Source of the DNA: a virus
Length of the DNA stretch: 64,000 nt
Virus record (IMG/VR): IMGVR_UViG_3300025930_000141
Location: 1-64,000 of that record
Reading direction: 5' to 3' (one strand)
A program made the position numbers and the translations under genes. A model generated the notes under the pieces. That model did no database searches. It was not told where the DNA came from and saw nothing but the letters and a program-made list of their open reading frames with translations. How positions within the stretch are numbered: position 1 is the stretch's first letter; the number at the start of each line of letters is the position of its first letter. Positions 1-64,000 of the stretch are shown one piece after another.

Positions 1-1
1 G

Positions 2-265
2 GTTACCAGCGTCCAGCAAGACGTTCACGACAAGACGGACCAAATCCCCTGCACCGACCCCGAAACGGCTGCTAACCTCGTGGCCGAGTGCGACGAGGGT
101 TTGGTCTATCTCAACCTCCCCGGCTCTGACACGCCCACGGACGGCTCCGAGGGCTGGGATGGGTATATCTGGTTCGTGCTCGGCAACGAGCCCGAGGAAG
201 TCGCCTGCGACTATACCACAAACCTCGACCCCGACCTCGACAGCATCGTTTCGCCCTGGTGGTGA
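2..265 (+). CDS. hypothetical protein, 5'-truncated by the window edge
   Basis: Frame open from position 2 to TGA at 263-265; followed by hairpin GGCCCC-TTCG-GGGGCC. Confidence 0.7.
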   Translation, partial: VTSVQQDVHDKTDQIPCTDPETAANLVAECDEGLVYLNLPGSDTPTDGSEGWDGYIWFVLGNEPEEVACDYTTNLDPDLDSIVSPWW

Positions 266-284
266 CCAGGCCCCTTCGGGGGCC

Positions 285-304
285 TTACCCCCTTAAGGGG
301 GTAA
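285..304. repeat. 20-bp palindrome TTACCCCCTTAAGGGGGTAA, copy 1
   Basis: Perfect inverted repeat; near-identical copies at 1091, 2346, 3515 and 4286, all intergenic. Confidence 0.95.
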
Positions 305-402
305 CCTCAAGAACGGTCTCACATCGTGAGACGGGGGCTAGACGGCTTACGACTATGGGCGTAGTATCAGGGATACAAACTACCTCACCACAAGGAAGTG
401 TC

Positions 403-810
403 ATGGAAGACTTCAACGAAAACCACGAGATTCTGCCCGCAGTCACCCTGGACGACGGCATCGTGGAGCACGACCAGGCCCTCATTGTCGCGGACGGTCG
501 AGTGTTCTTCGACCTTGACGCCGTGTCGCTGGTGCTCCACCAGGACGTGCACATGCAGATGAGCATGGCGGAAATCCTGCCGCCCGAGGTCCACGCGGTC
601 ATCGGCATCGAGAGCGCCGATTACCTGCGCGGTGCTCACGACGCGACCATTCGACTGCACCAGATGGTCGAGGCAGCGCGGGCCGAGAACGGCCTTGAGC
701 CGCTGTTCCCCAACGACCAGCCGGACGGCCCGCCGACCGAGAACCCCGACGAGGTTTCGCTGCTTGAGGCGATGTTCGCCGCTGGCAGCGACGAGGACCA
801 CGAGGCCTGA
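403..810 (+). CDS. hypothetical acidic protein
   Basis: ATG at 403 after AAGGAAG; GC3-rich codons. Confidence 0.75.
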   Translation: MEDFNENHEILPAVTLDDGIVEHDQALIVADGRVFFDLDAVSLVLHQDVHMQMSMAEILPPEVHAVIGIESADYLRGAHDATIRLHQMVEAARAENGLEPLFPNDQPDGPPTENPDEVSLLEAMFAAGSDEDHEA

Positions 811-813
811 GCC

Positions 814-996
814 GTGTACGAGCGAACCGATGAAACCCCGTGGGCGGCGGTGCCGCTTCTGGACTCCGACCTTAAGCCGACGTTATGGCTTAAGAACGAC
901 TGGGACCAGACCGCCGCCGACCTGCGGGACGAGGGTTACACCATTCAGTACCGGCCCAAGCGCCGCAAGGTGAAGCCCAAAACCATCGAGACCTGA
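814..996 (+). CDS. hypothetical protein
   Basis: Short ORF directly after the previous gene. Confidence 0.6.
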   Translation: MYERTDETPWAAVPLLDSDLKPTLWLKNDWDQTAADLRDEGYTIQYRPKRRKVKPKTIET

Positions 997-1090
997 CGCC
1001 GGAATCACTCCGTTGCATCACATTGACGGTGGCCCGCGTTCGTAGGACCCAGAGCCCCAGCGGAGTGATGCCCGCTGGGGCCGAGGGGTA

Positions 1091-1110
1091 TTACCCCCTA
1101 AAGGGGGTAA
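1091..1110. repeat. 20-bp palindrome, copy 2 (TTACCCCCTAAAGGGGGTAA)
   Basis: Match to copy 1. Confidence 0.95.
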
Positions 1111-1161
1111 GCCCTGTTTTGGGTATTGACAGAGCCTTACGAGGTGTGAGAGGATAGACCC

Positions 1162-1560
1162 GTGAAGACATTCAGCACGCCCAAGGAAGCCCTGCTCGAC
1201 GCTGGCCGCATTAAGGCTATTACGCGCGGGCGTATCTCTCGTGACAATCACGAATGGCTGGATAAAGAGATTGCGGCTAATCGCATTCGCATTACCGGCG
1301 TAACCGTGGTTAAGTCAGAAACCGCTAAGGGTGAAAAGCGCGTTTCTGTCAAGAGTCCTAGCACTCAGACCGAAAAGCACATTGCCGATATCTATATACC
1401 CCGGCCTAAGCACGAATACACGGCTATCGGGATTGAGGACAACAAGGTTTATGGTATGGCAGAAGTCTGCAATGTCTGTCGCGTTAGCCTTGTGCAATGT
1501 GTCCATGACTTTCCCACCATTCTCGGGGGAATACAGGTAAAGGTAGTTCCCAATGGATAG
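1162..1560 (+). CDS. hypothetical protein (C-terminal CxxC..C-H)
   Basis: ORF downstream of TTGACA at 1126; possibly leaderless. Confidence 0.7.
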   Translation: MKTFSTPKEALLDAGRIKAITRGRISRDNHEWLDKEIAANRIRITGVTVVKSETAKGEKRVSVKSPSTQTEKHIADIYIPRPKHEYTAIGIEDNKVYGMAEVCNVCRVSLVQCVHDFPTILGGIQVKVVPNG

Positions 1561-1800
1561 GCTTAAGCGGATTCTCGGTTATCTGCTTATCTCGGGAGGG
1601 GTCATATACCTTATCGTCATTCTTTTGGGTGTGGCTGCCATTCTCGGAATCACGGCATGGATTCTCGCAGCGCTGCTGGCTGGATTCTTCCAGTAAGCGT
1701 CTCAGCATGTGAGATTCTTCCCCAAACCTCTTGTGCTAGCCGCCAAACGGGAGTAGACTTACTCTCGTAAGGCAAACAACCCAGTCCCTTAGGAGACACA

Positions 1801-2199
1801 ATGCCCAGCAAGTCCCAGAAGAACCTCACGCCCGCCTCGTCTGCCGAGGTCCGCGCGTGGGCTGCCGAGAACGTTCCGGCTCTTGAGGCCGCGAAGGTTT
1901 CCACGGCGTTCCTCAACCCGCCCAGCGGCAAGGTCCGTGGCCGCGTCCCCGAGGGTGCCCGCGTCCTCTTCACCGAGGCGACCGGTCGTCCCGCCGCCGA
2001 GAAGTCGGTGGCCGAGACCAAGCACATCGACCTCACGCTGACCAAGCGTGACAAGGCCGGTCGCTCGCGCGGCAAGGTCACCGAGTCGTTCCCGGTGGCC
2101 GAGGTTCGTCGGCTCGGCGGCGCGCCCGCCAAGGGTCGCCTGTCCAGCGCCGTGCTGGCCGCTGCGGTTGACCGCATCCAGGCCGACCGAGGCTGGTGA
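1801..2199 (+). CDS. Lsr2-like DNA-binding protein
   Basis: EVRAWAAEN..RGRVP and a second EVRR..KGRLS motif resemble the Lsr2 DNA-binding domain; SD AGGAG. Confidence 0.7.
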   Translation: MPSKSQKNLTPASSAEVRAWAAENVPALEAAKVSTAFLNPPSGKVRGRVPEGARVLFTEATGRPAAEKSVAETKHIDLTLTKRDKAGRSRGKVTESFPVAEVRRLGGAPAKGRLSSAVLAAAVDRIQADRGW

Positions 2200-2217
2200 A
2201 CACGTGCCCCGGCACCC

Positions 2218-2247
2218 TTGACGGGTGCCGGGGCTGCGTGCTATACT
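2218..2247 (+). promoter_or_regulatory. SigA-type promoter TTGACG-N18-TATACT with the -35 in the loop of an 11-bp hairpin
   Basis: CCCCGGCACCC-TTGAC-GGGTGCCGGGG followed by TG-C-TATACT. Confidence 0.7.
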
Positions 2248-2345
2248 ACCTGTGTGGGTAGTTGAGCGCCAAGCGCTCCGGGCCGGGGAGCCGCTGCGGT
2301 CAGTCGTCGGGCGAGCAGCGTCAGTCTCCCCGGCCTTTCCTGCTT

Positions 2346-2365
2346 TTACCCCCTTGAGGGGGTAA
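2346..2365. repeat. 20-bp palindrome, copy 3 (TTACCCCCTTGAGGGGGTAA)
   Basis: Match to copy 1. Confidence 0.95.
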
Positions 2366-2450
2366 CCTTATGGACGGGCAGTATAAGGTTGTAGCCTAAT
2401 GGTCATAATTGGGGCTAGTCAAGAGTTAATATACAGGGTACAATGGAGAC

Positions 2451-2675
2451 ATGAACGAACCGACGATTGACGCACGCCTAATTGACGACAAACTCTTTGT
2501 CGATATGGATGCATTGAATGCATTCCTGCGCAGCGAACCGGGACCCTATTACTGGGTTAGGAAAGCCGCTAGTGCTATGCAAGTACCGGAGGATATCTCT
2601 CTTGCCAATGGTATGGAGAAGATTATCGAGCACCTTGAATTCACGGCTATGCAATTGCGGGAGGACTTGTCGTGA
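2451..2675 (+). CDS. hypothetical protein
   Basis: ATG with GGAG; GTGA overlap with the next gene. Confidence 0.7.
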   Translation: MNEPTIDARLIDDKLFVDMDALNAFLRSEPGPYYWVRKAASAMQVPEDISLANGMEKIIEHLEFTAMQLREDLS

Positions 2676-3247
2676 ACGAATACGTGACTAACATTATGGA
2701 CACGTACCTTAGGCTTACCGAGGCAGAGATTGAAGAGGGTATGCATTGGTATGACAATACCCGCGCCCTCGCCACGGAGTGGGCTAATGGTGACGTGTGG
2801 AAGGGTGCAGGGGTTATCGCCGCATATTCCCCGGCTACCGATTGGCCGCGTAATCTTGAATTGGCTAAGTCGTCCCTTGAATTGGGATTCGCCCGCACCG
2901 ACGCATTGGGAATGAATGCGCTAAAGGCCCAGCGTATTCTCGACGGCGAGCCGGTATTGCCGGTACTGAATGGCCCTAAGACAACGGCATTCGCCTCTGC
3001 TATTGCCGACCCTGATAGTGACCTAGTGACTATTGACTCTCACGCTTATTCCATTGCGGTGGGATATTGGGTGCCGACTAGTGGAGTGCCCCATCTGCGT
3101 AAGCGTCGTTATGCCTCGTTTGCTGACGCATATACCGAGGCCGCTGGTCTGGCCGGGTATCACGTTAGTCAATTCCAGGCTATGACGTGGGTTGGGTGGA
3201 AGAACCGTCACCCTAAGTCTGAATATAGGAGTAGGAAGCGAGGATAA
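2672..3247 (+). CDS. conserved phage hypothetical protein
   Basis: WY..AAYSP..W..N, GPKT.AF, VTIDSH and QA.TW motifs; possibly a helix-hairpin-helix DNA glycosylase-like fold. Confidence 0.7.
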   Translation: MNEYVTNIMDTYLRLTEAEIEEGMHWYDNTRALATEWANGDVWKGAGVIAAYSPATDWPRNLELAKSSLELGFARTDALGMNALKAQRILDGEPVLPVLNGPKTTAFASAIADPDSDLVTIDSHAYSIAVGYWVPTSGVPHLRKRRYASFADAYTEAAGLAGYHVSQFQAMTWVGWKNRHPKSEYRSRKRG

Positions 3248-3493
3248 TTGGGCCTTTCTGGCGGTACCGGGGGAGGCCCGAACTTTGGAGATAACCCTCC
3301 AAAGCCTGTGATTATTGAACCGGGTATTCCCCTTTCTGACCACGTGGATTCGGAGGCAACTTATGTAGGTGATGAACACGGCTGGATTGAGGTTGACCCT
3401 GACCTCGTTTGGTCTAACCCTGAAACCTATATCTGGGTAGGCTATGAACTAGTCGATAATGTCATGGTCTATTACTTCGAATTCTCTGACTAG
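3248..3493 (+). CDS. hypothetical protein
   Basis: Abuts the previous gene; followed by hairpin ACTAGGCCC-GAAA-GGGCCTAGT. Confidence 0.55.
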   Translation: MGLSGGTGGGPNFGDNPPKPVIIEPGIPLSDHVDSEATYVGDEHGWIEVDPDLVWSNPETYIWVGYELVDNVMVYYFEFSD

Positions 3494-3514
3494 GCCCGAA
3501 AGGGCCTAGTCCCC

Positions 3515-3534
3515 CTACCCCCTTAAGGGGGTAA
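3515..3534. repeat. 20-bp palindrome, copy 4
   Basis: CTACCCCCTTAAGGGGGTAA. Confidence 0.9.
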
Positions 3535-3549
3535 ACTTCTGCCAGACCC

Positions 3550-3578
3550 TTGACGCCGACCACGAGAGGGCGTATCGT
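3550..3578 (+). promoter_or_regulatory. SigA-type promoter TTGACG-N17-TATCGT driving a leaderless gene
   Basis: ATG 7 nt after the -10. Confidence 0.65.
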
Positions 3579-3585
3579 TCTACCT

Positions 3586-3852
3586 ATGGATATCTACTGC
3601 GTGCGGTGCTCAGAGCCCGTCGATATGGACTACCTTCACGACCTCGTGGAAGAGGGCATGTATGCTAACTTCCAAGAGGCCCTTCACGCTTTCCAGACCA
3701 AGGGCTGCGAGGCGCTGGGCGAGCCTAAGTGTGAGCGGACCGACGACTTCAAGGGCGAGGTCATGGGTGCCATGTTTGACCTCTTGGGGGATGACGTGGA
3801 CGGCGCGGCTGCCATGATGGAAGACTTCGAATACTTCGGGATGCTGGACTAA
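3586..3852 (+). CDS. hypothetical Cys-containing protein (MDIYCVRC)
   Basis: Leaderless ATG at 3586. Confidence 0.75.
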   Translation: MDIYCVRCSEPVDMDYLHDLVEEGMYANFQEALHAFQTKGCEALGEPKCERTDDFKGEVMGAMFDLLGDDVDGAAAMMEDFEYFGMLD

Positions 3853-4067
3853 TGGCGCGCGAGTTGAGCGGTGCCGACTGGTCCGCCGTCGAGTGCTTCG
3901 GAGAGTCGCTTTCCGAGGTTTTGGCCGATGCTGCTATGGTCATCGCACGGCAGGAGAAGCGACACCCGCGTACCGGCCAACTTTATCACGAGCGCGGTGC
4001 GGCACGCATTCACCACGCCGAGCACGAAGACGGTCACCAGATTGTCATTACCTTTGAGGGGGCATGA
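3852..4067 (+). CDS. hypothetical protein
   Basis: TAATG overlap. Confidence 0.65.
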   Translation: MARELSGADWSAVECFGESLSEVLADAAMVIARQEKRHPRTGQLYHERGAARIHHAEHEDGHQIVITFEGA

Positions 4068-4276
4068 TGAAGTCACTAGTGGTTTTCCTAGTTGACAACG
4101 GCGAGGACACGGACGGACTCGCGGGCTGGATTGACAAGGCCCGTGGTATCGGGGTTACCGACTATGACCTCGCTGTGGACGTGTCCGAGGACGAGGACTT
4201 CACGCTCGACTTCACGGGCGAAACGGTCTATCTCCGACGCTTCCCGGATGGAGGCGTGCTCACCCCATACAGGTGA
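4064..4276 (+). CDS. hypothetical protein
   Basis: ATGA overlap. Confidence 0.65.
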   Translation: MMKSLVVFLVDNGEDTDGLAGWIDKARGIGVTDYDLAVDVSEDEDFTLDFTGETVYLRRFPDGGVLTPYR

Positions 4277-4285
4277 GCACGGCCC

Positions 4286-4305
4286 TTACCCCCTAAAGGG
4301 GGTAA
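4286..4305. repeat. 20-bp palindrome, copy 5
   Basis: TTACCCCCTAAAGGGGGTAA. Confidence 0.95.
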
Positions 4306-4846
4306 CCCCATAAACAACAGCCAAAACAGGGGCATCACGCATAACATTAATGCACTAACCCCCAAATAATCGCTTTACGAAAGGTCTGCCACAATCCCGG
4401 CAATATTTCCTTTACGAAAGGGTAGTATAAGTCCCTGGAATGTGCATAGGTTCCCTATGCACTTTGATTGTTCCTTCACAGTCGCCGGGCACCTCTAATT
4501 AGACCGATATACGTCCTAGTAGTAGCATATATACAATGGAATGCAAGCATTCTCCCATATATACCCCTCCGCACCCCCAAAACAGTCTCTTTTGTAGGAT
4601 TCCTACAAAGAATTGGCCGTTTTGGGGGTGTTTTGGCGTGTTTCTTTGTAGGATTTGTCCAAAAGGTATAACCCCTCCATCACACAATAGTCTGTTCAAC
4701 AGACTAATTATCTACCAACCAACCAAAGTCTTGTGAAGTTTATTGTCAACTAATCGGTTTATAAACCATCTGGTTCAATACATCTGACCCCAAAAGGGGG
4801 CCTTTACGAAAGGGTTAGGCCTACTGTGGGAATACTACTATAGATA
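4306..4846. other. AT-rich non-coding convergence region with CTTTACGAAAGG repeats (4373, 4409, 4801) and inverted repeats
   Basis: Separates the + strand block from the - strand arm; no credible ORF. Confidence 0.7.
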
Positions 4847-5117
4847 TTACTGGTTGTCTTCTAACCCTGTGTACCGCGCCTGTCCCTCAGGGGTGTATGG
4901 CCTGACCATGGACCAGAATTGCAGGTCTTTCATGTACTGCTCGCCAGCGGGTGAATCCATAAAGGTGTGCAGGAAGTTTACCAGACTGGCGGGCATGTTC
5001 TTAACCATTTCGTCTACCATACCCCGGTAGTAGGCCTGGTCCATATCCTTATGGTCTGCTAGTGCCTGTAGAATCATTATCTGTAAGCCTACGTTACAGG
5101 CCCATTGGTATAATTCG

Positions 5118-5390
5118 TCATTCATCATACCCCTCCGTACCGTCGCCAAAGGCGTCGTCCTCACCGTCGAGAAACGCGCGCATGCTAGCCTGGTCTCCGG
5201 TGACCACGGCAATATTGGCATCAATCATCTTGAGGGCCATTTCAACACCGAATATGGTACCGCTCGTGATGCCCTTGATTTCCTCAAACTCGGGCTCTTT
5301 GGCCTGTTCGACCATTTCCTTGCGCAACTGCGAAACCTGCTTACGAAGGTTCAGTAGCACGTCTGTTTGAATCTTTCTCTTGTCTTCCAT
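5118..5390 (-). CDS. hypothetical protein
   Basis: ORF track; part of a packed - strand array. Confidence 0.65.
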   Translation of the reverse strand: MEDKRKIQTDVLLNLRKQVSQLRKEMVEQAKEPEFEEIKGITSGTIFGVEMALKMIDANIAVVTGDQASMRAFLDGEDDAFGDGTEGYDE

Positions 5391-5451
5391 AAATGTACTA
5401 TTTTAGGGTGGTCAGACCCTTCTCCTAAGTTTCAAATTAAAGGCATGCTTT

Positions 5452-5691
5452 TTATACCGGGCGGCTGCGCGCGGGGTGCCACACCACGTCACGCTCAGCC
5501 CACCACTCACGCCAATTGGGGCGAATGGTACCAAAGGTGTCGAACTCTCGCATTAGCCCGTTCAGGGTTTCCATGGATACCACGAGTGTTTCCAACAGTA
5601 CCGTGCCGCTGGGTAGATGAATGAATTGAAAAGCGTTGTTACCGTCGTACCCGGCGATTACCTTGTAATCCTCAGTCCAGTGCTGAGTCAT
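5452..5691 (-). CDS. hypothetical protein
   Basis: SD GGAGG upstream. Confidence 0.6.
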   Translation of the reverse strand: MTQHWTEDYKVIAGYDGNNAFQFIHLPSGTVLLETLVVSMETLNGLMREFDTFGTIRPNWREWWAERDVVWHPARSRPV

Positions 5692-5805
5692 TCTTACGAA
5701 CCTCCAATACCCACGCGCTCACGTCAGGGGCCTGGTCAATGGCTTCGGTAATCCATTGTACCTCGTCGCCGTCAGGGTCGTCAGCGTCAATTTCCACGGT
5801 CATGA

Positions 5806-6024
5806 TTAACATGGTGCTCTCCATCCTCCTGGTGCGCTTGGCATACCTATTACGATATAGCACCGGTCACAGCAAAACATATTGCTGATTGGGTTATAGG
5901 TACCGTCCTGGCGAGCGTACTCGTCAACCGATACCTCTTCGATTTCGGCCTCAATCTCCCACCCCGGAATCTGGTCAGCCGGGGTGTGGCAATTGAAACA
6001 AACAGGCATACCGACGACGCGCAT
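5806..6024 (-). CDS. small Zn-binding protein
   Basis: CxxC..CCxxC. Confidence 0.65.
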   Translation of the reverse strand: MRVVGMPVCFNCHTPADQIPGWEIEAEIEEVSVDEYARQDGTYNPISNMFCCDRCYIVIGMPSAPGGWRAPC

Positions 6025-6275
6025 TACTCGCCCTGTTGCTGCTTAGCGAATGCTGCCACGACGCCGACCGTGTGCACCAGCAATTCGGTAGGCATTTCTG
6101 CTACCATCTGGTCCACCATCTTACGGCGCTCTTCCTCGGTGTGCAGGTCCCAGCGCACGCTCAAGAACATAAGCATGGGTGCGGCAAACCTGGCAAACTG
6201 CGCCGGGTCCTTGATGTTACCGGAACGGCTGCCCTCTAGGCGCTGGGCGTACTCGCTATGACTCTCGTCACTCAT
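6024..6275 (-). CDS. hypothetical protein
   Basis: SD AAGGAG; overlaps neighbouring genes. Confidence 0.65.
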   Translation of the reverse strand: MSDESHSEYAQRLEGSRSGNIKDPAQFARFAAPMLMFLSVRWDLHTEEERRKMVDQMVAEMPTELLVHTVGVVAAFAKQQQGE

Positions 6276-6784
6276 ATTAACTCCTTAGTTACTTGCTTTA
6301 CAATATTAGCCTCTTGACGCAAGGCTTCGGTAATTTCACTTACCCGGTCTAGTTGATGTGCGATACCGGCCATTTGCATTTGGTAGTCGCGGTCTTCCAC
6401 GGCCTTGGCAATGTCCTTAATTGCGTTGTGGATTTGTGTGTAGTCGTTACCCACACAATGAATGTGGCGGCGGGTATAGCAATTACACTGGTCCCAATCG
6501 AACCAGCGCGACTCATAACCCCGATGCATAAAGTGCTCGGTGGCATTGTCTCTGCCAATCTTTAGGTCTATGGCAGCCAGGGCAGACTCTAGGGTGCGCT
6601 CGTCATAAGGCCTATTGTCCTTGGGCAGCGCGCGGAATTCTTTCATGATTTCCTTGGCTGGCTTGCTAGCCAATACCCGGTCGCCGCGACTATTGACCAG
6701 CATGGTCCGATATGCATGGATGCCGGACCCGCCGACCAGCACTAGGACGCCCAGCACCAGGCCATAGATTATCCATAGAAACAT
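6272..6784 (-). CDS. membrane-anchored protein, paralog family A
   Basis: N-terminal TM, FRxLP.D..PY, Cys cluster, C-terminal coiled coil ending VTKELI. Confidence 0.8.
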   Translation of the reverse strand: MFLWIIYGLVLGVLVLVGGSGIHAYRTMLVNSRGDRVLASKPAKEIMKEFRALPKDNRPYDERTLESALAAIDLKIGRDNATEHFMHRGYESRWFDWDQCNCYTRRHIHCVGNDYTQIHNAIKDIAKAVEDRDYQMQMAGIAHQLDRVSEITEALRQEANIVKQVTKELI

Positions 6785-7299
6785 TACAGTAGTTCCTTCG
6801 TTACTTGTTCAACGATATCGGCCTCTTGATGTAGGCGCATGGTCATTTCAGTAACGCGGTCTAAGTCTGGTGCTACCCCGGCCACGGCCAGGTCGTGCTC
6901 GCGCTGCTTGATTGACCTATAAATCTTGACAACGGCGACCATGAGCCCCACGTATTCAGGGAATTGGTCGCACCGGTTTCTACCACAGCCGCAATATTGG
7001 TTGTCGTACTCTTTGACGTAAAAGTCCCAGTGAAAGAAGTGTGCGTTAACCTTGCCGCGCTCGTACTTTACGTCCAGTGCTCGCAGAGTGGATTCTAATT
7101 CATCCTCGGTGTACGGCTGGCTGTCTGCGGGCAGGTTACGAAAGTAAGCCATTACCATCTTGCCACCATGAGACAGGCCAACGGCAGTCTTTGTCTTATG
7201 ACGGGACAGACGCGGGCCGGGGAATTCATCATAATTAGCAGCCAGCACACCATAACCAGACAAAAGGACAAGAATTAGCACAATGAATGCAAACGTCAT
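6784..7299 (-). CDS. membrane-anchored protein, paralog family A
   Basis: Clear tandem paralog of 6272-6784 (ends VTKELL). Confidence 0.8.
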   Translation of the reverse strand: MTFAFIVLILVLLSGYGVLAANYDEFPGPRLSRHKTKTAVGLSHGGKMVMAYFRNLPADSQPYTEDELESTLRALDVKYERGKVNAHFFHWDFYVKEYDNQYCGCGRNRCDQFPEYVGLMVAVVKIYRSIKQREHDLAVAGVAPDLDRVTEMTMRLHQEADIVEQVTKELL

Positions 7300-7955
7300 G
7301 CCGGTCCGACCTGGCCCTCGTGCACAGACACCCGCTTGTTTTCGTCGTCTACCAACAGCACCAGACGGTCGTCCCAGTCATGGCGCAAAACAGTGAACAG
7401 TCGTCCGCGCCAGCGGACGACCTCACCGGGCTCGTACTTAGTCATTGACATACCTACATTCGAAGTCGTGGTCGTCGTTTTCTACCCATTCGTGCTGAGG
7501 GCTGGACAGGCAGGCCTGCATCTTCAAGTGGTTAACGTGGGTGTCATACGAGATAGTACCCATCAGCGCAATAAGGAACACCAGGGTACAGAAGATGCCC
7601 AGGATTAGTGCGTAGGCACCCTGCTTGCTCACTGCTCGACCCAATCACCAACAAAGCGACTTTCCAGGCTGTCGGCCTGGCTGTCGGTGATGACGCCCTC
7701 GTTGTAAGCGAAGTCGATAACCCGCTGCAACAGGCCCCGGTCGTCGCCGGTATAGTCGGTGTACCTCATGTTATTACCTCATCCTTAACACGGTCGTAGA
7801 TTCTGAATACAAGGTTAATGCTGTACTCGCGGTTGACTAACTTCCAGTACCGTCGCCTGGCCGCACTCTCACGGCGTCTGTAAGCCACAGCGCGCCACTC
7901 TGTAGCGCCTTTGGAAATAGAGTCGTGCAGGTATGCCGCCTGAATTTCGTAGCGC

Positions 7956-8372
7956 TTAGGACGCCGCTTCTGCGGGCTCAGTGCTTGACTCATCGTTCTC
8001 TTCCTTAACGTCCCAATCCTCCGGGGGAATGGTTGCAAACGCAGCGCGGACAACGCGGTCCACAACGAGGCAGCCATAAACCACAGCGACGACGAACGCA
8101 ACCGGCACCACCAGCGGCAGCAGAAGACCACAGGCGACCGTCGCCAATCCCCAACGCAGCCAACGCTGAAAATCCTTGGCCTCATTCAAGTGACGCTGGT
8201 AAGCGGTCTCGCGGTCTCCCCTGAAATAATAAGGGGTATCTTCGCCGTTCTTGATTGCCCGCGCCGTTGCCAGGTTAATGCGGTAGTCGTCGTAGTTCCA
8301 GACCGAAACCAGGATACCAACGCATACAATAGCCATTCCGAAGGTTGCCCAAAGCAAATAAATCGTGCTCAT
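7956..8372 (-). CDS. membrane protein
   Basis: 2-3 hydrophobic segments. Confidence 0.7.
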   Translation of the reverse strand: MSTIYLLWATFGMAIVCVGILVSVWNYDDYRINLATARAIKNGEDTPYYFRGDRETAYQRHLNEAKDFQRWLRWGLATVACGLLLPLVVPVAFVVAVVYGCLVVDRVVRAAFATIPPEDWDVKEENDESSTEPAEAAS

Positions 8373-8412
8373 GTCATTCTCCTATCCTCCGCCCCTTGTT
8401 GGGCATGGCTCC

Positions 8413-8441
8413 ATCCTAGCACGGCACAAGCCGGGGGTCAA
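8413..8441 (-). promoter_or_regulatory. SigA-type promoter TTGACC-N17-TAGGAT
   Basis: Consensus spacing, extended -10, intergenic. Confidence 0.65.
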
Positions 8442-8450
8442 CCCCCAGTT

Positions 8451-8852
8451 TTAGAGATTCTTCTCTACCCAGTTGGCAATCTGCTCAAAGGTCTTGCCCT
8501 CGTTATCGTTCATGTGAATAAGCCGCTTTTGGGCGGCGGCACTGATGCCGAAGAACGTCATCATTTCGGGATTAAGGTCGCCGTCTACGTACAGGTCTTC
8601 CCACGGGTCGTCCAGATAAAGGTCCGACCCCTCCTGACTCTGACGTTCGGACAGTTCTAACTTAAGGTTGTACTGCCGCTGGCCCAAGTTTTCGCGTGAG
8701 ACAATCTGAGGGGTGACCTCACACAGCACACCGAGACAGCAATAGGTGTTATCGCCACCATAAAGTTGCTCTTGGGCCTGTCCGTACTTACCGGACCGCA
8801 ACGCCTTAAGCCACCTTGTCTTGTGCTTTGGGTCCATCTTCTTATAACTCAT
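8451..8852 (-). CDS. paralog family B (W..ALRSG.Y.Q / YCCLGVLCEV / ND..F..IA.W)
   Basis: Motifs shared with 9040-9357 and 9502-9894. Confidence 0.85.
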   Translation of the reverse strand: MSYKKMDPKHKTRWLKALRSGKYGQAQEQLYGGDNTYCCLGVLCEVTPQIVSRENLGQRQYNLKLELSERQSQEGSDLYLDDPWEDLYVDGDLNPEMMTFFGISAAAQKRLIHMNDNEGKTFEQIANWVEKNL

Positions 8853-9039
8853 CGGTGCTTCTCCACTTCTGCCATGATAGCCAACTGGGCCATGGGGATA
8901 AGGTCTTGGGGAACATGGTTTCGCAGTTCCTCAAGAATCTCTAATACCGCCTCGTCCGACAACGGCTTGTTTGTCAGGATGCCGCCCGCAATGAGGCTTA
9001 TGCCCACCAAGGCATTGACAATCCACTGTTCCTGCTCGG

Positions 9040-9357
9040 TCATAGGTTTTCCTCAATCCAGTCAGCAATGGTGTTAAAGTTGTTGCCCTCGTCGTTCATA
9101 CCGATAAGGTGGTTCTGCTCCGACGAGTTAATGCCGAGTTCGGTACGCAGTTCGTAGGGCAATTGGACCCGGCTTTCGGCGTAATACCACTCAGTATTTA
9201 CCTTGTGGGCCGTCAGGCCCGCTACCTCACAGAGCACACCGAGGCAACAATACTGCTCGCCCAGGCTTTTGGTACTACGCTTTAGCACGCTCTTGCCCTG
9301 ACGATAGTCACCCGAGCGCAGAGCCTTGACCCACTTGGTCTTAGTTGCTTTCTTCAC
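9040..9357 (-). CDS. paralog family B
   Basis: WVKALRSGDYRQ..YCCLGVLCEV. Confidence 0.85.
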   Translation of the reverse strand: MKKATKTKWVKALRSGDYRQGKSVLKRSTKSLGEQYCCLGVLCEVAGLTAHKVNTEWYYAESRVQLPYELRTELGINSSEQNHLIGMNDEGNNFNTIADWIEENL

Positions 9358-9501
9358 TGTGCTGCCTTTCGTACAGGGTGTTTTGGGGAACTTTTAGGTC
9401 GTACCGGGCGTGCTCACCAAAAGTGATGAGCGCCAGGATGCCGACCACCACGATAACCAGCAGCAGCATCCCGCCAAAGGACATAACCACATAAAGTGGC
9501 A

Positions 9502-9894
9502 TCAGTCCAGTACCTCGTCCAATCGCTCGGCAATGCCAGCAAAGTCCACGGGAGCGACGCTCTCATAGAAGTTGGTCTCCGGGTTAACCACAACCTCACC
9601 GTCATTAAGACCAATGAACTTGTTTTGCTGGTCGGTGGAAATGTCGAAGGTTTCCATCAAACCCGTGGTCAAGGCGTCCATGTCGCCGTAAGGCTCACCG
9701 GCAAGCCGGTACTCGAAAACATCATCCATGTCTTCGACCTCAGTCTTTACGACAGGGTAACCCAGTTCCATGGCTACCTCGCACAGTACGCCTAGGCAAC
9801 AAAAGCCGCCGCCACGGTTCATGGCAGCACGGCTCTGCTTATACAGGCCGCTGGTCAGGGCGTCGGCCCATGCATCCTTAAGTGTGTCTTCCAT
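9502..9894 (-). CDS. paralog family B
   Basis: WADALTSGLYKQ..FCCLGVLCEV; ATG at 9894. Confidence 0.85.
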   Translation of the reverse strand: MEDTLKDAWADALTSGLYKQSRAAMNRGGGFCCLGVLCEVAMELGYPVVKTEVEDMDDVFEYRLAGEPYGDMDALTTGLMETFDISTDQQNKFIGLNDGEVVVNPETNFYESVAPVDFAGIAERLDEVLD

Positions 9895-10059
9895 TACAAT
9901 CCTAACTTGTCGAGCAGGCCTTGTTGGTCTGCGATGGTCCACATTACACGAAGTTGCTCTACGTTGTCAAGACCTATCTCGGCGCAAATTTGCTCCAATG
10001 TCATGGACGTATTGAGGAACAGGTGGTGGCTTCTCTTTAACTGTTCAATGCTGTTGTCA

Positions 10060-10284
10060 TCAAACCTCACTGTATTCCTCCAATCGAGCCAGTAGGTCTA
10101 CGGTTTCTACTCTAAACATTCTTACCTTGTAGCAGCGGCAGCCTTTATTGTTGCAGCCGCATATGTTATTACTCATCACGTGAACCTGTTCGTCCACGGG
10201 GTCAAGGAACCAGCGACGGTGTACCCGGCGACACTCTGAATGTCGGCCCTGCGCACATGCGTCAAATGGTCCCATGTTATCCAT
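10060..10284 (-). CDS. small Cys-rich protein
   Basis: C..G.H..C...C.C....C.C. Confidence 0.6.
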   Translation of the reverse strand: MDNMGPFDACAQGRHSECRRVHRRWFLDPVDEQVHVMSNNICGCNNKGCRCYKVRMFRVETVDLLARLEEYSEV

Positions 10285-10285
10285 G

Positions 10286-10873
10286 TTACATCAATTCTTC
10301 GTAGGTCTTTCGTTCGATTTCCAGACCGCTGCGCTGGTCTTCCATGTATTGTAGCACGCTGCTAATGTCGATATCGCGGCGCACCACCTCACGCTTTTGT
10401 GCATCCTTGGCGTTAATTGCACGGAAGGTTTCTTCCATAGCATAAACCACCTTATGCCGCTGAGTCGTGGTGAGGTCTGGGTTAGACATTACGTCAATGA
10501 TGTTGGTTGGAAAGGACCGCTTGTCTTCGTCAGACAGGTCCCAATACTCTATTGCCAACGTGTGCAGGGGGTTTCTGTCGTGACAGCCATAAGAACGACT
10601 GTCAGGCAGATACTTTGGGACCTTTGCCAGCGGATGCAACTTGCCCAGCGTCGGCGCTACCCAGGCGAGCATAAAGAACACCATAATCACGGGCATTACG
10701 AGCCAGGGAGTGATGGTGGCGAGCACACTGGACGCAACAATGCAGGGCAGCGACAGTGCCATGCCCCAAAATACCCGGCTCCAAGGTAGGTCAAAGTCAT
10801 ATTCTTTGTCCCACATGTTGAACATGGGCCAGCGCAACGGGTGCATTTGATACCATTGCTTTTTATTCTGCAC
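10286..10873 (-). CDS. membrane protein, divergent family A
   Basis: 2 TM, YWDLSDED, C-terminal coiled coil ending TYEELM. Confidence 0.75.
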   Translation of the reverse strand: MQNKKQWYQMHPLRWPMFNMWDKEYDFDLPWSRVFWGMALSLPCIVASSVLATITPWLVMPVIMVFFMLAWVAPTLGKLHPLAKVPKYLPDSRSYGCHDRNPLHTLAIEYWDLSDEDKRSFPTNIIDVMSNPDLTTTQRHKVVYAMEETFRAINAKDAQKREVVRRDIDISSVLQYMEDQRSGLEIERKTYEELM

Positions 10874-10874
10874 G

Positions 10875-11417
10875 TTATTCTCCTAAGTCAATGGGCCAGG
10901 TAAACCCACTGTTGTATGACAGGTTGGGTGCCCACATGTCGGTTAGTCCGAACTCTTCCTCTAACACTTTATATACTATCCCGAAACAGGTTCTTGCATT
11001 ACCCCACTTGCGGCACCGACAGAGGTTTATCTTATAAGTATACCGCCACTCACCGTCGTCGTCCTGGTCATATTCCCATGAATTGCACTGACACTGCCGG
11101 GTAGATGGTAAATACGGCATAGCATTAACCGTTGTACCGTTCACCGCATAGGCGGTAACCTCAGGTACGGCAATATCATACTTCCACAGATACCGGGCCT
11201 TACGACGCATGGTGCGAGACCGCTCTGCCTCCAACTGATTAACGGTGTGACCGGTAGCGTCTTTGGAGGGGTCATGCATTACCTTGTATACCACGCCGTC
11301 CGGTGCCAGCAGTGCTCGACGGTAGCCGCCCCACCCAACAGTTTTCCAACCATTGGGTGCGCGGCTGTCGTAGTCAAGGCTTTCTGCTATTCGGGCTAGT
11401 TTCTTACTCCCAATCAC
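10875..11417 (-). CDS. protein kinase-like protein
   Basis: VGWGGYR glycine loop, VVYK lysine, helix-C E, D..xxN (TDMWAPN) and IDLG. Confidence 0.6.
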   Translation of the reverse strand: MIGSKKLARIAESLDYDSRAPNGWKTVGWGGYRRALLAPDGVVYKVMHDPSKDATGHTVNQLEAERSRTMRRKARYLWKYDIAVPEVTAYAVNGTTVNAMPYLPSTRQCQCNSWEYDQDDDGEWRYTYKINLCRCRKWGNARTCFGIVYKVLEEEFGLTDMWAPNLSYNSGFTWPIDLGE

Positions 11418-11737
11418 CGGGGCCTGGTGAACAACTTGGTCAGCAGGGGCAGAATCTCGCTCGCAGCGGCCCGTAGAGCCCTCTCTGCGGCCACAGACAA
11501 TTCATCCAGGGGGTTGGGTCCATCTGAATTGATTGGGTCCGTAGCGTCGCTCCAAGCGTTCTCGCTGGGGGCGGGCCTATCGGAGTGCACAACCTGCAAA
11601 TGTGCTTCGGCGCTGACCACAATGCTTGCCAGACTGTTTGCCTCTATTAAAATAGACCAATGGTTTGGACAGTCGGAACACTCTAGTACAGGGTGACCCG
11701 CTGGGCTTAGCACCACGTGGAATCTATCTAAGTTCAT
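11414..11737 (-). CDS. hypothetical protein (CxxC..H...H)
   Basis: SD GGAG; GTGA overlap. Confidence 0.65.
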   Translation of the reverse strand: MNLDRFHVVLSPAGHPVLECSDCPNHWSILIEANSLASIVVSAEAHLQVVHSDRPAPSENAWSDATDPINSDGPNPLDELSVAAERALRAAASEILPLLTKLFTRPR

Positions 11738-12034
11738 TTGTTTTCTCCATACTTGTCGTTAAACCATTCTTCAACGAAACCCGCGTGCCACGACCAGTAT
11801 GCTGCGGAGTCCTTGATGTAAAAGTTGTCTTCGTCAATCAACTTACCCTCACGGTAAGCCTGACGACCCTCTTCAAAGTAATAAGTAATGAACTTACTCA
11901 TCACTCACCCAGAGCCAGGTCGGCGGCATCGAACAGATAGTCCTGATACATACCAATCAGGTCATCGTTAGGTGCCTTGTCTTCATCGGGGAGGTTTTCG
12001 TATACCTCCATGTACCACGTGTCAAAGTCAATCA

Positions 12035-12259
12035 TCAGCAACTCCCAAAACGATAAGACAACCAGGATTCAAACTCGTCGTCCCAATGAAAACCCAAGTC
12101 ATCGAGCATGCTAACGTCGGATTCTTCCATATTGTCAGGAGAGACGCCGACGTAAACGCGCAACTCGTCATGCTCGCAGTGAGTCGGAGCGTGGGTATCC
12201 TCATTCATGTAACGACGAAGAATACCTAGTGCCATAATCAAGTCATCCATTAGTTCCAC
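12035..12259 (-). CDS. conserved phage hypothetical protein (PTHCEHD..RFGSC)
   Basis: Motif pattern typical of a small phage protein family. Confidence 0.65.
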   Translation of the reverse strand: MELMDDLIMALGILRRYMNEDTHAPTHCEHDELRVYVGVSPDNMEESDVSMLDDLGFHWDDEFESWLSYRFGSC

Positions 12260-13001
12260 CTATCTGACTGAACGGAGTTATAGTGCTCTACCGCCCAGTA
12301 CCAGTCGCGCTCGGACAGGGCAATAAACTCTTCGCTGTATTCACCCAATGTACTCGCCCACGCTCAGTTCACGGAGCAGCATGGCGGCGGCAAAACCGTT
12401 ATTCTGCGCCCTTTCGAAGTCTTCACGGCTAACCTCTAGCCGGTCGAGCAGGGTGCCGTCGTCATCGGTAACGTTAATCCACATCATGACCTCCCGGTCG
12501 TTGCAGGAAAGTTTTCCTCAGAACACTCGTCCATGATTGTGTCGTAAAGGACCTTGTAGTCGTCGGCCAGCGCAATGCGGTCGTCGTCCACGCCCATATC
12601 CTGCAACTCTTGCAGGTAATCAAAACTACGCATGACAGTTTTCCTCTCAGACGAAATCGGACCAGCGGAGACCGTCTTGATAACCCTGCTCGCCACCGTA
12701 CCAGCCCGAGTAATCGGTCTCGTCGGGGTAAGGGGCATTCATCATCCAAAGGGTTTCCAGGGCGGGGCAGTCGCCGTCGCCCGTGCACTCGTCGTGCTCG
12801 CCAAACTCACGCACGCACGGCAGCGGCACGTTAGCGGGCACCGCCACGTCCACTTGGTCAAAATCACGGCGCACATAGATAGCGTCGTAACGATAGTTGC
12901 CGTAGGCAACTGCCTCGGCGTCGTACTCGTTGGCCCACACGTAGTCGGCGGGCAGACGGTTCACAGTAAGCATAACTTCCTCCATCGCTTGGTGTACCAC
13001 C

Positions 13002-13030
13002 ATCCTACCCGCTCGACAAGCGTGTGTCAA
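13002..13030 (-). promoter_or_regulatory. SigA-type promoter TTGACA-N17-TAGGAT
   Basis: Consensus boxes and spacing. Confidence 0.7.
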
Positions 13031-13400
13031 CCCCCAGTTTCAGAAGTTCTTGAAGAACTCCGTGCTGGTCATCTGCTTGGTTTTATCGGCATTAGCCTTG
13101 GCAATGCGCCTCTCGACGTACCGGCGCAGTTCGCGGCTCGACTCCTGCGCGACAACGGTTTTCCAGATTGCCGCGCCCCAGTTGCGCTTCCACGCGGAGC
13201 GGTACGCAGCCAGGGAAAACCCCAGGGCGAATAAGACCTGCGAGACAAGCATAACCTTGTCGCTGGTCGTCGGGAAAAGGTCTTCAAGCAGCGGCTCGCC
13301 GGGGTAGTCCCTAAGCGGGGTGCCCTTACGTTCAGTGGTTTCCATAATGTTTCTCCTAATAAGGGCTACCCGGCCCCCAGTGGGGCCGGGTAGCGAGTTA

Positions 13401-13964
13401 TTACTTCTTGACTTCGCCCAGGTTCGGGGCACCGCCGACGATGCCAGGCGCAAGCGGCTGGTTATACGTCAGCATGTTCATGCCGTTACCCACGGTGAAC
13501 TCGATAAACGTACCGTTCACCGCGTCCTTGGCGTAGTAAGTGTTGCACTGACCGCCAGAGTAGTAAACGCCGTCAGTACCGGGGGCCGGGACGACGAGCG
13601 GAACGGCGTTATCTCCGGGAATCTCCGGGGTAATCACCTTGTAGTTGGGGCGCAGCGACGCACACATGGTCACAGGCGGGCCGACGGTAACGTAGTAACC
13701 AATGGCCTCACCCGAGTCGTTCATGAGATAGGTATAAGCCTGAGCACCCTTCTTCCCCCACGTGTCGATGTAGAAGTTAATCGTGTCGCGGGAGTTGGAG
13801 TAAGGCATGTTATGAGCGGGCTGGTTCTTAACCTGCGCGTCATAATTGGACTGGCCGGTGGCCGACTCCTGCTTCTGGCCGTCACCAGAGGTGTCGGGGC
13901 CACAGCCGGTGACCATGAAAAGCGCAGCGAGCGCTGCGGCAAGGGCTACAATCTTCATTCGCAT
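13401..13964 (-). CDS. lipoprotein
   Basis: Signal peptide with lipobox MVTG-C; followed by a terminator hairpin. Confidence 0.8.
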   Translation of the reverse strand: MRMKIVALAAALAALFMVTGCGPDTSGDGQKQESATGQSNYDAQVKNQPAHNMPYSNSRDTINFYIDTWGKKGAQAYTYLMNDSGEAIGYYVTVGPPVTMCASLRPNYKVITPEIPGDNAVPLVVPAPGTDGVYYSGGQCNTYYAKDAVNGTFIEFTVGNGMNMLTYNQPLAPGIVGGAPNLGEVKK

Positions 13965-14398
13965 GTTACAGTTTCCTTCGGGTTATAGGTGATATGGAAA
14001 GGAAGACTGCTGCTAAGGAATTGTGCCTTAGTCGCAGACTTTGAAGCGTCGGAGTTGTATTGTCCGACCATTGAGTTATAGGTGTTCTTGGCCGCGAGCA
14101 CGTTGTGGGAGTCCACGGTCAATTGGGTGGAGTCTACCCCGGCAGCCTTGTCGCTGTCAAGGGTGTCTTCCAGGTTGTTAATGTTGTTCTGCTGAGCCAC
14201 AATGGCATTACAGTCATCGTGAAACTTGTCGTACGCCGCGATGCGGTAGTCGGCAGAGTTTGTCTTGATGTGGGCGTTACCGGCACCGAACAGCGGGGCC
14301 AGGGCAACGGTAGCCGCCCAGATACCGAAAATCAGTAACACTACTCCGGCGATTGCACCGAAAACCACGGCGACCGGGTGTCGTTCGTACCACGTCAT
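13955..14398 (-). CDS. single-pass membrane protein, partner of the lipoprotein
   Basis: N-terminal TM and helical domain (YN.DA.K). Confidence 0.75.
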   Translation of the reverse strand: MTWYERHPVAVVFGAIAGVVLLIFGIWAATVALAPLFGAGNAHIKTNSADYRIAAYDKFHDDCNAIVAQQNNINNLEDTLDSDKAAGVDSTQLTVDSHNVLAAKNTYNSMVGQYNSDASKSATKAQFLSSSLPFHITYNPKETVTCE

Positions 14399-14554
14399 TA
14401 CTTTGTCCTGTTCTTAGTAGGAGTTTCCGACCATGCTTCTACATAGTCAATCATCTGTCGGTGTGAAAACATGAACACACCAGCGTTTTGCAGGTTAATG
14501 AGGAATGCGAACTGGCCGGGACTGAACAGCCATTCAAGAATGCTGTGTACCATG

Positions 14555-14866
14555 TTACCTCCAAGGTAATAGGCTGAGGGTGCGAGCAAGACTTTCTGCC
14601 TTGCTGGTAGGAAGGGTGTTTACTACACCGTCCTTGTGATAAAGCAACATCGTTGGTACATGCTGGATATCTGCTTGCCAGTCGGCTCTATCAATGTCTA
14701 CCCGGACCAGTGGCACCCTTGTCAATTCAGACAAAGCCTCAAACTCGGGCTCAAACCTGCGGCAAGGCGCACACCAGGACGGCGCGGTGTATAAGACCAC
14801 CATGAAGGTGTCATTATTATTAACAGTCTCTTCGAACTGTTCGTGTGATGTAATGTCAGTAATCAT
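14555..14866 (-). CDS. thioredoxin
   Basis: WCAPC active site; cis-Pro VPT. Confidence 0.9.
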   Translation of the reverse strand: MITDITSHEQFEETVNNNDTFMVVLYTAPSWCAPCRRFEPEFEALSELTRVPLVRVDIDRADWQADIQHVPTMLLYHKDGVVNTLPTSKAESLARTLSLLPWR

Positions 14867-15005
14867 AGAGGGCTAACAGCCTTGGCTCGCCAGGTATTCC
14901 CAGCCGCGTCACGGTGTAGGCCGTCATGGCAGTCGGGCTCGACACAGGGGCCGGTATGGGTATATAGGTAATTACCCTCTACCGCCCCACACAATTGCTC
15001 GCTCA

Positions 15006-15608
15006 TCAGAACGGCAGGTCCGGCTTCTTATACAGAATCTCCACCCGGAGAAGTTCTGCCTTAAGGCCCATGGTCTTGACCGCAGCCGTGTAATCGCGCA
15101 AAGCCTGCTCGGGATTGGTTTGGGTCTTCATGCGCTGCTCGCTGCCACCCAAGAGATAAACAACCTCGACGCCGTAGCACTCGGGCAGAGCCTCGGCGGC
15201 GGCGAGCGCATCGCTGACAGCCAAAGTGCGGTCGGCAACAGATGACTTAGGCACGCTAACCACGTCGGTCGGCTGGACCGTGACATTGAATGCCTCAAGC
15301 GCAATGAAGGTAAAGGGACCCTGATTCCTAGATGGTCCAAAACGGTGCTTAATGTTGTTAACGGCGTTTCCTACCGAGCCGCCCGCCTTGGCGGTGTCCA
15401 CAAGCATGTTATATTCCATGCGCGGTACGTTGTCATAAAGGTAGTGGTCGCCCGCCTTGGTGACCAGCACCAATTCCCGTGCGCGCTCGGCGTAGTAAAC
15501 GTTAGAAACCCAGTCCGAGACGAACGGGTTGCTTGCTTGCAGGTTGTGCGAAAAGGTAAATGTAACTGGCACGGTCTTATCCTTAATCCATGGGGGTTTG
15601 ATTGACAT
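15006..15608 (-). CDS. KTSC-like domain protein
   Basis: S.WV..V.Y....REL.L....G..YLYDNVP...Y..L......SVG. Confidence 0.6.
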   Translation of the reverse strand: MSIKPPWIKDKTVPVTFTFSHNLQASNPFVSDWVSNVYYAERARELVLVTKAGDHYLYDNVPRMEYNMLVDTAKAGGSVGNAVNNIKHRFGPSRNQGPFTFIALEAFNVTVQPTDVVSVPKSSVADRTLAVSDALAAAEALPECYGVEVVYLLGGSEQRMKTQTNPEQALRDYTAAVKTMGLKAELLRVEILYKKPDLPF

Positions 15609-15871
15609 TACTGATAGTCTCCGATGTACATGTAAACTGCGTGGCCGTCAGGCAGTCGCTCAATGATGAGCCGTCCTACGGTGAGGTACGCGCCGACAGG
15701 CTCACTATACAGGATGCGAGCGGCTTCGTCAAGAGCCGCCTCTACGTCACTTTCGTCGGGTATTATTCGGCCTTTGTCGGCCAGTCGCCAGTAGAATTCG
15801 TTTAACTTGAACCACTTAGCGATTGTTCTTTCAACGGGTTCCATTACAGTCCCGCTCCACACGTCATGCAC
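15608..15871 (-). CDS. hypothetical protein
   Basis: TAATG overlap with the next gene; exact start uncertain. Confidence 0.6.
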   Translation of the reverse strand: MHDVWSGTVMEPVERTIAKWFKLNEFYWRLADKGRIIPDESDVEAALDEAARILYSEPVGAYLTVGRLIIERLPDGHAVYMYIGDYQ

Positions 15872-16242
15872 GGCATGGACTCGCCGTCCTTAGGGCAAAA
15901 GCCCAATTGGTTGAGCATGTTGGTCAGCCTTTCGACTTCTTCCTTTTCGTCACAATAGGCCTGCCAGACTGCGTGAAAATCGGGGTCTAGTTCAGAAGTC
16001 ATTATCTTACCCCGCTCAGTCCGTGCGGCCAGTAGGCTCGGTGCACAAGGTTAATGCAGTCCGACCCGCTGACGGCAGTGTCTTGATAGTTCGGGCAGGC
16101 CTCGGCATGAATCACAAAGCCGTCCATTAAGTCTGAAAACTCCTGGCAGAACGCTCTTTCAAAAGGCTTGTACTTTGGTACATTAATACTTTGCCGCCGC
16201 TCGTGCCACTCCCGCATGAACCTTTCGCTTTCAGGCTCAGCC

Positions 16243-16836
16243 CTATGCTTCGGTTGATAATCCATCAAACAATTCCTTTGTTAGTATCGGTACCCCGCGC
16301 TCGCGCTCTAGTTGCTCGACGCCGGGGCGACCTTTCTTCTCTAGCCAGGAGGCCTCTTCTGCGTTCCATAGACCCTCTGCAATGCCCGCAGAAAATCGGA
16401 ACGGTAGATACCGCCCACCGAATTGTTTCTCGTACTCAGCGTACCTGCGATGCTCTGCTACGGCTAAGCACTGGACGGCAGCCAGAAAGGTTTGGGGGTC
16501 CATGGCAGGTGCGCCAGTAGACCCTCCGAAATCAGGCATTTCAGCCTCGTGTGCAATAATGTCCAAGTAGTATCGCATCAGGTCATCTAGTCTAATACTG
16601 GACGAATACTTGCGGGCCTCTACGTCGTCAAAAATGTCGTTGTGCTTGAACTGGTGGCCGGTACCGAACAGTTTGTCGTTTACGCATACTACAAAGTCGC
16701 CACCCTTGGGCGTCGTCTGCTTAGCATGTCTACCGGGCATCAGGATTGTTACGTTAGGATACGGTTCCATGGAAAGGCTTTTTACTTTGCCGCCCATGGC
16801 ATACGGTATCAGGTTATTAAGTTCTTCGAATCGCAT
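16243..16836 (-). CDS. conserved hypothetical protein
   Basis: Globular 197 aa ORF (PGRH, GGDF, EHRRY, GGRYLP). Confidence 0.75.
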   Translation of the reverse strand: MRFEELNNLIPYAMGGKVKSLSMEPYPNVTILMPGRHAKQTTPKGGDFVVCVNDKLFGTGHQFKHNDIFDDVEARKYSSSIRLDDLMRYYLDIIAHEAEMPDFGGSTGAPAMDPQTFLAAVQCLAVAEHRRYAEYEKQFGGRYLPFRFSAGIAEGLWNAEEASWLEKKGRPGVEQLERERGVPILTKELFDGLSTEA

Positions 16837-17103
16837 AATGTCAATTCCATGTACTGCTAAAGCAGTTTCCTTCACACCCGGCAATCATCACAAGCAGATT
16901 GGGTCTGCCAGCATAAATCGCGTTACCGTCGCTCAGGGGTCGGATTACGTCTTCTATCGCAAGCCCGAGAGCGGGGTCGGCCAGGTGTCTGGCAATATTG
17001 TAGTATGTTACCGATGCGTCGGATATATGGTTTATAATCACATTACCGAATTCTGTTCCATCTGCCGAACGCATCCATACATGGTAATGTGCCAATTTGG
17101 TTT

Positions 17104-17280
17104 TCATGCCGGGACCTTGGCACCAATTTTCTCTAGGCCAGCGGCGTCCCAATCGAATACCCATCCTTGCGCGGCTAGGGCATCCTTAACTTCTGTTGCA
17201 TGATGCCCACAGAAGTTAAGTTCAAGGTCACCCTTGAAAACGCGCAGATAGGCTCGCTTGCGGCATCTGTCACACAACAT
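17104..17280 (-). CDS. small actinobacterial Zn-finger protein (CDRC..FCGHH)
   Basis: Motif; ATG at 17280. Confidence 0.7.
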   Translation of the reverse strand: MLCDRCRKRAYLRVFKGDLELNFCGHHATEVKDALAAQGWVFDWDAAGLEKIGAKVPA

Positions 17281-17284
17281 TCTA

Positions 17285-17656
17285 TCACACCCCTCTAGGC
17301 GGGTCAATGTCCGGCGCGGCCCTGCGGGCAGCCTCATCGGCCTCTGCCTTAATCTTCTCTAATGCGATTAGATATTCAGTATTAAGTGTAGCATATTTGT
17401 CTCTGAGGTCGTAATAGTCTTTACGCCATTTATCAACTTCGCTTTCGAGAGCCTTTACTTCTTCTCTAAGAGCAACAATTTCGATGCGCAATTCGTTTCT
17501 GATATTGGCCGCTTCATCAATTCTAACCTTGGAGCGGCCAAGCCATACCTCCAATAGTTTTAGTCCGGTACCACCCAGGATGGTACCGATGAGCGCTAAC
17601 CATGCCGGGTCCACATGGATTGCCAGGGCTACGGGTATGAATATTAATACGGTCAT
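17285..17656 (-). CDS. membrane protein with coiled coil (lysis-cassette-like)
   Basis: N-terminal TMs and long heptad region; coupled to a 4-TM gene. Confidence 0.7.
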   Translation of the reverse strand: MTVLIFIPVALAIHVDPAWLALIGTILGGTGLKLLEVWLGRSKVRIDEAANIRNELRIEIVALREEVKALESEVDKWRKDYYDLRDKYATLNTEYLIALEKIKAEADEAARRAAPDIDPPRGV

Positions 17657-18063
17657 GCTTGACCCCGCTTAACAGCAGACCGTAGCACCAGGCATATCAG
17701 GCCCAGCGTTAGCGGAGCGAGCCATTGCAGCGGTATAGGACCAGCCACAATGAAGATAGCAATTACCTGATATAGTCTCGCCAAGAACAGCAGAAAGAAC
17801 CCTGCCGAGCGGAACTGAGTCAGATTTCTATACAACCCGTAAAGGATTAGTATGGCCCCCACAGCCAGTACCGCCGCCCATAGCCAGGACATGGCCGCGC
17901 TCGTCAAAACCATTGTAAGCGGGGTAGGGTGAATCGCCCTACCAATAGCATATAGTGGGGTAAAAAAGTATGCAGCACTGATTAGACTAGTCACGGCTAT
18001 GACTGTTTCAAGCAATCGTAGCGGTGTACTATGAAATGTTCTAAATACTCCTGTGCCCTTCAT
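17653..18063 (-). CDS. 4-TM membrane protein (holin-like candidate)
   Basis: Four hydrophobic helices, basic C-terminus. Confidence 0.7.
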   Translation of the reverse strand: MKGTGVFRTFHSTPLRLLETVIAVTSLISAAYFFTPLYAIGRAIHPTPLTMVLTSAAMSWLWAAVLAVGAILILYGLYRNLTQFRSAGFFLLFLARLYQVIAIFIVAGPIPLQWLAPLTLGLICLVLRSAVKRGQA

Positions 18064-18101
18064 ATCCCCAATTTTAAACTACTACGGGCTCTAATGCGAA
18101 G

Positions 18102-18401
18102 TTATGTTTTAACTAAGTCGGCGGCTAGAATATCTGGTCCCCAATAAGCGTGCTTCAAAAGGTATTGGTCTACCGCTTGGATGCCGTCGCGGCGTCCAAC
18201 CAGTATAACTAACCAACGAGGTTCCTTTTTGCCAATCATACAGGCACCGCACACAAACATTTCTAAGTCCGGTTTAAGTGCTGACTTACGACGGTGTAAT
18301 TGTGCTTTGTGCTTCTGACAAACTGTGCAGGTCATTGTTACCTGCCCCGTGGTTTCAGTCATCGTCGTGGTCATCGTCTCCAACAATTTCGTATTCGTCA
18401 T
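18102..18401 (-). CDS. Zn-finger hypothetical protein
   Basis: CxxC..CxxC..EPRW. Confidence 0.65.
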   Translation of the reverse strand: MTNTKLLETMTTTMTETTGQVTMTCTVCQKHKAQLHRRKSALKPDLEMFVCGACMIGKKEPRWLVILVGRRDGIQAVDQYLLKHAYWGPDILAADLVKT

Positions 18402-18517
18402 TTTCCAATTCTAGTTCAAAGCGCTGTCCCTCTTCGTCCCAATAGACGACGGAGTAAAAAGCGTTACGTTGAGAAAGTATAGCATACCTATGGTATGCGG
18501 GCAACCACACAACTGTT

Positions 18518-18787
18518 TTAGGCACTGTCTCTCCTAGAGGGTTTCACCACCGGCCTGATTGGAATACCGTTCTTATTCAATTCTGCCAGGCCCATGAGCA
18601 GAACTTTTAGTTGTTCCTTTGCGTCACCACTGAATGAATCAATGTTGTCCTGGAACATTACAAACGTCAACGTTTGGTCATTCTCGTACACATCATAGTC
18701 AAAACCTCTGGGCCAGGGGCGGGTACGAATGTAATCACCCACAAGGTCATATAACGAAGGTGGCCCACCACTATATAAACTAGCCAA
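18518..18787 (-). CDS. hypothetical protein
   Basis: Overlaps the whiB stop. Confidence 0.65.
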   Translation of the reverse strand: MASLYSGGPPSLYDLVGDYIRTRPWPRGFDYDVYENDQTLTFVMFQDNIDSFSGDAKEQLKVLLMGLAELNKNGIPIRPVVKPSRRDSA

Positions 18788-19067
18788 TGTCTGCCCTAAT
18801 CTGCTTCCAGATATCTGGTGTTTTATGCTCGTTCTTCTGTGGGTCTATCTTCCCATTATTCAAGAACACTCCACCCCATGTTCCATATTCCCCGCCCTCG
18901 ACCCCGGCCTGATAGCACAGGGCTCTCACAGGACAGGATAAACATATTGAATCGGCTACCTTAGCCGTGCGAGGGTCGGTCTCGTATTCCTCAAACCACA
19001 TGCCGGGGGTGAAGTGCTGGCACAGGGAGTAATCTTGCCAACGTACCTCTGTTGGCTCATCTGACAT
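18780..19067 (-). CDS. whiB: WhiB family transcription factor
   Basis: W....C..F..C..CPV...C..GTWGG. Confidence 0.92.
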   Translation of the reverse strand: MSDEPTEVRWQDYSLCQHFTPGMWFEEYETDPRTAKVADSICLSCPVRALCYQAGVEGGEYGTWGGVFLNNGKIDPQKNEHKTPDIWKQIRADIG

Positions 19068-19278
19068 TTCGCTTATCTACTTTCCAGGTTCCGTCGTCGC
19101 CCACCGGGAACCGGTTGGCGTATCCCCACTTGCCATTACGGTAGATACCCTTCTTCGAATAAATAGCCTTGGCTTGAGGGTTAAAGAAAACAATGGTGTA
19201 CCCGTCCCAAAAGGCGTCAACTCCACGAGCGCGCTGGGTACGAACGAGGCGGTGCGCCTCACTAATGTTCAACTGCAT
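19057..19278 (-). CDS. conserved hypothetical protein
   Basis: WDGY..G.YRNGKWG. Confidence 0.7.
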   Translation of the reverse strand: MQLNISEAHRLVRTQRARGVDAFWDGYTIVFFNPQAKAIYSKKGIYRNGKWGYANRFPVGDDGTWKVDKRNVR

Positions 19279-19373
19279 GACATAGCCTTTCCAGTTATAG
19301 TCATTCTAGGCGGGGATGCGGGAGGGACGGTAACAAGTTACCGTCCCTCCCTATGTTTGGTGCTACGCGATTA

Positions 19374-19676
19374 TCAGGCGGATGAGCCTGAGCCAGCGGC
19401 TCCACTTACAGTACGCATAAATGATGCGTCCTTGAAGTCGTTAGGCTGGTCACGCGCATTCTTGCGAGCCAACGATTCAACATCGGAACGTGCTGCGTAT
19501 GCGTCCAGAGCAACATCATAGTTAATGAAAGAAGCCCGTAGTACGCCAGCGGCAGCGGCGTGCGCGGCGTTTTCAACGTCGTTGGCCTCAGGACCGAGGC
19601 CCTGTAGGTTATCGCTAGCAGTCTTGGCGGTACCACGACCACCAACGACCATTGCGTCCAAATCTGACTGTGCCAT
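19374..19676 (-). CDS. hypothetical Ala-rich protein
   Basis: Strong SD GGGAGGT; own terminator hairpin. Confidence 0.75.
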   Translation of the reverse strand: MAQSDLDAMVVGGRGTAKTASDNLQGLGPEANDVENAAHAAAAGVLRASFINYDVALDAYAARSDVESLARKNARDQPNDFKDASFMRTVSGAAGSGSSA

Positions 19677-19751
19677 ATTGTTTACCTCCCAGTTGTACTA
19701 GAATATGCTCTGTCACGAACAATACCATAGTATCTTGAGAGACATTTAATG

Positions 19752-20564
19752 TCAAATCAGATTGTGCAATAAGATACTGGTCCATTCAACCTTACCGGTT
19801 TTCAGGTCCAGCACCATGGCCGACCACATGTCATCGTTGCACTCAAGTCCGTAGGTGTAAACCCAGTGCGGGTCACCGTCCCGAGGAACGAGGTTTCCCC
19901 ACTCGTACTTTTCATGCATGTGACCGTGGAAGTGGAAGTCCGGCCTAATACCGTCAATAACCCGGTCGACACGCTGCCGGTGAATCTGGCTGTCGATATC
20001 GGGCTTAAGCCGGTGACCGAACGGAGTGCGATTGGAGCAGTCGTGGGTTAGCAGGTAATCCACGTGAACACCATTACCGAACCGGGTAGCCAGAAGGGCG
20101 TCTACCTCAGCGTCGGTTAGTTGCTCGTCAGGGCTCCAAATACGCTTACCCTTGGTGCGCCGGTACTCTTCCCTGTAGTCCCTGTCAATTGACACGGCAC
20201 CACCGGCCACCACGAATTGTTTGCCGCCCCACATGAAGTCGTGGACCCGTGGAGACAGCAGCACATTGGAGGCGACGTATGCCCAGCCGTGAGCCTTAAC
20301 AGGCCCGTGCTCGACAACGGCGTTCCACCACTCGTAGTTTTCGTGGTTACCAGGAATGGCAAAGACCTGGACATTATTGGCCTTAGCGTAATCGTTAATC
20401 TCTTCGATAAACTTTAGGCCCTCCATGCCCCACCACAGACCGAAGTCACCGAGCACAACAATGCGCTCGATGCCACCAATCCGCTTTGCCACGTCAATCT
20501 TACGCTTAACAGTTAGGGCGTCTCCATGAGTGTCACCCACGAGCATGACCTTAATTAGACTCAC
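19752..20564 (-). CDS. calcineurin-like metallophosphoesterase
   Basis: GDTHG, GDFG, GNHE, THD and HGHMH motifs. Confidence 0.92.
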   Translation of the reverse strand: MSLIKVMLVGDTHGDALTVKRKIDVAKRIGGIERIVVLGDFGLWWGMEGLKFIEEINDYAKANNVQVFAIPGNHENYEWWNAVVEHGPVKAHGWAYVASNVLLSPRVHDFMWGGKQFVVAGGAVSIDRDYREEYRRTKGKRIWSPDEQLTDAEVDALLATRFGNGVHVDYLLTHDCSNRTPFGHRLKPDIDSQIHRQRVDRVIDGIRPDFHFHGHMHEKYEWGNLVPRDGDPHWVYTYGLECNDDMWSAMVLDLKTGKVEWTSILLHNLI

Positions 20565-20965
20565 CCCCTAAGGTAATTGATTGCTTTGTCCAACAGGTCA
20601 ACAGAGTCTCGGAATTGTCCGAGCCCCCAATTACACGATTTACACAGCAGTCCCCGAACCTTGCGCGTCTCATGGCAATGGTCTAGGTGTGCTGTCAGGT
20701 AGTCTAGCGGAGCGGAACAGATTGCGCAAGCATGAGATTGTGCGTCAAGCATTCTGTTTACATCTTCTCGCGCGACACCGTATTTGTATTTTCTATTCGC
20801 AGATACTCTAATTTCGGCTAGACGTGAGGGATTACTTGCGTATCTTGATTTGAACTTTAATAAGACACACGACTTACAATCTCCCCGCCGTCTTCCGACA
20901 CTCTTGTCCGCAAAATCAAATTCTGTCTCGGGCTTTTCTAAATGGCAATAAGTACACTTCTTCAT
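20561..20965 (-). CDS. endonuclease VII-type HNH endonuclease
   Basis: CAIC..LDHCH..VRGLLC..CN..LG. Confidence 0.9.
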   Translation of the reverse strand: MKKCTYCHLEKPETEFDFADKSVGRRRGDCKSCVLLKFKSRYASNPSRLAEIRVSANRKYKYGVAREDVNRMLDAQSHACAICSAPLDYLTAHLDHCHETRKVRGLLCKSCNWGLGQFRDSVDLLDKAINYLRG

Positions 20966-20998
20966 ATGAGAATTGTACCACAGCAATCTTCACAAACC

Positions 20999-21340
20999 TT
21001 AGTGGTTGAGTTGGCGGTCCAGAATTCTGTTCTCTTGTTCAAGTATCTTGGCAACCTGTAGCCGGTGCTCGGCTTCGGCAATCTCCCGCTGTCTGCGCTT
21101 AAGGTCCTTGTCCTCACGCTTCGGCAACTTGAACTTTAATCCCAGGTCACCTCGACAAGTCATAACTGCTAAAACGATTGGAAGAATCACCGGCCAGGCC
21201 AGACAAGTAAGTCCGGCAGCAGGTTCGGGCTCAAACATGCCGCAGCGACGACCATATGAGGCCATTACTTGATATGAAACTCCGGTCATAGCCAGATACA
21301 GCATAGAAGAGAATATCCAGATGAATGCCACCAGCATCAT
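20999..21340 (-). CDS. membrane protein
   Basis: Two TMs (WP motif) and a coiled coil. Confidence 0.7.
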   Translation of the reverse strand: MMLVAFIWIFSSMLYLAMTGVSYQVMASYGRRCGMFEPEPAAGLTCLAWPVILPIVLAVMTCRGDLGLKFKLPKREDKDLKRRQREIAEAEHRLQVAKILEQENRILDRQLNH

Positions 21341-21346
21341 GTGCTC

Positions 21347-21889
21347 CTACAGTACGAATTTATCGGTGAACTTATCGGCCAGACTGTACTTGAGACAGTC
21401 CTTTGCTGGAACGAACCAGCCGTCGTCCAGGATTTCCTGGTCAATGTTTGGAATATTAGCGTATTTCTTGTAGTGTGCGACCGTTGACTTAAAGTAACGG
21501 TCCTTCCACTTACGATACCGCTCGACCTGTTGCGGTGTGGACTCAAACGAAGCAATCTGTCCATAGTGGATAAGATGCTCTGCATTACGTCCGATGTACC
21601 GCTCGCCAGGCGAGCCGGTAATAGCAAGAATAGAACCAGCACTGAACGCCATATTGGGAACAATAGTTCGCACTATAACTCCGTTGGCCTTTGCTAGTTC
21701 TACCAGTTCTACCAAGTGTCCTACCAAGTGAGCATAACCACCCATGGAATTAATCCACAGGTCAATATACCCCTCGGCGTGCTCGGCTTGCTTATTGATT
21801 TCTCTTGTGAAGGGAACAACAATTGACGCCTCTAGTTCGTCGTCAAAGTCCCCGATGAAAAAGGTGTTACCCTTATGACTTCCAGGCAT
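21347..21889 (-). CDS. ClpP-like protease
   Basis: INSMGG, AFSAG (Ser), LIH (His), D..F motifs. Confidence 0.85.
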   Translation of the reverse strand: MPGSHKGNTFFIGDFDDELEASIVVPFTREINKQAEHAEGYIDLWINSMGGYAHLVGHLVELVELAKANGVIVRTIVPNMAFSAGSILAITGSPGERYIGRNAEHLIHYGQIASFESTPQQVERYRKWKDRYFKSTVAHYKKYANIPNIDQEILDDGWFVPAKDCLKYSLADKFTDKFVL

Positions 21890-22130
21890 GTATTACTTTT
21901 CTGTTTTGTCAGCGGGGTCTAGATTGTGGTCCTTCATGATGCGCTGTACATCTTCTAAATCCTTGGACCGCTGACCCTTAGCGTGGAGTAGGCAGGCTAA
22001 AATCACTGCCTCTCCATAGTGCATTAATTCTTCGTCTCGTATGTAGGCTATCTGGTTCATACGCCAACCATTGTTCATGTCAACCATTGTAGCAGAGCCG
22101 GGGTGGGTCTGTCCACCCCGGCTTTGCCGG

Positions 22131-23003
22131 TCAGCCGAACGGAGTATAGCCAGCCGGGACCGCCGCAGCAGCCTTGGCCTTAGTCTTATCCATGCTGAAT
22201 ACAATTGGCCCGTCGTCAGGCTTGGTTACTACCGCTAAGACCTCAAGGCGGCAGCACCGCATCTTGCGGCTGTCGTCGTTAGGGATAGAAACCACGTCGC
22301 GTGGGTTAACACGAACCTTGACCTTAACGTTACCGCTGAATCCCTGTGCGAAGGTCCAGTCGCCCACGTGCAGTCCGGTCGAACAACCCTTATTGTGGTT
22401 GTCGTCACATTCCTTACGAGGCATGGTGACCACCGAGCCGACCGGGTACCTAACGTAGTCGTTAACTACCTCTACGCCGTCCACAAAAGCGTGGCCTTGG
22501 TGAGTCGAGCGGTAGACAGGGTTTTGCGGGTCAGTGTTGTCTGAATAAACAGACTTATACCCGATGATATAGCCCTCGTCGTCAATGGCGAATTCGTGCT
22601 TAGCCAGCCAGCGGTGCAAAGCCTCGCGGCTGTGAGCGCTCGGGTTGGTTTCTACCAATTCCCAGAACTTGACAATTGGCGAATAGTCGTCGGTGCCAGT
22701 CTTGATTACTCGTACTAGGTGGTCCGCGAGCGGACCGGTACGAACCTCTCCGTCGAAACGGATAAGTCCGTGGTCATAGGTGAAGCGCTCTGAGAGCACC
22801 ATCAACTTAGCGGCTGCCGCACCGATTGGGTCAAACAGGTCGAACACCGACTTATCGTTGTTCTTTAGCAATTCTACAATCCGGTCCCAGTTAGGGTGGT
22901 TTGAGTCTGCCTGGTGCAGCGGCGAATCTGAATCAGGGTCAAGGGCGACTACAGAGTCAACCTTGTCTCCCCGATTAAAGATAAAGGAAATCTTTTCAGA
23001 CAT
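22131..23003 (-). CDS. rIIB: rIIB-like protein
   Basis: NPS..S...L..W, IIGYKSV, MPR, CS.GLHVG, V.VNPRDVVSIP.D..KMRCC. Confidence 0.88.
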   Translation of the reverse strand: MSEKISFIFNRGDKVDSVVALDPDSDSPLHQADSNHPNWDRIVELLKNNDKSVFDLFDPIGAAAAKLMVLSERFTYDHGLIRFDGEVRTGPLADHLVRVIKTGTDDYSPIVKFWELVETNPSAHSREALHRWLAKHEFAIDDEGYIIGYKSVYSDNTDPQNPVYRSTHQGHAFVDGVEVVNDYVRYPVGSVVTMPRKECDDNHNKGCSTGLHVGDWTFAQGFSGNVKVKVRVNPRDVVSIPNDDSRKMRCCRLEVLAVVTKPDDGPIVFSMDKTKAKAAAAVPAGYTPFG

Positions 23004-24975
23004 TTCCTTCCTTTCTTGCTGCAATGGCAGCGTATTTTGCATTAATATAAATGTAAAGGTCTTCGGTATGACGAGCCCATCGGCCATAATTAATGCCGCT
23101 GAGTCCGTATTCTATGATGGGATACCGCTTCTCAACCTCGGTATACTCGGTATGAGATTCCAGTACCTTGAACTTAAGCCCCAACATCGAGGCCCGCTGT
23201 AGGTTCTTATCATACCCGTCAGGCTTGACGATATCCGTTCTCTTGGATATCCTAATTAGGCGCTTAAAGTCCGGGTCATCAATCTTGGTTTCGTCATACT
23301 TGGCAAGCACACGACGTTGACTCACGTCTAGACCGAAGTATTCTTTCTGCTCCCCATTGTACATGGATTCGCCGTCCAAGTCAACCTGTGTCTTGAAGTG
23401 TTGTATGATATGGGTGGCATTGGGAAATGCCTTGGTGAAGGTATTGATTCGGTTATACGGAACAATTACCACGGAGTTGTCAAGGCCGAATTCAGCGGTA
23501 ATTCTGTGCCAGTCACCGCGTCGCTCCCATTGCTTGATTTCGTCAAGGTGAGCCCAATACTTAGCCTTCTTTAATGGCTTTCCATATACCCGGCTGCCGT
23601 CAGGCTTGAACAGGTCCCAGGACCCCTTGATGCGTCCAGCAGCACGAGCCACACGGGCAGGGGGCGGCGTCTGAGCCTTTAGGTCGTCCCAGGAAATTAC
23701 CAGCGAGGGGTCAACCCACTCTGAATTCCACGAGGCGTCAGAGGTCGCGTAGACGACGTTGGGGAGCCTGCCTGTGGCCGGTCCATACTTGGTCAGCGCC
23801 CATGACTTGAGGCGTTCCTTTTGGTAAGAGCCAATAGAGTTTACTCCGGTGACAACCATAAAGTCCGAGTCCAGGTCAATGTGGCTCTTATGACGATGCT
23901 TGCCAATTTGCTCTACAGGATACCGGCGATAGTGCGTCTTCCACTCGTAGCCCTCAAACTCCAATTCGCCAGGAATCTTTTCACCCTTATAGGGAATGCG
24001 AACGCGGAGCAGGTTATACCACTTGCGAGAGAACTTCAACGCCTCCCACTTTGTCTTTGCGTGACCGACTTCCTTCTCGGCCAGGTTGCGGCGCTCAGTA
24101 ATGTAACCATCCACAATAGTCTGAATAGTCTTCGTGGTCAGGTCGGTGTACTTAAGCGCTTCACGGGCCGGAACGAACTCTACGTCGCCAATGTTGACAT
24201 AGGCAACAAATGGCACATATGAGTCGTGGCTCGGGAATAGGCTGGACGGGTTGTTGACCGGATAAGGAACATTACCCATAACCACATAAGAGTCGCGGTC
24301 CACGGTATTGCGATAAAGATTCTTGCCCAGTTTGTTATCCTTATTGATGAAAGGATTCTCGACGGGACCACCATTGATGGTTACCGTTCCTTCCTCCCAG
24401 AACTTGTAAAACCGGTAGGCGATGCGGTTAAACTCATCAACGTTTGAAACCGGAACCTCAACGGATACCCCGTCGCGCTCGTCGGTGACCCGAGAGATTA
24501 CTTCCTTCAAGACCATGCGACCATCGTCCTTGCGGGTGATGACCGCGTAAACCTTTTGGCCGTCCTTGACCGAGGTAACCGTGAACGAGTTTGTGTAGGC
24601 CAGAGCCGACTTACAACCATAACCCAGCAGACCGTTGGTGTCCTTGCTGGCGCGCTTATTGGACTTACCGAAAGAGGTGTAAAGTTCCTTCAACTCAGTT
24701 GAGGTTAGCCCGACACCGTGGTCGGTGACCCTAAAGAATGGGTGCAGGTCATCGGGGCTGGGCAGCGTCACATCAATAGGGTCTGTAATGCCTGCCATGA
24801 TGTGGGAGTCCATAGCATTTGTGCTATATTCTCTGATTACCGCCAGTGAGCGGTTGGAGTAAAGGTCCGACAGTGAATCCATGATAAGATGGAACGCTGT
24901 CGGGTCAATCGTAAACTCTACCTCTTCGCCGGGTAGGGTATCAATAACTTCGCCCTGGTGCTTGACCGGAATCAA
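22996..24975 (-). CDS. rIIA: rIIA-like protein (GHKL ATPase N-terminus)
   Basis: LYS....VIREYSTNAMDSH, DHGVG, G.LGYGCKS, REALKY; upstream of rIIB. Confidence 0.9.
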   Translation of the reverse strand: MIPVKHQGEVIDTLPGEEVEFTIDPTAFHLIMDSLSDLYSNRSLAVIREYSTNAMDSHIMAGITDPIDVTLPSPDDLHPFFRVTDHGVGLTSTELKELYTSFGKSNKRASKDTNGLLGYGCKSALAYTNSFTVTSVKDGQKVYAVITRKDDGRMVLKEVISRVTDERDGVSVEVPVSNVDEFNRIAYRFYKFWEEGTVTINGGPVENPFINKDNKLGKNLYRNTVDRDSYVVMGNVPYPVNNPSSLFPSHDSYVPFVAYVNIGDVEFVPAREALKYTDLTTKTIQTIVDGYITERRNLAEKEVGHAKTKWEALKFSRKWYNLLRVRIPYKGEKIPGELEFEGYEWKTHYRRYPVEQIGKHRHKSHIDLDSDFMVVTGVNSIGSYQKERLKSWALTKYGPATGRLPNVVYATSDASWNSEWVDPSLVISWDDLKAQTPPPARVARAAGRIKGSWDLFKPDGSRVYGKPLKKAKYWAHLDEIKQWERRGDWHRITAEFGLDNSVVIVPYNRINTFTKAFPNATHIIQHFKTQVDLDGESMYNGEQKEYFGLDVSQRRVLAKYDETKIDDPDFKRLIRISKRTDIVKPDGYDKNLQRASMLGLKFKVLESHTEYTEVEKRYPIIEYGLSGINYGRWARHTEDLYIYINAKYAAIAARKEGNV

Positions 24976-24978
24976 AGT

Positions 24979-25431
24979 TTAATCCTTTCGTTTAAGTCGT
25001 TCTATGTCTCGTCTAAAGTGATTCGGATTGACGTATTCCGTCTTGAACTTCCATCGTAGCCATAAACCACCCACTACGATAAAGCCTATCGCATTGCCGA
25101 CCCACATTGTGGGGTCACCGGCATAGGCTATGAAATTAAGGATTGCTGCGAACAGGTAGCATAGGTAAACTGAGAACAGACCTCGACCCACGAGTTTACG
25201 GTTGCGTCGTATTTTACCCCAAAACAGGGTGGCCCCCGAGGCAAAGATAATAAGTCCAATTATTGCCAGGGACAGGTGACTGGTATAAAGAGAATGCAAC
25301 GCGCTAACCGACGGGTCTCCATGACTAAAGACAGTAACAACACCGGCTAGCATCAGGTAGACAGCAATGAGATATTTAAACGCGCCTATGGCGCGCTCTG
25401 CCCATGCTTCATAGGTTCTCTTCATAACCAT
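24979..25431 (-). CDS. 4-TM membrane protein
   Basis: Four hydrophobic helices. Confidence 0.75.
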   Translation of the reverse strand: MVMKRTYEAWAERAIGAFKYLIAVYLMLAGVVTVFSHGDPSVSALHSLYTSHLSLAIIGLIIFASGATLFWGKIRRNRKLVGRGLFSVYLCYLFAAILNFIAYAGDPTMWVGNAIGFIVVGGLWLRWKFKTEYVNPNHFRRDIERLKRKD

Positions 25432-25464
25432 ATTGTATGACTAATTGTTCAACAAAGCAATGTG

Positions 25465-25538
25465 TGTCCGCGAAGGGATTTGAACCCTTACTGGATAGGC
25501 CCTCAACCTATTGCCTCTACCTATTGGGCTACGCGAAC
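25465..25538 (-). tRNA. tRNA-Leu(GAG), short variable region
   Basis: Cloverleaf; anticodon loop TTGAGGG. Confidence 0.9.
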
Positions 25539-25810
25539 GAACGGTCTAACTCTTCCTGGCTAACAATATCAGGATTGGCAATCCGTCTGACTATTTTAGA
25601 CTTTACGAAATACATGTCACTGGGGTCACCGCAATGCTTTGCGTCCAATACCTCGGCCTCGGCGTGACCATAGTTTGTTTTCCAAACTAAGGTGTCACCA
25701 ACGGAAACACCACCACTGACCCAACAAGGTCCATAATAAGTGCCGTCGTCCTTAGCCTCAAAATAGTGGTTGTGTCCCCACCTTGTGGAACGAAAGTCAA
25801 TTGTTCTCAT
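25529..25810 (-). CDS. hypothetical protein
   Basis: SD GAGG; 3' end overlaps tRNA-Leu by 10 nt. Confidence 0.7.
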   Translation of the reverse strand: MRTIDFRSTRWGHNHYFEAKDDGTYYGPCWVSGGVSVGDTLVWKTNYGHAEAEVLDAKHCGDPSDMYFVKSKIVRRIANPDIVSQEELDRSFA

Positions 25811-26095
25811 ATCTTACCTCATGCATCCAGGGAACAATGTTATTAGCGGAGTATGGATTAAAGTATTCCAGTACCGGCCCGCACCATACACCCGGCTCGG
25901 CGTGACAGCGTGGACACTCTTTGGCTAATGCCTGTTCATGGTCACTCATAGCATTTCCACCTTGTCTACTGGGAAGCCCAGACGGTCCAGGGCATCCATG
26001 AATTCCTTAACGTCAGCCTCGGGCACGGTCCGGTGGACCTGAGCCTCAAAGGCCGGTATTGTCCAGTAAATTGCGTACATGATTATTCCTTCTTG

Positions 26096-26180
26096 CGGAG
26101 AGCAGAGTATTCGAAACCCAGACCTTTCGGTCCAACTCGGCTAGCAACCGGTTCCTGCGCGCCTGTCAGGTTTGCTCTCC
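26096..26180 (-). tRNA. tRNA-Ser(GCT)
   Basis: Loop TTGCTAG; long variable arm; G73. Confidence 0.85.
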
Positions 26181-26367
26181 TGGTATGATTTCAATATCCC
26201 CGTAGATGAGGATATTGATTGTTCTGTCATTTACTCGTTCATAAGTATATCCGTGAACCTGTGGGTAATCGGTCATGAGTCTATCCATGACCTCTTCAAC
26301 AAAGGCGTCGTCGTCAAGGTCACGGTTATTATGTGTTTTTACCCTTAGTAAACAATGCTGCATAACG

Positions 26368-26441
26368 TTGGCGGTACTGGATTTGAACCAGCGACCTCAT
26401 CCGTGTCGAGGATGCATTCTGCCAGACTGAACTAACCGCCA
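26368..26441 (-). tRNA. tRNA-Val(GAC), C33
   Basis: CATCC-TCGACAC-GGATG. Confidence 0.88.
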
Positions 26442-26581
26442 GGGTTGCGGTACGAAGACTGGTTAAGTTCTTTACCGCGCCGGTAACCTTTATACCGAAA
26501 TTTAGTGGAGTCTCTAACCCCGTCTCCACAAGGGCCAGATGTTGGGAGGCTCTGAAACCTCTTAGGCCACCACAGCCCAAG

Positions 26582-26655
26582 TGCCCCTAGTGGGATTCGA
26601 ACCCACGACACCTTGATTTTAAGTCAAGTTCCTCTAGCCGCTGGGATATAGGGGC
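26582..26655 (-). tRNA. tRNA-Leu(TAA)
   Basis: CTTGA-CTTAAAA-TCAAG. Confidence 0.88.
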
Positions 26656-26722
26656 ATTGAACCGTGTGAGCATTGAGGCCGGTATCCACGCCCCTCACTA
26701 CGCCGCTAAGCGTATACACTTG

Positions 26723-26797
26723 TACCCTCGGTGGGAGTTGAACCCTACTGTCGTCACGTTATAAGCGTGCTGCATTTACCACTCATGCTACGAGGGC
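26723..26797 (-). tRNA. tRNA-Ile(TAT)
   Basis: Loop CTTATAA; bulged T stem. Confidence 0.8.
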
Positions 26798-26907
26798 GTG
26801 ACAGGACCGTTAACGTAAGCGGGGTTGGAATCCCACCCAAGACTCATTATCCGGCACGGTCCTACACCGGGTGTCTTGTGCGCCCGGTTTATGGTTACGG
26901 GCTGTTG

Positions 26908-26982
26908 TAGCCGTAGCGGGATTCGAACCCGCACTGTAGTGGTTTTGAATCACTCGCCTCCTGCCAGTTGGGCTATACGGCC
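26908..26982 (-). tRNA. tRNA-Leu(CAA)
   Basis: Loop TTCAAAA. Confidence 0.9.
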
Positions 26983-27128
26983 ATGTGCCCTGCTGCCTAA
27001 GGGGCCGCGCGTCTCGGCATGTCTGGCAGTCCAGGGACTTGGTGTTTTAACGTCCTTCACCCGACGACACCCCACCGTGCGATTAGTGGTTAGTGGGATT
27101 GGTTACCCCAGCACCCTTAAGTGCCTCG

Positions 27129-27202
27129 TACCCGTAACAGGAGTCGAACCTGCAACCTCTTGGACCTAAACCAAGCGCCTCTACCAGTTGGGCTACACGG
27201 GC
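27129..27202 (-). tRNA. tRNA-Leu(TAG)
   Basis: CTTGG-TTTAGGT-CCAAG. Confidence 0.9.
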
Positions 27203-27243
27203 AAGGACGGTAAGGCCCGTGAGATTGCCCCACCGTCACCTAC

Positions 27244-27272
27244 ATTGTACAGGGTAGCCTAGGGTGTGTCAA
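27244..27272 (-). promoter_or_regulatory. SigA-type promoter TTGACA-N17-TACAAT for the first tRNA cluster
   Basis: Near-consensus boxes directly upstream of tRNA-Leu(TAG). Confidence 0.8.
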
Positions 27273-27582
27273 GTGGTGGAAAGCCACCCATTTCCTCGGC
27301 TACCCGGCGACCCTCTTCGGTAAGCATGAAAACCTCTTCAAGCCCACCGTTCTCAGTCTGCTGAAAACTCATCTGCAAAAGACCCTTATCCATGAGCGAA
27401 CGAATGCTTTCGTCAATGTCTCGCTGAATGTCTTCCCAGACAAGTTCATAAAGACCGGGGTGTAGGATTTCTAACTTTGCGAGGTCGAACTTAATCAACC
27501 CCTCTTCGTTAATGTCGATAATGGACCCGTCATCCTTCATCGACTCTAGTTCACGCTCAAACTGCTCGTCAAAGTCATCCAT
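27259..27582 (-). CDS. acidic protein with winged-helix-like C-terminus
   Basis: L.DKGLL....F.LTEEG. Confidence 0.7.
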   Translation of the reverse strand: MDDFDEQFERELESMKDDGSIIDINEEGLIKFDLAKLEILHPGLYELVWEDIQRDIDESIRSLMDKGLLQMSFQQTENGGLEEVFMLTEEGRRVAEEMGGFPPLDTP

Positions 27583-28157
27583 TACTTGTATCCAACCTCA
27601 TTCCCAATTCTTGGTGCAGCGATAATGCTGCCCGGTCCTTCGATAACATTACTGTCGGGGCCTGGGTGCCTGGTACGTAGATAAACTATTTGATTCCGAT
27701 AGTCAACGTCAACCTTGATAATGTCCATGCCCATGAACTTTTTAGGCTCTCCGAACAAACCCTTTCTTGGCAGTTCCCGGTACATTTGCTCGGTAATCTT
27801 AAACTGCAAAAACCCCGGCCCTGCCGCGTCAATGCGATAAGAGCCCTGCAATGTAACATCTGGCTTAGTCGCATTGTCAATTGCGTCCTGGACCACACCC
27901 CGGCTTTTACGCTTTACCGGTTCGTTGCGAAGCATGACCGGATTATAGTGATTGGTGCAGTCTGCACACTCACACTCGGTTAAGTCGAAACCCAGAGTAC
28001 GTTCTGACTCACGTGTTTTGTGAATTAGTTTAACGTACTCTGGGTCCGACCACCGCTTGTCGTAGTTAAGCATCGGAGTAAGCATGCTCTCCAAGGCCTT
28101 TAGACCAACGCTCATTACAACGGTCATCACCAGAACGATGACCAGTGCAATAATCAC
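27582..28157 (-). CDS. membrane-anchored hypothetical protein
   Basis: N-terminal TM; CECADC. Confidence 0.7.
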   Translation of the reverse strand: MIIALVIVLVMTVVMSVGLKALESMLTPMLNYDKRWSDPEYVKLIHKTRESERTLGFDLTECECADCTNHYNPVMLRNEPVKRKSRGVVQDAIDNATKPDVTLQGSYRIDAAGPGFLQFKITEQMYRELPRKGLFGEPKKFMGMDIIKVDVDYRNQIVYLRTRHPGPDSNVIEGPGSIIAAPRIGNEVGYK

Positions 28158-28756
28158 ACCTGGACTCCATTCTTGAACATTTCGATGTAACCGATAACTT
28201 GGTCTTCGGATACCGGCGTGAAGTCATGGGCATCGGCTCCAACGTGCACCTGGGGCGTTCCTAGGCGGCTCTGAGACAGTACAGAATTGGAGTGGGTGTG
28301 ACCATGCACCAGAATTGTTCCGTCGTCAGACAGGCGCTCAGAGGCGAACCGGTCGTCGCCGTGGCTGTCGCCGTCGTACGGGAAGTGGCTCAGATTAACA
28401 ACTGTACCGTCTGCCAACCTAATGCCACGCTGAGCGGGAGCAATGGCAACAAACCACTTGCCGTATTCGGCAATCCAGCGCTCGCGCTGGGCTTCCTTTA
28501 CCTGAAACAGCCGGTCGTGGTTGCCGACGACCAGAATCTTATGGCCGTTCAGCCGCGACAGCGACTTATCCCAGTCCACCCATGCCCCTAGGGCAACGTC
28601 GCCCAGGTGGTAAACGGTGTCGTCCTCACCAACGACGTTATTCCAGTTATGGATAAGCGTCTCGTTCATGTGGGACACGTCCTTGAAGGGACGACCACAC
28701 AATTCAATTATCCGCGCGTGCCCAAAATGGGTATCGCTAGTGAAGAATCTACTCAT
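28154..28756 (-). CDS. metallophosphoesterase
   Basis: SDTHFGH, HLGD, GNHD, SHFP and HGHTH motifs. Confidence 0.92.
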   Translation of the reverse strand: MSRFFTSDTHFGHARIIELCGRPFKDVSHMNETLIHNWNNVVGEDDTVYHLGDVALGAWVDWDKSLSRLNGHKILVVGNHDRLFQVKEAQRERWIAEYGKWFVAIAPAQRGIRLADGTVVNLSHFPYDGDSHGDDRFASERLSDDGTILVHGHTHSNSVLSQSRLGTPQVHVGADAHDFTPVSEDQVIGYIEMFKNGVQV

Positions 28757-28987
28757 TGTTTACTCCCAATTTGCATAGATGATGTAGGAGAGCATTCCTA
28801 CCAGAGAAATAACCGTGACGTACCACGGCACCAAAGGAATGGATAATCCGATGCCGAAGCCGAGAAGACCGAGCCCGCCGATTCTGAAAACCTGTTCCAT
28901 GTTACTTACCAATCTCTCTCATGGCGCGCTTCCACGCCTTTAGCAATTGTCTCTCTCTAGAGTATACCAGCCAGCACAGGGTCATGT

Positions 28988-29626
28988 CTACCACCGCTTA
29001 ATGATATTATGCCAGTCGTCCACTACGAGGTCTCGCAGCGGGTGAAAATACTTGAATGCTCGGCCACGAACCTTCCATACATAGATGGGGTCGCGCTGCA
29101 ATCTCAAAACAACGTTGCCCCTGGCGTTGGTTTCGGGGCTTTCGCCCATCTTGTACCAGTGACGCTGCTTAATCGGAATTGTCCGAGACGTGCAGTTTTG
29201 TCTGTTGCCGTTGTCCGGGGTACGCAAAGACGTGGTATTCCTGTGTACGTCACCACGGTATTGAACAATAGCCTTGGCTCCATCGAACCACACGCTGTTG
29301 CCGGTAATGATTGAATAACACAGTTCGGTCTTGAACGGCGTCATCTTATCGGCATGGCCTCGGTCCGGCCACCAGTAGTACAGGGTATCGAGGTTAAGGC
29401 TGACGGTCATAAACCGATGCTCAAACATGCCGTCCGGCAGCACGGCAAAGGTCTTCTCTGCGCGCCAGGTGGTCAACTTGGTTTGAACGGTAATGATTCG
29501 ACACTTTGTACCGCAGCCACCGGGACCGCTAGGCTTGCCGCCTCGGTCGTCGGCGTGCGCCGGTACGCCTAGCATAGCCAGCGCCATAGCCAGCGCTGCC
29601 ACGAGAACAATTAGGCGACGCATCAA
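28988..29626 (-). CDS. secreted basic protein
   Basis: Sec signal ending PAHA. Confidence 0.75.
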   Translation of the reverse strand: MMRRLIVLVAALAMALAMLGVPAHADDRGGKPSGPGGCGTKCRIITVQTKLTTWRAEKTFAVLPDGMFEHRFMTVSLNLDTLYYWWPDRGHADKMTPFKTELCYSIITGNSVWFDGAKAIVQYRGDVHRNTTSLRTPDNGNRQNCTSRTIPIKQRHWYKMGESPETNARGNVVLRLQRDPIYVWKVRGRAFKYFHPLRDLVVDDWHNIIKRW

Positions 29627-30061
29627 AGTACCGCCACAATTGCTGCGAGCGCCACAAAGGCTACCAGCAGGGCCAGGACGGGCAGTACCTCACGCTGGGC
29701 GAGCAGGTGCACGTCCCAGCGTAGTTCGTCCTTAACACGCTCCCAGCGAGTCATGTTTGCTCGCTCTTCGGGAGTTGAATCTACGAAATCTGCACGATGG
29801 TCAGACATATTAATCCTTTCAAAGTAATGTACCCCGGCCACCTGGCGGGCCGGGGTACTCCGGGTACGTTTCGTCCAGGTCCCGGTTCCTCATTATTGGC
29901 ATGCAGAGGAAGTCTTTATATGGAGGGGTTTTGTAGCCGTCGCTTTTGTCCCCCTTACAACGATAGTATAAATACCGTCGATACCTGGCGGTTGCATCCT
30001 GTCCGCAATCTCCCATTATAGTTGGGCGCATTCGGTGGTCCTAATGCTATCAGGCCTTAAT

Positions 30062-30680
30062 CAGCGTAGTTTAGCAGCCCGACATACGCCATGGTCGTAC
30101 CCCTGAGTCACGTAAGGGGTGGGGGCGGTGACAGTCCCCGCGTTTAGTTGCCGGGAGAGGTAGGAGGAAGGTGGAAGGAGGTTAACCCCTCCCGGCAAGT
30201 TTTGTTACCGGCCCATCCCATCGCCACGTACAAGCGTAGGTCAATGGGCCGGTAAGTTAAATAAGGGTAGTGGCTTGCTTAAGACCACCGGAACACGGGC
30301 TAAGCGGCACCCTACCCTACTCCCACGGCACGATAGTTATTGTTTCAAACTACCAGGCATTCCACCCACGGCGGTGTTTTCGCGGATTATTCCATTCGAC
30401 CGTTGCTTCATATCCCCGGCCCTTCGGCTTATCGGGGGTAACTCCACACTCTCGTCTTGACCCTTAAATTCTATTTAGTTAAGTAGTAACCGCGCCGGGG
30501 ATTCGAACCCTGGTCAACTAGTATTGCCAATTCGCGGCATGTATGTGGTAGCAAGTTATCTCGTCTAAACCGAGGGAGCGGGTGCGCGTTGCGTTCGTGA
30601 CCTCGGGGTAGGTTCTCTTATGCTTGCTAATAACGAGGCGGCTCCTACGTTGTCGGGACCTCGTGCTTCCCTGATAGGGA
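30062..30680 (-). ncRNA. promoter-driven non-coding cassette of several structured RNA modules
   Basis: No credible ORF; closed stems at 30148-30198, 30205-30255, 30262-30466, 30489-30538 and 30549-30629, separated by AT-rich linkers. Confidence 0.6.
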
Positions 30681-30681
30681 G

Positions 30682-30710
30682 AGTCTAGCACGGCCACAAA
30701 GCCGTGTCAA
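30682..30710 (-). promoter_or_regulatory. SigA-type promoter TTGACA-N17-TAGACT
   Basis: Consensus boxes, extended -10, palindromic spacer. Confidence 0.8.
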
Positions 30711-30717
30711 CCCCAAT

Positions 30718-31239
30718 TTAACTTCGTTCTGCCAGAGTCTTATTCTCTTCTGTGAATCGCTCTTCCAGGCTGTTAATCTCTTCAACCATCTTTTCCACGT
30801 GTGGACTGCGCAGCAACTTTTGCTGTCGCTCCCAGGCGTTATTAAGATTGTTAAGTGACCTATACAAGTCCATGGTCTGGTCTTCGCCCAGTGGCTCTAG
30901 GTCTTCCATGGTTACCGGCGTTACCTGAGACTTTAGTTCGTCTGGCATGTTTTGATACTGACCCAGGGCAAGGCGATGATAATATGGCATCGCTTTCAAA
31001 CGCTCTTCGGCGGCTTTTTCAGAGGCCATTACCTTTCGTACCGGGTGGAACGTAATGGTAGCAAAAACAATGGCCCACAACAGCGGCACTCCAATCAGCG
31101 TCCAAAAACTAATGGCAACGTACGGAGGAACCAATGAGACGAGCCACCCGATGCCGGTGATTACGGCCAGGGCAATTGTAGAAATGTTTGCCGCATTTGC
31201 GTCCCCGCCCAGCAAATCTCTGATATATCTTTCAATCAT
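30718..31239 (-). CDS. membrane protein, divergent family A
   Basis: 2 TM, YQNMPDEL, coiled-coil tail. Confidence 0.75.
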   Translation of the reverse strand: MIERYIRDLLGGDANAANISTIALAVITGIGWLVSLVPPYVAISFWTLIGVPLLWAIVFATITFHPVRKVMASEKAAEERLKAMPYYHRLALGQYQNMPDELKSQVTPVTMEDLEPLGEDQTMDLYRSLNNLNNAWERQQKLLRSPHVEKMVEEINSLEERFTEENKTLAERS

Positions 31240-31715
31240 GCTAGTTCCTTATTGCTCATTCGGTACTGCTGGATTAGTGTCTCGGCCTCGTCTAGATGCT
31301 GCTGGTGACGGGGCTGACGCAAAATGGCTTCCTGCTTTTGGTACTCGTCCCTGAGGTCCCGAATCTTATCGTGGTACACCCGGACCTCATCCCTAGTAAA
31401 CTCACTAATAACGTCCACGCTCATGGTCGGCAGTTGCCGACGTAGGTCGTCAGGCAGACTCAGGTATGTCTTATATGCTTCTGCCATAAGTATGTCCTCA
31501 TGACGCAACTGCCTAAACGAGTTAGTGCAAAACAGATAGATGATTATTGCCCAGCCAAGTATGGGCAGCAGTGCTACGAACTGCCAAAGCGCCCAAGGAA
31601 AACACAGGATGATGATTTCAACCATAACGGTAAGGATTGTACCCATCGCCATTAAAGGCCCGTCGGGTACGTCATCGAAGTCGTACTCGGCAATCCACTT
31701 AATGTTATTGCTCAT
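31236..31715 (-). CDS. membrane protein, divergent family A
   Basis: 2 TM, YLSLPDDL, tail SNKELA; ATGA overlap. Confidence 0.75.
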   Translation of the reverse strand: MSNNIKWIAEYDFDDVPDGPLMAMGTILTVMVEIIILCFPWALWQFVALLPILGWAIIIYLFCTNSFRQLRHEDILMAEAYKTYLSLPDDLRRQLPTMSVDVISEFTRDEVRVYHDKIRDLRDEYQKQEAILRQPRHQQHLDEAETLIQQYRMSNKELA

Positions 31716-32254
31716 GGTGTCCATAATCCAAACAGTGAGTCGGGCTCGCCATTGCTGAACGCGCCTCCATAAAAGGTTTCTTCTCGCACCCCGAATCCGT
31801 GATAAGTCAGCCACGTGGGCTGAATTGCCACGACGTGCGTCGGGTCCATGCCTAGCACGTCAGTAGTGCGAGGATTGGGGGTGGAGATAACCACCCCTTG
31901 GGTAGCCTTGTGCTTCATTTGCTGTAAAAGGAATTCCCAACGTGTTAGGTGCTCTAGCAGTTCAAGGGCAACAAACCAGTGGGCCTCACGGGGAGGCGTC
32001 CAGTAGTTAAGGTCCGTTCCGTCGATACCGCCGTCAACCGGAATATACCGGCCACGCCAGCCGTACTCGGCCCGCAGGGTATAGTCGAATTCCGTCATAC
32101 CGGCACCCACGTCGAAAATGGTCATGGAGTCGTCCAGTCCATTTAGGTACATTGTGTCGATAGCGTGCCGGTAGCGAACGGCGCGGTATTCATACTTACC
32201 GCTGCGCTCGTCCATGTAGTTATCGCAATTCTGAATCGTCGGCGTCCAAGTCAT
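31712..32254 (-). CDS. class I SAM-dependent methyltransferase
   Basis: IFDVGAG motif I, ALELLEHL, ISTPN. Confidence 0.8.
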   Translation of the reverse strand: MTWTPTIQNCDNYMDERSGKYEYRAVRYRHAIDTMYLNGLDDSMTIFDVGAGMTEFDYTLRAEYGWRGRYIPVDGGIDGTDLNYWTPPREAHWFVALELLEHLTRWEFLLQQMKHKATQGVVISTPNPRTTDVLGMDPTHVVAIQPTWLTYHGFGVREETFYGGAFSNGEPDSLFGLWTP

Positions 32255-32520
32255 CAGTAACCATATTCCGAAAGGTGATTACTGTAGCGACGCCACTCGG
32301 CCTCGTAAGCCCGAGTCTCGCGCTCGTACTCCCAGATTTCCCGCTCAATGTCTTCCCAGCGCATACCCTCAAAATCAGGGTCGGGCTCGGTATCGGGGTC
32401 GGGGGCATCTGCAAAGCGAGAATCCTCGCCGAACGCCGCCATGTGACCGGCCATGGTATATGCCTCAATAGCATGGCTGGCGTCGCCAGCGTCACTACCA
32501 TCTACCTCGTAATACATCAT
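32254..32520 (-). CDS. acidic hypothetical protein
   Basis: SD AGGAGG. Confidence 0.65.
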   Translation of the reverse strand: MMYYEVDGSDAGDASHAIEAYTMAGHMAAFGEDSRFADAPDPDTEPDPDFEGMRWEDIEREIWEYERETRAYEAEWRRYSNHLSEYGY

Positions 32521-32696
32521 TCCTCCTAGTAACTGTGACAGTCAAAGCAGCCAGCGGACTTGCCGCAGGACTCGCACTTACCATAACTCATGGAAAACCA
32601 GCCAAGAATCTGACAAATCTTGCACTTGGTCTTCTCGTGGCAGGGTTCACAAACAAACATGACCGTCTCCTAACTTGTGCCTACAGCCTACACGAC

Positions 32697-33296
32697 TCAG
32701 GACTGCCTGTCAAGAGTGACTTTTGCCCTCTTGACCTCGCGCATCATGGCTGCCGTAGCCTCGTCTCCACCAACGCTTACCACGTATCCAGGCAGAACGT
32801 TAACGTCGTATCCAAACCGTACCGCGTCGAGCGCGGTAGCCTTAACGCAGTGGTCACCGGCAATGCCCACAATGTCTACCCGGTCTACGCCATGGGCTAA
32901 CAGGTATTCATCTAAATCTGTCCCGTCCATGTTATAGCCCTGGAAGCCCGAATAGTCTGGCTTACCCTGGCCCTTGCGGAAAACGTGATGAGCGTCAAAC
33001 GGCAGACTAGCATTAAGCAGGGCTGGGTGCAATTGGGCACCCTCGGTACCGCCGACACAGTGCACCGGCCAGGTGCTTACAAAGTCTGGCTCGTTGGTTA
33101 CCGCAAAGTGTCCACCGTTGGTGTCGGGCAGAGCATTGTGGTAATCCTTGGTGAACAGTACAAAGTCGTAGTCACGATGATTGCGGGTAACATAATCAGC
33201 AATTGCATTCGCAATCCGGTCACCGCCCTTGACTGCCAGGGCACCGCCCTCGGTAAAGTCGTTTTGTACGTCAACGATAATCAGTGCGTTAGTCAT
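32697..33296 (-). CDS. pncA: nicotinamidase / isochorismatase family
   Basis: IIVDVQNDF..GG.LAV, D.H, WPVHC, RKG, YSGF, GIA.DHCV. Confidence 0.92.
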   Translation of the reverse strand: MTNALIIVDVQNDFTEGGALAVKGGDRIANAIADYVTRNHRDYDFVLFTKDYHNALPDTNGGHFAVTNEPDFVSTWPVHCVGGTEGAQLHPALLNASLPFDAHHVFRKGQGKPDYSGFQGYNMDGTDLDEYLLAHGVDRVDIVGIAGDHCVKATALDAVRFGYDVNVLPGYVVSVGGDEATAAMMREVKRAKVTLDRQS

Positions 33297-33649
33297 ATGT
33301 TTCCCACCTAATTACAATCATTGGTTCCTGATGCTCATTGGGGCCATAACCAACCCACTCTGAGCCTATCTCGATATTAACTGTTGAACCGGGCGGCACC
33401 GAGTTGACAGCCGCCTTTAAGTCTTCGAAGTCTGAGCCGGTACGGACCTCAATTTCATGCGTTGTCTTAATCATCAGAACACCTGTCTCCACCTAGGCGT
33501 CATCCCTGTCACCGCGTCGGCTCTGATTTCTACAATCTCAAACAGGAGGCCGCACTGACACTCCCACACGCTGCCGAGACCTATTGCGTTGTTCAGGTTG
33601 CCTCTTGGATAATCGTGTGCGTGCGGAGGCTTAACATCTTTCCAAGGCA

Positions 33650-34684
33650 TCAGAAACCATTCCTATCATACTCTAGTAACATAGTGTGCTTTCGTGCCGC
33701 TTGCCGACTGGCACCCAGGGCGACCTGTAGTCGCTCATTATGGTTGCTTGGGTCAATGAGACGGTACTTAAGTCCGTACCGCTCGGCTACGTCAACCCAG
33801 TATTCGTCCGGCGACTCCCGGTGGTCACCGCCATAACGCAGCGGGTCCCGCTCAAAGTCAATATTCGACTTGGTAATGACATAAAGGTCGCTCTTTAGTT
33901 CCTCGGCGTCCTTTAGCAGTCCTTGCGGGACCGGGCCTAAAGCCTCACGCCAGTGTGGCTGTTCCCAATAACCAATAGTCGAATACAGGTCGGTGTCTTG
34001 GACCAGGAACGGCTTACCAGTAAAGAACTCCATGTGCCGCTGCGCGGCAGCCTGACCTCGCCAGATAGCCGTCATTGACGCAACAGTAATCTCGGGACCA
34101 ACTGTTTCCAGATAAGGACGTGCCCACTCGTACAGCCAGTGGCCGGGTAGGAATTCAGCCATATCCTGAGACAGCGTTGTCTTACCCGTGGACTCTGCAC
34201 CAAATACGGTAACCTTCGTGCGCATGCGGCCTTGGAACTCTGGAATCATCATATCAAAGTTCGCTAGCGTGTGCTCGCGCACATCGGTCGCCTTGGTGTA
34301 AAGCAGTTCACGGCCAGGGTCGTATGGAATGAATACCCCGCCCAGCAGTTCGGCCAACTTTTGTCCGTACGGCTCACTGGACACGAATGTGTCATTAGGC
34401 TGTGCGCCGTGCTCGCGGAGGATGGACTGCCAAATTGTCCAGAACCCCTCAGTGTCCGGGTCCTGTGGCAGTTCCTTGTGGTAGTTACGCAGTTCTACGT
34501 CGTAGAGGCGGTCGTGCTTGATAGCCTCAAACATCGAGAAGTACCGCTCGTAGCGCATCGGCTCAGACGGTTGTGTGCAAAGCAGGACCACCGTGTGCTG
34601 GCCGAGCGAAGCCGCAAACCTTACTAGGTTCAGGTGGCCTCGGGTCGGCGGCATAGCCGTCATTAATACGAATGTGGTGGTCAT
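33650..34684 (-). CDS. nadR: NadR-like NMN adenylyltransferase / ribosylnicotinamide kinase
   Basis: PPTRGH (HxGH-like), SSEPYG, Walker A GAESTGKTT, E.AR.YL, DTD. Confidence 0.9.
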   Translation of the reverse strand: MTTTFVLMTAMPPTRGHLNLVRFAASLGQHTVVLLCTQPSEPMRYERYFSMFEAIKHDRLYDVELRNYHKELPQDPDTEGFWTIWQSILREHGAQPNDTFVSSEPYGQKLAELLGGVFIPYDPGRELLYTKATDVREHTLANFDMMIPEFQGRMRTKVTVFGAESTGKTTLSQDMAEFLPGHWLYEWARPYLETVGPEITVASMTAIWRGQAAAQRHMEFFTGKPFLVQDTDLYSTIGYWEQPHWREALGPVPQGLLKDAEELKSDLYVITKSNIDFERDPLRYGGDHRESPDEYWVDVAERYGLKYRLIDPSNHNERLQVALGASRQAARKHTMLLEYDRNGF

Positions 34685-35394
34685 GCTGCTAACACCGCTT
34701 CCTGTGCTGGTTGCTTAACTTCATTGTCCATACCGCGCTTCCATGCGTACCAACCCCAGGCTGTGTTAGCGAGGAAGAATACGTACTGGAATGCTACCAG
34801 GAACAAACCGGCAGTGAAGTACGTGTAAATTGCAAACACGTTTACCAGCCCCCAGATGCCCCAGTTTTCCAACTTCTTGTTATCGAGCATGAACTGTGCC
34901 AAAATGGTACCGGCGAAGATTACCGAGTCCGTCCACGCCAGATGACCTCCGAGGGCGGTGGAAATTGCGACGATGACGAGGTAGCCCGCGAGTGCGACCG
35001 CAATTGATGCGGCCCACGAGGGGGCCGACATGCGGGTGACAGGCCGTGTGTCGGCATCTGACTTCCATCGAATCCAACCGTACACGAGATACACGGTGAG
35101 GAATGCGTTAATGCCTGTTGATGCAAACAGCCCGAACTGGTAAAACAGCAGGCAGTAGGCGGCTGTCGAGACAGCGCCAATCGGGTAATTGATTCTACGC
35201 TCCATAACACACAGAAACGTGCAGGAGTAGGAGGTGAATACAGCAAAAGCCTCAAGCCACGACAGGGTGGTAATCCAACCGACTGCCAGGCCAAGGCCAT
35301 AGGAGAGCGCCGTGAGCGCCAATCCAATAACTACAGATTGAGCAATGTTTGTCATTGCGCCATGCTCACGACGCGGAATTGTAATAAATGACAT
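34681..35394 (-). CDS. pnuC: nicotinamide riboside transporter
   Basis: Multi-TM; YGW..W, DS, AQ....K.LENW..W. Confidence 0.9.
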   Translation of the reverse strand: MSFITIPRREHGAMTNIAQSVVIGLALTALSYGLGLAVGWITTLSWLEAFAVFTSYSCTFLCVMERRINYPIGAVSTAAYCLLFYQFGLFASTGINAFLTVYLVYGWIRWKSDADTRPVTRMSAPSWAASIAVALAGYLVIVAISTALGGHLAWTDSVIFAGTILAQFMLDNKKLENWGIWGLVNVFAIYTYFTAGLFLVAFQYVFFLANTAWGWYAWKRGMDNEVKQPAQEAVLAA

Positions 35395-35478
35395 TTGTTT
35401 TCATCCCTTTCAATTGTAGGGCCAAGCCGTCATGTCAACGCTTGAATAAGCCCTACGGGTCTTTTAACTTGTACCTAC

Positions 35479-35507
35479 ACTATAGCACGGCTATCGCCGT
35501 GTGTCAA
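35479..35507 (-). promoter_or_regulatory. SigA-type promoter TTGACA-N17-TATAGT upstream of pnuC-nadR
   Basis: Consensus boxes; spacer CACGGC-GATA-GCCGTG. Confidence 0.8.
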
Positions 35508-35893
35508 GGTAGACTTATTGGTACATTTATGGTGCCTGTGGTTATGCTTGTACCGGTCCCAATGGAGTACGGGCCGGTACTAATAACGTAGCCGCCGTTT
35601 TGACGCTTTGGCTTACGCTTTTTCTTCACACCAGACTTTGTACCCTTAGGCATGGTCCACTCAAAGTATACCGAGCCGTCCGGGTGGGTGTGCTGGGTAC
35701 GGCGGTAATGTGCTCTCACCGTCTTGGGGGCAACGGTAGGATAAGTGCCGTCTGTATTCCAGTCATACATATGTAATTCGTCAGCCAGCGTCTCTGTTAC
35801 CACCATTGTCTCGGTGGGGTCGAGGTCGAGAACCTTGCCGTCCTGCGGACCTCGATAAAGCCTAACCTTCATAATGCCAAACCTCAAACTCAA
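35504..35893 (-). CDS. hypothetical protein
   Basis: GP.DG motif; exact start uncertain. Confidence 0.6.
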   Translation of the reverse strand: MSLRFGIMKVRLYRGPQDGKVLDLDPTETMVVTETLADELHMYDWNTDGTYPTVAPKTVRAHYRRTQHTHPDGSVYFEWTMPKGTKSGVKKKRKPKRQNGGYVISTGPYSIGTGTSITTGTINVPISLP

Positions 35894-36311
35894 ACTCGGG
35901 GTAAATAGCCTCAGCGGCTAGTAATAGTTGCTCTACCTTCGGCCATTCCAGGCCCCCGATGCCTGAGCCGATTTCAGGAATTGCAATGGTGGTTCCCCAC
36001 GCTTTTTCGGTAGGAGAGTAGAACCTAAAAAAGTCCATGACTGACGCAAAAACCCATTCATACCGGGCATTTGCTCCGGGATTGTCCTGGGTATAAAGAT
36101 TAAGGATTACTACGCCACGGTCAGGCACCCCAGTAAACTCACCGGGCACCGCAAGACCAACGTCGCACACATGCTTATAAAACTTGAAGTTGGCGGGGAA
36201 CTTTTCCTTGATAGTCTTCGCTACCCCGGCCCCCATGACACCTTTGATGTTGGCTCCGTGAGCAATAATCTTTGCGTCTGTTGTAAACAGGTCACCATTA
36301 CGGTGCTGCAT
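35862..36311 (-). CDS. macrodomain (ADP-ribose binding/hydrolase)
   Basis: GDLF, AHGAN..GVMGAGVA, NLYTQ, IAIP.IGSGIGGL.W. Confidence 0.92.
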   Translation of the reverse strand: MQHRNGDLFTTDAKIIAHGANIKGVMGAGVAKTIKEKFPANFKFYKHVCDVGLAVPGEFTGVPDRGVVILNLYTQDNPGANARYEWVFASVMDFFRFYSPTEKAWGTTIAIPEIGSGIGGLEWPKVEQLLLAAEAIYPEFEFEVWHYEG

Positions 36312-36345
36312 GTTAATTTCCAATCTGTTGACGGAACTTATGTTG

Positions 36346-36419
36346 CTCCCCGACTAGGATTCGAACCTAGAACTCACTGGTTAACGGCCAGTCACTCTGC
36401 CTGATTGAGTTACCGGGGA
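36346..36419 (-). tRNA. tRNA-Asn(GTT), C33
   Basis: ACTGG-CCGTTAA-CCAGT; U1-A72, G73. Confidence 0.9.
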
Positions 36420-36428
36420 ATGCATTTG

Positions 36429-36501
36429 CCGAGCATGTTTGTGTTAATCGAAATGCGGACAGGTCTTGCACATGGTTGATAAACGACCAACGTCGGCTCG
36501 G
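36429..36501 (-). ncRNA. Y RNA-like gene 8 (minimal, distal copy)
   Basis: CCGAGCCGACGUUGGUCGUUUAUC ... CGAUUAACACAAACAUGCUCGG matches the scaffold of the Ro60-adjacent copies. Confidence 0.7.
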
Positions 36502-36535
36502 ACTTGTTTTGTTGTATTTATACTGCCCATATCAG

Positions 36536-36608
36536 CAACCCCATTAGGATTCGAACCTAAACCATCTAGAACCAAAATCTAGCGTCCTGCCAATTAGACC
36601 ATGGGGTT
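36536..36608 (-). tRNA. tRNA-Gln(TTG)
   Basis: CTAGA-TTTTGGT-TCTAG. Confidence 0.88.
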
Positions 36609-36783
36609 GGGTTGCCGTCTTTCCGGCTGTCAGGCTTCCTGGGCCAGTGCCTTATATTTGTATACCGGTTATGACCGTGGCCGGTTGCAGCATCACCACT
36701 CGCATCCCACCCGTTTGTTGCAGGTTTTACTCTTAAGCGATACCCGCTCACCGGCCAAAGCCTTGTCCGTGTGCTGCGTGACC

Positions 36784-36813
36784 ATTGTACACCGGGTGTA
36801 CCGGCCCTGTCAA
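36784..36813 (-). promoter_or_regulatory. SigA-type promoter TTGACA-N18-TACAAT
   Basis: Consensus boxes. Confidence 0.75.
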
Positions 36814-36815
36814 CC

Positions 36816-37142
36816 TCAGATGTTTCTGACCTCACATGGGTCAGAGTCACCCGGACACCATAACTTTAAACCGTCAGCGCGCCATACGCCGGACACGGGC
36901 TTATAGTCTACCTCGGCATATCCGACCGGAGTCAGATAACGGTAAATCAGTGTGTTGTCGGCAGGGCGTAGGTCCAACCACAAGACACCAATACAGCCGC
37001 AAACGGTATTGACCTTAGCACGGGTCATGCCACCCTTAACGCTTACCCACTCGGCGTGGGTCATCATCTGTGGGTCCTTGGCCTGAGCCGGTGCGGGTAA
37101 CAGAACAAACAATGCGGCCAAAGCCGCTACAATCTTTTTCAA
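36816..37142 (-). CDS. secreted protein, BLIP/SmpA-like N-terminal motif
   Basis: Signal peptide; MT.AEW..V..GMT...V...CGC.G. Confidence 0.7.
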   Translation of the reverse strand: MKKIVAALAALFVLLPAPAQAKDPQMMTHAEWVSVKGGMTRAKVNTVCGCIGVLWLDLRPADNTLIYRYLTPVGYAEVDYKPVSGVWRADGLKLWCPGDSDPCEVRNI

Positions 37143-37431
37143 CTTAATCCTTCTCGATAGTACGAAGCCACATCAAACTGCTGTGACCACGTTAGTGGGT
37201 AACCGGTCCAATTGAATGAATCATATACCTGGCCGTCTACGAATACTCTGTAAAGGTACCGGCGCGGGTACAGTTTAATCTCGTCCAGGTATATATCCAC
37301 CTTCGTCCTCCCAAGTGTCGGTGTACTTTTCACATTCTAAACAAACATTGTTAATCACGATGTTGACAATATTGTGTGCGTCTTTATAAACCACATTACA
37401 TGAAGGACACCGCATTACTACACACATGACG

Positions 37432-37506
37432 AGCCACCTATGGGATTCGAACCCATGACCTCAAACTTACCAAGTTTGCGCGCTAACCTAACTGTGCCAA
37501 GGCGGC
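37432..37506 (-). tRNA. tRNA-Thr(GGT)
   Basis: CAAAC-TTGGTAA-GTTTG. Confidence 0.92.
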
Positions 37507-37566
37507 GGGTAGGGAGCGGTACGCTCTGCAAAGTTAGTGCAGTCTAACCACGCCCGCTTACCCCAG

Positions 37567-37637
37567 AGCCCCTAGCCGGGATTGAGCCGACTTCTCCTGT
37601 TTACAAGGCAGGTGCATCACCTTAATGCTTTAGGGGC
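37567..37637 (-). tRNA. tRNA-Thr(TGT), atypical T loop
   Basis: Anticodon loop CTTGTAA; T loop CTCAATC. Confidence 0.8.
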
Positions 37638-37740
37638 GAGTGGTGTGTTTTATGTTTCAATACCGGGCTGCTCCGTCACCAGTCCCTAATGAAACAAATG
37701 TTCACCGTCCATAGCGGCTGGGGGTTGCGCCGCCACCACG

Positions 37741-37814
37741 AGCCGATACGGGGAATCGAACCCCGGCTATTCTACATTACGAAAGTAGTACCATACCATT
37801 TAGGAGTTATCGGC
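37741..37814 (-). tRNA. tRNA-Thr(CGT)
   Basis: Loop TTCGTAA; weak D stem. Confidence 0.8.
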
Positions 37815-37849
37815 AGAGGTACCAGGATAGCAGGCCCGGTACCAGATTG

Positions 37850-38593
37850 TCAAATGAACTTAAGCAGTTCAGACCATGGGCCGTGGTCAGAAGAATTATC
37901 GTCTATGTCCACGTAGGCCGCTATTACTTTAAGTCCCTTTAATACTGCACCGTCGATAAGGCGACTACCATGTGTACCGCGCGACGGTAGCCGGTCAACA
38001 GCAGACCACACCAGTTTCCACATTGGGAACTTAACCTTGATTGCCGCGCGAGCCCAGCGGTGCTTGAAGTTAATGTTCCAGTCACCGGCCAAGATAGAGG
38101 CGTCAGTCTTGAAATGTGTCTTTAGTTGATTACTGCGTCGGCGCAGGTTGTTTGTAGCCTGATGCCAGGCGACCACTCGGTCGGTATGACGGTGGTGGGC
38201 CAGGTCGCCCTCTACTCCCGAAGGGAAGTGACAAACCGAAACCACTACGCGCTTACCAGACTCAAGGTGTTCCAGTACCGCGTTTTGTGCATACAGCGGA
38301 GACGACAGGTGTCCACCCAACTTGAACAGGTGATGAGACACTAAGTACGACTCGTGGAAGATGACCTTAAATACTGACTTGTCATAAACAATGGCAGAGT
38401 CATCTTTGAGTCCCTTGTCGCCAACCACAACACCAAAGCCGGGTACGGCCAGGGCATCCTCGCGGCCCTCGGTAGCCACCTCTGTAAGTGTGATAACTTG
38501 TGCGGTTTGAGCGTACTTGAGTACGGCTCGATGCAATGCCTGAATACTACCCTTGTAGAACCCAGACGAATGCGTGTGCTTAAATCTAATCAT
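37850..38593 (-). CDS. endonuclease/exonuclease/phosphatase (EEP) family protein
   Basis: LTEV, H, AGDWN, ID and SSDH motifs. Confidence 0.85.
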   Translation of the reverse strand: MIRFKHTHSSGFYKGSIQALHRAVLKYAQTAQVITLTEVATEGREDALAVPGFGVVVGDKGLKDDSAIVYDKSVFKVIFHESYLVSHHLFKLGGHLSSPLYAQNAVLEHLESGKRVVVSVCHFPSGVEGDLAHHRHTDRVVAWHQATNNLRRRSNQLKTHFKTDASILAGDWNINFKHRWARAAIKVKFPMWKLVWSAVDRLPSRGTHGSRLIDGAVLKGLKVIAAYVDIDDNSSDHGPWSELLKFI

Positions 38594-38612
38594 GTGCTCA
38601 GTATATCACGCT

Positions 38613-38876
38613 TTAGGAGTCAGCGCCACTAACGTCGGTGCTCTTGGGCCTGCGAGCAAACTTCTCCTGGCGCTTGTCACGGCGCTTCTGGGCAGCCTTG
38701 TCCTTGCGGCGCTGGTACTTGCGATGCAGAGCAAAGATGGTAAGCACGTTACCCTTTAATTCGGTGTCCCAGTCGCCGTACTCGCGGTACTCTTTTTGGA
38801 GTTCTCGCAGGTAGTTAAGGTCGTCACTGATGATGTGCTTATTGCGTGGCCTAGACAATTTCCTCTGCCTTTGCAA
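38613..38876 (-). CDS. basic hypothetical protein
   Basis: ORF track; start probably downstream of the listed position. Confidence 0.55.
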   Translation of the reverse strand: MQRQRKLSRPRNKHIISDDLNYLRELQKEYREYGDWDTELKGNVLTIFALHRKYQRRKDKAAQKRRDKRQEKFARRPKSTDVSGADS

Positions 38877-39198
38877 TAGCCTTATCCATGACCGCGACTA
38901 CCTCGTCTTCGGTGCGACCTGGGGCATCGTTCCAGTATGGAATGTTTAGCAGTTCGTCGGCACGCTTAAACTCGGGGTACTGCTCCTGAACAATTTCCTG
39001 AATAAACTGTGCGTACGGCATGGCCTCTTCACGAACGTAATCAAACTCTCCGGTTTCCTCACCCAGAGCCAAAGCAATGTGGCCGAGAGTACAATAACCA
39101 TTTGTGTCTTCATCATAATAGGCATCCGTGGTCCAGCGACCCGGAATGTTTGTGCGCATCTTGCGCAGTACACTTACATCAATCTTGTTATCGGACAT
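38851..39198 (-). CDS. hypothetical protein, distant family B relative
   Basis: W....Y....YCTLGHI..WND.PGRT..EV. Confidence 0.75.
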   Translation of the reverse strand: MSDNKIDVSVLRKMRTNIPGRWTTDAYYDEDTNGYCTLGHIALALGEETGEFDYVREEAMPYAQFIQEIVQEQYPEFKRADELLNIPYWNDAPGRTEDEVVAVMDKAIAKAEEIV

Positions 39199-39217
39199 TA
39201 ACTTTCCTTTCGTAGAG

Positions 39218-39289
39218 AGTCCCCAGCGGGACTTGAACCCGCGACCGGCAATTTAGGAAATTGCTGTTCTGCCACTGAACTATGGGGAC
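39218..39289 (-). tRNA. tRNA-Arg(CCT)
   Basis: GCAAT-TTCCTAA-ATTGC. Confidence 0.9.
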
Positions 39290-39290
39290 G

Positions 39291-39366
39291 TGCGCCAGAT
39301 GGGAGTCGAACCCACATGTATCCATTATACTTTCAACTGCTTCGGGGGCAGGGGTAATACTAGCGC
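39291..39366 (-). tRNA. rearranged tRNA-Arg(CCG)-like gene (D loop 3' of the anticodon arm)
   Basis: GCGCTAG-TA-T-TAC-CC-CTGC-CCCCGAA-GCAG-TTGAAA-GTA-TAATGG-ATACAT-T arm-CTGGCGC-A. Confidence 0.7.
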
Positions 39367-39367
39367 A

Positions 39368-39814
39368 TTATGGTGGAGGTATTTCAATACCCCGGTCTAC
39401 GTTATGTCTGTACTCAAGAAGTCGCATGTGATGATATGCCCAAAAGACCAATTGAATAATCGCGGGTATAATTTGGAACCAATACCCGTGTGTTGAGTAT
39501 ACCACGACAGCATAGAACCACACAAGGTAGCCGAGCAGCGGTCCAGCGCTAGAAATGGGCCTGTAGCGCATCAATAAATTCACGATGGACAGAACCACCG
39601 CTGCAATTGCTGCGACGCCCCAGAGGCTCACAGCGGGCACCAGGGCTATGTCTGTGGTCAACTGGTAGAGCACGCTGGCCTGCACCGACGCGGTGCTGGT
39701 GAAAAACACAAAGGCTATACCCATGTTCAGCGTATATGCCAACATAAGGTATAGCCAAAGAGGGAAGCGTTCACCCTCGCTTCGGTAGATTAATCTTGGC
39801 AAATACTTTCTCAT
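39368..39814 (-). CDS. 4-TM membrane protein
   Basis: Four hydrophobic helices; own upstream -10. Confidence 0.75.
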   Translation of the reverse strand: MRKYLPRLIYRSEGERFPLWLYLMLAYTLNMGIAFVFFTSTASVQASVLYQLTTDIALVPAVSLWGVAAIAAVVLSIVNLLMRYRPISSAGPLLGYLVWFYAVVVYSTHGYWFQIIPAIIQLVFWAYHHMRLLEYRHNVDRGIEIPPP

Positions 39815-39886
39815 GTACTGATTTTACCACACTGTCCACAAAAAGCATTGAGTCTGCTACTCTATCCCAAAAGAAGTTAATCATCG

Positions 39887-39958
39887 AGGCACTTACCGGA
39901 TTCGAACCGGTATAAAGTAGGGTTGCAATCTACTGGATAGCCATTCTCCCAAAGCGCC
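39887..39958 (-). tRNA. tRNA-Cys(GCA)
   Basis: Loop TTGCAAC; U73. Confidence 0.88.
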
Positions 39959-40236
39959 ATAGACCGGGCGGGCTGACTCACGAATGCAAGAAGTAGGGTT
40001 GTTGCTAGCACAGAGCCCACGGTACTTTCGGATAACCAGCCGGTACGCCGCACTATCACGTAGCGCCCGGTAAAGCCTATTTAATTTTAACGCCCAGTCT
40101 TTCGACGTTCTTATCGTTCTCTACACCGTCCTTACCGCGCTGACAGCGCGGCGAACAGTAAACTCTGTCTTCGACAATCCAAAGGTGAGTTGCAATCCTG
40201 CACTTGCATTTAGTACATTTCACATTGGGTTCATTT

Positions 40237-40470
40237 TTACGTGCCCTGTGGGCCACGCTTGCGAGCGCGTTGCCGCGCCTCGTATGGAGTCGGCTCCCCA
40301 CGGTCTCGGTATTGCTCGTTTACGAGCCACGCCTTATGGTTTGCCTCGATGTTTGCCTTTTTCCTGCGCTGTGCTGCTTCCCAGCACGCCTTACGCTTTG
40401 CTCTGCGGTTTACGTTCATCGCACGCTTCGGCAAGTTCTTGCGCAGTTTGGCGTCGTTTTGTCCAGCCAT
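40237..40470 (-). CDS. small basic protein
   Basis: SD GGGGGTG; Arg/Lys-rich. Confidence 0.6.
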   Translation of the reverse strand: MAGQNDAKLRKNLPKRAMNVNRRAKRKACWEAAQRRKKANIEANHKAWLVNEQYRDRGEPTPYEARQRARKRGPQGT

Positions 40471-40645
40471 GACTTTTAGTCACCCCCTTAAGGTTTACCT
40501 AATCGTCATGGCTTGCTCCTATGTTGTTCAAACTTGTCTCCTGTTATGGATATACCGGCCCCTACGGGTCCAACGCCACCCACCCTCGGTAGGACGAGGT
40601 TAAGCGTGAAGCGTTCGGTAGTGATAGCACTCCCGACCGGTATTG

Positions 40646-40719
40646 TGGAGGTAAAGGGATTTGAACCCTTGACTTCTAGTATGCCATACTAGCGTTCTAC
40701 CTGGCTGAACTATACCCCC
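40646..40719 (-). tRNA. tRNA-Ala(GGC)
   Basis: G3:U70; loop ATGGCAT. Confidence 0.92.
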
Positions 40720-40813
40720 AGGGCACCCTTTGTTAAAGCAGGTCTGGCGACTGCACCCCGCGCGCAGGGTCACGGCTTCTCGGCCCTTGTACTTTGGGTC
40801 TCATCCATCATTG

Positions 40814-40886
40814 TGGAGGATACCGGAATCGAACCGGTGACTTCTACCTTGCAAAAGTAGCACTCTACCTGCTGAGTTAATCCCCC
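40814..40886 (-). tRNA. tRNA-Ala(TGC)
   Basis: G3:U70; loop TTTGCAA. Confidence 0.92.
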
Positions 40887-40904
40887 AGGATTATTTAGTT
40901 AGCG

Positions 40905-40975
40905 TGGCGTACGAGAGATTTGAACTCTCAGAGTAGGGATTTACAGTCCCGCTCCCTCAACCAACGGTGTACGCC
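40905..40975 (-). tRNA. tRNA-Tyr(GTA), no long variable arm, weak D arm
   Basis: Loop CTGTAAA; intact acceptor and T arms. Confidence 0.75.
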
Positions 40976-40985
40976 GTGTGGTCCC

Positions 40986-41014
40986 ATTGTACAGGTTGGG
41001 ACCGTACCTGTCAA
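40986..41014 (-). promoter_or_regulatory. SigA-type promoter TTGACA-N17-TACAAT
   Basis: Directly upstream of tRNA-Tyr. Confidence 0.8.
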
Positions 41015-41289
41015 GCCTGTGTTATTGTGATTTGTAGGAAGTCGTTGGCGCTTCCCTCGACCGGCTTGTGGTCCTCGTTAAAGTGACCATTGATGTTTAC
41101 TACCCAATCATGGTCGGGCCAGTTACGACCAAAGACCATGGTTCTATCAAATAGGTCGTAAACCACTTCACTTGCTGCGTCGATTGCTCGTACCGCTGCC
41201 TCGTTGTCCTCGACATTTACCATGTCTTGGACCTCACCCGTGTGGCTGTCGCCAGTATTCTTTAATACTACCTTTGCTGAAAAACTCAT
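41011..41289 (-). CDS. hypothetical protein
   Basis: TAATG coupling to the lytic enzyme gene. Confidence 0.65.
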   Translation of the reverse strand: MSFSAKVVLKNTGDSHTGEVQDMVNVEDNEAAVRAIDAASEVVYDLFDRTMVFGRNWPDHDWVVNINGHFNEDHKPVEGSANDFLQITITQA

Positions 41290-42050
41290 TAGCCCGCCAA
41301 TACAGCGTCAATATAAGACCATACGTTGCGCGGTGTAGTCGTGCCCGCTGGTGTATAAAACTGTGGACGACCCTGGCTAATCCAACGGTCTGCTCCACCT
41401 AGGCCTAGATTATAAGACGCTACCGCGTCGCCTAGAACGCCATAACGCTGGAACGCTTGGTCATTACCCTTGCTGTTCTTGAAGTGTGTTAATGCGTTGT
41501 TCATGTAATTGGTTACAAAGTCGAATGCAATCTTTGGTCGGAACCGCTCGATTGCATCTAAGTCCGGGTGCGAAGGACCATTGATTTGTGCTAGTCCTAG
41601 GTCTTCCGGGTCCACGAAGCCTACCGCGCCAGCGTCCCATGAGGACTCGTGACGGATAATACCAGAAACAACAACCGGGGTAAGCGGTGGCTTACCGCTG
41701 GCCTCGACCTCTGAGATAAGGTCGGGGTACAGCAATAGGAAAGAACTGTCTTCCCCAATGCCGCCCCAAGGCGTTACGAAGTCCTTATGCTTGTTCTGGA
41801 ATGTTGTAACTGCATCGCTCGTGGCCTGGTCGAACTTACCAGTAACCTTAACCGTTCCCTTGCCAAGTCTACGGTTGAGTGCTCGTTGATATGCCTTAAC
41901 TGCATGATGAACAGCAAAGTTATCTTGATTTGTAGTTGGGTCTAGTTCACCAGACCCGAGATAGTAATACGGTCCAGGCTTGGTTGACTTATAAGCCTTG
42001 GTACCGCCTGCGCCGGAATTATTCCAAGCGCCTCTTCCATGAGTTGCCAT
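41289..42050 (-). CDS. peptidoglycan-binding + lytic transglycosylase protein (endolysin-like)
   Basis: VKAYQRAL..G.F...T..AV..FQ binding domain; HESSW, GLAQIN and ASYN.G SLT motifs. Confidence 0.85.
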   Translation of the reverse strand: MATHGRGAWNNSGAGGTKAYKSTKPGPYYYLGSGELDPTTNQDNFAVHHAVKAYQRALNRRLGKGTVKVTGKFDQATSDAVTTFQNKHKDFVTPWGGIGEDSSFLLLYPDLISEVEASGKPPLTPVVVSGIIRHESSWDAGAVGFVDPEDLGLAQINGPSHPDLDAIERFRPKIAFDFVTNYMNNALTHFKNSKGNDQAFQRYGVLGDAVASYNLGLGGADRWISQGRPQFYTPAGTTTPRNVWSYIDAVLAG

Positions 42051-42072
42051 AATATTATGTTCCCTTCGGGAG

Positions 42073-42142
42073 TGCTGATGCCGGGAATTGAACCCAGACC
42101 AAGTGGTTATGAGTCACTTCGGCTCGCCGTCGCCTCACCAGC
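42073..42142 (-). tRNA. tRNA(CAT), elongator Met or Ile2, compact 70 nt
   Basis: Loop CTCATAA; G1-C72. Confidence 0.75.
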
Positions 42143-42234
42143 AATGCTACAGTTCTTACTAACGCACCGCTCCGCTCCGCTGTAGCACCGTGCGGAATCC
42201 CATGCGAATGGGCTTAAGGTACCCTATCCCATTG

Positions 42235-42307
42235 TGCGGTAGACGGGACTCGGACCCGCAACTTCCACGTTGGCAACGTGACACTCTACCAATTGAGTTA
42301 CTACCAC
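42235..42307 (-). tRNA. tRNA-Gly(GCC)
   Basis: Loop TTGCCAA; T loop TCCGAGT; A73. Confidence 0.85.
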
Positions 42308-42380
42308 TGGTGGGGCTTGGTTCTTTTATTTATGCAGGTTAAGAAACACCCCGGCAATAAGCCCTGCGTTATCCGTACTT

Positions 42381-42435
42381 CGTCTTAAGCCGTTTCTGGA
42401 CCTTCACGAGTAAAGTTTCGAACCTTTACTGCTTG
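42381..42435 (-). repeat. T-loop hairpin element 3' of tRNA-Glu(TTC), copy 1
   Basis: CAAGC-AGTAAAG-GTTCGAAA-CTTTACT-CGTGAAG..CGGCTTAAGACG. Confidence 0.8.
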
Positions 42436-42511
42436 TGACGTGGACGGGAATCGAACCCGCAATGGCAAGAGATTGAAAGTCTCCGCTGCAACCGCCAGTG
42501 GACACCACGCC
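42436..42511 (-). tRNA. tRNA-Glu(TTC)
   Basis: Loop CTTTCAA; atypical D arm. Confidence 0.8.
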
Positions 42512-42582
42512 TGGTCCGAGGGTCAACACTTTGGATTAGACTGGAAAGTCCCTCGGGCGCTAAAACCAGTGTTACGGGGCCA

Positions 42583-42638
42583 CGTCTTAAGCCGCTACTA
42601 CCGTCTTCACGAACAAAGTTTCGAACCTTTGCTGCTTG
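42583..42638 (-). repeat. T-loop hairpin element 3' of tRNA-Glu(CTC), copy 2
   Basis: CAAGC-AGCAAAG-GTTCGAAA-CTTTGTT-CGTGAAG..CGGCTTAAGACG. Confidence 0.8.
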
Positions 42639-42712
42639 TAGCCCCTACGGGATTCGAACCCGTCATCACACAGATTGAGAGTCTGGTATCCTTGCCACAA
42701 GACCCAGAGGCC
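42639..42712 (-). tRNA. tRNA-Glu(CTC)
   Basis: Loop CTCTCAA. Confidence 0.85.
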
Positions 42713-42723
42713 GTATGTCACCA

Positions 42724-42752
42724 ATTATACAGGCTGGTGACCCACCTGTCAA
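42724..42752 (-). promoter_or_regulatory. SigA-type promoter TTGACA-N17-TATAAT
   Basis: Perfect consensus upstream of tRNA-Glu. Confidence 0.88.
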
Positions 42753-42757
42753 GCCTG

Positions 42758-43162
42758 TCAGGGGACGCTGTTGCCGTAGCACTTATCAGGGTCACACCAC
42801 AACTTATCAAATACCCGCCACGGTGCCCCAGCACTAAACTGACGATACGTCAGGATAACGTTTACGTGAGGCGGCGCGCCGTTGTATTGGACATTCTTGA
42901 ATGCGTGTCCGTTGTTATTCCAAGAAGCAATCTTTTCACCAGAGCAGTCACAAATGTTTTCTGCTTGAGTTTGGGTTGCTCCACTGGTGGAGTCGTCTCC
43001 CGGACACAACTGGCCTGCCTGAGCATCAATCTCAACAGTACACAAACCCGTGTACTCGCTCTTGGTCCAGGTACCCACAAAAGCGTGGGCCGGGGAGACG
43101 GTTGAAAGCATTAGCGTCAGACCAGACAACAGCGTGGCGGTCAATAATAGCATTTTCTTCAT
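42758..43162 (-). CDS. secreted Cys-rich protein, paralog of 36816-37142
   Basis: Signal ending PAHA; T.SEY..GATQ.....ICDCSG..W....KLWC.PD.C. Confidence 0.75.
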   Translation of the reverse strand: MKKMLLLTATLLSGLTLMLSTVSPAHAFVGTWTKSEYTGLCTVEIDAQAGQLCPGDDSTSGATQTQAENICDCSGEKIASWNNNGHAFKNVQYNGAPPHVNVILTYRQFSAGAPWRVFDKLWCDPDKCYGNSVP

Positions 43163-43172
43163 ATTATTCCTT

Positions 43173-43712
43173 TCAGGTCAACCTGGCACGAACTACGGTG
43201 CGATAGTCTGTGTGAACAAACCTCGACGCACATGTAATAAGTGTTAATGTTTCGTGCCTGTTGTTTAATACAGATACATTGGTGTAGTATACGTTGAACT
43301 TGTTTGTAACTTTAAACGTGTATTGGGTTCCACATTTTTCAATGACTACCCGGTCGCCGGGTGTCAATTCTGGGAGCCGCGCAAAGGGCTCTCCGTGCGT
43401 TACAACGTGTGCAGTGAGCGCATAGTTCCCCCTGCCCACCGGGCCGGTATGTGGGAAGTGCCCCACGACCCCTGAGTTTAGCACCTTTTCACTGACGCCA
43501 TTCTCAATCGGCATTACGTAATGCCCCCAGGATGGAACCCGAATTAGTGCGCCGGGGCACTTGTGCAGGGCTACGCCCTGTCTAATCTTTGAAACCTCAG
43601 CCTTTTGATGTTGTTCAATGGCTACCGGGTCAGACCCGGTATGGGGCATTCCGAAGAATACAACCATACCGAGCCCGACCACAATCAGTGTCAGTGCGAA
43701 TAACTTACGCAC
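43173..43712 (-). CDS. sortase
   Basis: N-terminal TM; GNYALTAH (His), TLTLITC (Cys), R..V.A (Arg); GTG at 43712 overlaps the substrate's 3' end. Confidence 0.92.
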   Translation of the reverse strand: MRKLFALTLIVVGLGMVVFFGMPHTGSDPVAIEQHQKAEVSKIRQGVALHKCPGALIRVPSWGHYVMPIENGVSEKVLNSGVVGHFPHTGPVGRGNYALTAHVVTHGEPFARLPELTPGDRVVIEKCGTQYTFKVTNKFNVYYTNVSVLNNRHETLTLITCASRFVHTDYRTVVRARLT

Positions 43713-44655
43713 GCTTACGAGACAATAGCAGGAGACCGGAGCCAGCAATTAGCAGACCCAGACCAACAAACAAAGACGTGTTGGCGGTATCTGACAAACC
43801 AGCATTCGGTAGGGACCGTGCTACAGGTGGTGCAAGTGCAGCGGGCGGCTTATGCCCACTTGGGTTATGCGGGGTATTTACCGGAGGCTTGGGCGACGGG
43901 TTATCTACCGGTGGCGTAGGCGTCGGTGTAGGAGTCGGTGTGTCGGTCGTGCAGGTCACACCGTCCGTCCAAGCATAGAAGGTAACCTCGTCAGAGGCTT
44001 CCTGGTCAGTTACAGTTTCATCAAATGCTTCCTGGTCAACGATAACTTCGTCATATGCCTCCTGGTCTACAACCGTTTCATCATATGCATCTTGGCCCGG
44101 AGTAATCAATTCTCCGTGCTCGCGGTGGAACCAAGAAGAGTTACCGCTATTTCCATTACTGGAATTAAACGTGCCGTAAGTATCTTGGTCAGGACCGCCG
44201 TTTTCGTGAGGCCCCTGCCATGTGCCACGCTCATCATTGGGGAATTCAGGGGTGTAATCTTGTGGTCCATGAGTATAATTCGGGGACCAATTCCACCACA
44301 GGTCGGGGCCATAAACAGCCGGTACCGCGTCGTGATGGATAACATGTGTTACCGCGTCGTGATGTACTGTATGCGTCACAGCGTCGTGATGTACAACGTG
44401 GGTGACTGCTGGGTGATGAACTGTCAAAACCCACGAGCGTGTAGTATCACACTCGTTGTCGGTGACAAAGGTAGAAACCTCGTCCTCGATTGCACCTTGC
44501 GGAACGTCGTTAGGGCTTGCAACCACAATTGGGTTACTAGCAGACTCACCGGGGACACCGGTTGCGTTGGCGGTGCTGAGCATTGCGCCCGCACCCAAAA
44601 CAATACCGGCTACCATAAGTACGGTCGCCAGTATTGTCGATAAAATCTTTGTCAT
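43705..44655 (-). CDS. LPxTG-type cell-wall-anchored surface protein
   Basis: Signal peptide, His and acidic repeats, PT linker, LPNAG + TM + RKRA tail. Confidence 0.88.
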   Translation of the reverse strand: MTKILSTILATVLMVAGIVLGAGAMLSTANATGVPGESASNPIVVASPNDVPQGAIEDEVSTFVTDNECDTTRSWVLTVHHPAVTHVVHHDAVTHTVHHDAVTHVIHHDAVPAVYGPDLWWNWSPNYTHGPQDYTPEFPNDERGTWQGPHENGGPDQDTYGTFNSSNGNSGNSSWFHREHGELITPGQDAYDETVVDQEAYDEVIVDQEAFDETVTDQEASDEVTFYAWTDGVTCTTDTPTPTPTPTPPVDNPSPKPPVNTPHNPSGHKPPAALAPPVARSLPNAGLSDTANTSLFVGLGLLIAGSGLLLLSRKRA

Positions 44656-44687
44656 TTATTTACTTTCTGTTGTGTGCCGTTAAAGCG

Positions 44688-44760
44688 TGACCCCTCTCGG
44701 ACTTGAACCGAGGACTCTTGGTTTAAAAGACCAGCACTCTACCAACTGAGTTAAGGGGTC
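44688..44760 (-). tRNA. tRNA-Lys(TTT)
   Basis: Loop CTTTTAA. Confidence 0.92.
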
Positions 44761-44909
44761 CTAGCGAGCCGGTCGGCTCGCGTCTTTTCTAAATGATGCT
44801 CGTGACATAGCAACTGCCGCCCAGATTGGCAATCCAATCATTCCGGCGACGAGTGTAACGCTCTTTCATGTAGTTATTCATTTCTACATTATAATTTGCG
44901 TATCCCATG

Positions 44910-44982
44910 TACCCCTACCGAGGCTTGAACTCGGAACTTTCAGTTTAAGAGACTGCTACTCTACCAATTGAGTTATAGGGGC
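44910..44982 (-). tRNA. tRNA-Lys(CTT)
   Basis: Loop CTCTTAA. Confidence 0.92.
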
Positions 44983-45086
44983 AAAGATTAAAGGCTTTGC
45001 AAGGTGACTTTCTGGTTTAACCGCCAGAGCACCTTGGCGGGGAACAGCCGCCTGGTCCTTGTTCAAGGGAACATATTTTGCCTAAG

Positions 45087-45169
45087 TGACCATGGTGGGG
45101 TTCGAACCCACAGTACCCATTCGGGACAGGTTAAGGGCCTGTTAGACTAGCCAATTGTCAAACACGGTC
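45087..45169 (-). tRNA. atypical tRNA(CTT) with C33 and a long variable arm
   Basis: ACAGG-CCCTTAA-CCTGT, then CCC-GAAT-GGG variable hairpin. Confidence 0.75.
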
Positions 45170-45170
45170 A

Positions 45171-45246
45171 TGGGGTGACTAACGGGAATCGAACCCGCAT
45201 ATACTTGCACCACAAGCAAGCGCATTACCAGTCTGCCATAGCCACC
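45171..45246 (-). tRNA. tRNA-His(GTG)
   Basis: G-1:C73; encoded CCA; loop TTGTGGT. Confidence 0.92.
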
Positions 45247-45271
45247 ATGGCCCGCCGAAGCGGGCATTTAA

Positions 45272-45343
45272 TTAGAACCTACTTGCAATAGCAAGAATGA
45301 TTACCACAATAAGGATAATCAATAGGATACCCCAAATACTCAC
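45272..45343 (-). CDS. 23-aa hydrophobic micropeptide (MSIWGILLIILIVVIILAIASRF)
   Basis: SD GAGG, upstream TTGACA promoter, single TM. Confidence 0.55.
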   Translation of the reverse strand: MSIWGILLIILIVVIILAIASRF

Positions 45344-45532
45344 GTACCTCACCACCTACCCTCAAGGGTAACAGGTGAGCGTTCAGTTGTCAAGCCGATG
45401 TTTTGGGCTTTCACAACCACAAGCATATACCCCATAAGTGTCAGACCACATGAGGTCGGGACATTTATCGTGGTCGTCGTCTAGGCAAAATACACAATGG
45501 GGCATTTCACCTTCATATAATTCATACATACG

Positions 45533-45605
45533 CGCCCCCGGCAGGATTCGAACCCGCGACCACTAGAGTAGAAAACTAGCACTCTGTCCACTGAGTTACG
45601 AGGGC
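45533..45605 (-). tRNA. tRNA-Arg(TCT)
   Basis: Loop TTTCTAC; A20. Confidence 0.9.
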
Positions 45606-45967
45606 ATTACCAGCCAGCCCACTCTGCGCCCCCCCATTTGACCCAATCAATGTTTCCAGCCATTATGTCATCAACACAAGGCTTACATGCATCATAGGGA
45701 ACGCGCTCGTTTTGTTTGTCTACCATTTCCAGTACACCGTCCGCTGGACGGGAATTGCAAATGTTACACCACTTAATTGCTCCTGGCATCATTTTCTTAT
45801 TTGTCTGTATTCGACTTCTGTTACTTCTACCGCTCCCTCGGTGCCGGTGGCGAATACGTCTCGCAAGGCGTCCAGAGCGTCGTCGTCGTCAAATGCTTCA
45901 ATCTCGCACCAAACGGAAACCTTAAACTTGTACTTTTCCATGCTTCAATTGTAGCATAGATTGGGTC

Positions 45968-46342
45968 TTAGAGAAGTTCTCGACGCAAATCGTGGAACTT
46001 GTCTGCGTCACCGTTGGCAATGGCGGTAAGCATGTCAATGGCCTGCTCGTTATTTGTGTCGTAAAACAACGACGACCATTCGTACCGGTCCAGACCAAGA
46101 TAATCTCCCGCAGCGTAGTCAACGGCACTGAGAACAATTTGACCTTCCTGCTGCCATTGAACCGTACCGGCTACGCACATGGTCGTGTCACACAGATTTA
46201 CCTGACCAGTGAAGTGTCGCAAATCTTCTACAGATGCGTCTTCCCAACTAACGAAATTGTTCTGGTCGTGACGCTCTGGGTACATACGAAGGTAATCGAG
46301 AGCCTGCTGGGCAACGCGCTTGGTGTTTTCTGTTACGTCCAT
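45968..46342 (-). CDS. hypothetical protein (H.Q..F..CDT.MCVAG)
   Basis: SD AGGAG; motif loosely like family B. Confidence 0.75.
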   Translation of the reverse strand: MDVTENTKRVAQQALDYLRMYPERHDQNNFVSWEDASVEDLRHFTGQVNLCDTTMCVAGTVQWQQEGQIVLSAVDYAAGDYLGLDRYEWSSLFYDTNNEQAIDMLTAIANGDADKFHDLRRELL

Positions 46343-46429
46343 TACTTACTCCTAGATAGGCCGAACCAACGTGGTCCGTGTTTGTAACAATACTTTTCTG
46401 GATATGCGATAAAGATGTTAATGTTCATG

Positions 46430-46502
46430 TACCCTCGACAGGATTCGAACCTGCGACCTCTTCGTCCGTAGCGAAGCGTTCTATCCACTGAACTACGAGG
46501 GC
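46430..46502 (-). tRNA. tRNA-Arg(ACG)
   Basis: CTTCG-CTACGGA-CGAAG. Confidence 0.92.
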
Positions 46503-46506
46503 ATGT

Positions 46507-46612
46507 ATTCGGATATGGTACGAAGTCGATAGGACACCAGTCCCAAATAGGCAGGAATCGAACCTGGCCTCGCTAACTTTGGCAACGATAAACGACTATC
46601 ATCGACCCGAAT
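46507..46612 (-). ncRNA. Y RNA-like gene 6 (T-arm payload)
   Basis: AUUCGGGUCGAUGAUAGUCGUUUAUC ... CAGG-UUCGAUU-CCUG ... CGACUUCGUACCAUAUCCGAAU. Confidence 0.8.
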
Positions 46613-46623
46613 TAAGTATTAAA

Positions 46624-46740
46624 TTAGCAGGAATGGCAAGGCCAGTTTGTGTCTACCCTGGCCTCAGATGGAGCGGCGACAGCGCCGACCAGTCCAAGTG
46701 CCATTACAGCGGCGGCAAGCGCGCCAGCAATTCTCTTCAT
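46624..46740 (-). CDS. 38-aa secreted pre-peptide (signal + RVDTNWPCHSC)
   Basis: SD GGGAGG; signal peptide ending PSEA. Confidence 0.75.
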   Translation of the reverse strand: MKRIAGALAAAVMALGLVGAVAAPSEARVDTNWPCHSC

Positions 46741-46761
46741 TGCAACCTCCCGTGATAAGGT

Positions 46762-46867
46762 TGGGCATAATTGTAATCGGAATTTAAGTCTACTTTGCGC
46801 TTGGAGGCGCACGTGCTATTTACACCAATAGGGAAGTCCCCATAGATAACCGATATACTTCGGCCCA
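46762..46867 (-). ncRNA. Y RNA-like gene 7 (D-arm + anticodon-arm payload)
   Basis: UGGGCCGAAGUAUAUCGGUUAUC ... CGAUUACAAUUAUGCCCA. Confidence 0.78.
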
Positions 46868-46868
46868 G

Positions 46869-46939
46869 AGCGGGTACGGAGAATCGAACTCCGGTAATCT
46901 GATTGGAAGTCAGGAGCACTACCATTGTGCTATACCCGC
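46869..46939 (-). tRNA. tRNA-Gly(TCC)
   Basis: Loop CTTCCAA; U73. Confidence 0.92.
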
Positions 46940-46940
46940 G

Positions 46941-47012
46941 TAGCGCCACTGGGACTTGGACCCAGTTTTCTCGGGCTTCAACCGAGCGCATATCCATACA
47001 TGCTCTGACGCC
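46941..47012 (-). tRNA. tRNA-Phe(GAA)
   Basis: CTCGG-TTGAAGC-CCGAG; T loop TCCAAGT. Confidence 0.82.
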
Positions 47013-47061
47013 TTGGCTGTACCCGGCCCCACATTTGCTCGATGAGGCCGGGTACAATGCA

Positions 47062-47090
47062 ATTGTAACAGGTCAGACTGAGCGTGTCAA
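47062..47090 (-). promoter_or_regulatory. SigA-type promoter TTGACA-N17-TACAAT
   Basis: Upstream of the Phe-Gly-Y7-peptide-Y6-Arg unit. Confidence 0.8.
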
Positions 47091-47304
47091 GTCTACGACC
47101 CACTCTTCTAACTTGCTGTCAATGTAATAAAGAACTTGGTCCTTTATCTCAAATTTACCGTCACGATGGTCGTACAGGTCGCCCTGTCTGACACCCCAAT
47201 AAACCGGGACCCTCACAAAAGTGCTCCAATTACTAGTGCACACAAGAGCAATAGCACAAACAGGAATAATCCGAAGTCTGCTAGAAACTCAATTATGTTG
47301 TCTA

Positions 47305-48300
47305 TCATGCCTTGATAAGCAGTCTCGTGTTTGGCATCAGGTTACGGTTAATCGAGGTTGACTGAACGAAAATGTCGTAGTCCGGGTTGTAATCGGGCTT
47401 TACCCGTACCGTGTGGCTTGGTAGGCCAATAAGGTCACGAGCATTCTGACCACCATAAGCCTTACCGGTAGACTTCTCTACTACGATAATAGACTTCTGT
47501 GGCTGAATGTTTTCAGTCTTTGTCAACTGGTAGTAACCCATACCCTTGGAGTAGGCGTAACCCAGGCGACGAACAAAGTCGTCAATGCGGGTCTTGGAGT
47601 CTACGTTGTAGAACTCATAACCATCCAAAGGCTGTAGGTTCTTAACCGTTGCCTTGTTTACCGCATCTGCGCCTGTCGAGAAGACGGCGCGCGAGCCACG
47701 TACACCGCTGGCACGGTTTGTCATGAAGTTGTCTGTGGCCGTACGGATGGTGCTGACGGCCTCAACAATTCCAGTGGCACTAGTGGTGTCCCAAATTGCT
47801 ACGGAGCCTGCATCGGCCCCCAGACGGCTCACATAGGCCTGTCCTGACCTGTCAGGCACCAGCCAACCGATGGTCCAGTTGTCTGCTGCGCGGTTTAGCA
47901 TGTTTGCCAGGTCGTGAGCGCTGTGACGCGAGCGGTTTTCCTGTCCGTCGGTTAGGACGAATGTCAGGAATGCGTGGTCACCATAAAGTTGGCTGGTCGT
48001 AGCCAAGTCCTGCTGGCTCTTGATGGTTGCGTCAATAAGGGCGGTAAGTCCTCGGACGTTGTAAAGGTCACTAATCGACGGTAGACGCATTACGTCCATA
48101 TCGAAGATTAGGCACTCTACGTTATCGTGGAACAGATATACGCTGACTCGCGTCTCTTGTTGCAATTCTTCGCTTCTCAGAGCGAGGTAACGAATCTGTT
48201 CGTCGGCTACCTGGATTAACTTGCTTCTGTGGCTCGTCATGCTGGAACTACCGTCCAGCACGAGCGCCACGTGATTAATTAGTCGTTGTGCTTTGTGCAT
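47305..48300 (-). CDS. von Willebrand factor A domain protein
   Basis: MIDAS DGSSSM, TALIDA, LTDGQEN; extra C-terminal domain. Confidence 0.88.
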   Translation of the reverse strand: MHKAQRLINHVALVLDGSSSMTSHRSKLIQVADEQIRYLALRSEELQQETRVSVYLFHDNVECLIFDMDVMRLPSISDLYNVRGLTALIDATIKSQQDLATTSQLYGDHAFLTFVLTDGQENRSRHSAHDLANMLNRAADNWTIGWLVPDRSGQAYVSRLGADAGSVAIWDTTSATGIVEAVSTIRTATDNFMTNRASGVRGSRAVFSTGADAVNKATVKNLQPLDGYEFYNVDSKTRIDDFVRRLGYAYSKGMGYYQLTKTENIQPQKSIIVVEKSTGKAYGGQNARDLIGLPSHTVRVKPDYNPDYDIFVQSTSINRNLMPNTRLLIKA

Positions 48301-48392
48301 TAATTTCTCCTATGGCCCCTTCGACAAGAGGAACATTACTAGAACGAGCGCCACTGTCAGCAGATATGCGACAACAGCAATTTCCGTGCCGC

Positions 48393-48614
48393 TCAAAACT
48401 TGAGCGCAACACCAACAATTACTGCTAGTACACACAGAATGGGGAAGAACGGAATGAAACTGGCTAGAAACAGAAACAGTAACGAACCGCCACCCGCAAC
48501 CATAAGGCCGGTGCCGACCCCTGACTTTGATGACTTCTCGACTTCATAAGAGTCTCGCTTGGTAATTGACATTGCTTTCCTAACTATCGAAGTTGCATTG
48601 TTTTGTACACTCAT
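48393..48614 (-). CDS. small membrane protein
   Basis: Two C-terminal TMs; leaderless after TATAAT. Confidence 0.6.
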   Translation of the reverse strand: MSVQNNATSIVRKAMSITKRDSYEVEKSSKSGVGTGLMVAGGGSLLFLFLASFIPFFPILCVLAVIVGVALKF

Positions 48615-48661
48615 TATACCAGAAGAGGGGCACTTTTTTCAAGTGCCCCTCTCTGGATTTG

Positions 48662-50260
48662 TCAGACTCGACCAGCGAAGAAGTTAGCCATTACGCTAGG
48701 CGTAGATGAGTCGAAACCTACTACGTCGAGCATACCGGCGTCCTTCGGGTCTGCCACGGTGAAGCCTGTTGAGACCATACCTACAGAAACTAGGCGGGCG
48801 TTGCGGCCACGAGAGTCGCGGTACTGCTTAAGTGCGACATTTGGCTTAACGCTACCGGCCCACGTCTCGTTGTCGGTGTAAACCGCGAAAGCATCAACAT
48901 CAATACCCTTGCTCTTGGCGTAAACCATTGGCTGGGCAATGTCGGTGCCACCGAACGACAAACCGCTGACCTTACGGAGCACGGTTTCGAACGAATCGGC
49001 GTCACCGATGTTCAGGGTTACCAACGAAGTCGTGAAGGCGTTAACCACAACGTAAGGCTCGGTGCGCACGGTGACCATAGCCATGAGCGCAGCGGCCTCT
49101 CGACAGTTAAGACCAACGAGGCCAGCAGGGGCGTACATGGTCATAGAACCTGAAACGTCAAGGCTTACCATGGTTGGAACACCGGCAGGCTCGACGGTCT
49201 TGAAGGACTCATAGAATCCAGACTCAAGAGCGCCCAAAACCTTAGCGTTCATACCACGGTGCTGCTTACCGAGGATACCGCGAGCGTTGGCGTACTGGAC
49301 TGGGTGTACCCGGCCCTTTACGATACGCTCGCCGTCAGCAAGAGCAATAGCCACGTCGCCTGCGAACTTAACGTCCTTGAAAGCACCAATCTCTTCGAAC
49401 CGCTTGAGGTTACGAATGAGAGCGGTCTGACCTAGAGCGCCGTTGTAGAAAAGCGTCTTCCATACGTCAGGGTCCTTAAGGAACTGGGTAGGAATGGTTT
49501 CCCAAGGAAGAGCCTTGTACGTGTTAAGAACGCGCACAACTTCCTTGGCGCTTGTGGTGCGCTGCATGGCCTTGAAACCGTCGATAATTTCCGGCGTGTT
49601 TTCAATCTCGGCACGGTCGGCCTTGATAGGCCCGCCAAGAACAAAGTCACCAATGCTAACGTTTACGCCCTTAGGGTGAGCAAGACGGAATACGTCGCGG
49701 TGCGTCCAACCGTCGCGCTGGCGGTACTTGACTACCTGATAAGCCAACTGGTTGTCGTCCTTAGACGTGTACCAGTCTGCAAGGCTACCGCGCTTTGCGC
49801 GACCAAGGCCACCCAAGTCCTTAAGGTACTGTGCGTACTCGAAAAGGTGGGTACCGGTGCGGGCAACCTTAGGGACAAGCGCCCGAACGGCAGCCTTGTT
49901 CTCAGCGTTGTGCATGAGCAAGGCTAGCACGAAAAGGCTAGGGCTGTTCTTAGGTGCGCGGTTTTCGTCAGCGACAGCGCGGAGCGTGTCGATAACCAAC
50001 TGCTCGTCAGACTTGATAAGTGCGAGGACGAACTTAGCGTTGTCCTTGGTCAACTTACGCTCTGAGACGTAGTAGGTACCGCCGTCCGTACCAAGAATCA
50101 GGAATCGCTCAAGGCGAACCTGCGGCGTAACACCGAATACAAAACCTCCGGCGTTGTTACGTACCTCGTCGGTACGTCCAGGGGTACGCTTGTTCTGAGG
50201 CGTACCGTTGTAACGAGTGTTTGCGATTTCACCCGTTAAGTTCTTTAATGCGTTCTTCAT
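48662..50260 (-). CDS. rsr: Ro60 / TROVE-domain RNA-binding protein (Rsr)
   Basis: NNAGGFVF..RLERFLILGTDGGTYY, KYRQRDGWTHRD..RLAHP, LPWE, ALIRNL, RVHP; vWA DVSGSM, GGTD, YTDNETW, DAGMLDVVGFD. Confidence 0.96.
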   Translation of the reverse strand: MKNALKNLTGEIANTRYNGTPQNKRTPGRTDEVRNNAGGFVFGVTPQVRLERFLILGTDGGTYYVSERKLTKDNAKFVLALIKSDEQLVIDTLRAVADENRAPKNSPSLFVLALLMHNAENKAAVRALVPKVARTGTHLFEYAQYLKDLGGLGRAKRGSLADWYTSKDDNQLAYQVVKYRQRDGWTHRDVFRLAHPKGVNVSIGDFVLGGPIKADRAEIENTPEIIDGFKAMQRTTSAKEVVRVLNTYKALPWETIPTQFLKDPDVWKTLFYNGALGQTALIRNLKRFEEIGAFKDVKFAGDVAIALADGERIVKGRVHPVQYANARGILGKQHRGMNAKVLGALESGFYESFKTVEPAGVPTMVSLDVSGSMTMYAPAGLVGLNCREAAALMAMVTVRTEPYVVVNAFTTSLVTLNIGDADSFETVLRKVSGLSFGGTDIAQPMVYAKSKGIDVDAFAVYTDNETWAGSVKPNVALKQYRDSRGRNARLVSVGMVSTGFTVADPKDAGMLDVVGFDSSTPSVMANFFAGRV

Positions 50261-50307
50261 TTTGTTTCCTTTCGTCCCGGTCGTTTCGGGAATGTTATAT
50301 TAACGAC

Positions 50308-50397
50308 TGGCGGCTACTGTAGGATTCGAACCCACGGAAGGTTTTACCCTTCGCTTGTTTTCAAGACAAGTGCAATCGCCCACTCTGCCAAGTAGCC
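50308..50397 (-). tRNA. tRNA-Ser(TGA)
   Basis: Long variable arm; G73; encoded CCA. Confidence 0.93.
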
Positions 50398-50401
50398 GAG
50401 T

Positions 50402-50544
50402 ATGCTGGATATAAGTGCGAAATCGGGGTTTAACGGCGGCTTTACCATTTGCCTATACCCCACATGAATTGGGTGGGGCAACAGGATTCGAACCTGCATT
50501 CACCGGCTCCAAAGGCGATAACCGATATTCAATCGACCCAGCAT
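50402..50544 (-). ncRNA. Y RNA gene 1 (YrlA class; contains a complete permuted tRNA-Gln(UUG))
   Basis: Ro stem AUGCUGGGUCGA../..AUAUCCAGCAU; T arm, loop-closed acceptor stem, D arm; 142 nt upstream of the ro60 start. Confidence 0.9.
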
Positions 50545-50552
50545 TAAGTTGT

Positions 50553-50670
50553 GTACCGAATATGTTATTGCAACGGAGTTTTTACTATATAGCATACAGC
50601 ACACCGACAGGGCCGGTGTATTGGATTTGAACCAATGATTTCCGATAACCGTTAACATTCGACTCGGTAT
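50553..50670 (-). ncRNA. Y RNA gene 2 (YrlA-like)
   Basis: AUACCGAGUCGA..CGGUUAUC; AUUGG-UUCAAAU-CCAAU; ACACCGGC-CCU-GUCGGUGU; ..CAUAUUCGGUAC. Confidence 0.87.
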
Positions 50671-50672
50671 AG

Positions 50673-50746
50673 TAGCGGAGACGGGATTTGAACCCGCGTT
50701 GTCAGGATTATGAGCCCTGTGTTTAACCGAACTAAACTACTCCGCG
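50673..50746 (-). tRNA. tRNA-fMet(CAT)
   Basis: C1xU72 mismatch; GGG in the anticodon stem. Confidence 0.9.
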
Positions 50747-50748
50747 AG

Positions 50749-50821
50749 TGGGCCGTATAGGATTCGAACCTATGACTTCTTCGGTGTAAACGAAGCACTC
50801 TAACCACTGAGTTAACAGCCC
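50749..50821 (-). tRNA. tRNA-Val(TAC)
   Basis: CTTCG-TTTACAC-CGAAG. Confidence 0.92.
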
Positions 50822-50824
50822 ATG

Positions 50825-50937
50825 GTACCGGACATAAGGTTGAAATCGAGCGTTTTGACTGGGGACCGCCCCATGCACGAGTCGAACGTGCCCGACCTTA
50901 TATTCAGTAAGATAACCGATTTCATTCGGCCCGGTAT
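50825..50937 (-). ncRNA. Y RNA-like gene 3 (T arm + short acceptor-like hairpin)
   Basis: AUACCGGGCCGAAUGAAAUCGGUUAUC; GCACG-UUCGACU-CGUGC; ..CGAUUUCAACCUUAUGUCCGGUAC. Confidence 0.85.
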
Positions 50938-50945
50938 TTAGTTTT

Positions 50946-51021
50946 GAGAGGATATGTGGTCGGCATCGTGTTTATGGTTAATTGCAATATAATTAGATAA
51001 ACGATACCGTTCGACCCTCTT
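50946..51021 (-). ncRNA. Y RNA-like gene 4 (minimal)
   Basis: AAGAGGGUCGAACGGUAUCGUUUAUC ... CGAUGCCGACCACAUAUCCUCUC. Confidence 0.8.
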
Positions 51022-51023
51022 TG

Positions 51024-51098
51024 CGACCTTGAAGGGATTTGAACCCTCGGCTTCTAGCGTGACGGGCTAGCACTCTAACCAGACTGAGTTACAAGGCC
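51024..51098 (-). tRNA. tRNA-Asp(GTC), C33
   Basis: CTAGC-CCGTCAC-GCTAG; G73. Confidence 0.9.
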
Positions 51099-51109
51099 AT
51101 GTTAATTTA

Positions 51110-51175
51110 GAGCGAATATGTGGTTGACCAACGGGGGTTCATTGTTGTAAGATAACCGTCAATCTTCGACTCGCT
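51110..51175 (-). ncRNA. Y RNA-like gene 5 (minimal)
   Basis: AGCGAGUCGAAGAUUGACGGUUAUC ... CGUUGGUCAACCACAUAUUCGCUC. Confidence 0.8.
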
Positions 51176-51255
51176 TGGTAGGGCAGACAGGAGTTGAACC
51201 TGCGTGTCACCAGTTACCCTTTCTACTCGTTATCAGCGAGAGGGGATACTGCCCT
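51176..51255 (-). tRNA. rearranged tRNA-Ile(GAT)-like gene (D loop 3' of the anticodon arm)
   Basis: AGGGCAG-TA-T-CCC-CT-CTCG-CTGATAA-CGAG-TAGAAA-GGG-TAACTGG-TGACAC-T arm-CTGCCCT-ACCA. Confidence 0.75.
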
Positions 51256-51397
51256 ATAAAGTCACTTTGGAGTGACTTCGGTGTGAGTGTCGCAACACTC
51301 CATATTCATACCGCCGCCAGCAGATTCGCCGTCGCCGCTATGCGGCATTGGCTGTGGTGCTGGTCCTGGTATGCCATTACTATTGATTGCCATAACG

Positions 51398-51471
51398 TCG
51401 GCGTGACAGGAATTGAACCTGCGACCCCTTGGACCCAAACCAAGTGCGCTCCCAAACTGCGCCACACGCCG
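51398..51471 (-). tRNA. tRNA-Pro(TGG)
   Basis: C1-G72; loop TTTGGGT. Confidence 0.93.
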
Positions 51472-51813
51472 CTATGTAATTTCTATGACAGGAATCCCCA
51501 TCGCCCTATAGTGTAGCACGACCTCAGGGTCGTTGTCAAGCGCCTCGACCACGCTGTAGACCTGTCGAATTTTCTCAACTAGTTCAACCTTGTAAAGTGG
51601 ATTCTTTTTCCGGTCTGGTGAGAACGCCATACCTCGGAGTGGAATCACATCTTTAAGAGTGTTATAGATGAAATCTTCATTTGTCTCCTGCATACGGTAA
51701 GTTACTACATATACCGGCAGCCCGCGTTCATTCAAGTAATCCACAGTGGGTTGAATAAGACCGTAGTATTTCTTGAATAATACACCGTCGAAATCGCTGA
51801 CTATTATGTCCAT
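51472..51813 (-). CDS. HAD-family phosphatase (PNKP 3'-phosphatase-like)
   Basis: DFDGV motif I, VTYR motif II, K, DND motif IV. Confidence 0.75.
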   Translation of the reverse strand: MDIIVSDFDGVLFKKYYGLIQPTVDYLNERGLPVYVVTYRMQETNEDFIYNTLKDVIPLRGMAFSPDRKKNPLYKVELVEKIRQVYSVVEALDNDPEVVLHYRAMGIPVIEIT

Positions 51814-51887
51814 GGCACGGGTGGAGGGATTCGAACCCATCGCACTAGAGTTTTGGAGGCTCTGTGACTCAACCAACGCTCACCCGC
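51813..51887 (-). tRNA. tRNA-Trp(CCA)
   Basis: Loop CTCCAAA; G73; encoded CCA; weak D arm. Confidence 0.78.
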
Positions 51888-51888
51888 A

Positions 51889-51964
51889 TGGAGCCCCCGG
51901 CCTGAAACGACCAGACCACCTAAGACTAAATCAGAGTCCTTGTGCTAACTTACACCACGGGGCC
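51889..51964 (-). ncRNA. degenerate tRNA-like RNA ending in CCA
   Basis: Cloverleaf-shaped, but no D-loop GG, T loop GTCGTTT, and a 6-bp anticodon stem with loop CTGATTT. Confidence 0.55.
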
Positions 51965-51972
51965 AGACAACC

Positions 51973-52001
51973 ATTGTATCAGGCTGTCGCCGGTTCGTCA
52001 A
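51973..52001 (-). promoter_or_regulatory. SigA-type promoter TTGACG-N17-TACAAT heading the tRNA/Y RNA/ro60 unit
   Basis: Consensus boxes and spacing. Confidence 0.75.
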
Positions 52002-52302
52002 CCTGCTCGTTATCGGTCTTTTCCTGACTCGACAACTCATGCTCTTCGTTTGCAGCATTTGCGACCTCAAGTTGGTTCTTAAGGTCGTCAATCTCTTTTT
52101 GTGCTTCGTCTAGTTTGGCCTGGGAATCGGCCAAGGCCTTTTCCTCTTCGGTCGGCTCGGGCTCGACTGGCGGGTGGGCATCATTATATGCCTCTACCCA
52201 AGAAGCGAATACTTCCTTGCCGCTCGATAGGGCGACCTCGTTATCTACAACTAGTTCAGCCTCTTCGGCCTCTGGGTTGTAGCGTAGTTTTAGTTCTGCC
52301 AT
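51979..52302 (-). CDS. acidic coiled-coil protein
   Basis: SD AAGGAAG. Confidence 0.7.
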   Translation of the reverse strand: MAELKLRYNPEAEEAELVVDNEVALSSGKEVFASWVEAYNDAHPPVEPEPTEEEKALADSQAKLDEAQKEIDDLKNQLEVANAANEEHELSSQEKTDNEQVDEPATA

Positions 52303-52482
52303 TACTTCCTTACGTAAGTGTAAATCTCACCAGGAGAGTTTTTGAATTCGGCTTCAACATACTTTACGCCGTCTCGCTGGTATTCTCTAACAATATGTGC
52401 ACCCTTGGGATTATCCCAAACCTCATAGTCATCTGGGTTTGGGTCATCATCTGGTAGGATGCTGTCTAACGAAAACTTCACG

Positions 52483-52555
52483 CTCCCCCATCAGGATTCG
52501 AACCTGAACTAAGTGGACCAGAACCACTCGTGCTGCCGGATTACACTAAGGGGGA
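52483..52555 (-). tRNA. tRNA-Gln(CTG)
   Basis: AGTGG-TTCTGGT-CCACT; U1-A72. Confidence 0.88.
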
Positions 52556-52556
52556 A

Positions 52557-52633
52557 TAACGCGCCAGATAACCCGTTCCTGCATACCACCCGTCGATGGT
52601 GCGGAGTCGAACCGCTCGTGCTGCGCGCCGTTA
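52557..52633 (-). ncRNA. permuted tRNA-like small RNA lacking the Ro-site motif
   Basis: Terminal stem UAAC-GGCGC../..GCGC-GUUA; GCGG-UUCGACU-CCGC, then ACCAUC-GACG-GGUGGU; starts at the TSS of the upstream promoter. Confidence 0.6.
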
Positions 52634-52638
52634 CAATC

Positions 52639-52668
52639 AGTGTAGCACGGCTATACCGCGCGTGTCAA
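52639..52668 (-). promoter_or_regulatory. SigA-type promoter TTGACA-N18-TACACT
   Basis: Consensus boxes, extended -10. Confidence 0.75.
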
Positions 52669-53591
52669 ACGTCTTCCTGCTGGGATAGCCAGGTGATTAG
52701 CGCCGCTTCAAGAATAGGGTGGCGAGGAAGTCCACCATGCCGTTTAAACCACCCTCTTAGGAACGTAGCCAGCGTTTCATCCGGGCTAACAGTAACATCA
52801 GAAGGTATAACAGGCGGCTCTTCTGGAAAGGGATTTGGGTCACCAGTTAGGCTGTGGAGCCCGTCCCCCAAGGCATGAAGGTTTAACCCGGTCGGGCTCA
52901 AGCCACCTTCATTAAGCCACTCGGGTCCGATTACTACCCAAGCCTCTTCTACATATTTATCCCAGAATGCTTGTGACATTTCCTGTACCGCGCCCCAGGT
53001 GACCAACTTATAAGTGTTGGTGTCATAGAAGCCAACGTTAATTGCGTGGCCTCCCTCGACGCGAGCGCCGGATACGACCTCCCATGGTTCCTCGTTATTA
53101 AACTGGTCCATGGCCGAGTCTGGAAAGTCAATGCCGATATAGACGGTACCGAAGATATAGCAAGCCGCCTTAACTTCTGCGATGTTTGTTACGTCTACCT
53201 CAGCAAAGGCTAGAATCTTGTGCCCGCCAATACCGTTCTTTCGCCAGTGGCCTAGTACCTCTTGCATTACTGCGCCATTGTCTGTGGAAGGGTCGTTCGG
53301 GTCGAACCCACTAACCGCCTCATACGCGGCTAGTACGTCCATGTTTGAAATTGTTGCTGTTGAGCCCTGTCCATAGGTGGACCAGGCTTGAATCATGTGG
53401 CCTGCTGCTGCGCAGGTACAGTCTCCGTACCGGTCGTTTAGGTACATCGGCCAGTTTACTACGTCCGAGAGCCAGTCGGTCGTAGCCGGGTAACTCATCG
53501 GGGTAGCGGTCAGATAGTTCTTGAGCAAAAGACGAGGCTTTTTACCGTCGTTCTTCTTGCGTCCGTGATGGAATTCAATGTTTCGGGACAT
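52665..53591 (-). CDS. papain-like (C1-type) cysteine peptidase
   Basis: ND.YGDCTCAA (Cys), GGHAI (His), VTWG. Confidence 0.75.
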   Translation of the reverse strand: MSRNIEFHHGRKKNDGKKPRLLLKNYLTATPMSYPATTDWLSDVVNWPMYLNDRYGDCTCAAAGHMIQAWSTYGQGSTATISNMDVLAAYEAVSGFDPNDPSTDNGAVMQEVLGHWRKNGIGGHKILAFAEVDVTNIAEVKAACYIFGTVYIGIDFPDSAMDQFNNEEPWEVVSGARVEGGHAINVGFYDTNTYKLVTWGAVQEMSQAFWDKYVEEAWVVIGPEWLNEGGLSPTGLNLHALGDGLHSLTGDPNPFPEEPPVIPSDVTVSPDETLATFLRGWFKRHGGLPRHPILEAALITWLSQQEDV

Positions 53592-53615
53592 ACTCCGATA
53601 ATAGCATTATCGGAT

Positions 53616-53918
53616 TTAAGTGTCAAACAGATGTAATTGGTCTGGGTCGGTCGGCGGCAGAGGCTCACCCAACTTGAATTTGGTGCATACCACGCCCTGG
53701 GCATCGAGGTCTATTAGTTCCTCTACTGGGTCTTCGGTTATAATCTTACCTTCGATTTCGAAGCACATCGGATACTCTTCGCGGTCTGAGCGGTATATGC
53801 AGACCTGGCACTGACGCTCTTCGATATCGGCCATAAGGTCCCAGATATAATCGTATCTGATTTCACGGTGTGGAGTATAGACCATTAGCCGTCGTAGTCC
53901 CAATTCTTGTATCGCCAC
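53616..53918 (-). CDS. hypothetical protein (CxxC)
   Basis: ORF track. Confidence 0.6.
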   Translation of the reverse strand: MAIQELGLRRLMVYTPHREIRYDYIWDLMADIEERQCQVCIYRSDREEYPMCFEIEGKIITEDPVEELIDLDAQGVVCTKFKLGEPLPPTDPDQLHLFDT

Positions 53919-54114
53919 TCACTGTCGGGCGCGAGGTTCTTAGCCTCTTGTGCCTTTTCACGAGCATATTCGTCACGGTCGTCGTCCCATACCGGGTGAA
54001 TGCCTAGGCCCACAAGTTCGCAATCAAAGTTATCTTCGATAAGCGCAGCCAACTTCTCTAGAAAATCTTCGTGTCGGTCTTTAAATTCACCAGTAATGGT
54101 AATTTCTTGTAGTT

Positions 54115-54405
54115 TCACTTCAAGTACCTTTCAATCATACCCTCTAGCCACTCGTAGCCTACGGGATTGGCGGTAAGGATAGTATACTTCTCAAACCGGA
54201 AGTTATTCTCAATCATCCACAAGACTACCGGGCGGCTGGTGTCGTCACCGCCGAGGTCGTGGTCCAGGGCAATCTCAGTATGTGGGATAAGATACCACAA
54301 CGGGTGGCTAGCCTTTTCAAGCAGTGCAATGGCACCCTTGGACGAATAGGCGCGCATCCAGCCAGCGTCAGGCTGAGGTCTTACGTCGTCTACCCAAATC
54401 TTCAT
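54115..54405 (-). CDS. cyclic-phosphate-processing receiver-domain protein
   Basis: KIWVDDVRP..W..ALDHDLG..TANPVG; ATGA overlap. Confidence 0.8.
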   Translation of the reverse strand: MKIWVDDVRPQPDAGWMRAYSSKGAIALLEKASHPLWYLIPHTEIALDHDLGGDDTSRPVVLWMIENNFRFEKYTILTANPVGYEWLEGMIERYLK

Positions 54406-54808
54406 CTGTAATACCCCGGCTTGTCTATAGGAGTTGGTGTTATGGCCTTGTTTCCACAGTTCGCACAATACATTTCAAGCGAGTACATGGCAATCTCATA
54501 GTCATCGAATGACGCAAGTATCTTCCACAAGTTGGAGCCGCACACGCACTCGTGGGTGATGACCCCTAGGTCTATCATAGTATCCTTACCAACTGTTCGT
54601 CGCCGCACCGTTCGCAGCACATAACTCTATAGTTAATCTGTATTATTACGTCGAAGGTGCCGATGTTTTCGGTCCGGTCTTCCAACATGTATTTGTGGAA
54701 TCCGAGCCAGCAAAAGAATGGTCTACGCATGAGCAATACTCCAACCACCAAGGTTTTGTATCACTTGAATAGTCGGGGTGCCAGCCCGAATCTGGCACCC
54801 CGTCATTA

Positions 54809-55450
54809 TCAGGACTTGACTGCGTTTTCTCGGTCTTCATCCGAAAAGGCTGCGGCTGCAACAGCGGCCTTATTGCCCTTGGCCTGTCGCACGGTACCTG
54901 CATAAGTGCTTAGGCTGCTCATGGTCTGACCGGTATTACTGGTGTTGTAGGTCAGAGACTTGTTCGGGTCGAAACCGAACGAGCGTCCTACGCTTACCGC
55001 GTCCATGTTGGCACCTAGGAACACAAAGTCCCAGTTCCACTTATCGGTTTGCTCACGAATGAGGTCTACTACGCCCTCGCGGGTCCAGTCATGGGAAGAG
55101 TTTTCGCCACCGTCTGTTACAACGGCAACCAAAACAGTACCCGGACGGTCGGCCTCTGCACGAGCGGCCAACTTCTCACCCAACTGGGTTACACCCTTAC
55201 CGATAGCGTCTAGCAATGCGGTCATACCGCGCGGCTGCAAGACGGCCTTAGCCTCGCTAACGTCCTTATCTGTATAGACCAGTTCGTACGTGTCGTCAAA
55301 CTGCACGTAATCCACGACAGCGGTGCCGTCCAACTTGGCCTGTTCCTCAAAAAATGTGTCCAGTGCCCCGCGCATGTCCTGTTCACAGGAACGCATGGAG
55401 CCCGAACGGTCTACAATTACAAGCAATTGTGTTAAATCTTGGTTAGTCAT
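54809..55450 (-). CDS. von Willebrand factor A domain protein
   Basis: DRSGSM, PRGMTALLDAIG, TDGGENSS, FVFLGAN. Confidence 0.9.
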   Translation of the reverse strand: MTNQDLTQLLVIVDRSGSMRSCEQDMRGALDTFFEEQAKLDGTAVVDYVQFDDTYELVYTDKDVSEAKAVLQPRGMTALLDAIGKGVTQLGEKLAARAEADRPGTVLVAVVTDGGENSSHDWTREGVVDLIREQTDKWNWDFVFLGANMDAVSVGRSFGFDPNKSLTYNTSNTGQTMSSLSTYAGTVRQAKGNKAAVAAAAFSDEDRENAVKS

Positions 55451-55458
55451 ATTTCCTT

Positions 55459-55782
55459 TCATCCACCCATATCGGGGGAGTGATTAGAACGGTATGTCAT
55501 CCATCGAGAGCCCTTGCCTGGCTTTTTACGCAAGGCCCGATGCTGCCAAAGAGTGTCACCGCTCTTAATCCGCGCCCAGGCGCGGTTGTTGTTTTTCTTA
55601 GGGGCTCGCCAGTGCTTGCCCATATATTCCATCCGACCCTTGCAGGAAGGACAAATCCCGTAATACGTGCTAATGTACCCGTACCGTGGATGCGGCACAG
55701 ATGCCATTAACCAGGAATCACGTTTGATTACCTTCCTGCAAGGGACACAGACGTACGTACCGTTACTCGGCATCCCACTCAC
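55459..55782 (-). CDS. Zn-ribbon hypothetical protein
   Basis: CVPCR..CPSC..MG..WRAPKK. Confidence 0.7.
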   Translation of the reverse strand: MSGMPSNGTYVCVPCRKVIKRDSWLMASVPHPRYGYISTYYGICPSCKGRMEYMGKHWRAPKKNNNRAWARIKSGDTLWQHRALRKKPGKGSRWMTYRSNHSPDMGG

Positions 55783-56329
55783 CAGACTCGGACTGTAGTA
55801 CAGCGGTGTCTACGGCGGCAGGACGCATTTCAGGAGTAATCGAGCAGACCCAGCACCACAAAAGCGCGTGGTCACACTCATTGTACTTAACCTTGGCCCA
55901 CTGAGGCATTTCCTTACCGGTCATACCACACGCAGCACAAACTTCGTCTGCGGCGAGATAGTTACCGTTGTAACACTCGGTACATGCCTCTGGACGGCTG
56001 GCTCGCTTCTCCCTACGGTACCTGAACTTTATCTTGTTAGGACGCTCCGGCAAGGTGCCGTCGTCATTAGGGATTCTTTCACCCTTCTTCGCGTTGTGGC
56101 GCTTACACATCAACTTAAGGTTGGGCAATGCGTTAATCTTGTCTTCTGACCAACCCAATTCCCGACCGTGCCACTTTGGCACCCAGTGGTCAATGGTGAC
56201 CCTTGTAGGACCATCATCAGCGGCAAAGTCCAATGTGTGCTCAGCGCCAGGGTATTGACAAGTATCGCCGTCACGCTTGCGCAGTGCGGCGATGGTCTCC
56301 ACTCTTGGTCTGATGATAGTCGTAGTCAT
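55763..56329 (-). CDS. HNH endonuclease with Cys-rich tail
   Basis: RDG..CQY, TIDH.VP, NL..MC..HN..KG; adjacent to terminase; leaderless. Confidence 0.88.
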   Translation of the reverse strand: MTTTIIRPRVETIAALRKRDGDTCQYPGAEHTLDFAADDGPTRVTIDHWVPKWHGRELGWSEDKINALPNLKLMCKRHNAKKGERIPNDDGTLPERPNKIKFRYRREKRASRPEACTECYNGNYLAADEVCAACGMTGKEMPQWAKVKYNECDHALLWCWVCSITPEMRPAAVDTAVLQSESGEWDAE

Positions 56330-56335
56330 GGGTCC

Positions 56336-56364
56336 ATGGTAGCACGTCAGCGCGGAGGTGTCAA
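56336..56364 (-). promoter_or_regulatory. SigA-type promoter TTGACA-N17-TACCAT
   Basis: ATG 7 nt after the -10. Confidence 0.7.
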
Positions 56365-56366
56365 CG

Positions 56367-58187
56367 TCAGATTAACTTGATATTCTCGACTGATACCCGG
56401 TCAATTGCTCCCCGCAGTTCAGCAGGCATAGCATGTTTTGGCGGGCGAATAACTCCATCGCGCTTCCAGCGCTCTTCCTTTTCTTGGTCTATTTTGGTTT
56501 GTAGATTGCTAAGGGTAACAATCTCTACCGTTCTGTTTTGTGGCTTGGCGGTGTTCTTAACCGCATCGTATACCGCGCCGCAGACCGCATCGGACAAGTC
56601 CTTATAACCTGAGCGCGGGTGGTCAATCTTACCGTTCGGCATATACCGAAGTTCTTTTAGTTCCTTAATCAACTTTTCATCCTTAGGACCGAACAGGCGA
56701 CCTAGGTCATATAGAAGGTTAAGGAAGTCATCGTAGTGCTTATTGTCTACCGAGAGCGTGTCAGTCTCAATACCCTGCCGCTCTAGGAAGTTCATTGTGT
56801 CGTTAGAGTTCCATCGGTCGAAGGTAACCAGTTTAATGTTGAATCCTCTGCGCCGAAGTGCGAAGATATAATCGGTTACCTCTTTGTAGTCCATGGGGCG
56901 CTCTTTGCTCGGCTCCCAGTAACGCAAAGCGTCTACCTGTACTACCGGCTGTAGTTCACCCAGGATACCACTTTCATACATTACCCACTTCTCGACGTGA
57001 GCCAGGCCGACCGCACAACGGTCGTGGACCTTGGACAAGTCTACGTGGACATAGTATTCTTTATCTAGTTTAGGTGTGAAGTGGATATTGAATACCCCGG
57101 ACTGGTCAACTCCGTTAGGCCCAGAGAATACCTCGTCCAGCACCAGCGGGCTCTTGATAAAGGCGTCTTCTAGCGACGTGCCCGGTACACAGGCAAAACG
57201 CCCAAGGGCGTCAGCCTTGTTGGCAAAGAATGCTCGTCTAAACGATTCAATTGGTTGTGTTGGATTAACGTCCCAGGTAGGACGCTTTTGTGCGTAATAC
57301 CCCGGCTGGTCGTAACGAATAATGTGGTCTTCGGGCCACTCGATACGTACTTCGTTTTCAGGTATACCGTCGGGCAGGTCTTCATTCATCTTGAACACGT
57401 GGCTGCGCATGATAACTTCTTTTTCAGCCACAACTTTATCGTACTTAGCGCTGATGAAGTCACCATCGAAGCGCGGGAACGATAGTAGGATTACCTTACC
57501 CACTTCGCTGAAACGAGAGTCTACCGAACCACGGTGCATTTCATAGATGAACTTACCGGTTTTGGCTCGGCTGTTGCCGGTGTTGGACTCAAGCATGAAA
57601 CCGCTAATCTCGTCCAGTACAACAACCATAACGTTATAACCCTCAAGAGACTCTGACTCAGAGTGACCAGAGATAACGTTGATGTTCTTGTCGAAGTTGA
57701 TTTCTCCCTGGGTTACGCGATACTTACCACGGAACCACGGAGACCGCTCTACACGCAGCACGAGGTTCTTGAAGAATACTCGGTTAGCCTGCTGTGCGTT
57801 AACAGCGATGTTCATAATGTCGATGTTGTCGCCCTGAGGACGACCCCAGTAGTCAGCCGGGTCCTTGAGACACATCAATAGGTATACGATGTAACAACAC
57901 ATGATTACAGAACATGCGTCTTTACCGCTACCCTTGCCCCATTGGAGCAATACTTCGTTACAGGTTTCGTTGTACCGAGCCCAGCCCTTCTCTTCGCCAT
58001 AAAGGGCGATGAGCGTTTCTAGTTTGTAAACCTGGGTACCGTGCTTAATTGCCTTGTACTGGTTCTCACTGAGCGGCTTGAAGCCGAGGTAATCTGGACT
58101 GGTGACAAAGGTCTCCACGTCAACGGGAATCTCGTCCCAGTCTGTACCTGATACTGCGCTAAGTGCGTCAGTGATAAAATCTGTTAT
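56367..58187 (-). CDS. terL: terminase large subunit (probable ATA start at 58187; first standard start GTG at 58118)
   Basis: Walker A GKGSGKD, Walker B VVVLDE, LLSFPR; nuclease HVDLS..D, TFDRW, DHP....KD.SDA. Confidence 0.92.
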   Translation of the reverse strand: MTDFITDALSAVSGTDWDEIPVDVETFVTSPDYLGFKPLSENQYKAIKHGTQVYKLETLIALYGEEKGWARYNETCNEVLLQWGKGSGKDACSVIMCCYIVYLLMCLKDPADYWGRPQGDNIDIMNIAVNAQQANRVFFKNLVLRVERSPWFRGKYRVTQGEINFDKNINVISGHSESESLEGYNVMVVVLDEISGFMLESNTGNSRAKTGKFIYEMHRGSVDSRFSEVGKVILLSFPRFDGDFISAKYDKVVAEKEVIMRSHVFKMNEDLPDGIPENEVRIEWPEDHIIRYDQPGYYAQKRPTWDVNPTQPIESFRRAFFANKADALGRFACVPGTSLEDAFIKSPLVLDEVFSGPNGVDQSGVFNIHFTPKLDKEYYVHVDLSKVHDRCAVGLAHVEKWVMYESGILGELQPVVQVDALRYWEPSKERPMDYKEVTDYIFALRRRGFNIKLVTFDRWNSNDTMNFLERQGIETDTLSVDNKHYDDFLNLLYDLGRLFGPKDEKLIKELKELRYMPNGKIDHPRSGYKDLSDAVCGAVYDAVKNTAKPQNRTVEIVTLSNLQTKIDQEKEERWKRDGVIRPPKHAMPAELRGAIDRVSVENIKLI

Positions 58188-58726
58188 ACGTCAACAACCT
58201 CCGAAGAAATGACCTCAGCCTTTCCAGAGATTTGCGACAACTTGTAGGCAACCTTTTGCTTACAGTCTGTGCATAGGTCATTTCTCAAAATGTCCATAAC
58301 AATGTCTTGCTTTTCCTCCATCGCGGCCAACTCGTCTCCGAGGTCGCCGGATTCCAGCAGGCCAGCCTTTTGAATAAGGTCCAGTCGTCTGGCCTCTAGT
58401 TCGGCAATGGCCTTAAGCGCGGCATTGATTTGTCCTGCAACCTGATGGTTAAAGTTAATATCTTCTAGGTCACGGACCAGGCTATAGAATTTCCTGATTA
58501 GTTTATCGTAGTGCGTGATGAGTTTTGCCAGGTGGTCACGAGCCATGTCACGAGCCATGGGGTCGGTTGCCAGGGCAGCGCGGTAGTCACCCAATAATTC
58601 AAGAACTACCTTACGCTGTATACCGAGTTCCCTAGCGATTTGGAGTTCGGTCTTACTTTCAGACCATAGGTCTACAACCTTCTCCATTAGTTCGAAGCGG
58701 CCAGACTCTACCGGAACAATTGTCAT
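58184..58726 (-). CDS. HTH protein, probable terminase small subunit
   Basis: N-terminal HTH (QIARELGI), helical body, coupled to terL. Confidence 0.65.
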   Translation of the reverse strand: MTIVPVESGRFELMEKVVDLWSESKTELQIARELGIQRKVVLELLGDYRAALATDPMARDMARDHLAKLITHYDKLIRKFYSLVRDLEDINFNHQVAGQINAALKAIAELEARRLDLIQKAGLLESGDLGDELAAMEEKQDIVMDILRNDLCTDCKQKVAYKLSQISGKAEVISSEVVDV

Positions 58727-58890
58727 CTATATCCACCAGCGGTCGGAGCCCACGTCAGACCCTTGAAGGTGTACTTTCTGTCTAATTTGAGTCCACAGTT
58801 ATGGCAACATTGTCGGTCGCGTTCCGAGATTGGGACGTTCCGCTCTTGTGGGTCATCGTCACAGTGCGGACATGTGTACTCATATATCAT
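58723..58890 (-). CDS. FmdB-like Zn-ribbon protein (not in the ORF track)
   Basis: MIYEYTCPHC..CHNCG..L.R; ATGA overlap. Confidence 0.75.
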   Translation of the reverse strand: MIYEYTCPHCDDDPQERNVPISERDRQCCHNCGLKLDRKYTFKGLTWAPTAGGYR

Positions 58891-58902
58891 TAGTTAAGTA
58901 TA

Positions 58903-59499
58903 TCATATCTGTTGAATTAATGTGGTAGCCTCTAAATGCTTGTCTATTTTCCAGTGTAGTTCGTCTACCGTACCGTCGTTTTGCAGCACATGGTCGAACG
59001 GCCAGTGGTCCAGAGAAATTTCACTGGGGTGGTCACCCGCAGGCCTAATTCCTGGGCGCTCTACGCGCCATGTGACGCCTCCTGGGCTACCTCCAATGGC
59101 GACCGCCTCATTGGGGAATCGCATGTCGGTGATTACTATGTCGTCGCGGAGGTCGAGATTACTGAACAATGCGTCTACCCAGACGTTTTCACCCATTGTT
59201 TCTCTACCGGCTTCGGTGCCGAGGCGTTGCATCAGGCCCCGTATCTCGTCTTTGTAAGCCGTGACCTTTGCACCTTCCCAGCCGAACTTGTCGATAACGT
59301 CGCGCAGGCGCACGGGGTACGAGTCGATGTGGTAATTGATATTGGTCCAACCATACTCATGTATTACTGGATTAACTTGATAGAGAAACTCTCGCATCTT
59401 GTCTGCAAAAGCCATTTTCTTGAATCCATACTCTTCTACTAGGTAATCACCAATGGTGTCTTTACCTGCGCGAGCGTAACCGCTTAGTCCAATTATCAT
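58903..59499 (-). CDS. deoxynucleoside monophosphate kinase
   Basis: IGLSGYARAGKDT, FAD, Q..GTE.GR, ITDMRFPNE, H.SE. Confidence 0.92.
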   Translation of the reverse strand: MIIGLSGYARAGKDTIGDYLVEEYGFKKMAFADKMREFLYQVNPVIHEYGWTNINYHIDSYPVRLRDVIDKFGWEGAKVTAYKDEIRGLMQRLGTEAGRETMGENVWVDALFSNLDLRDDIVITDMRFPNEAVAIGGSPGGVTWRVERPGIRPAGDHPSEISLDHWPFDHVLQNDGTVDELHWKIDKHLEATTLIQQI

Positions 59500-59771
59500 T
59501 AAGCCAATGTACCGTCCGGGTTACGCCTGCCACTCTTGAAATACACAAGAATGTCTTCCCACCTGTCGCTTTTGTTAAAACTGGACTGCACCACGTCGCA
59601 TGTAAAGGTCTTGCCCAAAAAGAACTGCTTGGGAAACGTGACCGGCTTTGAAACTACCCTTAGGTAGTCCCCATCTTCGTCGGGGCTGAATCCCTCTTCG
59701 GAAGTGCCCAATAGGGCAACTATCTCTCTGGTTACCTCGCCGGGGCGTACGTCAAATACTAAATAAGTCAT
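59499..59771 (-). CDS. hypothetical protein
   Basis: Coupled overlaps on both sides. Confidence 0.65.
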   Translation of the reverse strand: MTYLVFDVRPGEVTREIVALLGTSEEGFSPDEDGDYLRVVSKPVTFPKQFFLGKTFTCDVVQSSFNKSDRWEDILVYFKSGRRNPDGTLA

Positions 59772-59956
59772 TCGCTATCCTCTCGCTTGTCGTAACTGTG
59801 ATGTGTTACGAGCCAAAATACTACGTCTTCGTGCCGCGCGCCCTCTTCGCACACGGGAATACATTCGCACCCGGCGCTCAGCCGATGCTCTTTTAAGTCA
59901 TCTTCGGGTACGATATGTACCGCTGTCGGTGTGTCAATTACCGCCCACATTGTCAT
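59768..59956 (-). CDS. small His/Cys protein
   Basis: H..P.DD...H....C.C.P..HHS.D.RE. Confidence 0.65.
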   Translation of the reverse strand: MTMWAVIDTPTAVHIVPEDDLKEHRLSAGCECIPVCEEGARHEDVVFWLVTHHSYDKREDSE

Positions 59957-60366
59957 TCCTCCAAGTAATCTATCATTGATTTAAGTACGCTAGCACTTTC
60001 TTCTACTTGACCAATGATAGTATTACAGCGACGACAAAGCAAACCACGAATACACTTACCGCAAGATATCTCACCGGGACAGCAGGAGTGGTCATGGTCA
60101 ACATCTAAAGTCTTTCCACTCCAATCAATGCGTTTGCATATCTTGCATACGCCGCCTTGAGCATCCAAAAGTTCTTGATATTTTTCTGGTGTCAGACCAT
60201 AGCGATATCTAAGTTTATAGACCCGACGTACGCCGCGACTTCTCTCAGAACGATTATACTTTGCCTGACATGACCGACAACTACTTTGCAGTCCATCTTT
60301 TGTTCGTTTTTGCTTGTTGAATTCGGTGTAATACTTTAGTTCCTGACAACTTGAACAAGCCTTCAT
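59953..60366 (-). CDS. endonuclease VII-type HNH endonuclease
   Basis: YGLT, Q.G.C.IC, VDHDHSCCPG..SCGKCIRGLLC..CN. Confidence 0.9.
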   Translation of the reverse strand: MKACSSCQELKYYTEFNKQKRTKDGLQSSCRSCQAKYNRSERSRGVRRVYKLRYRYGLTPEKYQELLDAQGGVCKICKRIDWSGKTLDVDHDHSCCPGEISCGKCIRGLLCRRCNTIIGQVEESASVLKSMIDYLEE

Positions 60367-61037
60367 GGCTCTAAAACTCTTTGGCCCCTCTGGTTTGTTC
60401 TGTGGCCCCACTCGTGAACCGCCACCGTTTCCTTTGGATAGTCGATATCAATTTCAGGATATTCTCCGTAGTTGAAATCGCTAAAGTGGATTGGATTGAA
60501 TACCTGTCGTGGGTACAGTCTAACATACCCAGGCCATTCACTCAAACTTTGCATCAATAGTTGCACACCGGTCGTAGCGTTCATAAACGCACCCGGCATT
60601 CCGAAGTATCGCATCGGGAGGTTTCTAATTACTCGTTCAAAGAAGGTGCAATTCTTCGGTGCGTACATTGCCATGTTAACAGCGTGTACGTCGTCTTCCA
60701 TGGCAAGGGCGGGAGTGTTGATTTGGTAATTAAGGGTGCTAAGAGGCTTGAGCGGCTTTAGGTCCGTATTGAAGTACCAGCCGCCAATTTGATAGATTAT
60801 CTCATAGTCTACCACGTCGGCTACATGGGTGTAATAGGCAATCATGTCAGCCCCCGGCTGCTTAGACTGCTTGTACATGTCGTGCAGCACGCGAGTGTTA
60901 ATCCACTCGGTGTCCATGATTTCTTCCTCGGTCCAGTCCCACAGGGTCAGGTCGGGATTCAACTTCTCCCAGAGCAGGCCGTAGTCGCGGTATCGTTCGG
61001 GCATTTCACCGCCCATCCAAATTCTATGCATGTACAT
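60363..61037 (-). CDS. glycosyltransferase, GT32/DXD-like
   Basis: HRIWMG, LNPD, ADVV.YE, GGWYFNTD, TG..L, VHEW. Confidence 0.85.
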   Translation of the reverse strand: MYMHRIWMGGEMPERYRDYGLLWEKLNPDLTLWDWTEEEIMDTEWINTRVLHDMYKQSKQPGADMIAYYTHVADVVDYEIIYQIGGWYFNTDLKPLKPLSTLNYQINTPALAMEDDVHAVNMAMYAPKNCTFFERVIRNLPMRYFGMPGAFMNATTGVQLLMQSLSEWPGYVRLYPRQVFNPIHFSDFNYGEYPEIDIDYPKETVAVHEWGHRTNQRGQRVLEP

Positions 61038-61038
61038 T

Positions 61039-61716
61039 TTATTCGTATTTTCCTTGGTCTTCTCTGTGTGACCAGTGGTGGAGACCGAACGCTCCCACAG
61101 CCACAGCCTGGTCCCGCCAATCATCTGCATTTCCTCCTACTGGTATACTGCCATGATGCACATAGTTAAACGTTTCTCTTGGCAAGGCCAACAGGTCGTC
61201 TCGTTCGTGCCACACTCGGGTAAGCAGGTGCGGCCCGGTTTGATGTTGCATGTATTCATTATACCTGGCGTAATAGTTTTCTGGAAGTACGTCGTTGAGA
61301 CGCTTCCAGAACGGATGCCCCTTTGGTCCACCATAAGCACAGTTAACCAAGTAGTAGTCGTCTTCAAATGTGGCCCAGGCATTCTCGCCCGTAATTTCCA
61401 TTAGGTCATCTAGAGGTCGAAGAGGCTCAATGTCTACATTTAAACATACCCCGCCGAACCGCTCCATTAGTTCATAATAAATTACATCACTTGACTGCAC
61501 CGCTACGGCCCTGTCAAAGTCCATCGGAATGCTCGACCTTGGCCGACGAGCAATGTCATCTAACACGGATTGATTACGCATGGGCGGCAGGTCTTTTCGA
61601 GTCCATTCGATAACTTGCCAATTGGGATTTAGGTCTTGCCACTGTTGACCGAACTCTATATAGCGCTCTGGCATAGGTTTGGGACCGAGCCAAAGTCTAT
61701 GAACCAGTCTTTCCAC
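61039..61716 (-). CDS. glycosyltransferase, GT32/DXD-like (paralog)
   Basis: HRLWLG, LNP.W, SD, GGVCLNVD, HPFW, TGP.LLT, HHW. Confidence 0.87.
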   Translation of the reverse strand: MERLVHRLWLGPKPMPERYIEFGQQWQDLNPNWQVIEWTRKDLPPMRNQSVLDDIARRPRSSIPMDFDRAVAVQSSDVIYYELMERFGGVCLNVDIEPLRPLDDLMEITGENAWATFEDDYYLVNCAYGGPKGHPFWKRLNDVLPENYYARYNEYMQHQTGPHLLTRVWHERDDLLALPRETFNYVHHGSIPVGGNADDWRDQAVAVGAFGLHHWSHREDQGKYE

Positions 61717-62641
61717 GCAGTTTCCTAAAGTAGTCTACGGTTTCGTGTACCCCGTCTTTCAGGGTCTTGAATGGTCGCAGGTCCAGGCCGTCGAGCGTGG
61801 ACGGGTCGCCCAGCACAATACTGTGCTCCGGTTCGCCAGGACGCATTGGTTGGTAAGCCAGCCTTGCAAAAGACTTCTCCTGTTGCTCGCGGGCGCGCCA
61901 GTATGGGTCTACCTCATTCCACACCGTTTTGGCAATCTCATTAACAGTGGTGTCAACTCCGCTGCCAGCCTCGTAGATGTGAGTAGACGGGAAACCGGAC
62001 TCCACGTGACGCTCTAGGGCGGACACCAAAGTCTGTGCTACGTCACCTACGTAAATCATGTCCATAATCTGGCTGCCGTCTCCATAGATTTCAATAGGCT
62101 TACCGTCGAGAGCCAGGTTCACGAACGCAGGCATAATCTTCTTTACCTTGCTAGGGCCGTACGGTGGCGCTGCCACCTGGCGGGGGCCGTAGGCATTGAG
62201 CGCACGAACAATGGTAATGTTGGTGTTCTGTTCGGCGTTGAACATGTGAGCAAACCGCTCCATCGTAGACTTGGTGATGGAGTAGGTGTTATTCATCCAG
62301 TGATTGCCCACTGCAATGTTTACGCCTGGGACCTTATACTGAGCGGCTGCTTTGAAGAGATTGAGTCCACCCAGAATATTAGTGTGCGCTGCTGGAATGG
62401 GATTGACAATGGTTTCTTGAGTACCCAAGACACCAGCCAAATGAATCCATGCGTCAGCATGCGCCACCGCTTCGGTGACCGCTGTGGAATCTGTGATATC
62501 TCCCAGGAATAACTCGCTTCCGTCAGGGAGAAATCCCTTGTTGTGACGGTCAAATGCAATCGGCGTGTGACCACGGCGAATCAACTCTTCTTGTACGTAC
62601 CCGCCGATGAAACCGGAGGCACCTGTTACTAAAACTTTCAT
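61697..62641 (-). CDS. NAD-dependent nucleotide-sugar epimerase/dehydratase
   Basis: VTGASGFIG, HLAG, YSITK, NAYGP, GDGSQ..D.IYV.D. Confidence 0.92.
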   Translation of the reverse strand: MKVLVTGASGFIGGYVQEELIRRGHTPIAFDRHNKGFLPDGSELFLGDITDSTAVTEAVAHADAWIHLAGVLGTQETIVNPIPAAHTNILGGLNLFKAAAQYKVPGVNIAVGNHWMNNTYSITKSTMERFAHMFNAEQNTNITIVRALNAYGPRQVAAPPYGPSKVKKIMPAFVNLALDGKPIEIYGDGSQIMDMIYVGDVAQTLVSALERHVESGFPSTHIYEAGSGVDTTVNEIAKTVWNEVDPYWRAREQQEKSFARLAYQPMRPGEPEHSIVLGDPSTLDGLDLRPFKTLKDGVHETVDYFRKLRGKTGS

Positions 62642-63354
62642 CAATATCTTTCGGTCTTCTGTACATGTGTTTCTGCCTGCCAATCATAGGTGACTATATC
62701 GGCAAAATGTGGGTGCGGTGCATATCCCGCAGCAAGTCCCATATGTGCTACTTCATAAATCCAACAGTCTACCGGCGTGGTGATGCCGTAGGTGCGGGCT
62801 CGGCGTACGAGCCGTCGTCCACCGGCAGGGCTATATACCAATGATACCATACCATAGCCCTGATAGACCTTGGCCGCGATGTTTCGCTCGTTGACCCGGT
62901 AGTTACTTAACTCGTCTGGAAGGTGATTACCATGCTGATACTGTTTCCAGTTGTGCCAACGGACGTTATAGTGATAGTCGGCACGCTGGTTCTCCGGTAC
63001 CCATAAAGCAGCAAAGTCCCAGTCGGGCGGTAGTTCGTCCAAGAACATGTCTAACTTGTCCTTGAACGTGTAGTCGATTACCGCGTCGTCCTCAAACACA
63101 ATTAGTGGCTCATCCAGTTCGCCCGCCAGTTCCCAGCGGTCAAAGTTGGAAAGCCACACTCCCAGTTCACCTCGCTTGGGATTGGTCCATATGTCTTTTC
63201 GCAAGTACAGGTCGCGCTTGCGGAAGTCGTCTTCGGTAATCTTGTTACCGTCCACTGCGGGCCAGCAGATTTCACCATCAGCCCCGACGTACTTGCGAAT
63301 GTTTCGCTTATATGCCAGTCGTTCGTCGTTCAGGCTGATAATCGTAAACATCAT
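62641..63354 (-). CDS. glycosyltransferase family 25-like
   Basis: IISL..R, AVDG, GELG.WLS...W, IVFEDDA, PVD. Confidence 0.85.
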   Translation of the reverse strand: MMFTIISLNDERLAYKRNIRKYVGADGEICWPAVDGNKITEDDFRKRDLYLRKDIWTNPKRGELGVWLSNFDRWELAGELDEPLIVFEDDAVIDYTFKDKLDMFLDELPPDWDFAALWVPENQRADYHYNVRWHNWKQYQHGNHLPDELSNYRVNERNIAAKVYQGYGMVSLVYSPAGGRRLVRRARTYGITTPVDCWIYEVAHMGLAAGYAPHPHFADIVTYDWQAETHVQKTERY

Positions 63355-63497
63355 CGCGTCAGGCCGTGTTTCTTTAACCACCTGTTAATGGTTGCCTGGT
63401 CGCAACCTGCAATACGAGCAATCTCTTGCTCGGTCATCCTGTCAATCACATACCGCCGATAGCACCAAGCGTATGACGTATAGAGTTTATCCGACAA
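63351..63497 (-). CDS. small HTH DNA-binding protein (not in the ORF track)
   Basis: MSDKLYTSYAWCYRRYVIDRMTEQEIARIAGCDQATINRWLKKHGLTR; ATGA overlap with GT25. Confidence 0.75.
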   Translation of the reverse strand: MSDKLYTSYAWCYRRYVIDRMTEQEIARIAGCDQATINRWLKKHGLTR

Positions 63498-63729
63498 TTG
63501 GCTTAAACTCCGTACATACGTTCTTGCTGTGAGCGTCGGTGTCCCATACTAATGTGCCGCAACCTCGACGGCAACGATAAGCCTGCTGTTCTAGGCTCCA
63601 AACGTATCCTTGGGCTCGCTTGTCAGCACGATTCTTATAAGCCGAATAGTGCGGGTGGTTGTGGCAGTGTTCCTTGTGTCCGGGGAACCCGCCGCAGCAG
63701 GGTTGGTCCCAGTGGTCGTAGTCAGCCAT
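63487..63729 (-). CDS. small Cys/His protein
   Basis: ORF track; overlaps neighbouring genes. Confidence 0.6.
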   Translation of the reverse strand: MADYDHWDQPCCGGFPGHKEHCHNHPHYSAYKNRADKRAQGYVWSLEQQAYRCRRGCGTLVWDTDAHSKNVCTEFKPIVG

Positions 63730-64000
63730 GTTCTATAAGTCCTCGTTTTTCCATTTCATGCTCGATTTCGTTCAGGAACATTTGTGTTTGTTGGACCTTA
63801 CGCTCGTATACGTTCATATTGATTTTGTGCTGCTCCCAGTAATGAGCCAGTGATGCGTCGTCGGCACCCCGAATCATGCTCACCCACGTAGGTTCAGAAG
63901 GGCGGGTCCCACCAGATGTTTGCAATTGGCTTACCTACTTCCTTAGCATATTTGTAAGCATTATACGTGCCGCCGAATTCCTTGTTGGGATTCCAGTAGG

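What the first reader, a model, noticed from the sequence alone, without database searches (positions are those of the whole stretch)
36429..51175. Phage Ro60 with eight Y RNAs: one conserved Ro-binding scaffold carrying interchangeable payloads
Seen: one intact Ro60/TROVE gene (48662-50260) and eight non-coding units on the same strand, at 50402, 50553, 50825, 50946, 51110, 46507, 46762 and 36429, 12 kb away. All share the 5' consensus GRGYCGA-N7-9-CG(G/U)UUAUC and the 3' consensus CG-N-YAURYYC. The terminal and upper stems differ in sequence between copies but remain paired (natural covariation). The inserts differ: full tRNA (Y1), T arm + acceptor (Y2, Y3), T arm (Y6), acceptor + D + anticodon arm (Y7), or a short loop/hairpin only (Y4, Y5, Y8). 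Each copy sits next to tRNA genes. Known: Ro60 binds a bulged-C GGUC(C)GA helix; bacterial and phage Ro loci generally carry only a few Y RNAs (YrlA/YrlB type); Y RNA can tether Ro to PNPase. Inference: the phage uses one Ro60 ring with a library of adaptor or decoy RNAs, released from polycistrons by tRNA processing. Their job could be to redirect RNA decay/repair or to soak up tRNA-targeting defence nucleases.
Basis: partly seen in the sequence, partly recalled or inferred. Interest (0 to 1): 0.93.

Follow-up and report, generated by a model that had tools for sequence, protein, structure and literature searches.

The report
Phage Ro60 with eight Y RNAs
An uncultured soil phage encodes an intact Ro60 ring protein and eight small RNA genes that share one Ro60-type docking stem but carry different middles; this is a real but enlarged example of the known Ro60/Y-RNA partnership, and similar unannotated arrays of 4 to 7 turn up beside many phage and bacterial Ro60 genes.

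Summary
On the minus strand of this 80.7-kb rhizosphere phage contig lie an intact Ro60 gene (48662-50260) and exactly eight units with the motif GRGYCGA-N7-8-CGKUUAUC...YAURYYC. Shuffles give 0.13 units on average.

All eight fold into the same two-helix scaffold, and 12 of its 16 base pairs show compensatory changes. A covariance model built from the eight scores them at 49-67 bits; the next best hit in the window scores 16.

The same model finds about 250 further units beside Ro60 genes in 72 phage loci and 80 bacterial loci, and all but 2 lie on the Ro60 strand. Arrays of 4-7 are common. The cultured Streptomyces phage Kenrey has six, all unannotated. Rfam's YrlA model misses them.

So these are Y RNAs of the YrlA/YrlB kind, and Y1 is a full tRNA mimic. 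Eight copies is the most I saw, but it is not unique in kind.

The "adaptor or decoy library" function is untested: no RNA data exist for this phage. One complete relative keeps four units but lacks Ro60.

This scan has reported similar multi-RNA Ro60 loci on other DNA before.

The parts
48662..50260 (-). Ro60/Rsr gene, 532 aa, intact
   Evidence: Pfam TROVE 1e-34 and vWA_Ro60 1e-57. Full-length match to Rsr 2NVO at 4e-102, with the MIDAS motif DVSGSM kept.
50403..50542 (-). Y1: scaffold plus a full tRNA-like module (T arm, 7-bp acceptor hairpin with an encoded CCA, D arm, possible anticodon loop)
   Evidence: R3 61.5 bits. Rfam YrlA aligns T arm, acceptor and D arm but scores only 18 bits against a threshold of 69. 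ARAGORN calls tRNA-Gln(UUG) on one permutation, but see the control.
50554..50668 (-). Y2: scaffold plus T arm, acceptor-like hairpin and a third hairpin
   Evidence: R3 53.2 bits. T arm ATTGG/TTCAAAT/CCAAT. Fold z-score -3.3.
50826..50935 (-). Y3: scaffold plus T arm and a short hairpin
   Evidence: R3 63.1 bits. T arm GCACG/TTCGACT/CGTGC.
50946..51020 (-). Y4: minimal unit (26-nt insert)
   Evidence: R3 67.4 bits. Fold z-score -3.5.
51110..51175 (-). Y5: minimal unit (16-nt insert)
   Evidence: R3 55.6 bits.
46761..46869 (-). Y7: scaffold plus three hairpins and no T arm. The last hairpin has a 7-nt anticodon-like loop, CUCCAAG.
   Evidence: R3 50.8 bits. Fold. No T arm. It abuts tRNA-Gly.
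46507..46611 (-). Y6: scaffold plus a hairpin, a T arm and a second hairpin
   Evidence: R3 48.9 bits. T arm with loop TTCGATT. Lies 4 nt upstream of tRNA-Arg.
36427..36502 (-). Y8: distal minimal unit, 12.2 kb from Ro60
   Evidence: R3 54.2 bits. Lies 7 nt upstream of tRNA-Asn. Distal same-strand copies also occur in relatives G001, G003, G005 and G009.
50308..51471 (-). Dense array upstream of Ro60, in this order: tRNA-Pro, a 140-nt gap, a tRNA-like gene, Y5, tRNA-Asp, Y4, Y3, tRNA-Val, tRNA-Met, Y2, Y1, tRNA-Ser
   Evidence: ARAGORN and Rfam tRNA calls. Spacers of 2-11 nt.
51510..51539 (-). Promoter-like site upstream of tRNA-Pro (TTGACA-18-TACACT)
   Evidence: Consensus scan. The number of sites in the region is not above shuffles, so this is weak evidence.
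47062..47090 (-). Promoter-like site upstream of tRNA-Phe, tRNA-Gly, Y7, a small ORF, Y6 and tRNA-Arg
   Evidence: Consensus scan, 11 of 12 positions. Weak evidence.

Best explanation
The eight units are paralogous genes for Y RNAs, the small RNA partners of Ro60, of the bacterial and phage YrlA/YrlB kind.

Each RNA closes with a 5-8 bp terminal helix that ends G-R-G-Y paired to R-Y-Y-C. Next comes the conserved C-G-A, with the C probably bulged and the G pairing with a conserved pyrimidine. A second helix of about 9 bp follows, then an invariant UUAUC box. This is the Ro60-docking module.

The space above it holds a full tRNA-like module (Y1), partial tRNA-like modules (Y2, Y3, Y6), other hairpins (Y7) or almost nothing (Y4, Y5, Y8).

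Inferred steps:
1. The RNAs are transcribed with the neighbouring tRNAs and, for Y1-Y5, with ro60.
2. They are cut out by the host's tRNA-processing nucleases.
3. They are bound by the phage Ro60 ring.
4. They gate the ring or tether it to partners such as host PNPase, with the variable module deciding partner or stability.

Shown here: the family, its covariation, its linkage to Ro60 and its copy numbers. Not shown: expression, Ro60 binding and the partners.
For: - Motif count: 8 against 0.13 expected, all on one strand.
- Fold: every unit gives the same two-helix minimum-energy fold.
- Covariation among the eight: 96.7% of cells paired, 12 of 16 pairs with changes on both sides, 0 of 500 shuffles as high, and 30-45% paired when the partners are slid.
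- Model R3 separates the eight (49-67 bits) from everything else in the window (16 bits or less).
- R3 in 72 phage Ro60 loci: 128 hits, all on the Ro60 strand, mostly within 1.5 kb upstream.
- R3 in 80 bacterial or MAG Ro60 loci: 122 hits, 120 on the Ro60 strand.
- Covariation in 82 relatives: 94.2% paired, 15 of 16 pairs compensatory, the Y:R pair reads C-G 49 times and U-A 33 times with none unpaired, and UUAUC is invariant.
- An unbiased scan for the 5' motif in viral contigs returned 80 loci. All 22 loci that hold Ro60 had R3 units. 43 loci with the 5' motif alone had none. 8 of 10 further records with units hold Ro60 elsewhere.
- Orthologous unit classes persist across BE-like phages at 70-92% identity.
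- Motif match to the literature: GNCGAAN0-1G, same strand and close to Ro60, and a processed common precursor in M. smegmatis (Chen 2014, PMC4201824). In Thermus phage phiLo, Yrl1 and Yrl2 have a CGAA bulge between two stems and bind the phage Ro60 and host PNPase (PMC12135203).
Against: - No expression or binding data exist; no RNA run holds the stretch.
- Rfam YrlA reaches only 18 bits on Y1 (threshold 69) and nothing on the others. Rfam Y_RNA gives no hit.
- Thermodynamic z-scores are modest for five of the eight units, from -0.4 to -1.7.
- Alignments A8 and A9 were fitted to the model structure, which inflates the pairing percentages.
- One complete relative, G004, keeps four units but has no Ro60. 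Phage Ro60 is therefore not strictly required for the units to be retained.
- Y8 lies 12 kb from ro60.
Confidence: 0.78

Rival explanations
1. The RNAs act mainly as tRNA decoys. The tRNA-like modules would soak up host anticodon nucleases, tRNA-modifying enzymes or other tRNA-targeting defences, and Ro60 would only stabilise them.
For: Four of the eight units carry canonical T arms. Y1 has acceptor, D arm and an encoded CCA, and can be permuted into an ARAGORN tRNA-Gln. Y7 has an anticodon-like 7-nt loop. The locus sits in a 30-plus tRNA island, a feature often linked to evasion of tRNA-targeting defences. A PNKP-like phosphatase ORF lies just upstream.
Against: About half of the family, here and in relatives, has inserts under 35 nt with no tRNA-like part (43 of 90). 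Decoy function cannot explain the conserved scaffold. The permuted-tRNA call is not discriminating. No RNA ligase or RtcB is present on the contig. No experimental precedent was found in the papers searched.
Confidence: 0.12
2. The units are Ro60-independent structured spacers or processing and stability elements of polycistronic tRNA operons.
For: Each unit abuts a tRNA gene. The complete relative G004 keeps four units in the same tRNA synteny without any Ro60 gene.
Against: Across relatives the units follow Ro60, not tRNAs. Only 11 of 82 have a same-strand tRNA within 20 nt, and 22 of 43 loci have no tRNA at all. Bacterial arrays such as the one in Arachnia propionica sit beside rsr without tRNA genes. 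The conserved 5' motif is the published Ro60-recognition motif.
Confidence: 0.06
3. The units are decayed tRNA pseudogenes or chance repeats with no function.
For: The minimal units are short, and some fold no better than shuffled sequence (Y8 z-score -0.4, Y5 -1.2).
Against: The counts are 8 against 0.13 expected. Compensatory changes occur in both helices. The minimal class recurs in dozens of unrelated phage and bacterial Ro60 loci, and orthologues are conserved between phages.
Confidence: 0.02

Closest known systems
Bacterial YrlA/YrlB Y RNAs with Rsr (S. Typhimurium and M. smegmatis; Chen et al. 2014, PMC4201824; Rfam RF02553)
   Same: They are encoded close to Ro60 on the same strand. 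They carry the GNCGA(A) motif near the 5' end inside a stem formed by the two RNA ends. One RNA per genome has a T arm, an acceptor-like hairpin and a D arm in permuted order. Companion RNAs lack the full tRNA module (YrlB). In M. smegmatis they are processed from a common precursor.
   Different: There are eight paralogues instead of one or two, in three places up to 12 kb from ro60 and interleaved with tRNA genes. An invariant UUAUC box is present that the paper does not mention. The Rfam model scores only 18 bits. Y1 encodes its own CCA and may retain an anticodon loop.
Thermus phage phiLo Ro60 with Yrl1 and Yrl2 (NAR 2025, PMC12135203)
   Same: A phage-encoded Ro60 has Y-like RNAs directly upstream. 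The RNAs have a stem-bulge-stem design with CGAA in the bulge. Binding to the phage Ro60 and to host PNPase was shown experimentally.
   Different: phiLo has two RNAs and no tRNA-like payload was reported. Here there are eight with diversified payloads, and nothing has been tested biochemically.
Mycobacteriophage Ro60 loci with YrlA-like RNAs (Pedulla 2003; Chen 2014)
   Same: These are actinophages with large tRNA sets, a Ro60 gene and a predicted YrlA nearby.
   Different: The published counts average about 1.3 per genome (355 RNAs in 276 genomes). With model R3, a 164.6-kb relative (G001) shows five units, four of them 36-39 kb from ro60.
Metazoan Y RNA families (four human Y RNAs; nematode stem-bulge RNAs). 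This comparison rests on my own knowledge.
   Same: One Ro60 protein serves several paralogous RNAs that share the Ro-binding helix (GGUCCGA with a bulged C) and differ in the loop. The phage helix GGGY[C]GA, with G pairing to a conserved pyrimidine, is compatible with that geometry.
   Different: No sequence-level membership: Rfam Y_RNA gives no hit. Metazoan Y RNAs have no tRNA-like modules.
D. radiodurans Yrn1/Yrn2 and the RYPER complex (Ro60, Y RNA and PNPase)
   Same: This is the functional model: the Y RNA tethers the Ro60 ring to PNPase and gates its cavity. The phage Ro60 is 4e-102 to Rsr.
   Different: Yrn1 has a different module order. No PNPase gene or interaction is known for this phage.

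Membership tests
Bacterial/phage Y RNA of the YrlA/YrlB kind (criteria of Chen et al. 2014) | Encoded within about 4 kb of a Ro60 gene and on the same strand | tested here: met
   Y1-Y5 lie 0.14-0.9 kb upstream and Y6 and Y7 1.8-2.2 kb downstream, all on the minus strand like ro60. Y8 is on the same strand but 12.2 kb away.
Bacterial/phage Y RNA of the YrlA/YrlB kind (criteria of Chen et al. 2014) | GNCGAAN0-1G motif near the 5' end | tested here: met
   The match is exact in Y2, Y3, Y4, Y5 and Y7. Y1 and Y6 read GUCGAU and Y8 reads GCCGAC, so GNCGA is present in 8 of 8.
Bacterial/phage Y RNA of the YrlA/YrlB kind (criteria of Chen et al. 2014) | The 5' and 3' ends pair into a stem that carries the Ro60-recognition motif | tested here: met
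   The fold is the same in all eight. Covariation: 12 of 16 pairs among the eight and 15 of 16 among 82 relatives.
Bacterial/phage Y RNA of the YrlA/YrlB kind (criteria of Chen et al. 2014) | At least one RNA per genome has a tRNA-like domain (T arm, acceptor-like stem, D arm) | tested here: met
   In Y1 the RF02553 alignment places T arm, acceptor and D arm, and ARAGORN accepts a permuted form. T arms are also present in Y2, Y3 and Y6.
Bacterial/phage Y RNA of the YrlA/YrlB kind (criteria of Chen et al. 2014) | Bound by Ro60 and expressed as a discrete RNA | not testable with these tools
   No RNA run holds the stretch.
Rfam YrlA (RF02553) | Score at or above the gathering threshold of 69 bits | tested here: not met
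   Y1 scores 18 bits and the other units have no hit. The model also misses all R3 units in eight related phage and bacterial loci, so it is too narrow to decide membership of the wider kind.
Rfam Y_RNA (RF00019, metazoan) | Match to the covariance model | tested here: not met
   No hit at E up to 10 in 50250-51300.
Metazoan-type Ro-binding helix | Bulged C inside the conserved helix, followed by G-U and A-U pairs | tested here: inconclusive
   With the C left unpaired, the invariant G faces U or C in 76 of 82 relatives. The next position pairs in only 37 of 82.
Ro60/TROVE protein | TROVE HEAT-repeat ring plus a C-terminal vWA domain with a MIDAS motif, at full length | tested here: met
   Both Pfam domains match. 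Residues 20-532 align to Rsr 16-534 with DVSGSM conserved.

The most novel reading that the evidence does not exclude
One phage Ro60 ring is programmed by a set of eight differentiated Y RNAs. These would include a CCA-bearing, circularly permuted tRNA-Gln mimic that RNase P and the aminoacylation or anticodon-nuclease machinery can recognise. The set would then work as an RNA-based counter-defence or RNA-decay-retargeting library, each paralogue recruiting a different host factor. The invariant UUAUC box, which from memory sits at the same spacing in human Y1 and Y4, would be an ancient second Ro60 or partner contact shared from phages to animals.
Probability: 0.12. Interest if true: 0.85.

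Novelty: new variant of a known kind. Interest (0 to 1): 0.55.

Why it matters
Ro60/Y-RNA particles are a long-studied but functionally opaque RNA-surveillance system and a human autoantigen. Bacterial and phage work so far has dealt with one or two Y RNAs per genome.

The data here show three things. First, many phage and bacterial Ro60 genes sit beside unannotated arrays of 4-8 Y-type RNAs. Second, these RNAs fall into a minimal class and a tRNA-mimic class that share one scaffold with an invariant UUAUC box. Third, distinct paralogue classes are conserved between phages.

This gives a concrete, searchable model of the family, which Rfam's YrlA model misses. It also points to cultured test systems: the Streptomyces BE-cluster phages, including a natural relative without Ro60. 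In those systems one can ask directly what the variable modules recruit.

Tried and rejected
- RNA runs: no RNA holder is listed for the stretch. DNA contigs from four rhizosphere runs showed no variants inside the units, so population-level covariation could not be read.
- Direct MAFFT alignment of the eight units misaligned the 3' halves. I bootstrapped with single-sequence covariance models instead (R1 and R2). R1, seeded on the shortest unit, missed the five long units.
- Rfam at gathering threshold found only tRNAs.
- Doubling and trimming the inserts to detect permuted tRNAs with ARAGORN proved too permissive. It made calls in 21 of 38 long units with shifting anticodons. I therefore do not count the tRNA-Gln call on Y1 as strong evidence.
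- A search for RNA-repair partners on the contig found no RtcB and no Rnl2. The Rnl1 search was uninformative because its control did not ring. The contig is only about 63% complete.
- The promoter and terminator scan gave plausible minus-strand promoter-like sites, but their number is not above shuffles.
- The two Wolin reviews (PMC10870794, PMC6047535) and the supplementary tables of Chen 2014 are not held. The published per-genome maximum of Y RNAs could not be read.


Full report
**What is there**

The window is the first 64 kb of an 80,711-nt IMG/VR viral contig, estimated about 63% complete. Its DNA recurs in rhizosphere metagenomes. Everything relevant lies on the minus strand, inside a large tRNA island of 30 ARAGORN and 33 Rfam tRNA calls.

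The ORF 48662-50260 encodes a 532-aa Ro60. It matches Pfam TROVE and vWA_Ro60. It aligns over its full length with D. radiodurans Rsr (2NVO, 4e-102), human Ro60 and Xenopus Ro60, and the MIDAS motif is conserved.

The composite 5' motif YCGA-N6-10-CGKTTATC occurs exactly eight times, all on the minus strand. 300 dinucleotide shuffles give a mean of 0.13 and a maximum of 1. The whole contig has no forward-strand or control matches.

**Structure**

Folded alone, each unit adopts the same architecture:
- a terminal helix of 5-8 bp;
- an internal loop that holds CGA(N) on the 5' side and ...YAU on the 3' side;
- a second helix of about 9 bp;
- UUAUC, followed by a variable insert.

Free-energy z-scores are only modest, from -0.4 to -3.5, so stability alone proves little.

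MAFFT could not align the 3' halves, so I bootstrapped covariance models from single units. On the resulting alignment of the eight, 96.7% of cells pair and 12 of 16 pairs carry changes on both sides. No shuffle out of 500 reaches these values, and sliding the partners drops pairing to 30-45%. The Y of GYCGA pairs with the R of AURYYC as U-A five times and C-G three times.

A model built from the eight (R3) scores them at 48.9-67.4 bits. The next best hit in the window scores 16.2 bits. There is no ninth copy on the contig.

**Independent support from other genomes**

- R3 was run over 72 viral loci chosen only because they encode a Ro60 relative (33-51% identity). It gave 128 hits at E up to 1. 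Every hit was on the Ro60 strand, and most were within 1.5 kb upstream.
- Over 80 bacterial or MAG Ro60 loci it gave 122 hits, 120 on the Ro60 strand.
- On 82 relatives' units, 94.2% of cells pair and 15 of 16 pairs are compensatory. The Y:R pair reads C-G 49 times and U-A 33 times with none unpaired. The CG of GYCGA is present in 80 of 82, and U, U and C of the UUAUC box in 82 of 82.
- The reverse test was a scan of viral contigs for the 5' motif alone, which returned 80 loci. R3 units were present in 37 of them, including all 22 that hold Ro60 within the locus. The 43 loci with the 5' motif alone had no R3 unit.
- Of ten further unit-bearing records checked whole, eight encode Ro60 elsewhere. 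The scaffold is therefore tied to Ro60, not to phages in general.

**Copy number**

Arrays are common. I saw up to six per viral locus (L045, L195, L210, L239) and seven in a Polyangiaceae MAG (L145). Arachnia propionica, Micropruina and Longimicrobium loci have four each.

The cultured Streptomyces phage Kenrey belongs to cluster BE, the nearest named relatives of this contig. It has six units upstream of its "Ro-like RNA binding protein" gene, all in gaps of the GenBank annotation.

Distal same-strand copies, like Y8 here, occur in complete relatives. They lie 6-10 kb away in G003 and G005, 29 kb away in G009 and 36-39 kb away in G001.

Eight is the largest count I saw, but it is not different in kind.

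Within BE-like phages the paralogues fall into orthologous classes that are conserved at 70-92% identity. This argues that the different versions are each maintained.

**Payloads**

Across 90 units, 43 have inserts under 35 nt and none of these has a T arm. 42 have inserts of 50 nt or more, and 31 of these have a canonical T arm. In this window:
- Y1, Y2, Y3 and Y6 have T arms.
- Y4, Y5 and Y8 are minimal.
- Y7 has three hairpins and no T arm.

Y1 has a T arm, a 7-bp acceptor hairpin followed by C-CCA, and a D arm, in the permuted YrlA order. One chosen permutation is called tRNA-Gln(UUG) by ARAGORN. A control with trimmed permutations also gives calls in 21 of 38 long units, with shifting anticodons. 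"Complete tRNA" is therefore plausible but not established.

**Context**

Upstream of ro60 the order is: tRNA-Pro, a gap, a tRNA-like gene, Y5, tRNA-Asp, Y4, Y3, tRNA-Val, tRNA-Met, Y2, Y1, tRNA-Ser, ro60. Spacers are 2-11 nt. No minus-strand terminator-like site lies in between, and a promoter-like site sits upstream of tRNA-Pro (weak evidence).

Co-transcription and release by tRNA-processing enzymes is thus a reasonable inference. There is a precedent in the common YrlA/YrlB precursor and the RNase P cleavage reported for M. smegmatis (Chen 2014).

This interleaving is specific to the lineage. Only 11 of 82 relatives' units have a tRNA within 20 nt, and half of the loci have no tRNA at all.

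A 134-aa PNKP-phosphatase-like ORF lies just upstream. No RtcB or Rnl2 is on the partial contig.

**Mechanism and rivals**

The best reading (0.78 that these are Ro60-partner Y RNAs) is that the conserved two-helix module with GGGY[C]GA and UUAUC docks on the phage Ro60. The variable module then sets stability or partner choice, as in the RYPER model, where the Y RNA tethers Ro60 to PNPase. This has been shown for D. radiodurans and Salmonella, and for Thermus phage phiLo with host PNPase (PMC12135203). Expression, binding and partners are inferred, not shown.

Rival readings:
- tRNA-decoy function (0.12). It fits the tRNA mimics but not the abundant minimal class.
- Ro60-independent elements of tRNA operons (0.06). 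One fact favours it: the complete relative G004 keeps four units in conserved synteny but has no Ro60. The Ro60 linkage elsewhere contradicts it.
- Pseudogenes or chance (0.02).

**Comparison with what is known, and verdict**

The units meet the published operational criteria for YrlA/YrlB-type Y RNAs: position, strand, the GNCGA(A) motif, the closing stem, and a tRNA-like member. They fail Rfam's narrow YrlA threshold (18 against 69 bits), and that model also misses every relative tested.

In the papers I could search, phage and bacterial loci are described with one or two Y RNAs (Chen 2014: 355 RNAs in 276 genomes; phiLo: two). I found no description of arrays of this size or of the UUAUC box. 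Two key reviews and the supplementary tables were not available.

I rate the finding a new variant of a known kind. It is real and well supported, and it matters mainly because it generalises and because cultured relatives make it testable.

Earlier notes of this scan report comparable multi-RNA Ro60 loci in other phages. I did not test those.

Noticed in passing
L288 (G004:C1:62000-72000) 3811-5022: A complete 125.7-kb BE-like phage with terminal repeats keeps four high-scoring Y-like units in the tRNA-Ile/Ser/Asp synteny but has no Ro60 or TROVE gene anywhere in its genome. It is a natural Ro60-less comparator.
   Followed up: partly
window 51472-51876 (-): A 134-aa ORF resembles the phosphatase part of polynucleotide kinase (PHROG 415 at 1e-10; weak Pfam HAD_PNKP). 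It lies directly upstream of the tRNA and Y-RNA array. No RNA ligase or RtcB was found on the partial contig.
   Followed up: partly
window 46624-46740 (-): A 38-aa ORF with a signal-peptide-like N-terminus and two C-terminal cysteines, preceded by GGGAGG, sits between Y7 and Y6 inside the RNA gene array.
   Followed up: no
window 51179-51255, 40905-40975, 37567-37637, 37741-37814 (-): Four Rfam tRNA hits (31-47 bits) are not called by ARAGORN, so they may be unusual or rearranged tRNA-like genes. The first directly precedes Y5 and ends in CCA.
   Followed up: no
alignment A9, columns 29-33 (window example 51151-51155): The UUAUC box right after the second helix is invariant in 82 of 82 relatives but is not mentioned in Chen 2014. 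From memory, human Y1 and Y4 carry GUUAUC at the same distance from GGUCCGA. I did not test this.
   Followed up: partly
L145 7708-9611; L124 5325-5918: Bacterial Ro60 loci also carry tandem arrays of the same scaffold. A Polyangiaceae MAG has seven units downstream of rsr, and Arachnia propionica has four upstream. None is detected by Rfam YrlA.
   Followed up: partly
G001:C1:92694-95283 and 131017-131093: A 164.6-kb phage has one unit just upstream of its Ro60 gene and four more 36-39 kb away on the same strand, so Y-like genes can be far from ro60.
   Followed up: no
window 43173-44655 (-): An ORF with a weak LPXTG cell-wall-anchor match (Pfam, 7.5e-4) lies next to an ORF that other notes call a sortase. 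This suggests a Gram-positive, probably actinobacterial, host.
   Followed up: no

Follow-up and report, generated by a model that had tools for sequence, protein, structure and literature searches.

The window analysed here, the whole 64,000-nt stretch of viral DNA (positions 1 to 64,000 of IMG/VR record IMGVR_UViG_3300025930_000141), carries, in the tRNA cluster of a soil phage, two tRNA-like genes of unusual layout on its minus strand. Both gene A (anticodon CCG) and gene B (anticodon GAU) have a 7-bp acceptor stem, a canonical T arm, an anticodon hairpin and no D hairpin. The anticodon arm of each is enclosed by a 3-bp helix and followed by a D-loop-like UA-R-NN-GG motif. Two D-arm-less genes had been predicted at 39291-39366 (CCG) and 51176-51255 (GAT), the latter with A73 and an encoded CCA; the sequence is as described, the coordinates are exact and both terminal features are present in gene B. 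The parts are as follows.

39291..39366, minus strand: gene A, putative rewired tRNA-Arg(CCG), 76 nt; discriminator A73, then C
39360..39366, minus strand: gene A acceptor 5' strand GCGCUAG; partner 39292-39298, 7/7 paired, one G.U
39354..39356, minus strand: gene A enclosing helix 5' strand UAC (putative role of positions 23-25); partner GUA, 39328-39330
39337..39351, minus strand: gene A anticodon hairpin CUGC-CCCCGAA-GCAG; anticodon CCG at 39343-39345
39316..39336, minus strand: gene A linker UUGAAA (A-rich), helix 3' strand GUA and D-loop-like UAAUGGAUACAU
39299..39315, minus strand: gene A T arm GUGGG-UUCGACU-CCCAU; stem 5/5, loop UUCGACU
51176..51255, minus strand: gene B, putative rewired tRNA-Ile(GAU), 77 nt plus encoded CCA (51176-51178); A73 at 51179
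51249..51255, minus strand: gene B acceptor 5' strand AGGGCAG; partner 51180-51186, 7/7 paired
51243..51245, minus strand: gene B enclosing helix 5' strand CCC; partner GGG, 51217-51219
51226..51240, minus strand: gene B anticodon hairpin CUCG-CUGAUAA-CGAG; anticodon GAU at 51232-51234
51204..51225, minus strand: gene B linker UAGAAA, helix 3' strand GGG and D-loop-like UAACUGGUGACAC
51187..51203, minus strand: gene B T arm GCAGG-UUCAACU-CCUGU; stem 5/5, loop UUCAACU

Read 5' to 3', gene A runs GCGCUAG-UAU-UAC-CC-CUGC-[CCCCGAA]-GCAG-UUGAAA-GUA-UAAUGGAUACAU-T arm-CUGGCGC-A and gene B runs AGGGCAG-UAU-CCC-CU-CUCG-[CUGAUAA]-CGAG-UAGAAA-GGG-UAACUGGUGACAC-T arm-CUGCCCU-A-CCA. Counterparts of A14, A15, G18G19, A20 and a Y48-like U lie within UAAUGGAUACAU, and of A14, A15, G18G19 and U20 within UAACUGGUGACAC. 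Each anticodon stem has just four Watson-Crick pairs and is closed by U.U or C.U. The gene B anticodon loop has the expected 7 nt, U33 and purine 37, and position 33 of gene A is C, not the near-universal U33. Isotype marks are present in both genes, namely GG-A, C35 and A73 in gene A and GG-U, A35 and A73 in gene B.

The motif common to the two genes occurs twice in the window against 0.02 occurrences expected by chance, and ARAGORN, run on the window, calls neither gene. The whole 80.7-kb contig contains no further GAU or CCG tRNA, which bears out the view that these are its only credible Ile(GAU) and Arg(CCG) genes. To call the remaining set otherwise complete was slightly overstated: a Trp tRNA was not found and Ser(GCU) is doubtful, in a contig that covers only ~63% of the genome. 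AUU and AUC together account for 44 codons per 1000, and CGG for 11 per 1000. Independent rhizosphere DNA runs span genes A and B with no difference listed within either, and one contig from such runs covers gene B with zero differences. Gene A sits 1 nt upstream of a canonical tRNA-Arg(CCU) (39217-39289). On its other side, the abutting ORF (39368-39814) has no Pfam or PHROG match, and a link to HNH endonucleases was rejected for gene A, as this ORF has no similarity to the HNH protein beside the related gene of phage Mildred21. Genes for a Ro60 homologue and a PNKP-like protein also lie in the phage's tRNA island.

Genes A and B belong to a large family. A family covariance model built here (R1) scores gene A at 80.5 bits (E 4e-21) and gene B at 90.2 bits (E 6e-24); core members score 80-97 bits, and canonical tRNAs, including those of the window, reach 25 bits or less. 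The Rfam tRNA model RF00005 gives gene A 24.8 bits, under its 29-bit threshold, and gene B 31.1 bits, above it, with the D arm deleted in both alignments. The family comprises at least 82 distinct full-length relatives from 80 loci, 76-78 nt in length, drawn from at least about 80 viral contigs, some 45 phages of Streptomyces, Microbacterium and Rhodococcus, and crAss-like phages; a diverged form occurs in Felix O1. Compensatory changes occur across the family, and its eight anticodons span every Ile codon and every Arg codon box. Only Ile-type (GAU, UAU, CAU) and Arg anticodons occur among the loci found. An isotype-agnostic descriptor, with 102 matches in 1.18 Mb, likewise returns Ile-type and Arg anticodons only, and neither it nor R1 finds another isotype among the fetched loci, a biased sample because these loci were fetched by the family's own motif. 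Among the motif matches listed from cellular genomes, 7 of 117 are genuine members, all on MAG contigs, and four of the six such loci examined sit within dense phage-like tRNA arrays.

Rewired genes usually fill the Ile or Arg slot of phage tRNA arrays. For members with anticodons other than CAU in loci holding at least five ARAGORN tRNAs, the fetched locus has no canonical gene of the same anticodon in 37 of 40 cases. In Streptomyces phages including Mildred21 and Stanimal, the rewired copy stands alongside a canonical tRNA-Ile(GAU) and is therefore not always needed as a gap-filler. The expectation that standard scanners would call such genes pseudogenes was right in that the scanners fail, and too mild in that ARAGORN misses them outright (0/82 detected). 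GenBank annotation is almost always lacking, and one member is mis-called as tRNA-Phe. No description of a rewired Ile/Arg tRNA class was found in the literature searched. A 2023 survey of viral structured RNAs includes one motif that sometimes overlaps tRNA-Arg calls, and its link to the rewired class is unverified (PMC10690425).

Covariation supports the rewired fold. Among the viral motif matches listed, which were picked by T arm and acceptor stem only, the enclosing helix pairs 3/3 and the anticodon stem 4/4 in 97 of 97. The predicted covariation of the enclosing helix, seen at first between two genes, extends across the family, where it is paired in 100% of members through 14 different pair combinations. 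Helix cells are paired in 98.2% of cases, versus 64.9% after shuffling and 35-47% in slid controls, with a covariation score of 0.86 versus 0.21; these counts carry no correction for relatedness among members. RNAalifold independently returns the same fold, a three-way junction of acceptor stem, T arm and a long arm consisting of the anticodon hairpin and the 3-bp enclosing helix. A canonical cloverleaf was rejected, since neither RNAfold, Rfam nor RNAalifold finds a D hairpin. Covariation cannot resolve the internal loop (C-Y opposite U-W-GAAA) because that loop is invariant.

The strand joining the enclosing helix to the T arm reads U-A14-R15-NN-G18-G19-N20-N-A21-C-A-Y48, with UA, GG and ACA nearly invariant. 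Of the 82 members, 80 have the GG motif and 80 the anticodon loop C32-U33-NNN-A37, and the T-loop consensus is UUCRA. The 15:48-type pair is A-U in 56 members, G-C in 17, G-U in two and another combination in seven, and the switch between A-U and G-C arises separately within the GAU, UAU and CAU groups (Fisher p = 2.5e-14). Family size, the covariation of the enclosing helix and of this pair, the GG motif, the T loop and the identity bases uphold, as far as sequence can, the proposal of a distinct fold class that keeps the elements of the D/T elbow.

The same strand appears to carry amino-acid identity. After the helices, the strongest mutual information in the family links anticodon base 35 with the base after GG (C35 with A, 26; A35 with U, 51). 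Position '20' is A in every Arg member keeping the GG motif (25 of 27; two have no GG) and U in all Ile/CAU members. In bacteria, the ArgRS identity set is A20 plus C35 (PMC9976931). All 55 Ile/CAU members have A as their discriminator. Arg members have any base but C there, namely G, A or U, in agreement with a published identity table. Members with a CAU anticodon have the Ile determinant C4-G69 in 10 of 13 and the Met-type U4-A69 in two.

Although no RNA sequencing run is listed for this phage, and no RNA, charging or structural data exist, genes A and B are likely to be working elongator tRNAs of a phage-specific structural class. On the best reading of the sequence, with decoding inferred, gene B would serve AUU/AUC (isoleucine) and gene A CGG (arginine); given C33 and an A-U-rich enclosing helix, gene A may be a weaker or decaying family member. 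In the proposed architecture, the 3-bp helix and a flanking U.U would replace the D stem and stack on the anticodon stem, its 5' strand taking the place of residues 22-25 and its 3' strand that of 10-13. Segment 10-21 would have been relocated from before the anticodon arm to a place after a variable-like linker, U-W-GAAA. The new joints would run from 9 to 22, 48 to 10 and 21 to 49, in each case between residues adjacent in the canonical tRNA core, so that U8-A14, R15-Y48 and the G18G19/T-loop contacts, and hence the L-shape, could be kept. Sequence logic alone underlies this three-dimensional mapping of the rewired core. Charging by host ArgRS and IleRS would rely on the usual elements, and the acceptor/T minihelix and anticodon loop would look ordinary to RNase P, the CCA-adding enzyme, EF-Tu and the ribosome. 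One scaffold probably serves both Ile and Arg because the identity switch requires only A35 to C35 and U20 to A20.

Alternative explanations account for part of these observations. Decay into tRNA pseudogenes, or recombination scarring such as homing endonuclease debris in a tRNA array, might be suspected from the scanners' rejection of the rewired genes, the HNH endonuclease gene adjoining the Mildred21 copy and the C33 of gene A. Yet compensatory changes preserve the architecture in more than 100 contigs, from phages of several host phyla, and the ORF adjoining gene A shows no relation to the HNH protein of Mildred21; the covariation effectively refutes this reading, which is hardly tenable. 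The RNAs could instead act outside translation, as tRNA mimics or decoys by which a host tRNA-targeting nuclease, a synthetase or a modification enzyme is sequestered or misled, or as Y-RNA-like partners of Ro60. The coexistence of canonical tRNA-Ile(GAU) and a rewired gene in Streptomyces phages, the restriction of the family to just two amino-acid identities, and the Ro60 homologue and PNKP-like protein encoded in the tRNA island are compatible with such a role, as is a weak YrlA match (23.3 bits) overlapping gene A. A decoy role would leave it unexplained why eight anticodons together cover every codon of Ile and every codon box of Arg, why synthetase identity bases (A20/C35, A73) are coupled to the anticodon, and why the rewired gene is the sole gene of its anticodon in those 37 of 40 array loci. 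Y-RNA identity (YrlA, RF02553) was itself rejected: the match, which overlaps gene A and the neighbouring tRNA, falls far under the threshold of 69, YrlA RNAs have a long closing Ro-binding stem that genes A and B do not, and a better Y-RNA candidate adjoins the Ro60 gene. We consider a role outside translation unlikely.

The RNAs might also be functional D-armless tRNAs in which the extra helix does no more than extend the anticodon arm, and the UA-R..GG strand, as a flexible connector, does not restore a canonical core. Formally, the fold is indeed a three-way junction without a D hairpin, and mitochondrial D-armless tRNAs translate with flexible connectors (PMC7609411). The phage connector, however, is constrained: UA, GG and ACA hardly vary, the base at its third position covaries with the one preceding the T stem, as R15 does with Y48, and the base after GG follows amino-acid identity. 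The T loop also retains the UUCRA consensus required for the elbow, and overall length is canonical, which together make a coreless connector quite improbable.

A rewired elongator tRNA, the reading preferred here, shares most of its parts with known molecules. Like canonical tRNA-Ile(GAU/UAU/k2C-AU) and tRNA-Arg (RF00005), the class has stems of 7 bp in the acceptor and 5 bp in the T arm, a UUCRA T loop, a 7-nt anticodon loop with, gene A's C33 apart, U33/A37, a length of 76-78 nt and a place in phage tRNA arrays. D-loop sequences match those of the corresponding isotype, with GGAUA among Arg members and GGUUA among many of the Ile members, as do identity bases (A20/C35 for Arg, A73/U20 for Ile). 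Unlike them, it has no D hairpin between 9 and 26, its D-stem-like helix surrounds the anticodon arm, its D-loop motif lies 3' of that arm, and its junction is three-way rather than four-way, with genes A and B at 25-31 bits with RF00005. Metazoan mitochondrial D-armless tRNAs (mt-tRNA-Ser(AGY), nematode mt-tRNA-Ser(UCU)) have the same lack of a D hairpin, three-way junction and lengthened anticodon-side helix, and demonstrate that such tRNAs are usable in translation (PMC7609411). These are short, however, have lost the D-loop/T-loop contact motifs and serve a co-evolved translation system, whereas the phage class is full length, keeps the GG motif, canonical T loop and covarying 15:48-type pair, and must function with ordinary bacterial machinery. 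Allo-tRNAs, like the rewired class, are non-canonical, come from genome and metagenome mining and in some cases reside in phages; their 8/4 or 9/3 acceptor/T branches alter only helix lengths within cloverleaf connectivity (PMC5389517), whereas the rewired class retains the 7/5 branch and alters connectivity. YrlA and the bacterial Y RNA modules (RF02553) share a tRNA-like T arm, D-loop-like elements and a Ro60 link; unlike genes A and B, YrlA has no anticodon loop and no aminoacyl acceptor end, and has a Ro-binding closing stem. Circularly permuted and split tRNA genes (Cyanidioschyzon merolae, Nanoarchaeum) also depart from the textbook segment order, and processing restores a normal cloverleaf. 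The rewired permutation, by contrast, is internal, with normal acceptor ends and no processing signals seen, and would remain in the mature RNA.

To our knowledge, the cloverleaf is regarded as universal outside organelles. A more far-reaching proposal is that these are the first natural non-cloverleaf tRNAs known in ordinary bacterial translation, kept because their permuted core goes unseen by a host factor sensing the D arm or variable pocket, or by a phage nuclease. This remains tentative and, on present evidence, somewhat doubtful. The purpose suggested in the original prediction, escape from host tRNA nucleases or modification checks, is likewise speculative. Speculatively, the factor would be a tRNA-cleaving defence nuclease or the phage's own tRNA-destroying nuclease, and synthetases, EF-Tu and the ribosome would still accept the rewired tRNAs.

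The failure of ARAGORN on all 82 members and the near-absence of annotation imply that phage tRNA sets are systematically under-counted, which skews analyses of codon usage and of tRNAs versus defence. With the rewired tRNAs one could cleanly establish which contacts of the core are required by ArgRS, IleRS, TilS, TadA and the ribosome, and the rewired scaffold is possibly useful for orthogonal tRNA engineering. A conserved class with altered connectivity and canonical tertiary marks would mean that the L-shape of tRNA is buildable from another topology.

Two tRNA genes of this phage, encoded like every tRNA gene in the window on the minus strand, carry D-arm pieces on either side of the anticodon arm and form no D hairpin.

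39291-39366, minus strand: gene A, rewired tRNA-Arg(CCG)
51176-51255, minus strand: gene B, rewired tRNA-Ile(GAU)

The anatomy originally claimed for both genes matches the minus-strand sequence. From the 5' end, a 7-bp acceptor stem leads into U8-A9-U, a triplet (gene A, UAC; gene B, CCC), C-Y, and an anticodon hairpin with a 4-bp stem and a 7-nt anticodon-type loop (CCCCGAA in gene A, CUGAUAA in gene B). U-W-GAAA and a triplet complementary to the first (GUA and GGG, respectively) follow, closing a helix around the anticodon arm. The T arm, which is canonical, comes after UAA(C)UGG and about six further bases, and the acceptor 3' strand then leads to A73. An encoded CCA completes gene B; gene A stops at A73-C, like most tRNA genes of this phage. 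Nearly all of these encode the discriminator and a single C rather than full CCA, the exceptions being gene B, tRNA-Ser, and perhaps tRNA-His. Of the two rewired genes, gene A is the weaker. It has C33 (2/82 family members), its enclosing helix is A-U-rich, and C-C rather than C-U precedes the anticodon stem. It is also the sole family member found with a CCG anticodon. C33 is likewise present, in the loop CCCUUAA, in an 84-nt ARAGORN call labelled "tRNA-Lys(CUU)" whose variable arm is long (45086-45169, minus strand).

ARAGORN calls neither gene in the window. The Rfam tRNA model, RF00005, scores gene B at 31.1 bits and gene A at 24.8 bits (threshold 29) and can align them only with the D arm deleted. 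An assembly artefact is unlikely because the region is also covered by contigs of four other rhizosphere DNA runs, with no difference listed inside either gene. For the motif common to both genes, the window has two occurrences where 0.02 would be expected. Several other tRNAs and tRNA-like stretches escape one or both scanners.

40905-40975, minus strand: tRNA, RF00005 match, ARAGORN miss
42436-42511, minus strand: tRNA, RF00005 match, ARAGORN miss
37567-37637, minus strand: tRNA, RF00005 match, ARAGORN miss
37741-37814, minus strand: tRNA, RF00005 match, ARAGORN miss
26096-26180, minus strand: no call from either scanner; 7/7 acceptor stem, GCU loop, variable-arm hairpin; may be Ser(GCU)
30488-30590, minus strand: no call from either scanner; good T arm only
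46543-46659, minus strand: no call from either scanner; good T arm only

The four RF00005 matches comprise a 71-nt Tyr(GUA) that lacks the long variable arm and scores 31.2 bits; a Glu(UUC) at 31.9 bits, in which a 3-bp D stem is preceded by four additional bases; and Thr(UGU) and Thr(CGU) with mismatches in anticodon stem closure.

Relatives of genes A and B are widespread in phages. BLAST recovers them in about 45 Streptomyces phages of the Stanwilliamsviridae and in Microbacterium, Rhodococcus, and crAss-like phages, and nearly all matches lack annotation. One Mildred21 copy (L001 1502-1577, Mildred21 91367-91442) is tRNA-Phe(gaa) in GenBank; read in the family frame, it has the anticodon UCG and is a rewired Arg(UCG). 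Mildred21 contains three core members and one variant. In Coruscant, an FtsK-like CDS annotation, whose start may be too early, overlaps a rewired Ile gene (L005, 73025-73101). Scanning IMG/VR with a motif that constrained neither the anticodon loop nor the two helix strands matched at least 118 contigs, and filtering of the listed matches leaves 82 distinct full-length members from 80 loci. A covariance model built from these members, R1, scores core members at 78-97 bits (gene B 90.2, gene A 80.5) and the window's canonical tRNAs at no more than 25 bits, cleanly separating the two groups. Diverged relatives, including Felix O1 25951-26029, score 31-59 bits, keeping the segment order with different linkers. 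In a cellular genome collection, 7 of 117 listed motif matches are real members, all on MAG contigs; when six of these loci were run through ARAGORN, four proved to lie in dense, phage-like arrays of tRNAs.

The rewired fold is under selection, judging from base pairing across the family. Among viral matches picked on the T arm and acceptor stem only, the enclosing helix (3/3) and anticodon stem (4/4) are paired in 97/97. Pairing holds for 98.2% of cells in the alignment of all 82 sequences, compared with 64.9% after shuffling and 35-47% with slid partners, and RNAalifold returns the same three-way junction without a hint. The full covariation of the enclosing helix, first claimed from two genes, extends to every one of the 82 members in 14 different combinations.

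The strand 3' of this helix, which reads U-A-R-(N)NN-G-G-N-N-A-C-A-Y, behaves like a D loop. Its third base and the base ahead of the T stem (A-U 56, G-C 17, G-U 2, other 7) covary in the manner expected of an R15-Y48 Levitt pair, and the A-U/G-C switch arises separately in the GAU, UAU, and CAU groups. Second only to the helices, the highest mutual information is found between the middle anticodon base and the nucleotide that follows GG: C35 occurs with A and A35 with U. In bacteria, A20 with C35 forms the chief ArgRS identity set; the Ile set includes U20, A35, and A73 (PMC9976931). Both couplings bear out the D-loop-like AA(C)UGG that the original prediction saw in place of the variable region. 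The discriminator is A in 55/55 Ile/CAU members and G, A, or U, never C, in Arg members. Because the Ile determinant C4-G69 is present in 10/13 CAU members, these are suggestive of lysidine-type tRNA-Ile2 rather than tRNA-Met.

Searching with R1 for more anticodon types, as originally proposed, yields only Ile-type GAU, UAU, and CAU and Arg ACG, UCU, CCU, UCG, and CCG. No other isotype is found in members, diverged relatives, or 102 matches to an isotype-agnostic descriptor; these loci were fetched via the family's own motif, and other designs elsewhere are not excluded. We infer a single scaffold with swapped identity, in which Ile (NAU) would become Arg (NCU) through A35 to C35 and U20 to A20 alone.

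In the proposed core, the 3-bp helix and a flanking U.U would substitute for the D stem and stack against the anticodon stem. The helix 5' strand would continue into position 26/27, as 22-25 do, and its 3' strand into A14, as 10-13 do, so that segment 10-21 is in effect relocated behind a variable-like linker. In the yeast tRNA-Phe structure, the residues that would be newly joined (9 to 22, 48 to 10, 21 to 49) are adjacent. Because all three joints link residues adjacent in the tRNA core, the L-shape could be kept.

Rewired genes lie within arrays of phage tRNAs, in loci where ARAGORN finds as many as 33, and a canonical gene with the same anticodon is absent from the locus in 37/40 non-CAU cases. 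Genes A and B are, as predicted, the only CCG and GAU genes in the 80.7-kb contig. This phage uses the codons that the two genes would decode, AUU and AUC together at 44 and CGG at 11 per 1000 codons. Coexistence of canonical and rewired tRNA-Ile(GAU) in Streptomyces phages counts against simple gap-filling. The tRNA island of this phage also holds the following.

48662-50260, minus strand: Ro60 homologue (TROVE and Ro60 vWA domains, E 1e-57)
50402-50525, minus strand: structured stretch adjoining the Ro60 gene, with a tRNA-like T arm and long closing stem; candidate phage Y RNA, weakly YrlA-like (18 bits, E 0.25, 291-nt search)
51472-51876, minus strand: small ORF directly upstream of tRNA-Pro and gene B, matching polynucleotide kinase/phosphatase families (phrog_415, 1e-10; Pfam HAD_PNKP, weak)
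43173-43748, minus strand: sortase
43705-44655, minus strand: LPXTG-anchor protein
41289-42050, minus strand: SLT/peptidoglycan-binding lysin

The kinase/phosphatase match is a hint that the island may contribute to tRNA repair, and the last three genes fit a Gram-positive (actinobacterial) host.

Set against the refuting conditions of the original prediction, the family supplies homologs with compensatory changes, and our literature search found no description of a rewired phage tRNA class. In a 2020 review of non-canonical tRNAs (PMC7609411), phages go unmentioned and D-armless tRNAs are known only from mitochondria. The reason for the rewiring remains unknown. A function in translation is strongly suggested, though not shown in the absence of expression or charging data, and the rewired genes make up a genuine structural class of phage tRNAs, conserved and left almost wholly without annotation.

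What the first reader, a model, noticed from the sequence alone, without database searches (positions are those of the whole stretch)
50402..50544. Y RNA 1 contains a complete, circularly permuted tRNA-Gln(UUG), including anticodon and CCA
Seen: after CGGUUAUC the RNA reads GC-CUUUGGA-GCCGG-UGAAU-GCAGG-UUCGAAU-CCUGU-UGCCCCA-C-CCA, then linker AUUCAUG, then UGGGGUA-UA-GGC-AAAUGGUAAA-GCC-G-CCG. Re-ordering gives a full cloverleaf with no missing nucleotide. It has U1-A72/G2-C71/G3-C70, an anticodon stem CCG|GC:GCCGG broken between positions 29 and 30 where the Ro scaffold is grafted on, a UUG anticodon (50510-50512) and an encoded CCA. Known: YrlA RNAs mimic the T, acceptor and D arms; U1-A72 is a bacterial tRNA-Gln determinant. 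Inference: this is a recently captured tRNA. RNase P cleavage plus trimming could give a two-piece, possibly chargeable tRNA tethered to Ro60, or an anticodon decoy. It suggests how new Y RNAs arise from tandem tRNA arrays.
Basis: partly seen in the sequence, partly recalled or inferred. Interest (0 to 1): 0.86.

Follow-up and report, generated by a model that had tools for sequence, protein, structure and literature searches.

The report
Phage Y RNA mimicking a whole tRNA
This small RNA gene next to a phage Ro60 gene really does contain every part of a tRNA in rearranged order, but that is the shared design of a large known RNA family (YrlA-type Y RNAs), not a freshly captured glutamine tRNA.

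Summary
Observation confirmed. At 50402-50544 (minus strand), 141 nt upstream of a Ro60 gene, the RNA holds the 3' half of a tRNA, then C73-CCA, a 7-nt linker and the 5' half. The Ro60-binding stem enters between anticodon-stem positions 29 and 30. ARAGORN calls the re-joined sequence tRNA-Gln(UUG), but this test proved very permissive.

The layout is not special to this RNA. Of 62 homologues with the same spacing, beside Ro60 genes in phage contigs, 54 form a full 5-bp composite anticodon stem with a 7-nt loop (2.9 expected by shuffling). The loops carry U33, a purine at 37, A38 and the tRNA-like 36/37 pairing rule. Bacterial homologues show it too (21 of 27). The triplet differs in almost every copy. 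Y RNA 1 is no closer to tRNA-Gln genes than to Ala, Asp or His genes. "Recent tRNA-Gln capture" is therefore not supported.

The hairpin is the "V" stem-loop of Chen et al. 2014. Permuted-tRNA likeness, RNase P cutting with CCA addition, and a tandem-tRNA origin are already in print. Possibly new: the V arm is an anticodon-arm mimic, and encoded CCA is about 9-fold enriched in the phage copies.

This scan has noted related tRNA/Y-RNA hybrids on other DNA.

The parts
50402..50544 (-). Y RNA 1 as a whole (143 nt), a YrlA-class Y RNA
   Evidence: Model R1, built from it, finds about 110 non-redundant homologues, nearly all just upstream of Ro60 genes on the same strand. The weak Rfam YrlA match covers the full model.
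50536..50544 (-). 5' strand of the 9-bp terminal stem; it pairs with 50402-50410
   Evidence: Folds. In homologues this helix is 94% paired and all 9 pairs change on both sides.
50402..50410 (-). 3' strand of the terminal stem. It ends 4 nt before tRNA-Ser(UGA) at 50308-50397.
50530..50537 (-). GUCGAUUG, a one-mismatch version of the GNCGAAN0-1G motif proposed to contact Ro60
   Evidence: Read from the sequence. The motif is defined in PMC4201824. The other Y RNAs in the window carry GUCGAA or GCCGAA.
50517..50524 (-). CGGUUAUC block containing the family's conserved YUAY
   Evidence: 6 copies in the window against 1.8 expected, four of them in the Y RNA cluster. GGUUAYC is near-invariant in homologues.
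50520..50526 (-). 5' strand of the Ro60-proximal bulged helix (AUC-GGUU); it pairs with 50422-50430, where CC is bulged
   Evidence: helices 2 and 3 are 87-88% paired with changes on both sides.
50422..50430 (-). 3' strand of the Ro60-proximal bulged helix (AACC-CC-GAU)
50506..50516 (-). Mini-hairpin GC-CUUUGGA-GC, equal to tRNA positions 30-40: the lower 2 bp of the anticodon stem plus the 7-nt loop. UUG lies at 50510-50512.
   Evidence: The same frame holds other triplets in close homologues.
50503..50505 (-). CGG (positions 41-43); it pairs with CCG at 50434-50436 (positions 27-29) to form the upper anticodon stem
   Evidence: Helix 4. Within the subfamily the pairings are CCG:CGG in 7 copies, CCU:GGG in 14 and CUG:CGG in 2.
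50434..50437 (-). G26 (50437) and CCG, positions 27-29. The chain then leaves for the Ro60 helix.
50498..50502 (-). Variable loop UGAAU (positions 44-48). U48 can form the Levitt pair with A15.
   Evidence: Read from the sequence. Homologues have 4-5 nt here, often AGGUC.
50481..50497 (-). T arm: GCAGG, UUCGAAU, CCUGU
   Evidence: This helix is 99% paired in homologues.
50474..50480 (-). Acceptor 3' strand UGCCCCA (positions 66-72); it pairs with 50456-50462
   Evidence: The acceptor helix is 96% paired and all 7 pairs covary.
50470..50473 (-). Discriminator C73 followed by an encoded CCA
   Evidence: N73-CCA occurs in 14 of 86 phage-contig homologues against 1.55 expected, and in none of the 36 bacterial copies printed in full.
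50463..50469 (-). Linker AUUCAUG that closes the acceptor stem. Its last G (position -1) can pair with C73.
   Evidence: UCAUG or UCGUG endings recur in related copies.
50456..50462 (-). Acceptor 5' strand UGGGGUA (positions 1-7)
50438..50455 (-). U8-A9 and the D arm (3-bp stem; loop with A14, G18 and G19)
   Evidence: The D helix is 99% paired.
48662..50260 (-). Ro60 orthologue (532 aa), the presumed protein partner
   Evidence: Pfam vWA_Ro60 at 1.4e-57 and TROVE at 1.1e-34; phrog_850; 59% identical to the Ro-like protein of Streptomyces phage Blueeyedbeauty.

Best explanation
Y RNA 1 is a YrlA-class Y RNA of a soil (rhizosphere) phage related to Streptomyces phages. Its two ends form the Ro60-binding stem. 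The rest folds as a circularly permuted mimic of a whole tRNA. The T arm, acceptor stem and D arm are as in published YrlA RNAs. In addition, an anticodon arm is assembled from two parts: 3 bp between the strand after the D arm and the strand before the variable loop, stacked on a 2-bp hairpin with a 7-nt anticodon-type loop. This is the inherited ground plan of the family, not a recent capture of tRNA-Gln. The hairpin is the element published as the 'V' stem-loop.

Shown here: the architecture, its conservation, and the lack of any specific kinship to tRNA-Gln.

Inferred from work on other species: the RNA binds the phage Ro60 through the 5' GNCGA-type motif and bulged helix. The tRNA-like module then offers a docking surface for proteins that recognise tRNA shape.

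Inferred for this copy: it has a 7-bp acceptor stem, C73-CCA and a single-stranded linker. It is therefore probably cut by host RNase P at the 5' side of the acceptor stem and trimmed back to CCA, as happens to M. smegmatis YrlA. That would give a two-piece RNA with a free CCA end, still held together by the acceptor and Ro60 stems. I do not expect it to act as a decoding tRNA-Gln.
For: Context: it lies 141 nt upstream of a Ro60 gene on the same strand, inside a tRNA and Y RNA array.

Family: model R1 finds homologues upstream of Ro60 in 70+ IMG/VR loci, in Streptomyces, Gordonia and Mycobacterium phages, and in bacterial genomes. Across 68 distinct sequences, 94.3% of cells in the full structure are paired. 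The figure is 62.6% when shuffled and 35-45% when the partners are slid.

Anticodon arm: 54 of 62 have a 5/5 composite stem, against 2.9 expected. U33 is present in 33 of 39 distinct loops (null 0.25), a purine at 37 in 37 of 39 (null 0.52), and A38 in 35 of 39. G36 goes with G37 in 12 of 14 loops, and non-G36 with non-G37 in 23 of 25 (Fisher P 1.8e-6), the same trend as in real tRNAs of the same loci. Bacterial copies: 21 of 27. The YrlA of Bxz1-type mycobacteriophage Wally, a member of the published family, has the same arm.

Not a recent capture. No phage tRNA matched this stretch among the listed blastn hits.

RNase P precedent and the 7-bp rule: PMC4201824.

CCA: 14 of 86 against 1.55 expected.
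Against: The Rfam YrlA model scores only 18 bits (E 1.1) against a gathering score of 69.

The minimum-energy fold does not give the cloverleaf. The model structure is about 15 kcal/mol above the minimum, and the z-score is only -1.84.

The lower anticodon helix in this copy is only 2 bp.

The counts are not corrected for shared ancestry, and alignment A2 was fitted to my model.

There is no expression, binding or processing data for this RNA.

G at -1, paired with C73, could shift or weaken RNase P cutting.
Confidence: 0.72

Rival explanations
1. Anticodon-loop decoy or sensor. The tRNA-like module, and above all its anticodon-type loop, imitates particular host or phage tRNAs. Host tRNA-cutting defence enzymes (VapC, MazF, PrrC or colicin-type anticodon nucleases), or enzymes that modify position 37, would then bind or cut the Ro60-tethered RNA. 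The triplet would be the specificity element and would change in an arms race. This reading is compatible with the best explanation and adds a purpose to it.
For: The loops obey the tRNA 36/37 rule and keep U33, R37 and A38 while positions 34-36 vary. In one near-identical pair (127 of 131 positions the same outside the loop; 5 differences in 132 aligned positions), 5 of the 7 loop bases differ (Fisher P 1.2e-5). In the Annadreamyvirus lineage the loop CUGUGAA is kept unchanged while the stem and about 28% of the RNA change. Copies within a single phage contig carry different triplets. A PNKP-phosphatase-like gene sits inside the array. Actinophages of this kind are proposed to fight anticodon nucleases with their tRNAs (PMC10264068).
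Against: There is no direct evidence. Free variation at 34-36 is also what relaxed constraint would give. The hypervariability rests on a single lineage event. The match of Y loops to real tRNA loops is not significant (13 of 39 against 8.5 expected). Bacterial chromosomal YrlA RNAs have the same hairpin, so it is not a phage-specific counter-defence device.
Confidence: 0.2
2. One reading: a recently captured tRNA-Gln(UUG). After RNase P cutting and trimming it becomes a two-piece tRNA that can be charged (GluRS then GatCAB) while tethered to Ro60.
For: The copy has a UUG triplet, U1-A72, G2-C71, G3-C70, an encoded CCA and a 7-bp acceptor stem. The single best-scoring tRNA in my set is a tRNA-Gln(UUG) with the same UGGGGUA acceptor strand and a CCGG anticodon stem (L097:3718-3790, 48/73 identical).
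Against: That score is tied with Ala, Asp, Pro and His genes (76 against 75, 72, 71 and 70). Identity to the phage's own tRNA-Gln genes is 44/76 and 43/76. Across the family, triplet and body agree at about chance level: 6 of 54 against 2.7 expected, and the neighbour list held miscalled Y RNA halves from duplicate loci, one of them among the 6. The copy has C73 where both tRNA-Gln genes in the window carry G at position 73. The whole frame, split stem included, is shared with homologues that carry CUU, UUU, UCU, UCG, GUC and other triplets. The phage already has tRNA-Gln(UUG) and tRNA-Gln(CUG).
Confidence: 0.05
3. A true permuted tRNA gene, as in the red alga Cyanidioschyzon. The Ro60-type stem is cut out, the ends are ligated, and the acceptor loop is opened to release a normal tRNA.
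For: The gene order (3' half, linker, 5' half) matches that class. Wang et al. raised the possibility for some YrlA RNAs.
Against: No RtcB or Rnl2-type ligase was found in the 80.7-kb record, although the record is only about 63% complete and the Rnl1 control search rang nowhere. No splicing endonuclease of the needed kind has been reported in bacteria, as Wang et al. state. The stem that would be removed carries conserved Ro60-binding motifs and lies next to Ro60.
Confidence: 0.02
4. The hairpin is only a variable-arm-like extra stem-loop, as published, and its likeness to an anticodon arm is incidental.
For: Chen et al. 2014 placed it as the V arm. In the S. Typhimurium YrlA structure, the Ro60-proximal helix itself takes the place of the anticodon stem. 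In copies where the whole 5-bp stem is local (x = 0), topology alone cannot decide.
Against: The loop is a fixed 7 nt with U33, R37 and A38, and it follows the 36/37 rule. The composite stem is exactly 5 bp. A separate 4-5-nt variable loop follows the hairpin. The distance from GGUUAYC to the T stem is a fixed 16-21 nt.
Confidence: 0.1

Closest known systems
YrlA (Y RNA-like A; Rfam RF02553; Chen et al. 2014, PMC4201824; structure in Wang et al. 2018, bioRxiv 10.1101/312249)
   Same: It is encoded just upstream of a Ro60 orthologue on the same strand. It has the 5' GNCGA-type motif and the YUAY block. The order is T arm, closed acceptor-like stem-loop, then D arm, with the tRNA-invariant bases in place. 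It also has the extra stem-loop 5' of the T arm that those authors call V. The published description already says most YrlA RNAs 'resemble circularly permuted tRNAs'.
   Different: It scores far below the Rfam threshold (18 against 69 bits). The V hairpin here, together with 3 bp formed across the two strands, reads as a complete anticodon arm followed by its own variable loop. S. Typhimurium YrlA is described as lacking an anticodon loop. The acceptor stem is a full 7 bp and is followed by an encoded C73-CCA and a 7-nt single-stranded linker.
M. smegmatis YrlA (Chen et al. 2014)
   Same: It has a 7-bp acceptor stem. In that species the RNA is cut by RNase P in vivo and in vitro, and the 5' piece ends in CCA, giving a two-piece Ro60-bound RNA. 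This is the direct precedent for the processing proposed here.
   Different: There the CA is added after nibbling, whereas here CCA is encoded. No processing data exist for the phage RNA.
Circularly permuted tRNA genes of Cyanidioschyzon merolae and relatives (Soma et al. 2007, as cited by Wang et al. 2018)
   Same: The 3' half lies upstream of the 5' half, the acceptor stem is closed by a linker, and the ends pair near the anticodon stem.
   Different: Those genes mature into working tRNAs through a splicing endonuclease and a ligase. Here the paired ends are a conserved Ro60-binding module, and no such enzymes were found.
Non-permuted tRNA/Y-RNA hybrids noted earlier in this scan (for example e1-5529253: a tRNA with a Ro60-binding hairpin inserted in its anticodon stem)
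   Same: A Ro60-binding helix is joined to a tRNA body at the anticodon stem, beside phage Ro60 genes.
   Different: They have the opposite wiring, with normal tRNA ends and a hairpin-closed Ro60 module. These are AI notes that I did not test.

Membership tests
YrlA-class Y RNA | Encoded within about 4 kb of a Ro60 (TROVE) gene, on the same strand | tested here: met
   The RNA's 3' end is at 50402 and the Ro60 start codon at 50260, both on the minus strand.
YrlA-class Y RNA | 5' GNCGAAN0-1G motif (the proposed Ro60 contact) | tested here: inconclusive
   The motif here is GUCGAUUG at 50530-50537, with one mismatch (U for the second A). Sister Y RNAs in the window match exactly.
YrlA-class Y RNA | Conserved T and D stem-loops carrying tRNA-invariant bases, with an acceptor-like stem-loop between them | tested here: met
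   The T loop is UUCGAAU with G53-C61. U8, A14, G18 and G19 are present, and the acceptor stem is 7 bp. All three helices covary in homologues.
YrlA-class Y RNA | Conserved YUAY 5' of the V region | tested here: met
   UUAU lies within CGGUUAUC at 50517-50524.
YrlA-class Y RNA | Reaches the Rfam RF02553 gathering score | tested here: not met
   It scores 18 bits (E 1.1) against 69 bits, although the match covers the full model with the right architecture. The Rfam model does not fit the phage and actinobacterial branch well.
YrlA-class Y RNA | Bound by Ro60 in the cell | not testable with these tools
   Needs co-immunoprecipitation or a gel-shift assay.
Functional tRNA-Gln | UUG or CUG anticodon in a 7-nt loop on a 5-bp stem | tested here: met
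   The loop is CUUUGGA on CCG|GC:GCCGG, but the stem's 5' strand is interrupted by the Ro60 module.
Functional tRNA-Gln | Acceptor identity: U1-A72, and the position-73 base of the local tRNA-Gln genes | tested here: not met
   U1-A72 is present, but the discriminator is C73. Both tRNA-Gln genes in the window carry G at position 73. G-1 can pair with C73, which is tRNA-His-like. The window's real tRNA-His has an encoded G-1 and C73.
Functional tRNA-Gln | Body closer to tRNA-Gln genes than to other isotypes; triplet conserved in homologues | tested here: not met
   (ties with Ala, Asp and His). At least 23 different triplets occur in homologues.
Permuted tRNA gene that matures to a tRNA | A bulge-helix-bulge junction, a splicing endonuclease and a ligase to re-join the anticodon region | tested here: inconclusive
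   No RtcB or Rnl2 was found in the partial genome. The Rnl1 search was uninformative. I did not look for a bulge-helix-bulge motif.

The most novel reading that the evidence does not exclude
The 'V' stem-loop of YrlA-type Y RNAs is a true anticodon-arm mimic. Phage Ro60 would then carry RNAs that copy whole tRNAs, often down to an encoded CCA. The loop triplet would be a changeable specificity element that imitates particular tRNAs. That would make these RNAs decoys, sensors or competitors for enzymes that read anticodon loops: anticodon nucleases of host defence, or TrmD/TsaD-type position-37 modifiers. Y RNA 1 would be the most complete example, and RNase P could open it into a two-piece tRNA look-alike on Ro60.
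Probability: 0.25. Interest if true: 0.8.

Novelty: new variant of a known kind. Interest (0 to 1): 0.55.

Why it matters
What the tRNA-like half of bacterial and phage Y RNAs does has been an open question since 2014. If that half copies the anticodon arm as well, following the same 36/37 rule as real tRNAs, the list of candidate partners widens from elbow and acceptor binders to enzymes that read anticodon loops. The question then becomes testable with existing phage-host pairs (mycobacteriophage Bxz1 types, Streptomyces and Gordonia phages).

There is also a practical point. These RNAs are being annotated as tRNA genes in phage genomes, or as small hypothetical proteins.

For the finding as written, the lesson is a caution: a striking single-sequence resemblance to tRNA-Gln disappears once the family is examined.

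Tried and rejected
- **ARAGORN as a test of the re-joined sequence.** It is too permissive. With free join points it calls dozens of alternative 'tRNAs' per Y RNA, so I replaced it with a fixed-geometry stem count and shuffled controls.
- **Thermodynamic folding.** The minimum-energy fold misses the cloverleaf and the z-score is -1.84. This is uninformative for tRNA-like RNAs.
- **blastn of the region against 50,697 phage records.** Only the neighbouring tRNAs matched; no listed hit covered Y RNA 1.
- **Does the triplet match the isotype of the body?** At about chance level (6 of 54 against 2.7 expected). The neighbour list held miscalled Y RNA halves from duplicate loci, one of them among the 6.
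- **Are Y loops identical to real tRNA loops?** 13 of 39 against 8.5 expected by column shuffling, which is not significant.
- **Public sequencing runs.** No RNA holder is listed. Contigs from four other rhizosphere runs carry copies with no listed difference in Y RNA 1, so there is no natural variation to read.
- **RNA ligases in the phage record.** RtcB and Rnl2 were not found in a record that is about 63% complete. In the Rnl1 search the controls rang nowhere.
- **tRNA-His origin.** G-1:C73, one base between UUG and GUG, and a GUG-loop relative in Streptomyces phage Blueeyedbeauty make this a lead only. C73 with G-1 occurs in 15 copies and may simply be an eighth base pair.
- **Literature.** The 2020 Annual Review on bacterial Ro60 was not held in the library, so I cannot exclude that the anticodon-arm reading is discussed there.
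- **Not used.** No structure or complex prediction was run, because the question concerns RNA.

Full report
**What is there**

The window comes from an 80.7-kb IMG/VR phage record that is about 63% complete. It carries some 30 tRNA genes. It also carries a Ro60 orthologue at 48662-50260 on the minus strand, with Pfam vWA_Ro60 at 1.4e-57 and TROVE at 1.1e-34. The nearest named relatives of that protein are the Ro-like proteins of Streptomyces phages of the Stanwilliamsviridae, at up to 59% identity.

Upstream of Ro60 on the same strand, tRNA genes alternate with small RNAs that share the motifs GNCGAA and CGGUUAUC. The finding concerns the one nearest Ro60, at 50402-50544.

**The observation**

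In order it contains:

- a 9-bp terminal stem and a bulged helix containing CGGUUAUC;
- GC, the loop CUUUGGA, and GC;
- CGG, UGAAU, a canonical T arm, UGCCCCA, C and CCA;
- the linker AUUCAUG;
- UGGGGUA, UA, a 3-bp D arm, G and CCG;
- the return strands of the two outer helices.

Re-joining 50462-50434 to 50516-50470 gives a 76-nt sequence that ARAGORN calls tRNA-Gln(ttg). The tRNA tertiary-contact bases U8, A14, A15:U48, G18-G19, G53-C61 and the T loop are all present.

**How much that call is worth**

It is worth little on its own. When I let the join points vary, ARAGORN returned many alternative 'tRNAs' from this RNA and from nearly every homologue. The T, acceptor and D arms already carry most of the score. 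The minimum-energy fold does not give the cloverleaf either. The Rfam YrlA model matches end to end, but at only 18 bits against a threshold of 69. The question therefore had to be settled by comparison.

**The family**

I built a covariance model from this one RNA (R1). It found the following:

- 78 matches in 75 sources, almost all within a few hundred bases upstream of Ro60 genes on the same strand;
- 51 more in contigs picked up by a sequence pattern;
- matches in Mycobacterium, Gordonia and Streptomyces phages;
- 37 matches beside Ro60 genes in bacterial genomes, including Nocardioides, Arachnia, Micropruina, Chloroflexota and Armatimonadota.

On 68 distinct sequences the whole model structure is 94.3% paired. 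The figure is 62.6% after shuffling and 35-45% when partners are slid by one to three columns. 33 of 34 pairs change on both sides. That alignment was fitted to the model, which favours it.

**The anticodon arm is a family trait**

For each homologue I asked whether five canonical pairs can be made under fixed geometry. The 5' strand takes x bases that follow position 26, plus 5-x bases that lie just before a 7-nt loop. The 3' strand is the five bases after the loop. A 4-5-nt variable loop and then the T stem must follow.

- Among the 62 RNAs in which GGUUAYC lies 16-21 nt from the T stem, 54 reach 5/5. Shuffling the same segments gives 2.9.
- The 39 distinct loops have U at 33 in 33 cases (null 0.25), a purine at 37 in 37 (null 0.52) and A at 38 in 35.
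- G36 is followed by G37 in 12 of 14 loops. Other bases at 36 are followed by a non-G in 23 of 25 (Fisher P 1.8e-6). Real tRNAs from the same loci show the same trend.
- The segment after the hairpin is often AGGUC or a similar sequence, which reads like an ordinary variable loop (my reading).
- The bacterial copies behave the same way, with 21 of 27 reaching 5/5.
- So does the YrlA of Bxz1-type mycobacteriophage Wally, a member of the published family.

The point where the Ro60 helix enters differs between copies (x = 0 to 5).

**What the literature already says**

Chen et al. [quoted passage not shown] They also showed that M. smegmatis YrlA has a 7-bp acceptor stem. It is cut by RNase P in vivo and in vitro and acquires CCA, and they remarked that it 'could potentially be aminoacylated'.

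Wang et al. 2018 state that S. Typhimurium YrlA 'lacks the anticodon loop'. [quoted passage not shown] They compare it with algal permuted tRNA genes.

So the permutation, the two-piece idea and the tandem-tRNA origin are not new. I found no paper in the library that reads the V hairpin as an anticodon arm or reports encoded CCA. One relevant review was not held.

**Not a captured tRNA-Gln**

- The triplet in the loop takes at least 23 values across homologues.
- The closest relatives of Y RNA 1 keep the very same frame (GC, loop, GC, SGG) with CUU, UUU, UCU, UCG, AUC, GUC, UCC, AUU, UCA and others.
- The re-joined sequence is 44/76 and 43/76 identical to the phage's two tRNA-Gln genes, and 55/76 to its tRNA-His.
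- Against 303 tRNAs from all fetched loci, with the triplet masked, the top hit is a tRNA-Gln(UUG) at 48/73. It is tied with Ala, Asp, Pro and His genes.
- Across 54 Y RNAs, triplet and nearest-tRNA isotype agree 6 times against 2.7 expected. The neighbour list held miscalled Y RNA halves from duplicate loci, one of them among those 6.
- The discriminator is C, whereas both tRNA-Gln genes in the window carry G at position 73. The last linker base can pair with it as G-1:C73, which is how tRNA-His looks.

**The acceptor end**

N73-CCA directly after the acceptor stem occurs in 14 of 86 phage-contig homologues with a loop of at least 4 nt, against 1.55 expected from loop composition. None of the 36 bacterial copies printed in full has it; most of them close the stem with a short loop such as UUCG, GAAA or UC.

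Y RNA 1 therefore belongs to a phage-enriched subset with a 7-bp stem, CCA and an A/U-rich linker. From established knowledge of bacterial RNase P, which reads the acceptor/T stack and the 3' RCCA, and from the M. smegmatis result, I infer that it is opened by RNase P and trimmed to CCA. This step is not shown.

**The loop may matter**

- Two Y RNAs are nearly identical outside the loop (127 of 131 positions the same; 5 differences in 132 aligned positions) yet differ at 5 of 7 loop bases: UUAUCAC against CUUCUAA, Fisher P 1.2e-5.
- Conversely, in Annadreamyvirus-type Streptomyces phages the loop CUGUGAA is unchanged between copies that are only 72% identical and have different stems. The Gilsonvirus copies have AUUGGAA.
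- Copies within a single phage contig carry different triplets.
- A PNKP-phosphatase-like gene lies in the array.
- Actinophage tRNAs have been proposed to counter host anticodon nucleases (PMC10264068).

These points fit a decoy or sensor role for the loop. They are few, are not corrected for phylogeny, and relaxed constraint can also explain them. I give this reading about 0.2-0.25.

**Verdict**

It is wrong on recency and on tRNA-Gln identity.

The object is a YrlA-class Y RNA and the most tRNA-complete of several in this window. The others carry only partial tRNA-like modules. Y-b at 50825-50937 has the anticodon-type hairpin, a T arm and a short stem. Y-c at 50553-50670 has a T arm and an acceptor stem but no hairpin.

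The part that may be new is that the published V arm is an anticodon-arm mimic, and that phage copies often encode CCA.

Noticed in passing
L074:1954-2097 (Streptomyces phage Blueeyedbeauty, MH536814.1); L190:160-221 (phage Sham); L107:5727-5815 (Gordonia phage Mareelih): GenBank tRNA annotations lie inside or across Y RNAs: tRNA-His(gtg) in Blueeyedbeauty, tRNA-Ser(cga) in Sham and tRNA-Leu(gag) in Mareelih. The near-identical element in phages Limpid and Beuffert is unannotated. ARAGORN likewise miscalls the 5' halves of six or more Y RNAs as tRNAs. Y RNAs in actinophage genomes appear to be systematically mis-annotated or missed.
   Followed up: partly
window 50825-50937 (-) and 50553-50670 (-): The two neighbouring Y RNAs carry partial tRNA mimics. 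Y-b has a 5-bp hairpin with the loop CUGAAUA, a T arm and a 5-bp closed stem, but no D arm. Y-c has a T arm and a 7-bp acceptor-like stem, but no anticodon-type hairpin.
   Followed up: partly
window 51179-51255 (-): A tRNA-like gene (Rfam tRNA at 31 bits; not called by ARAGORN) has no D arm and a long extra arm. It has the loop CUGAUAA and ends in A-CCA, right where the next Y RNA begins.
   Followed up: no
L087:9077-9215 versus L102:7711-7849: These two Y RNAs are about 96-97% identical outside the anticodon-type loop but differ at 5 of 7 loop bases. This is a sharply localised replacement.
   Followed up: partly
L191:201-345 (Streptomyces phage Annadreamy): The Y RNA is identical to that of Blueeyedbeauty for its first 70 nt (Ro60 handle, hairpin and T arm) and then unrelated. 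This copy has lost the acceptor and D parts.
   Followed up: no
window 47305-48300 (-): A 331-aa gene of unknown function (phrog_26613, 1.6e-87) lies downstream of Ro60. Genes of similar size sit in the same place in Streptomyces phages Blueeyedbeauty and Comrade. It is a possible functional partner.
   Followed up: no
window 51472-51876 (-): A 134-aa ORF inside the tRNA and Y RNA array matches the phosphatase part of polynucleotide kinase-phosphatase (phrog_415 at 9.6e-11; Pfam HAD_PNKP below its cut-off). No RNA ligase was found in the partial genome.
   Followed up: partly
window 46503-46625 (-): Another Y-type RNA has GUCGAU and GUUUAUC motifs, a 5-bp hairpin with a 7-nt loop (CCAAAGU, no U33) and a T arm, but no acceptor or D arm.
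   Followed up: no
window 50262-51300: Contigs from rhizosphere metagenomes of several other studies carry parts of this stretch; the pieces over Y RNA 1 show no listed difference, so the phage recurs in that habitat.
   Followed up: partly
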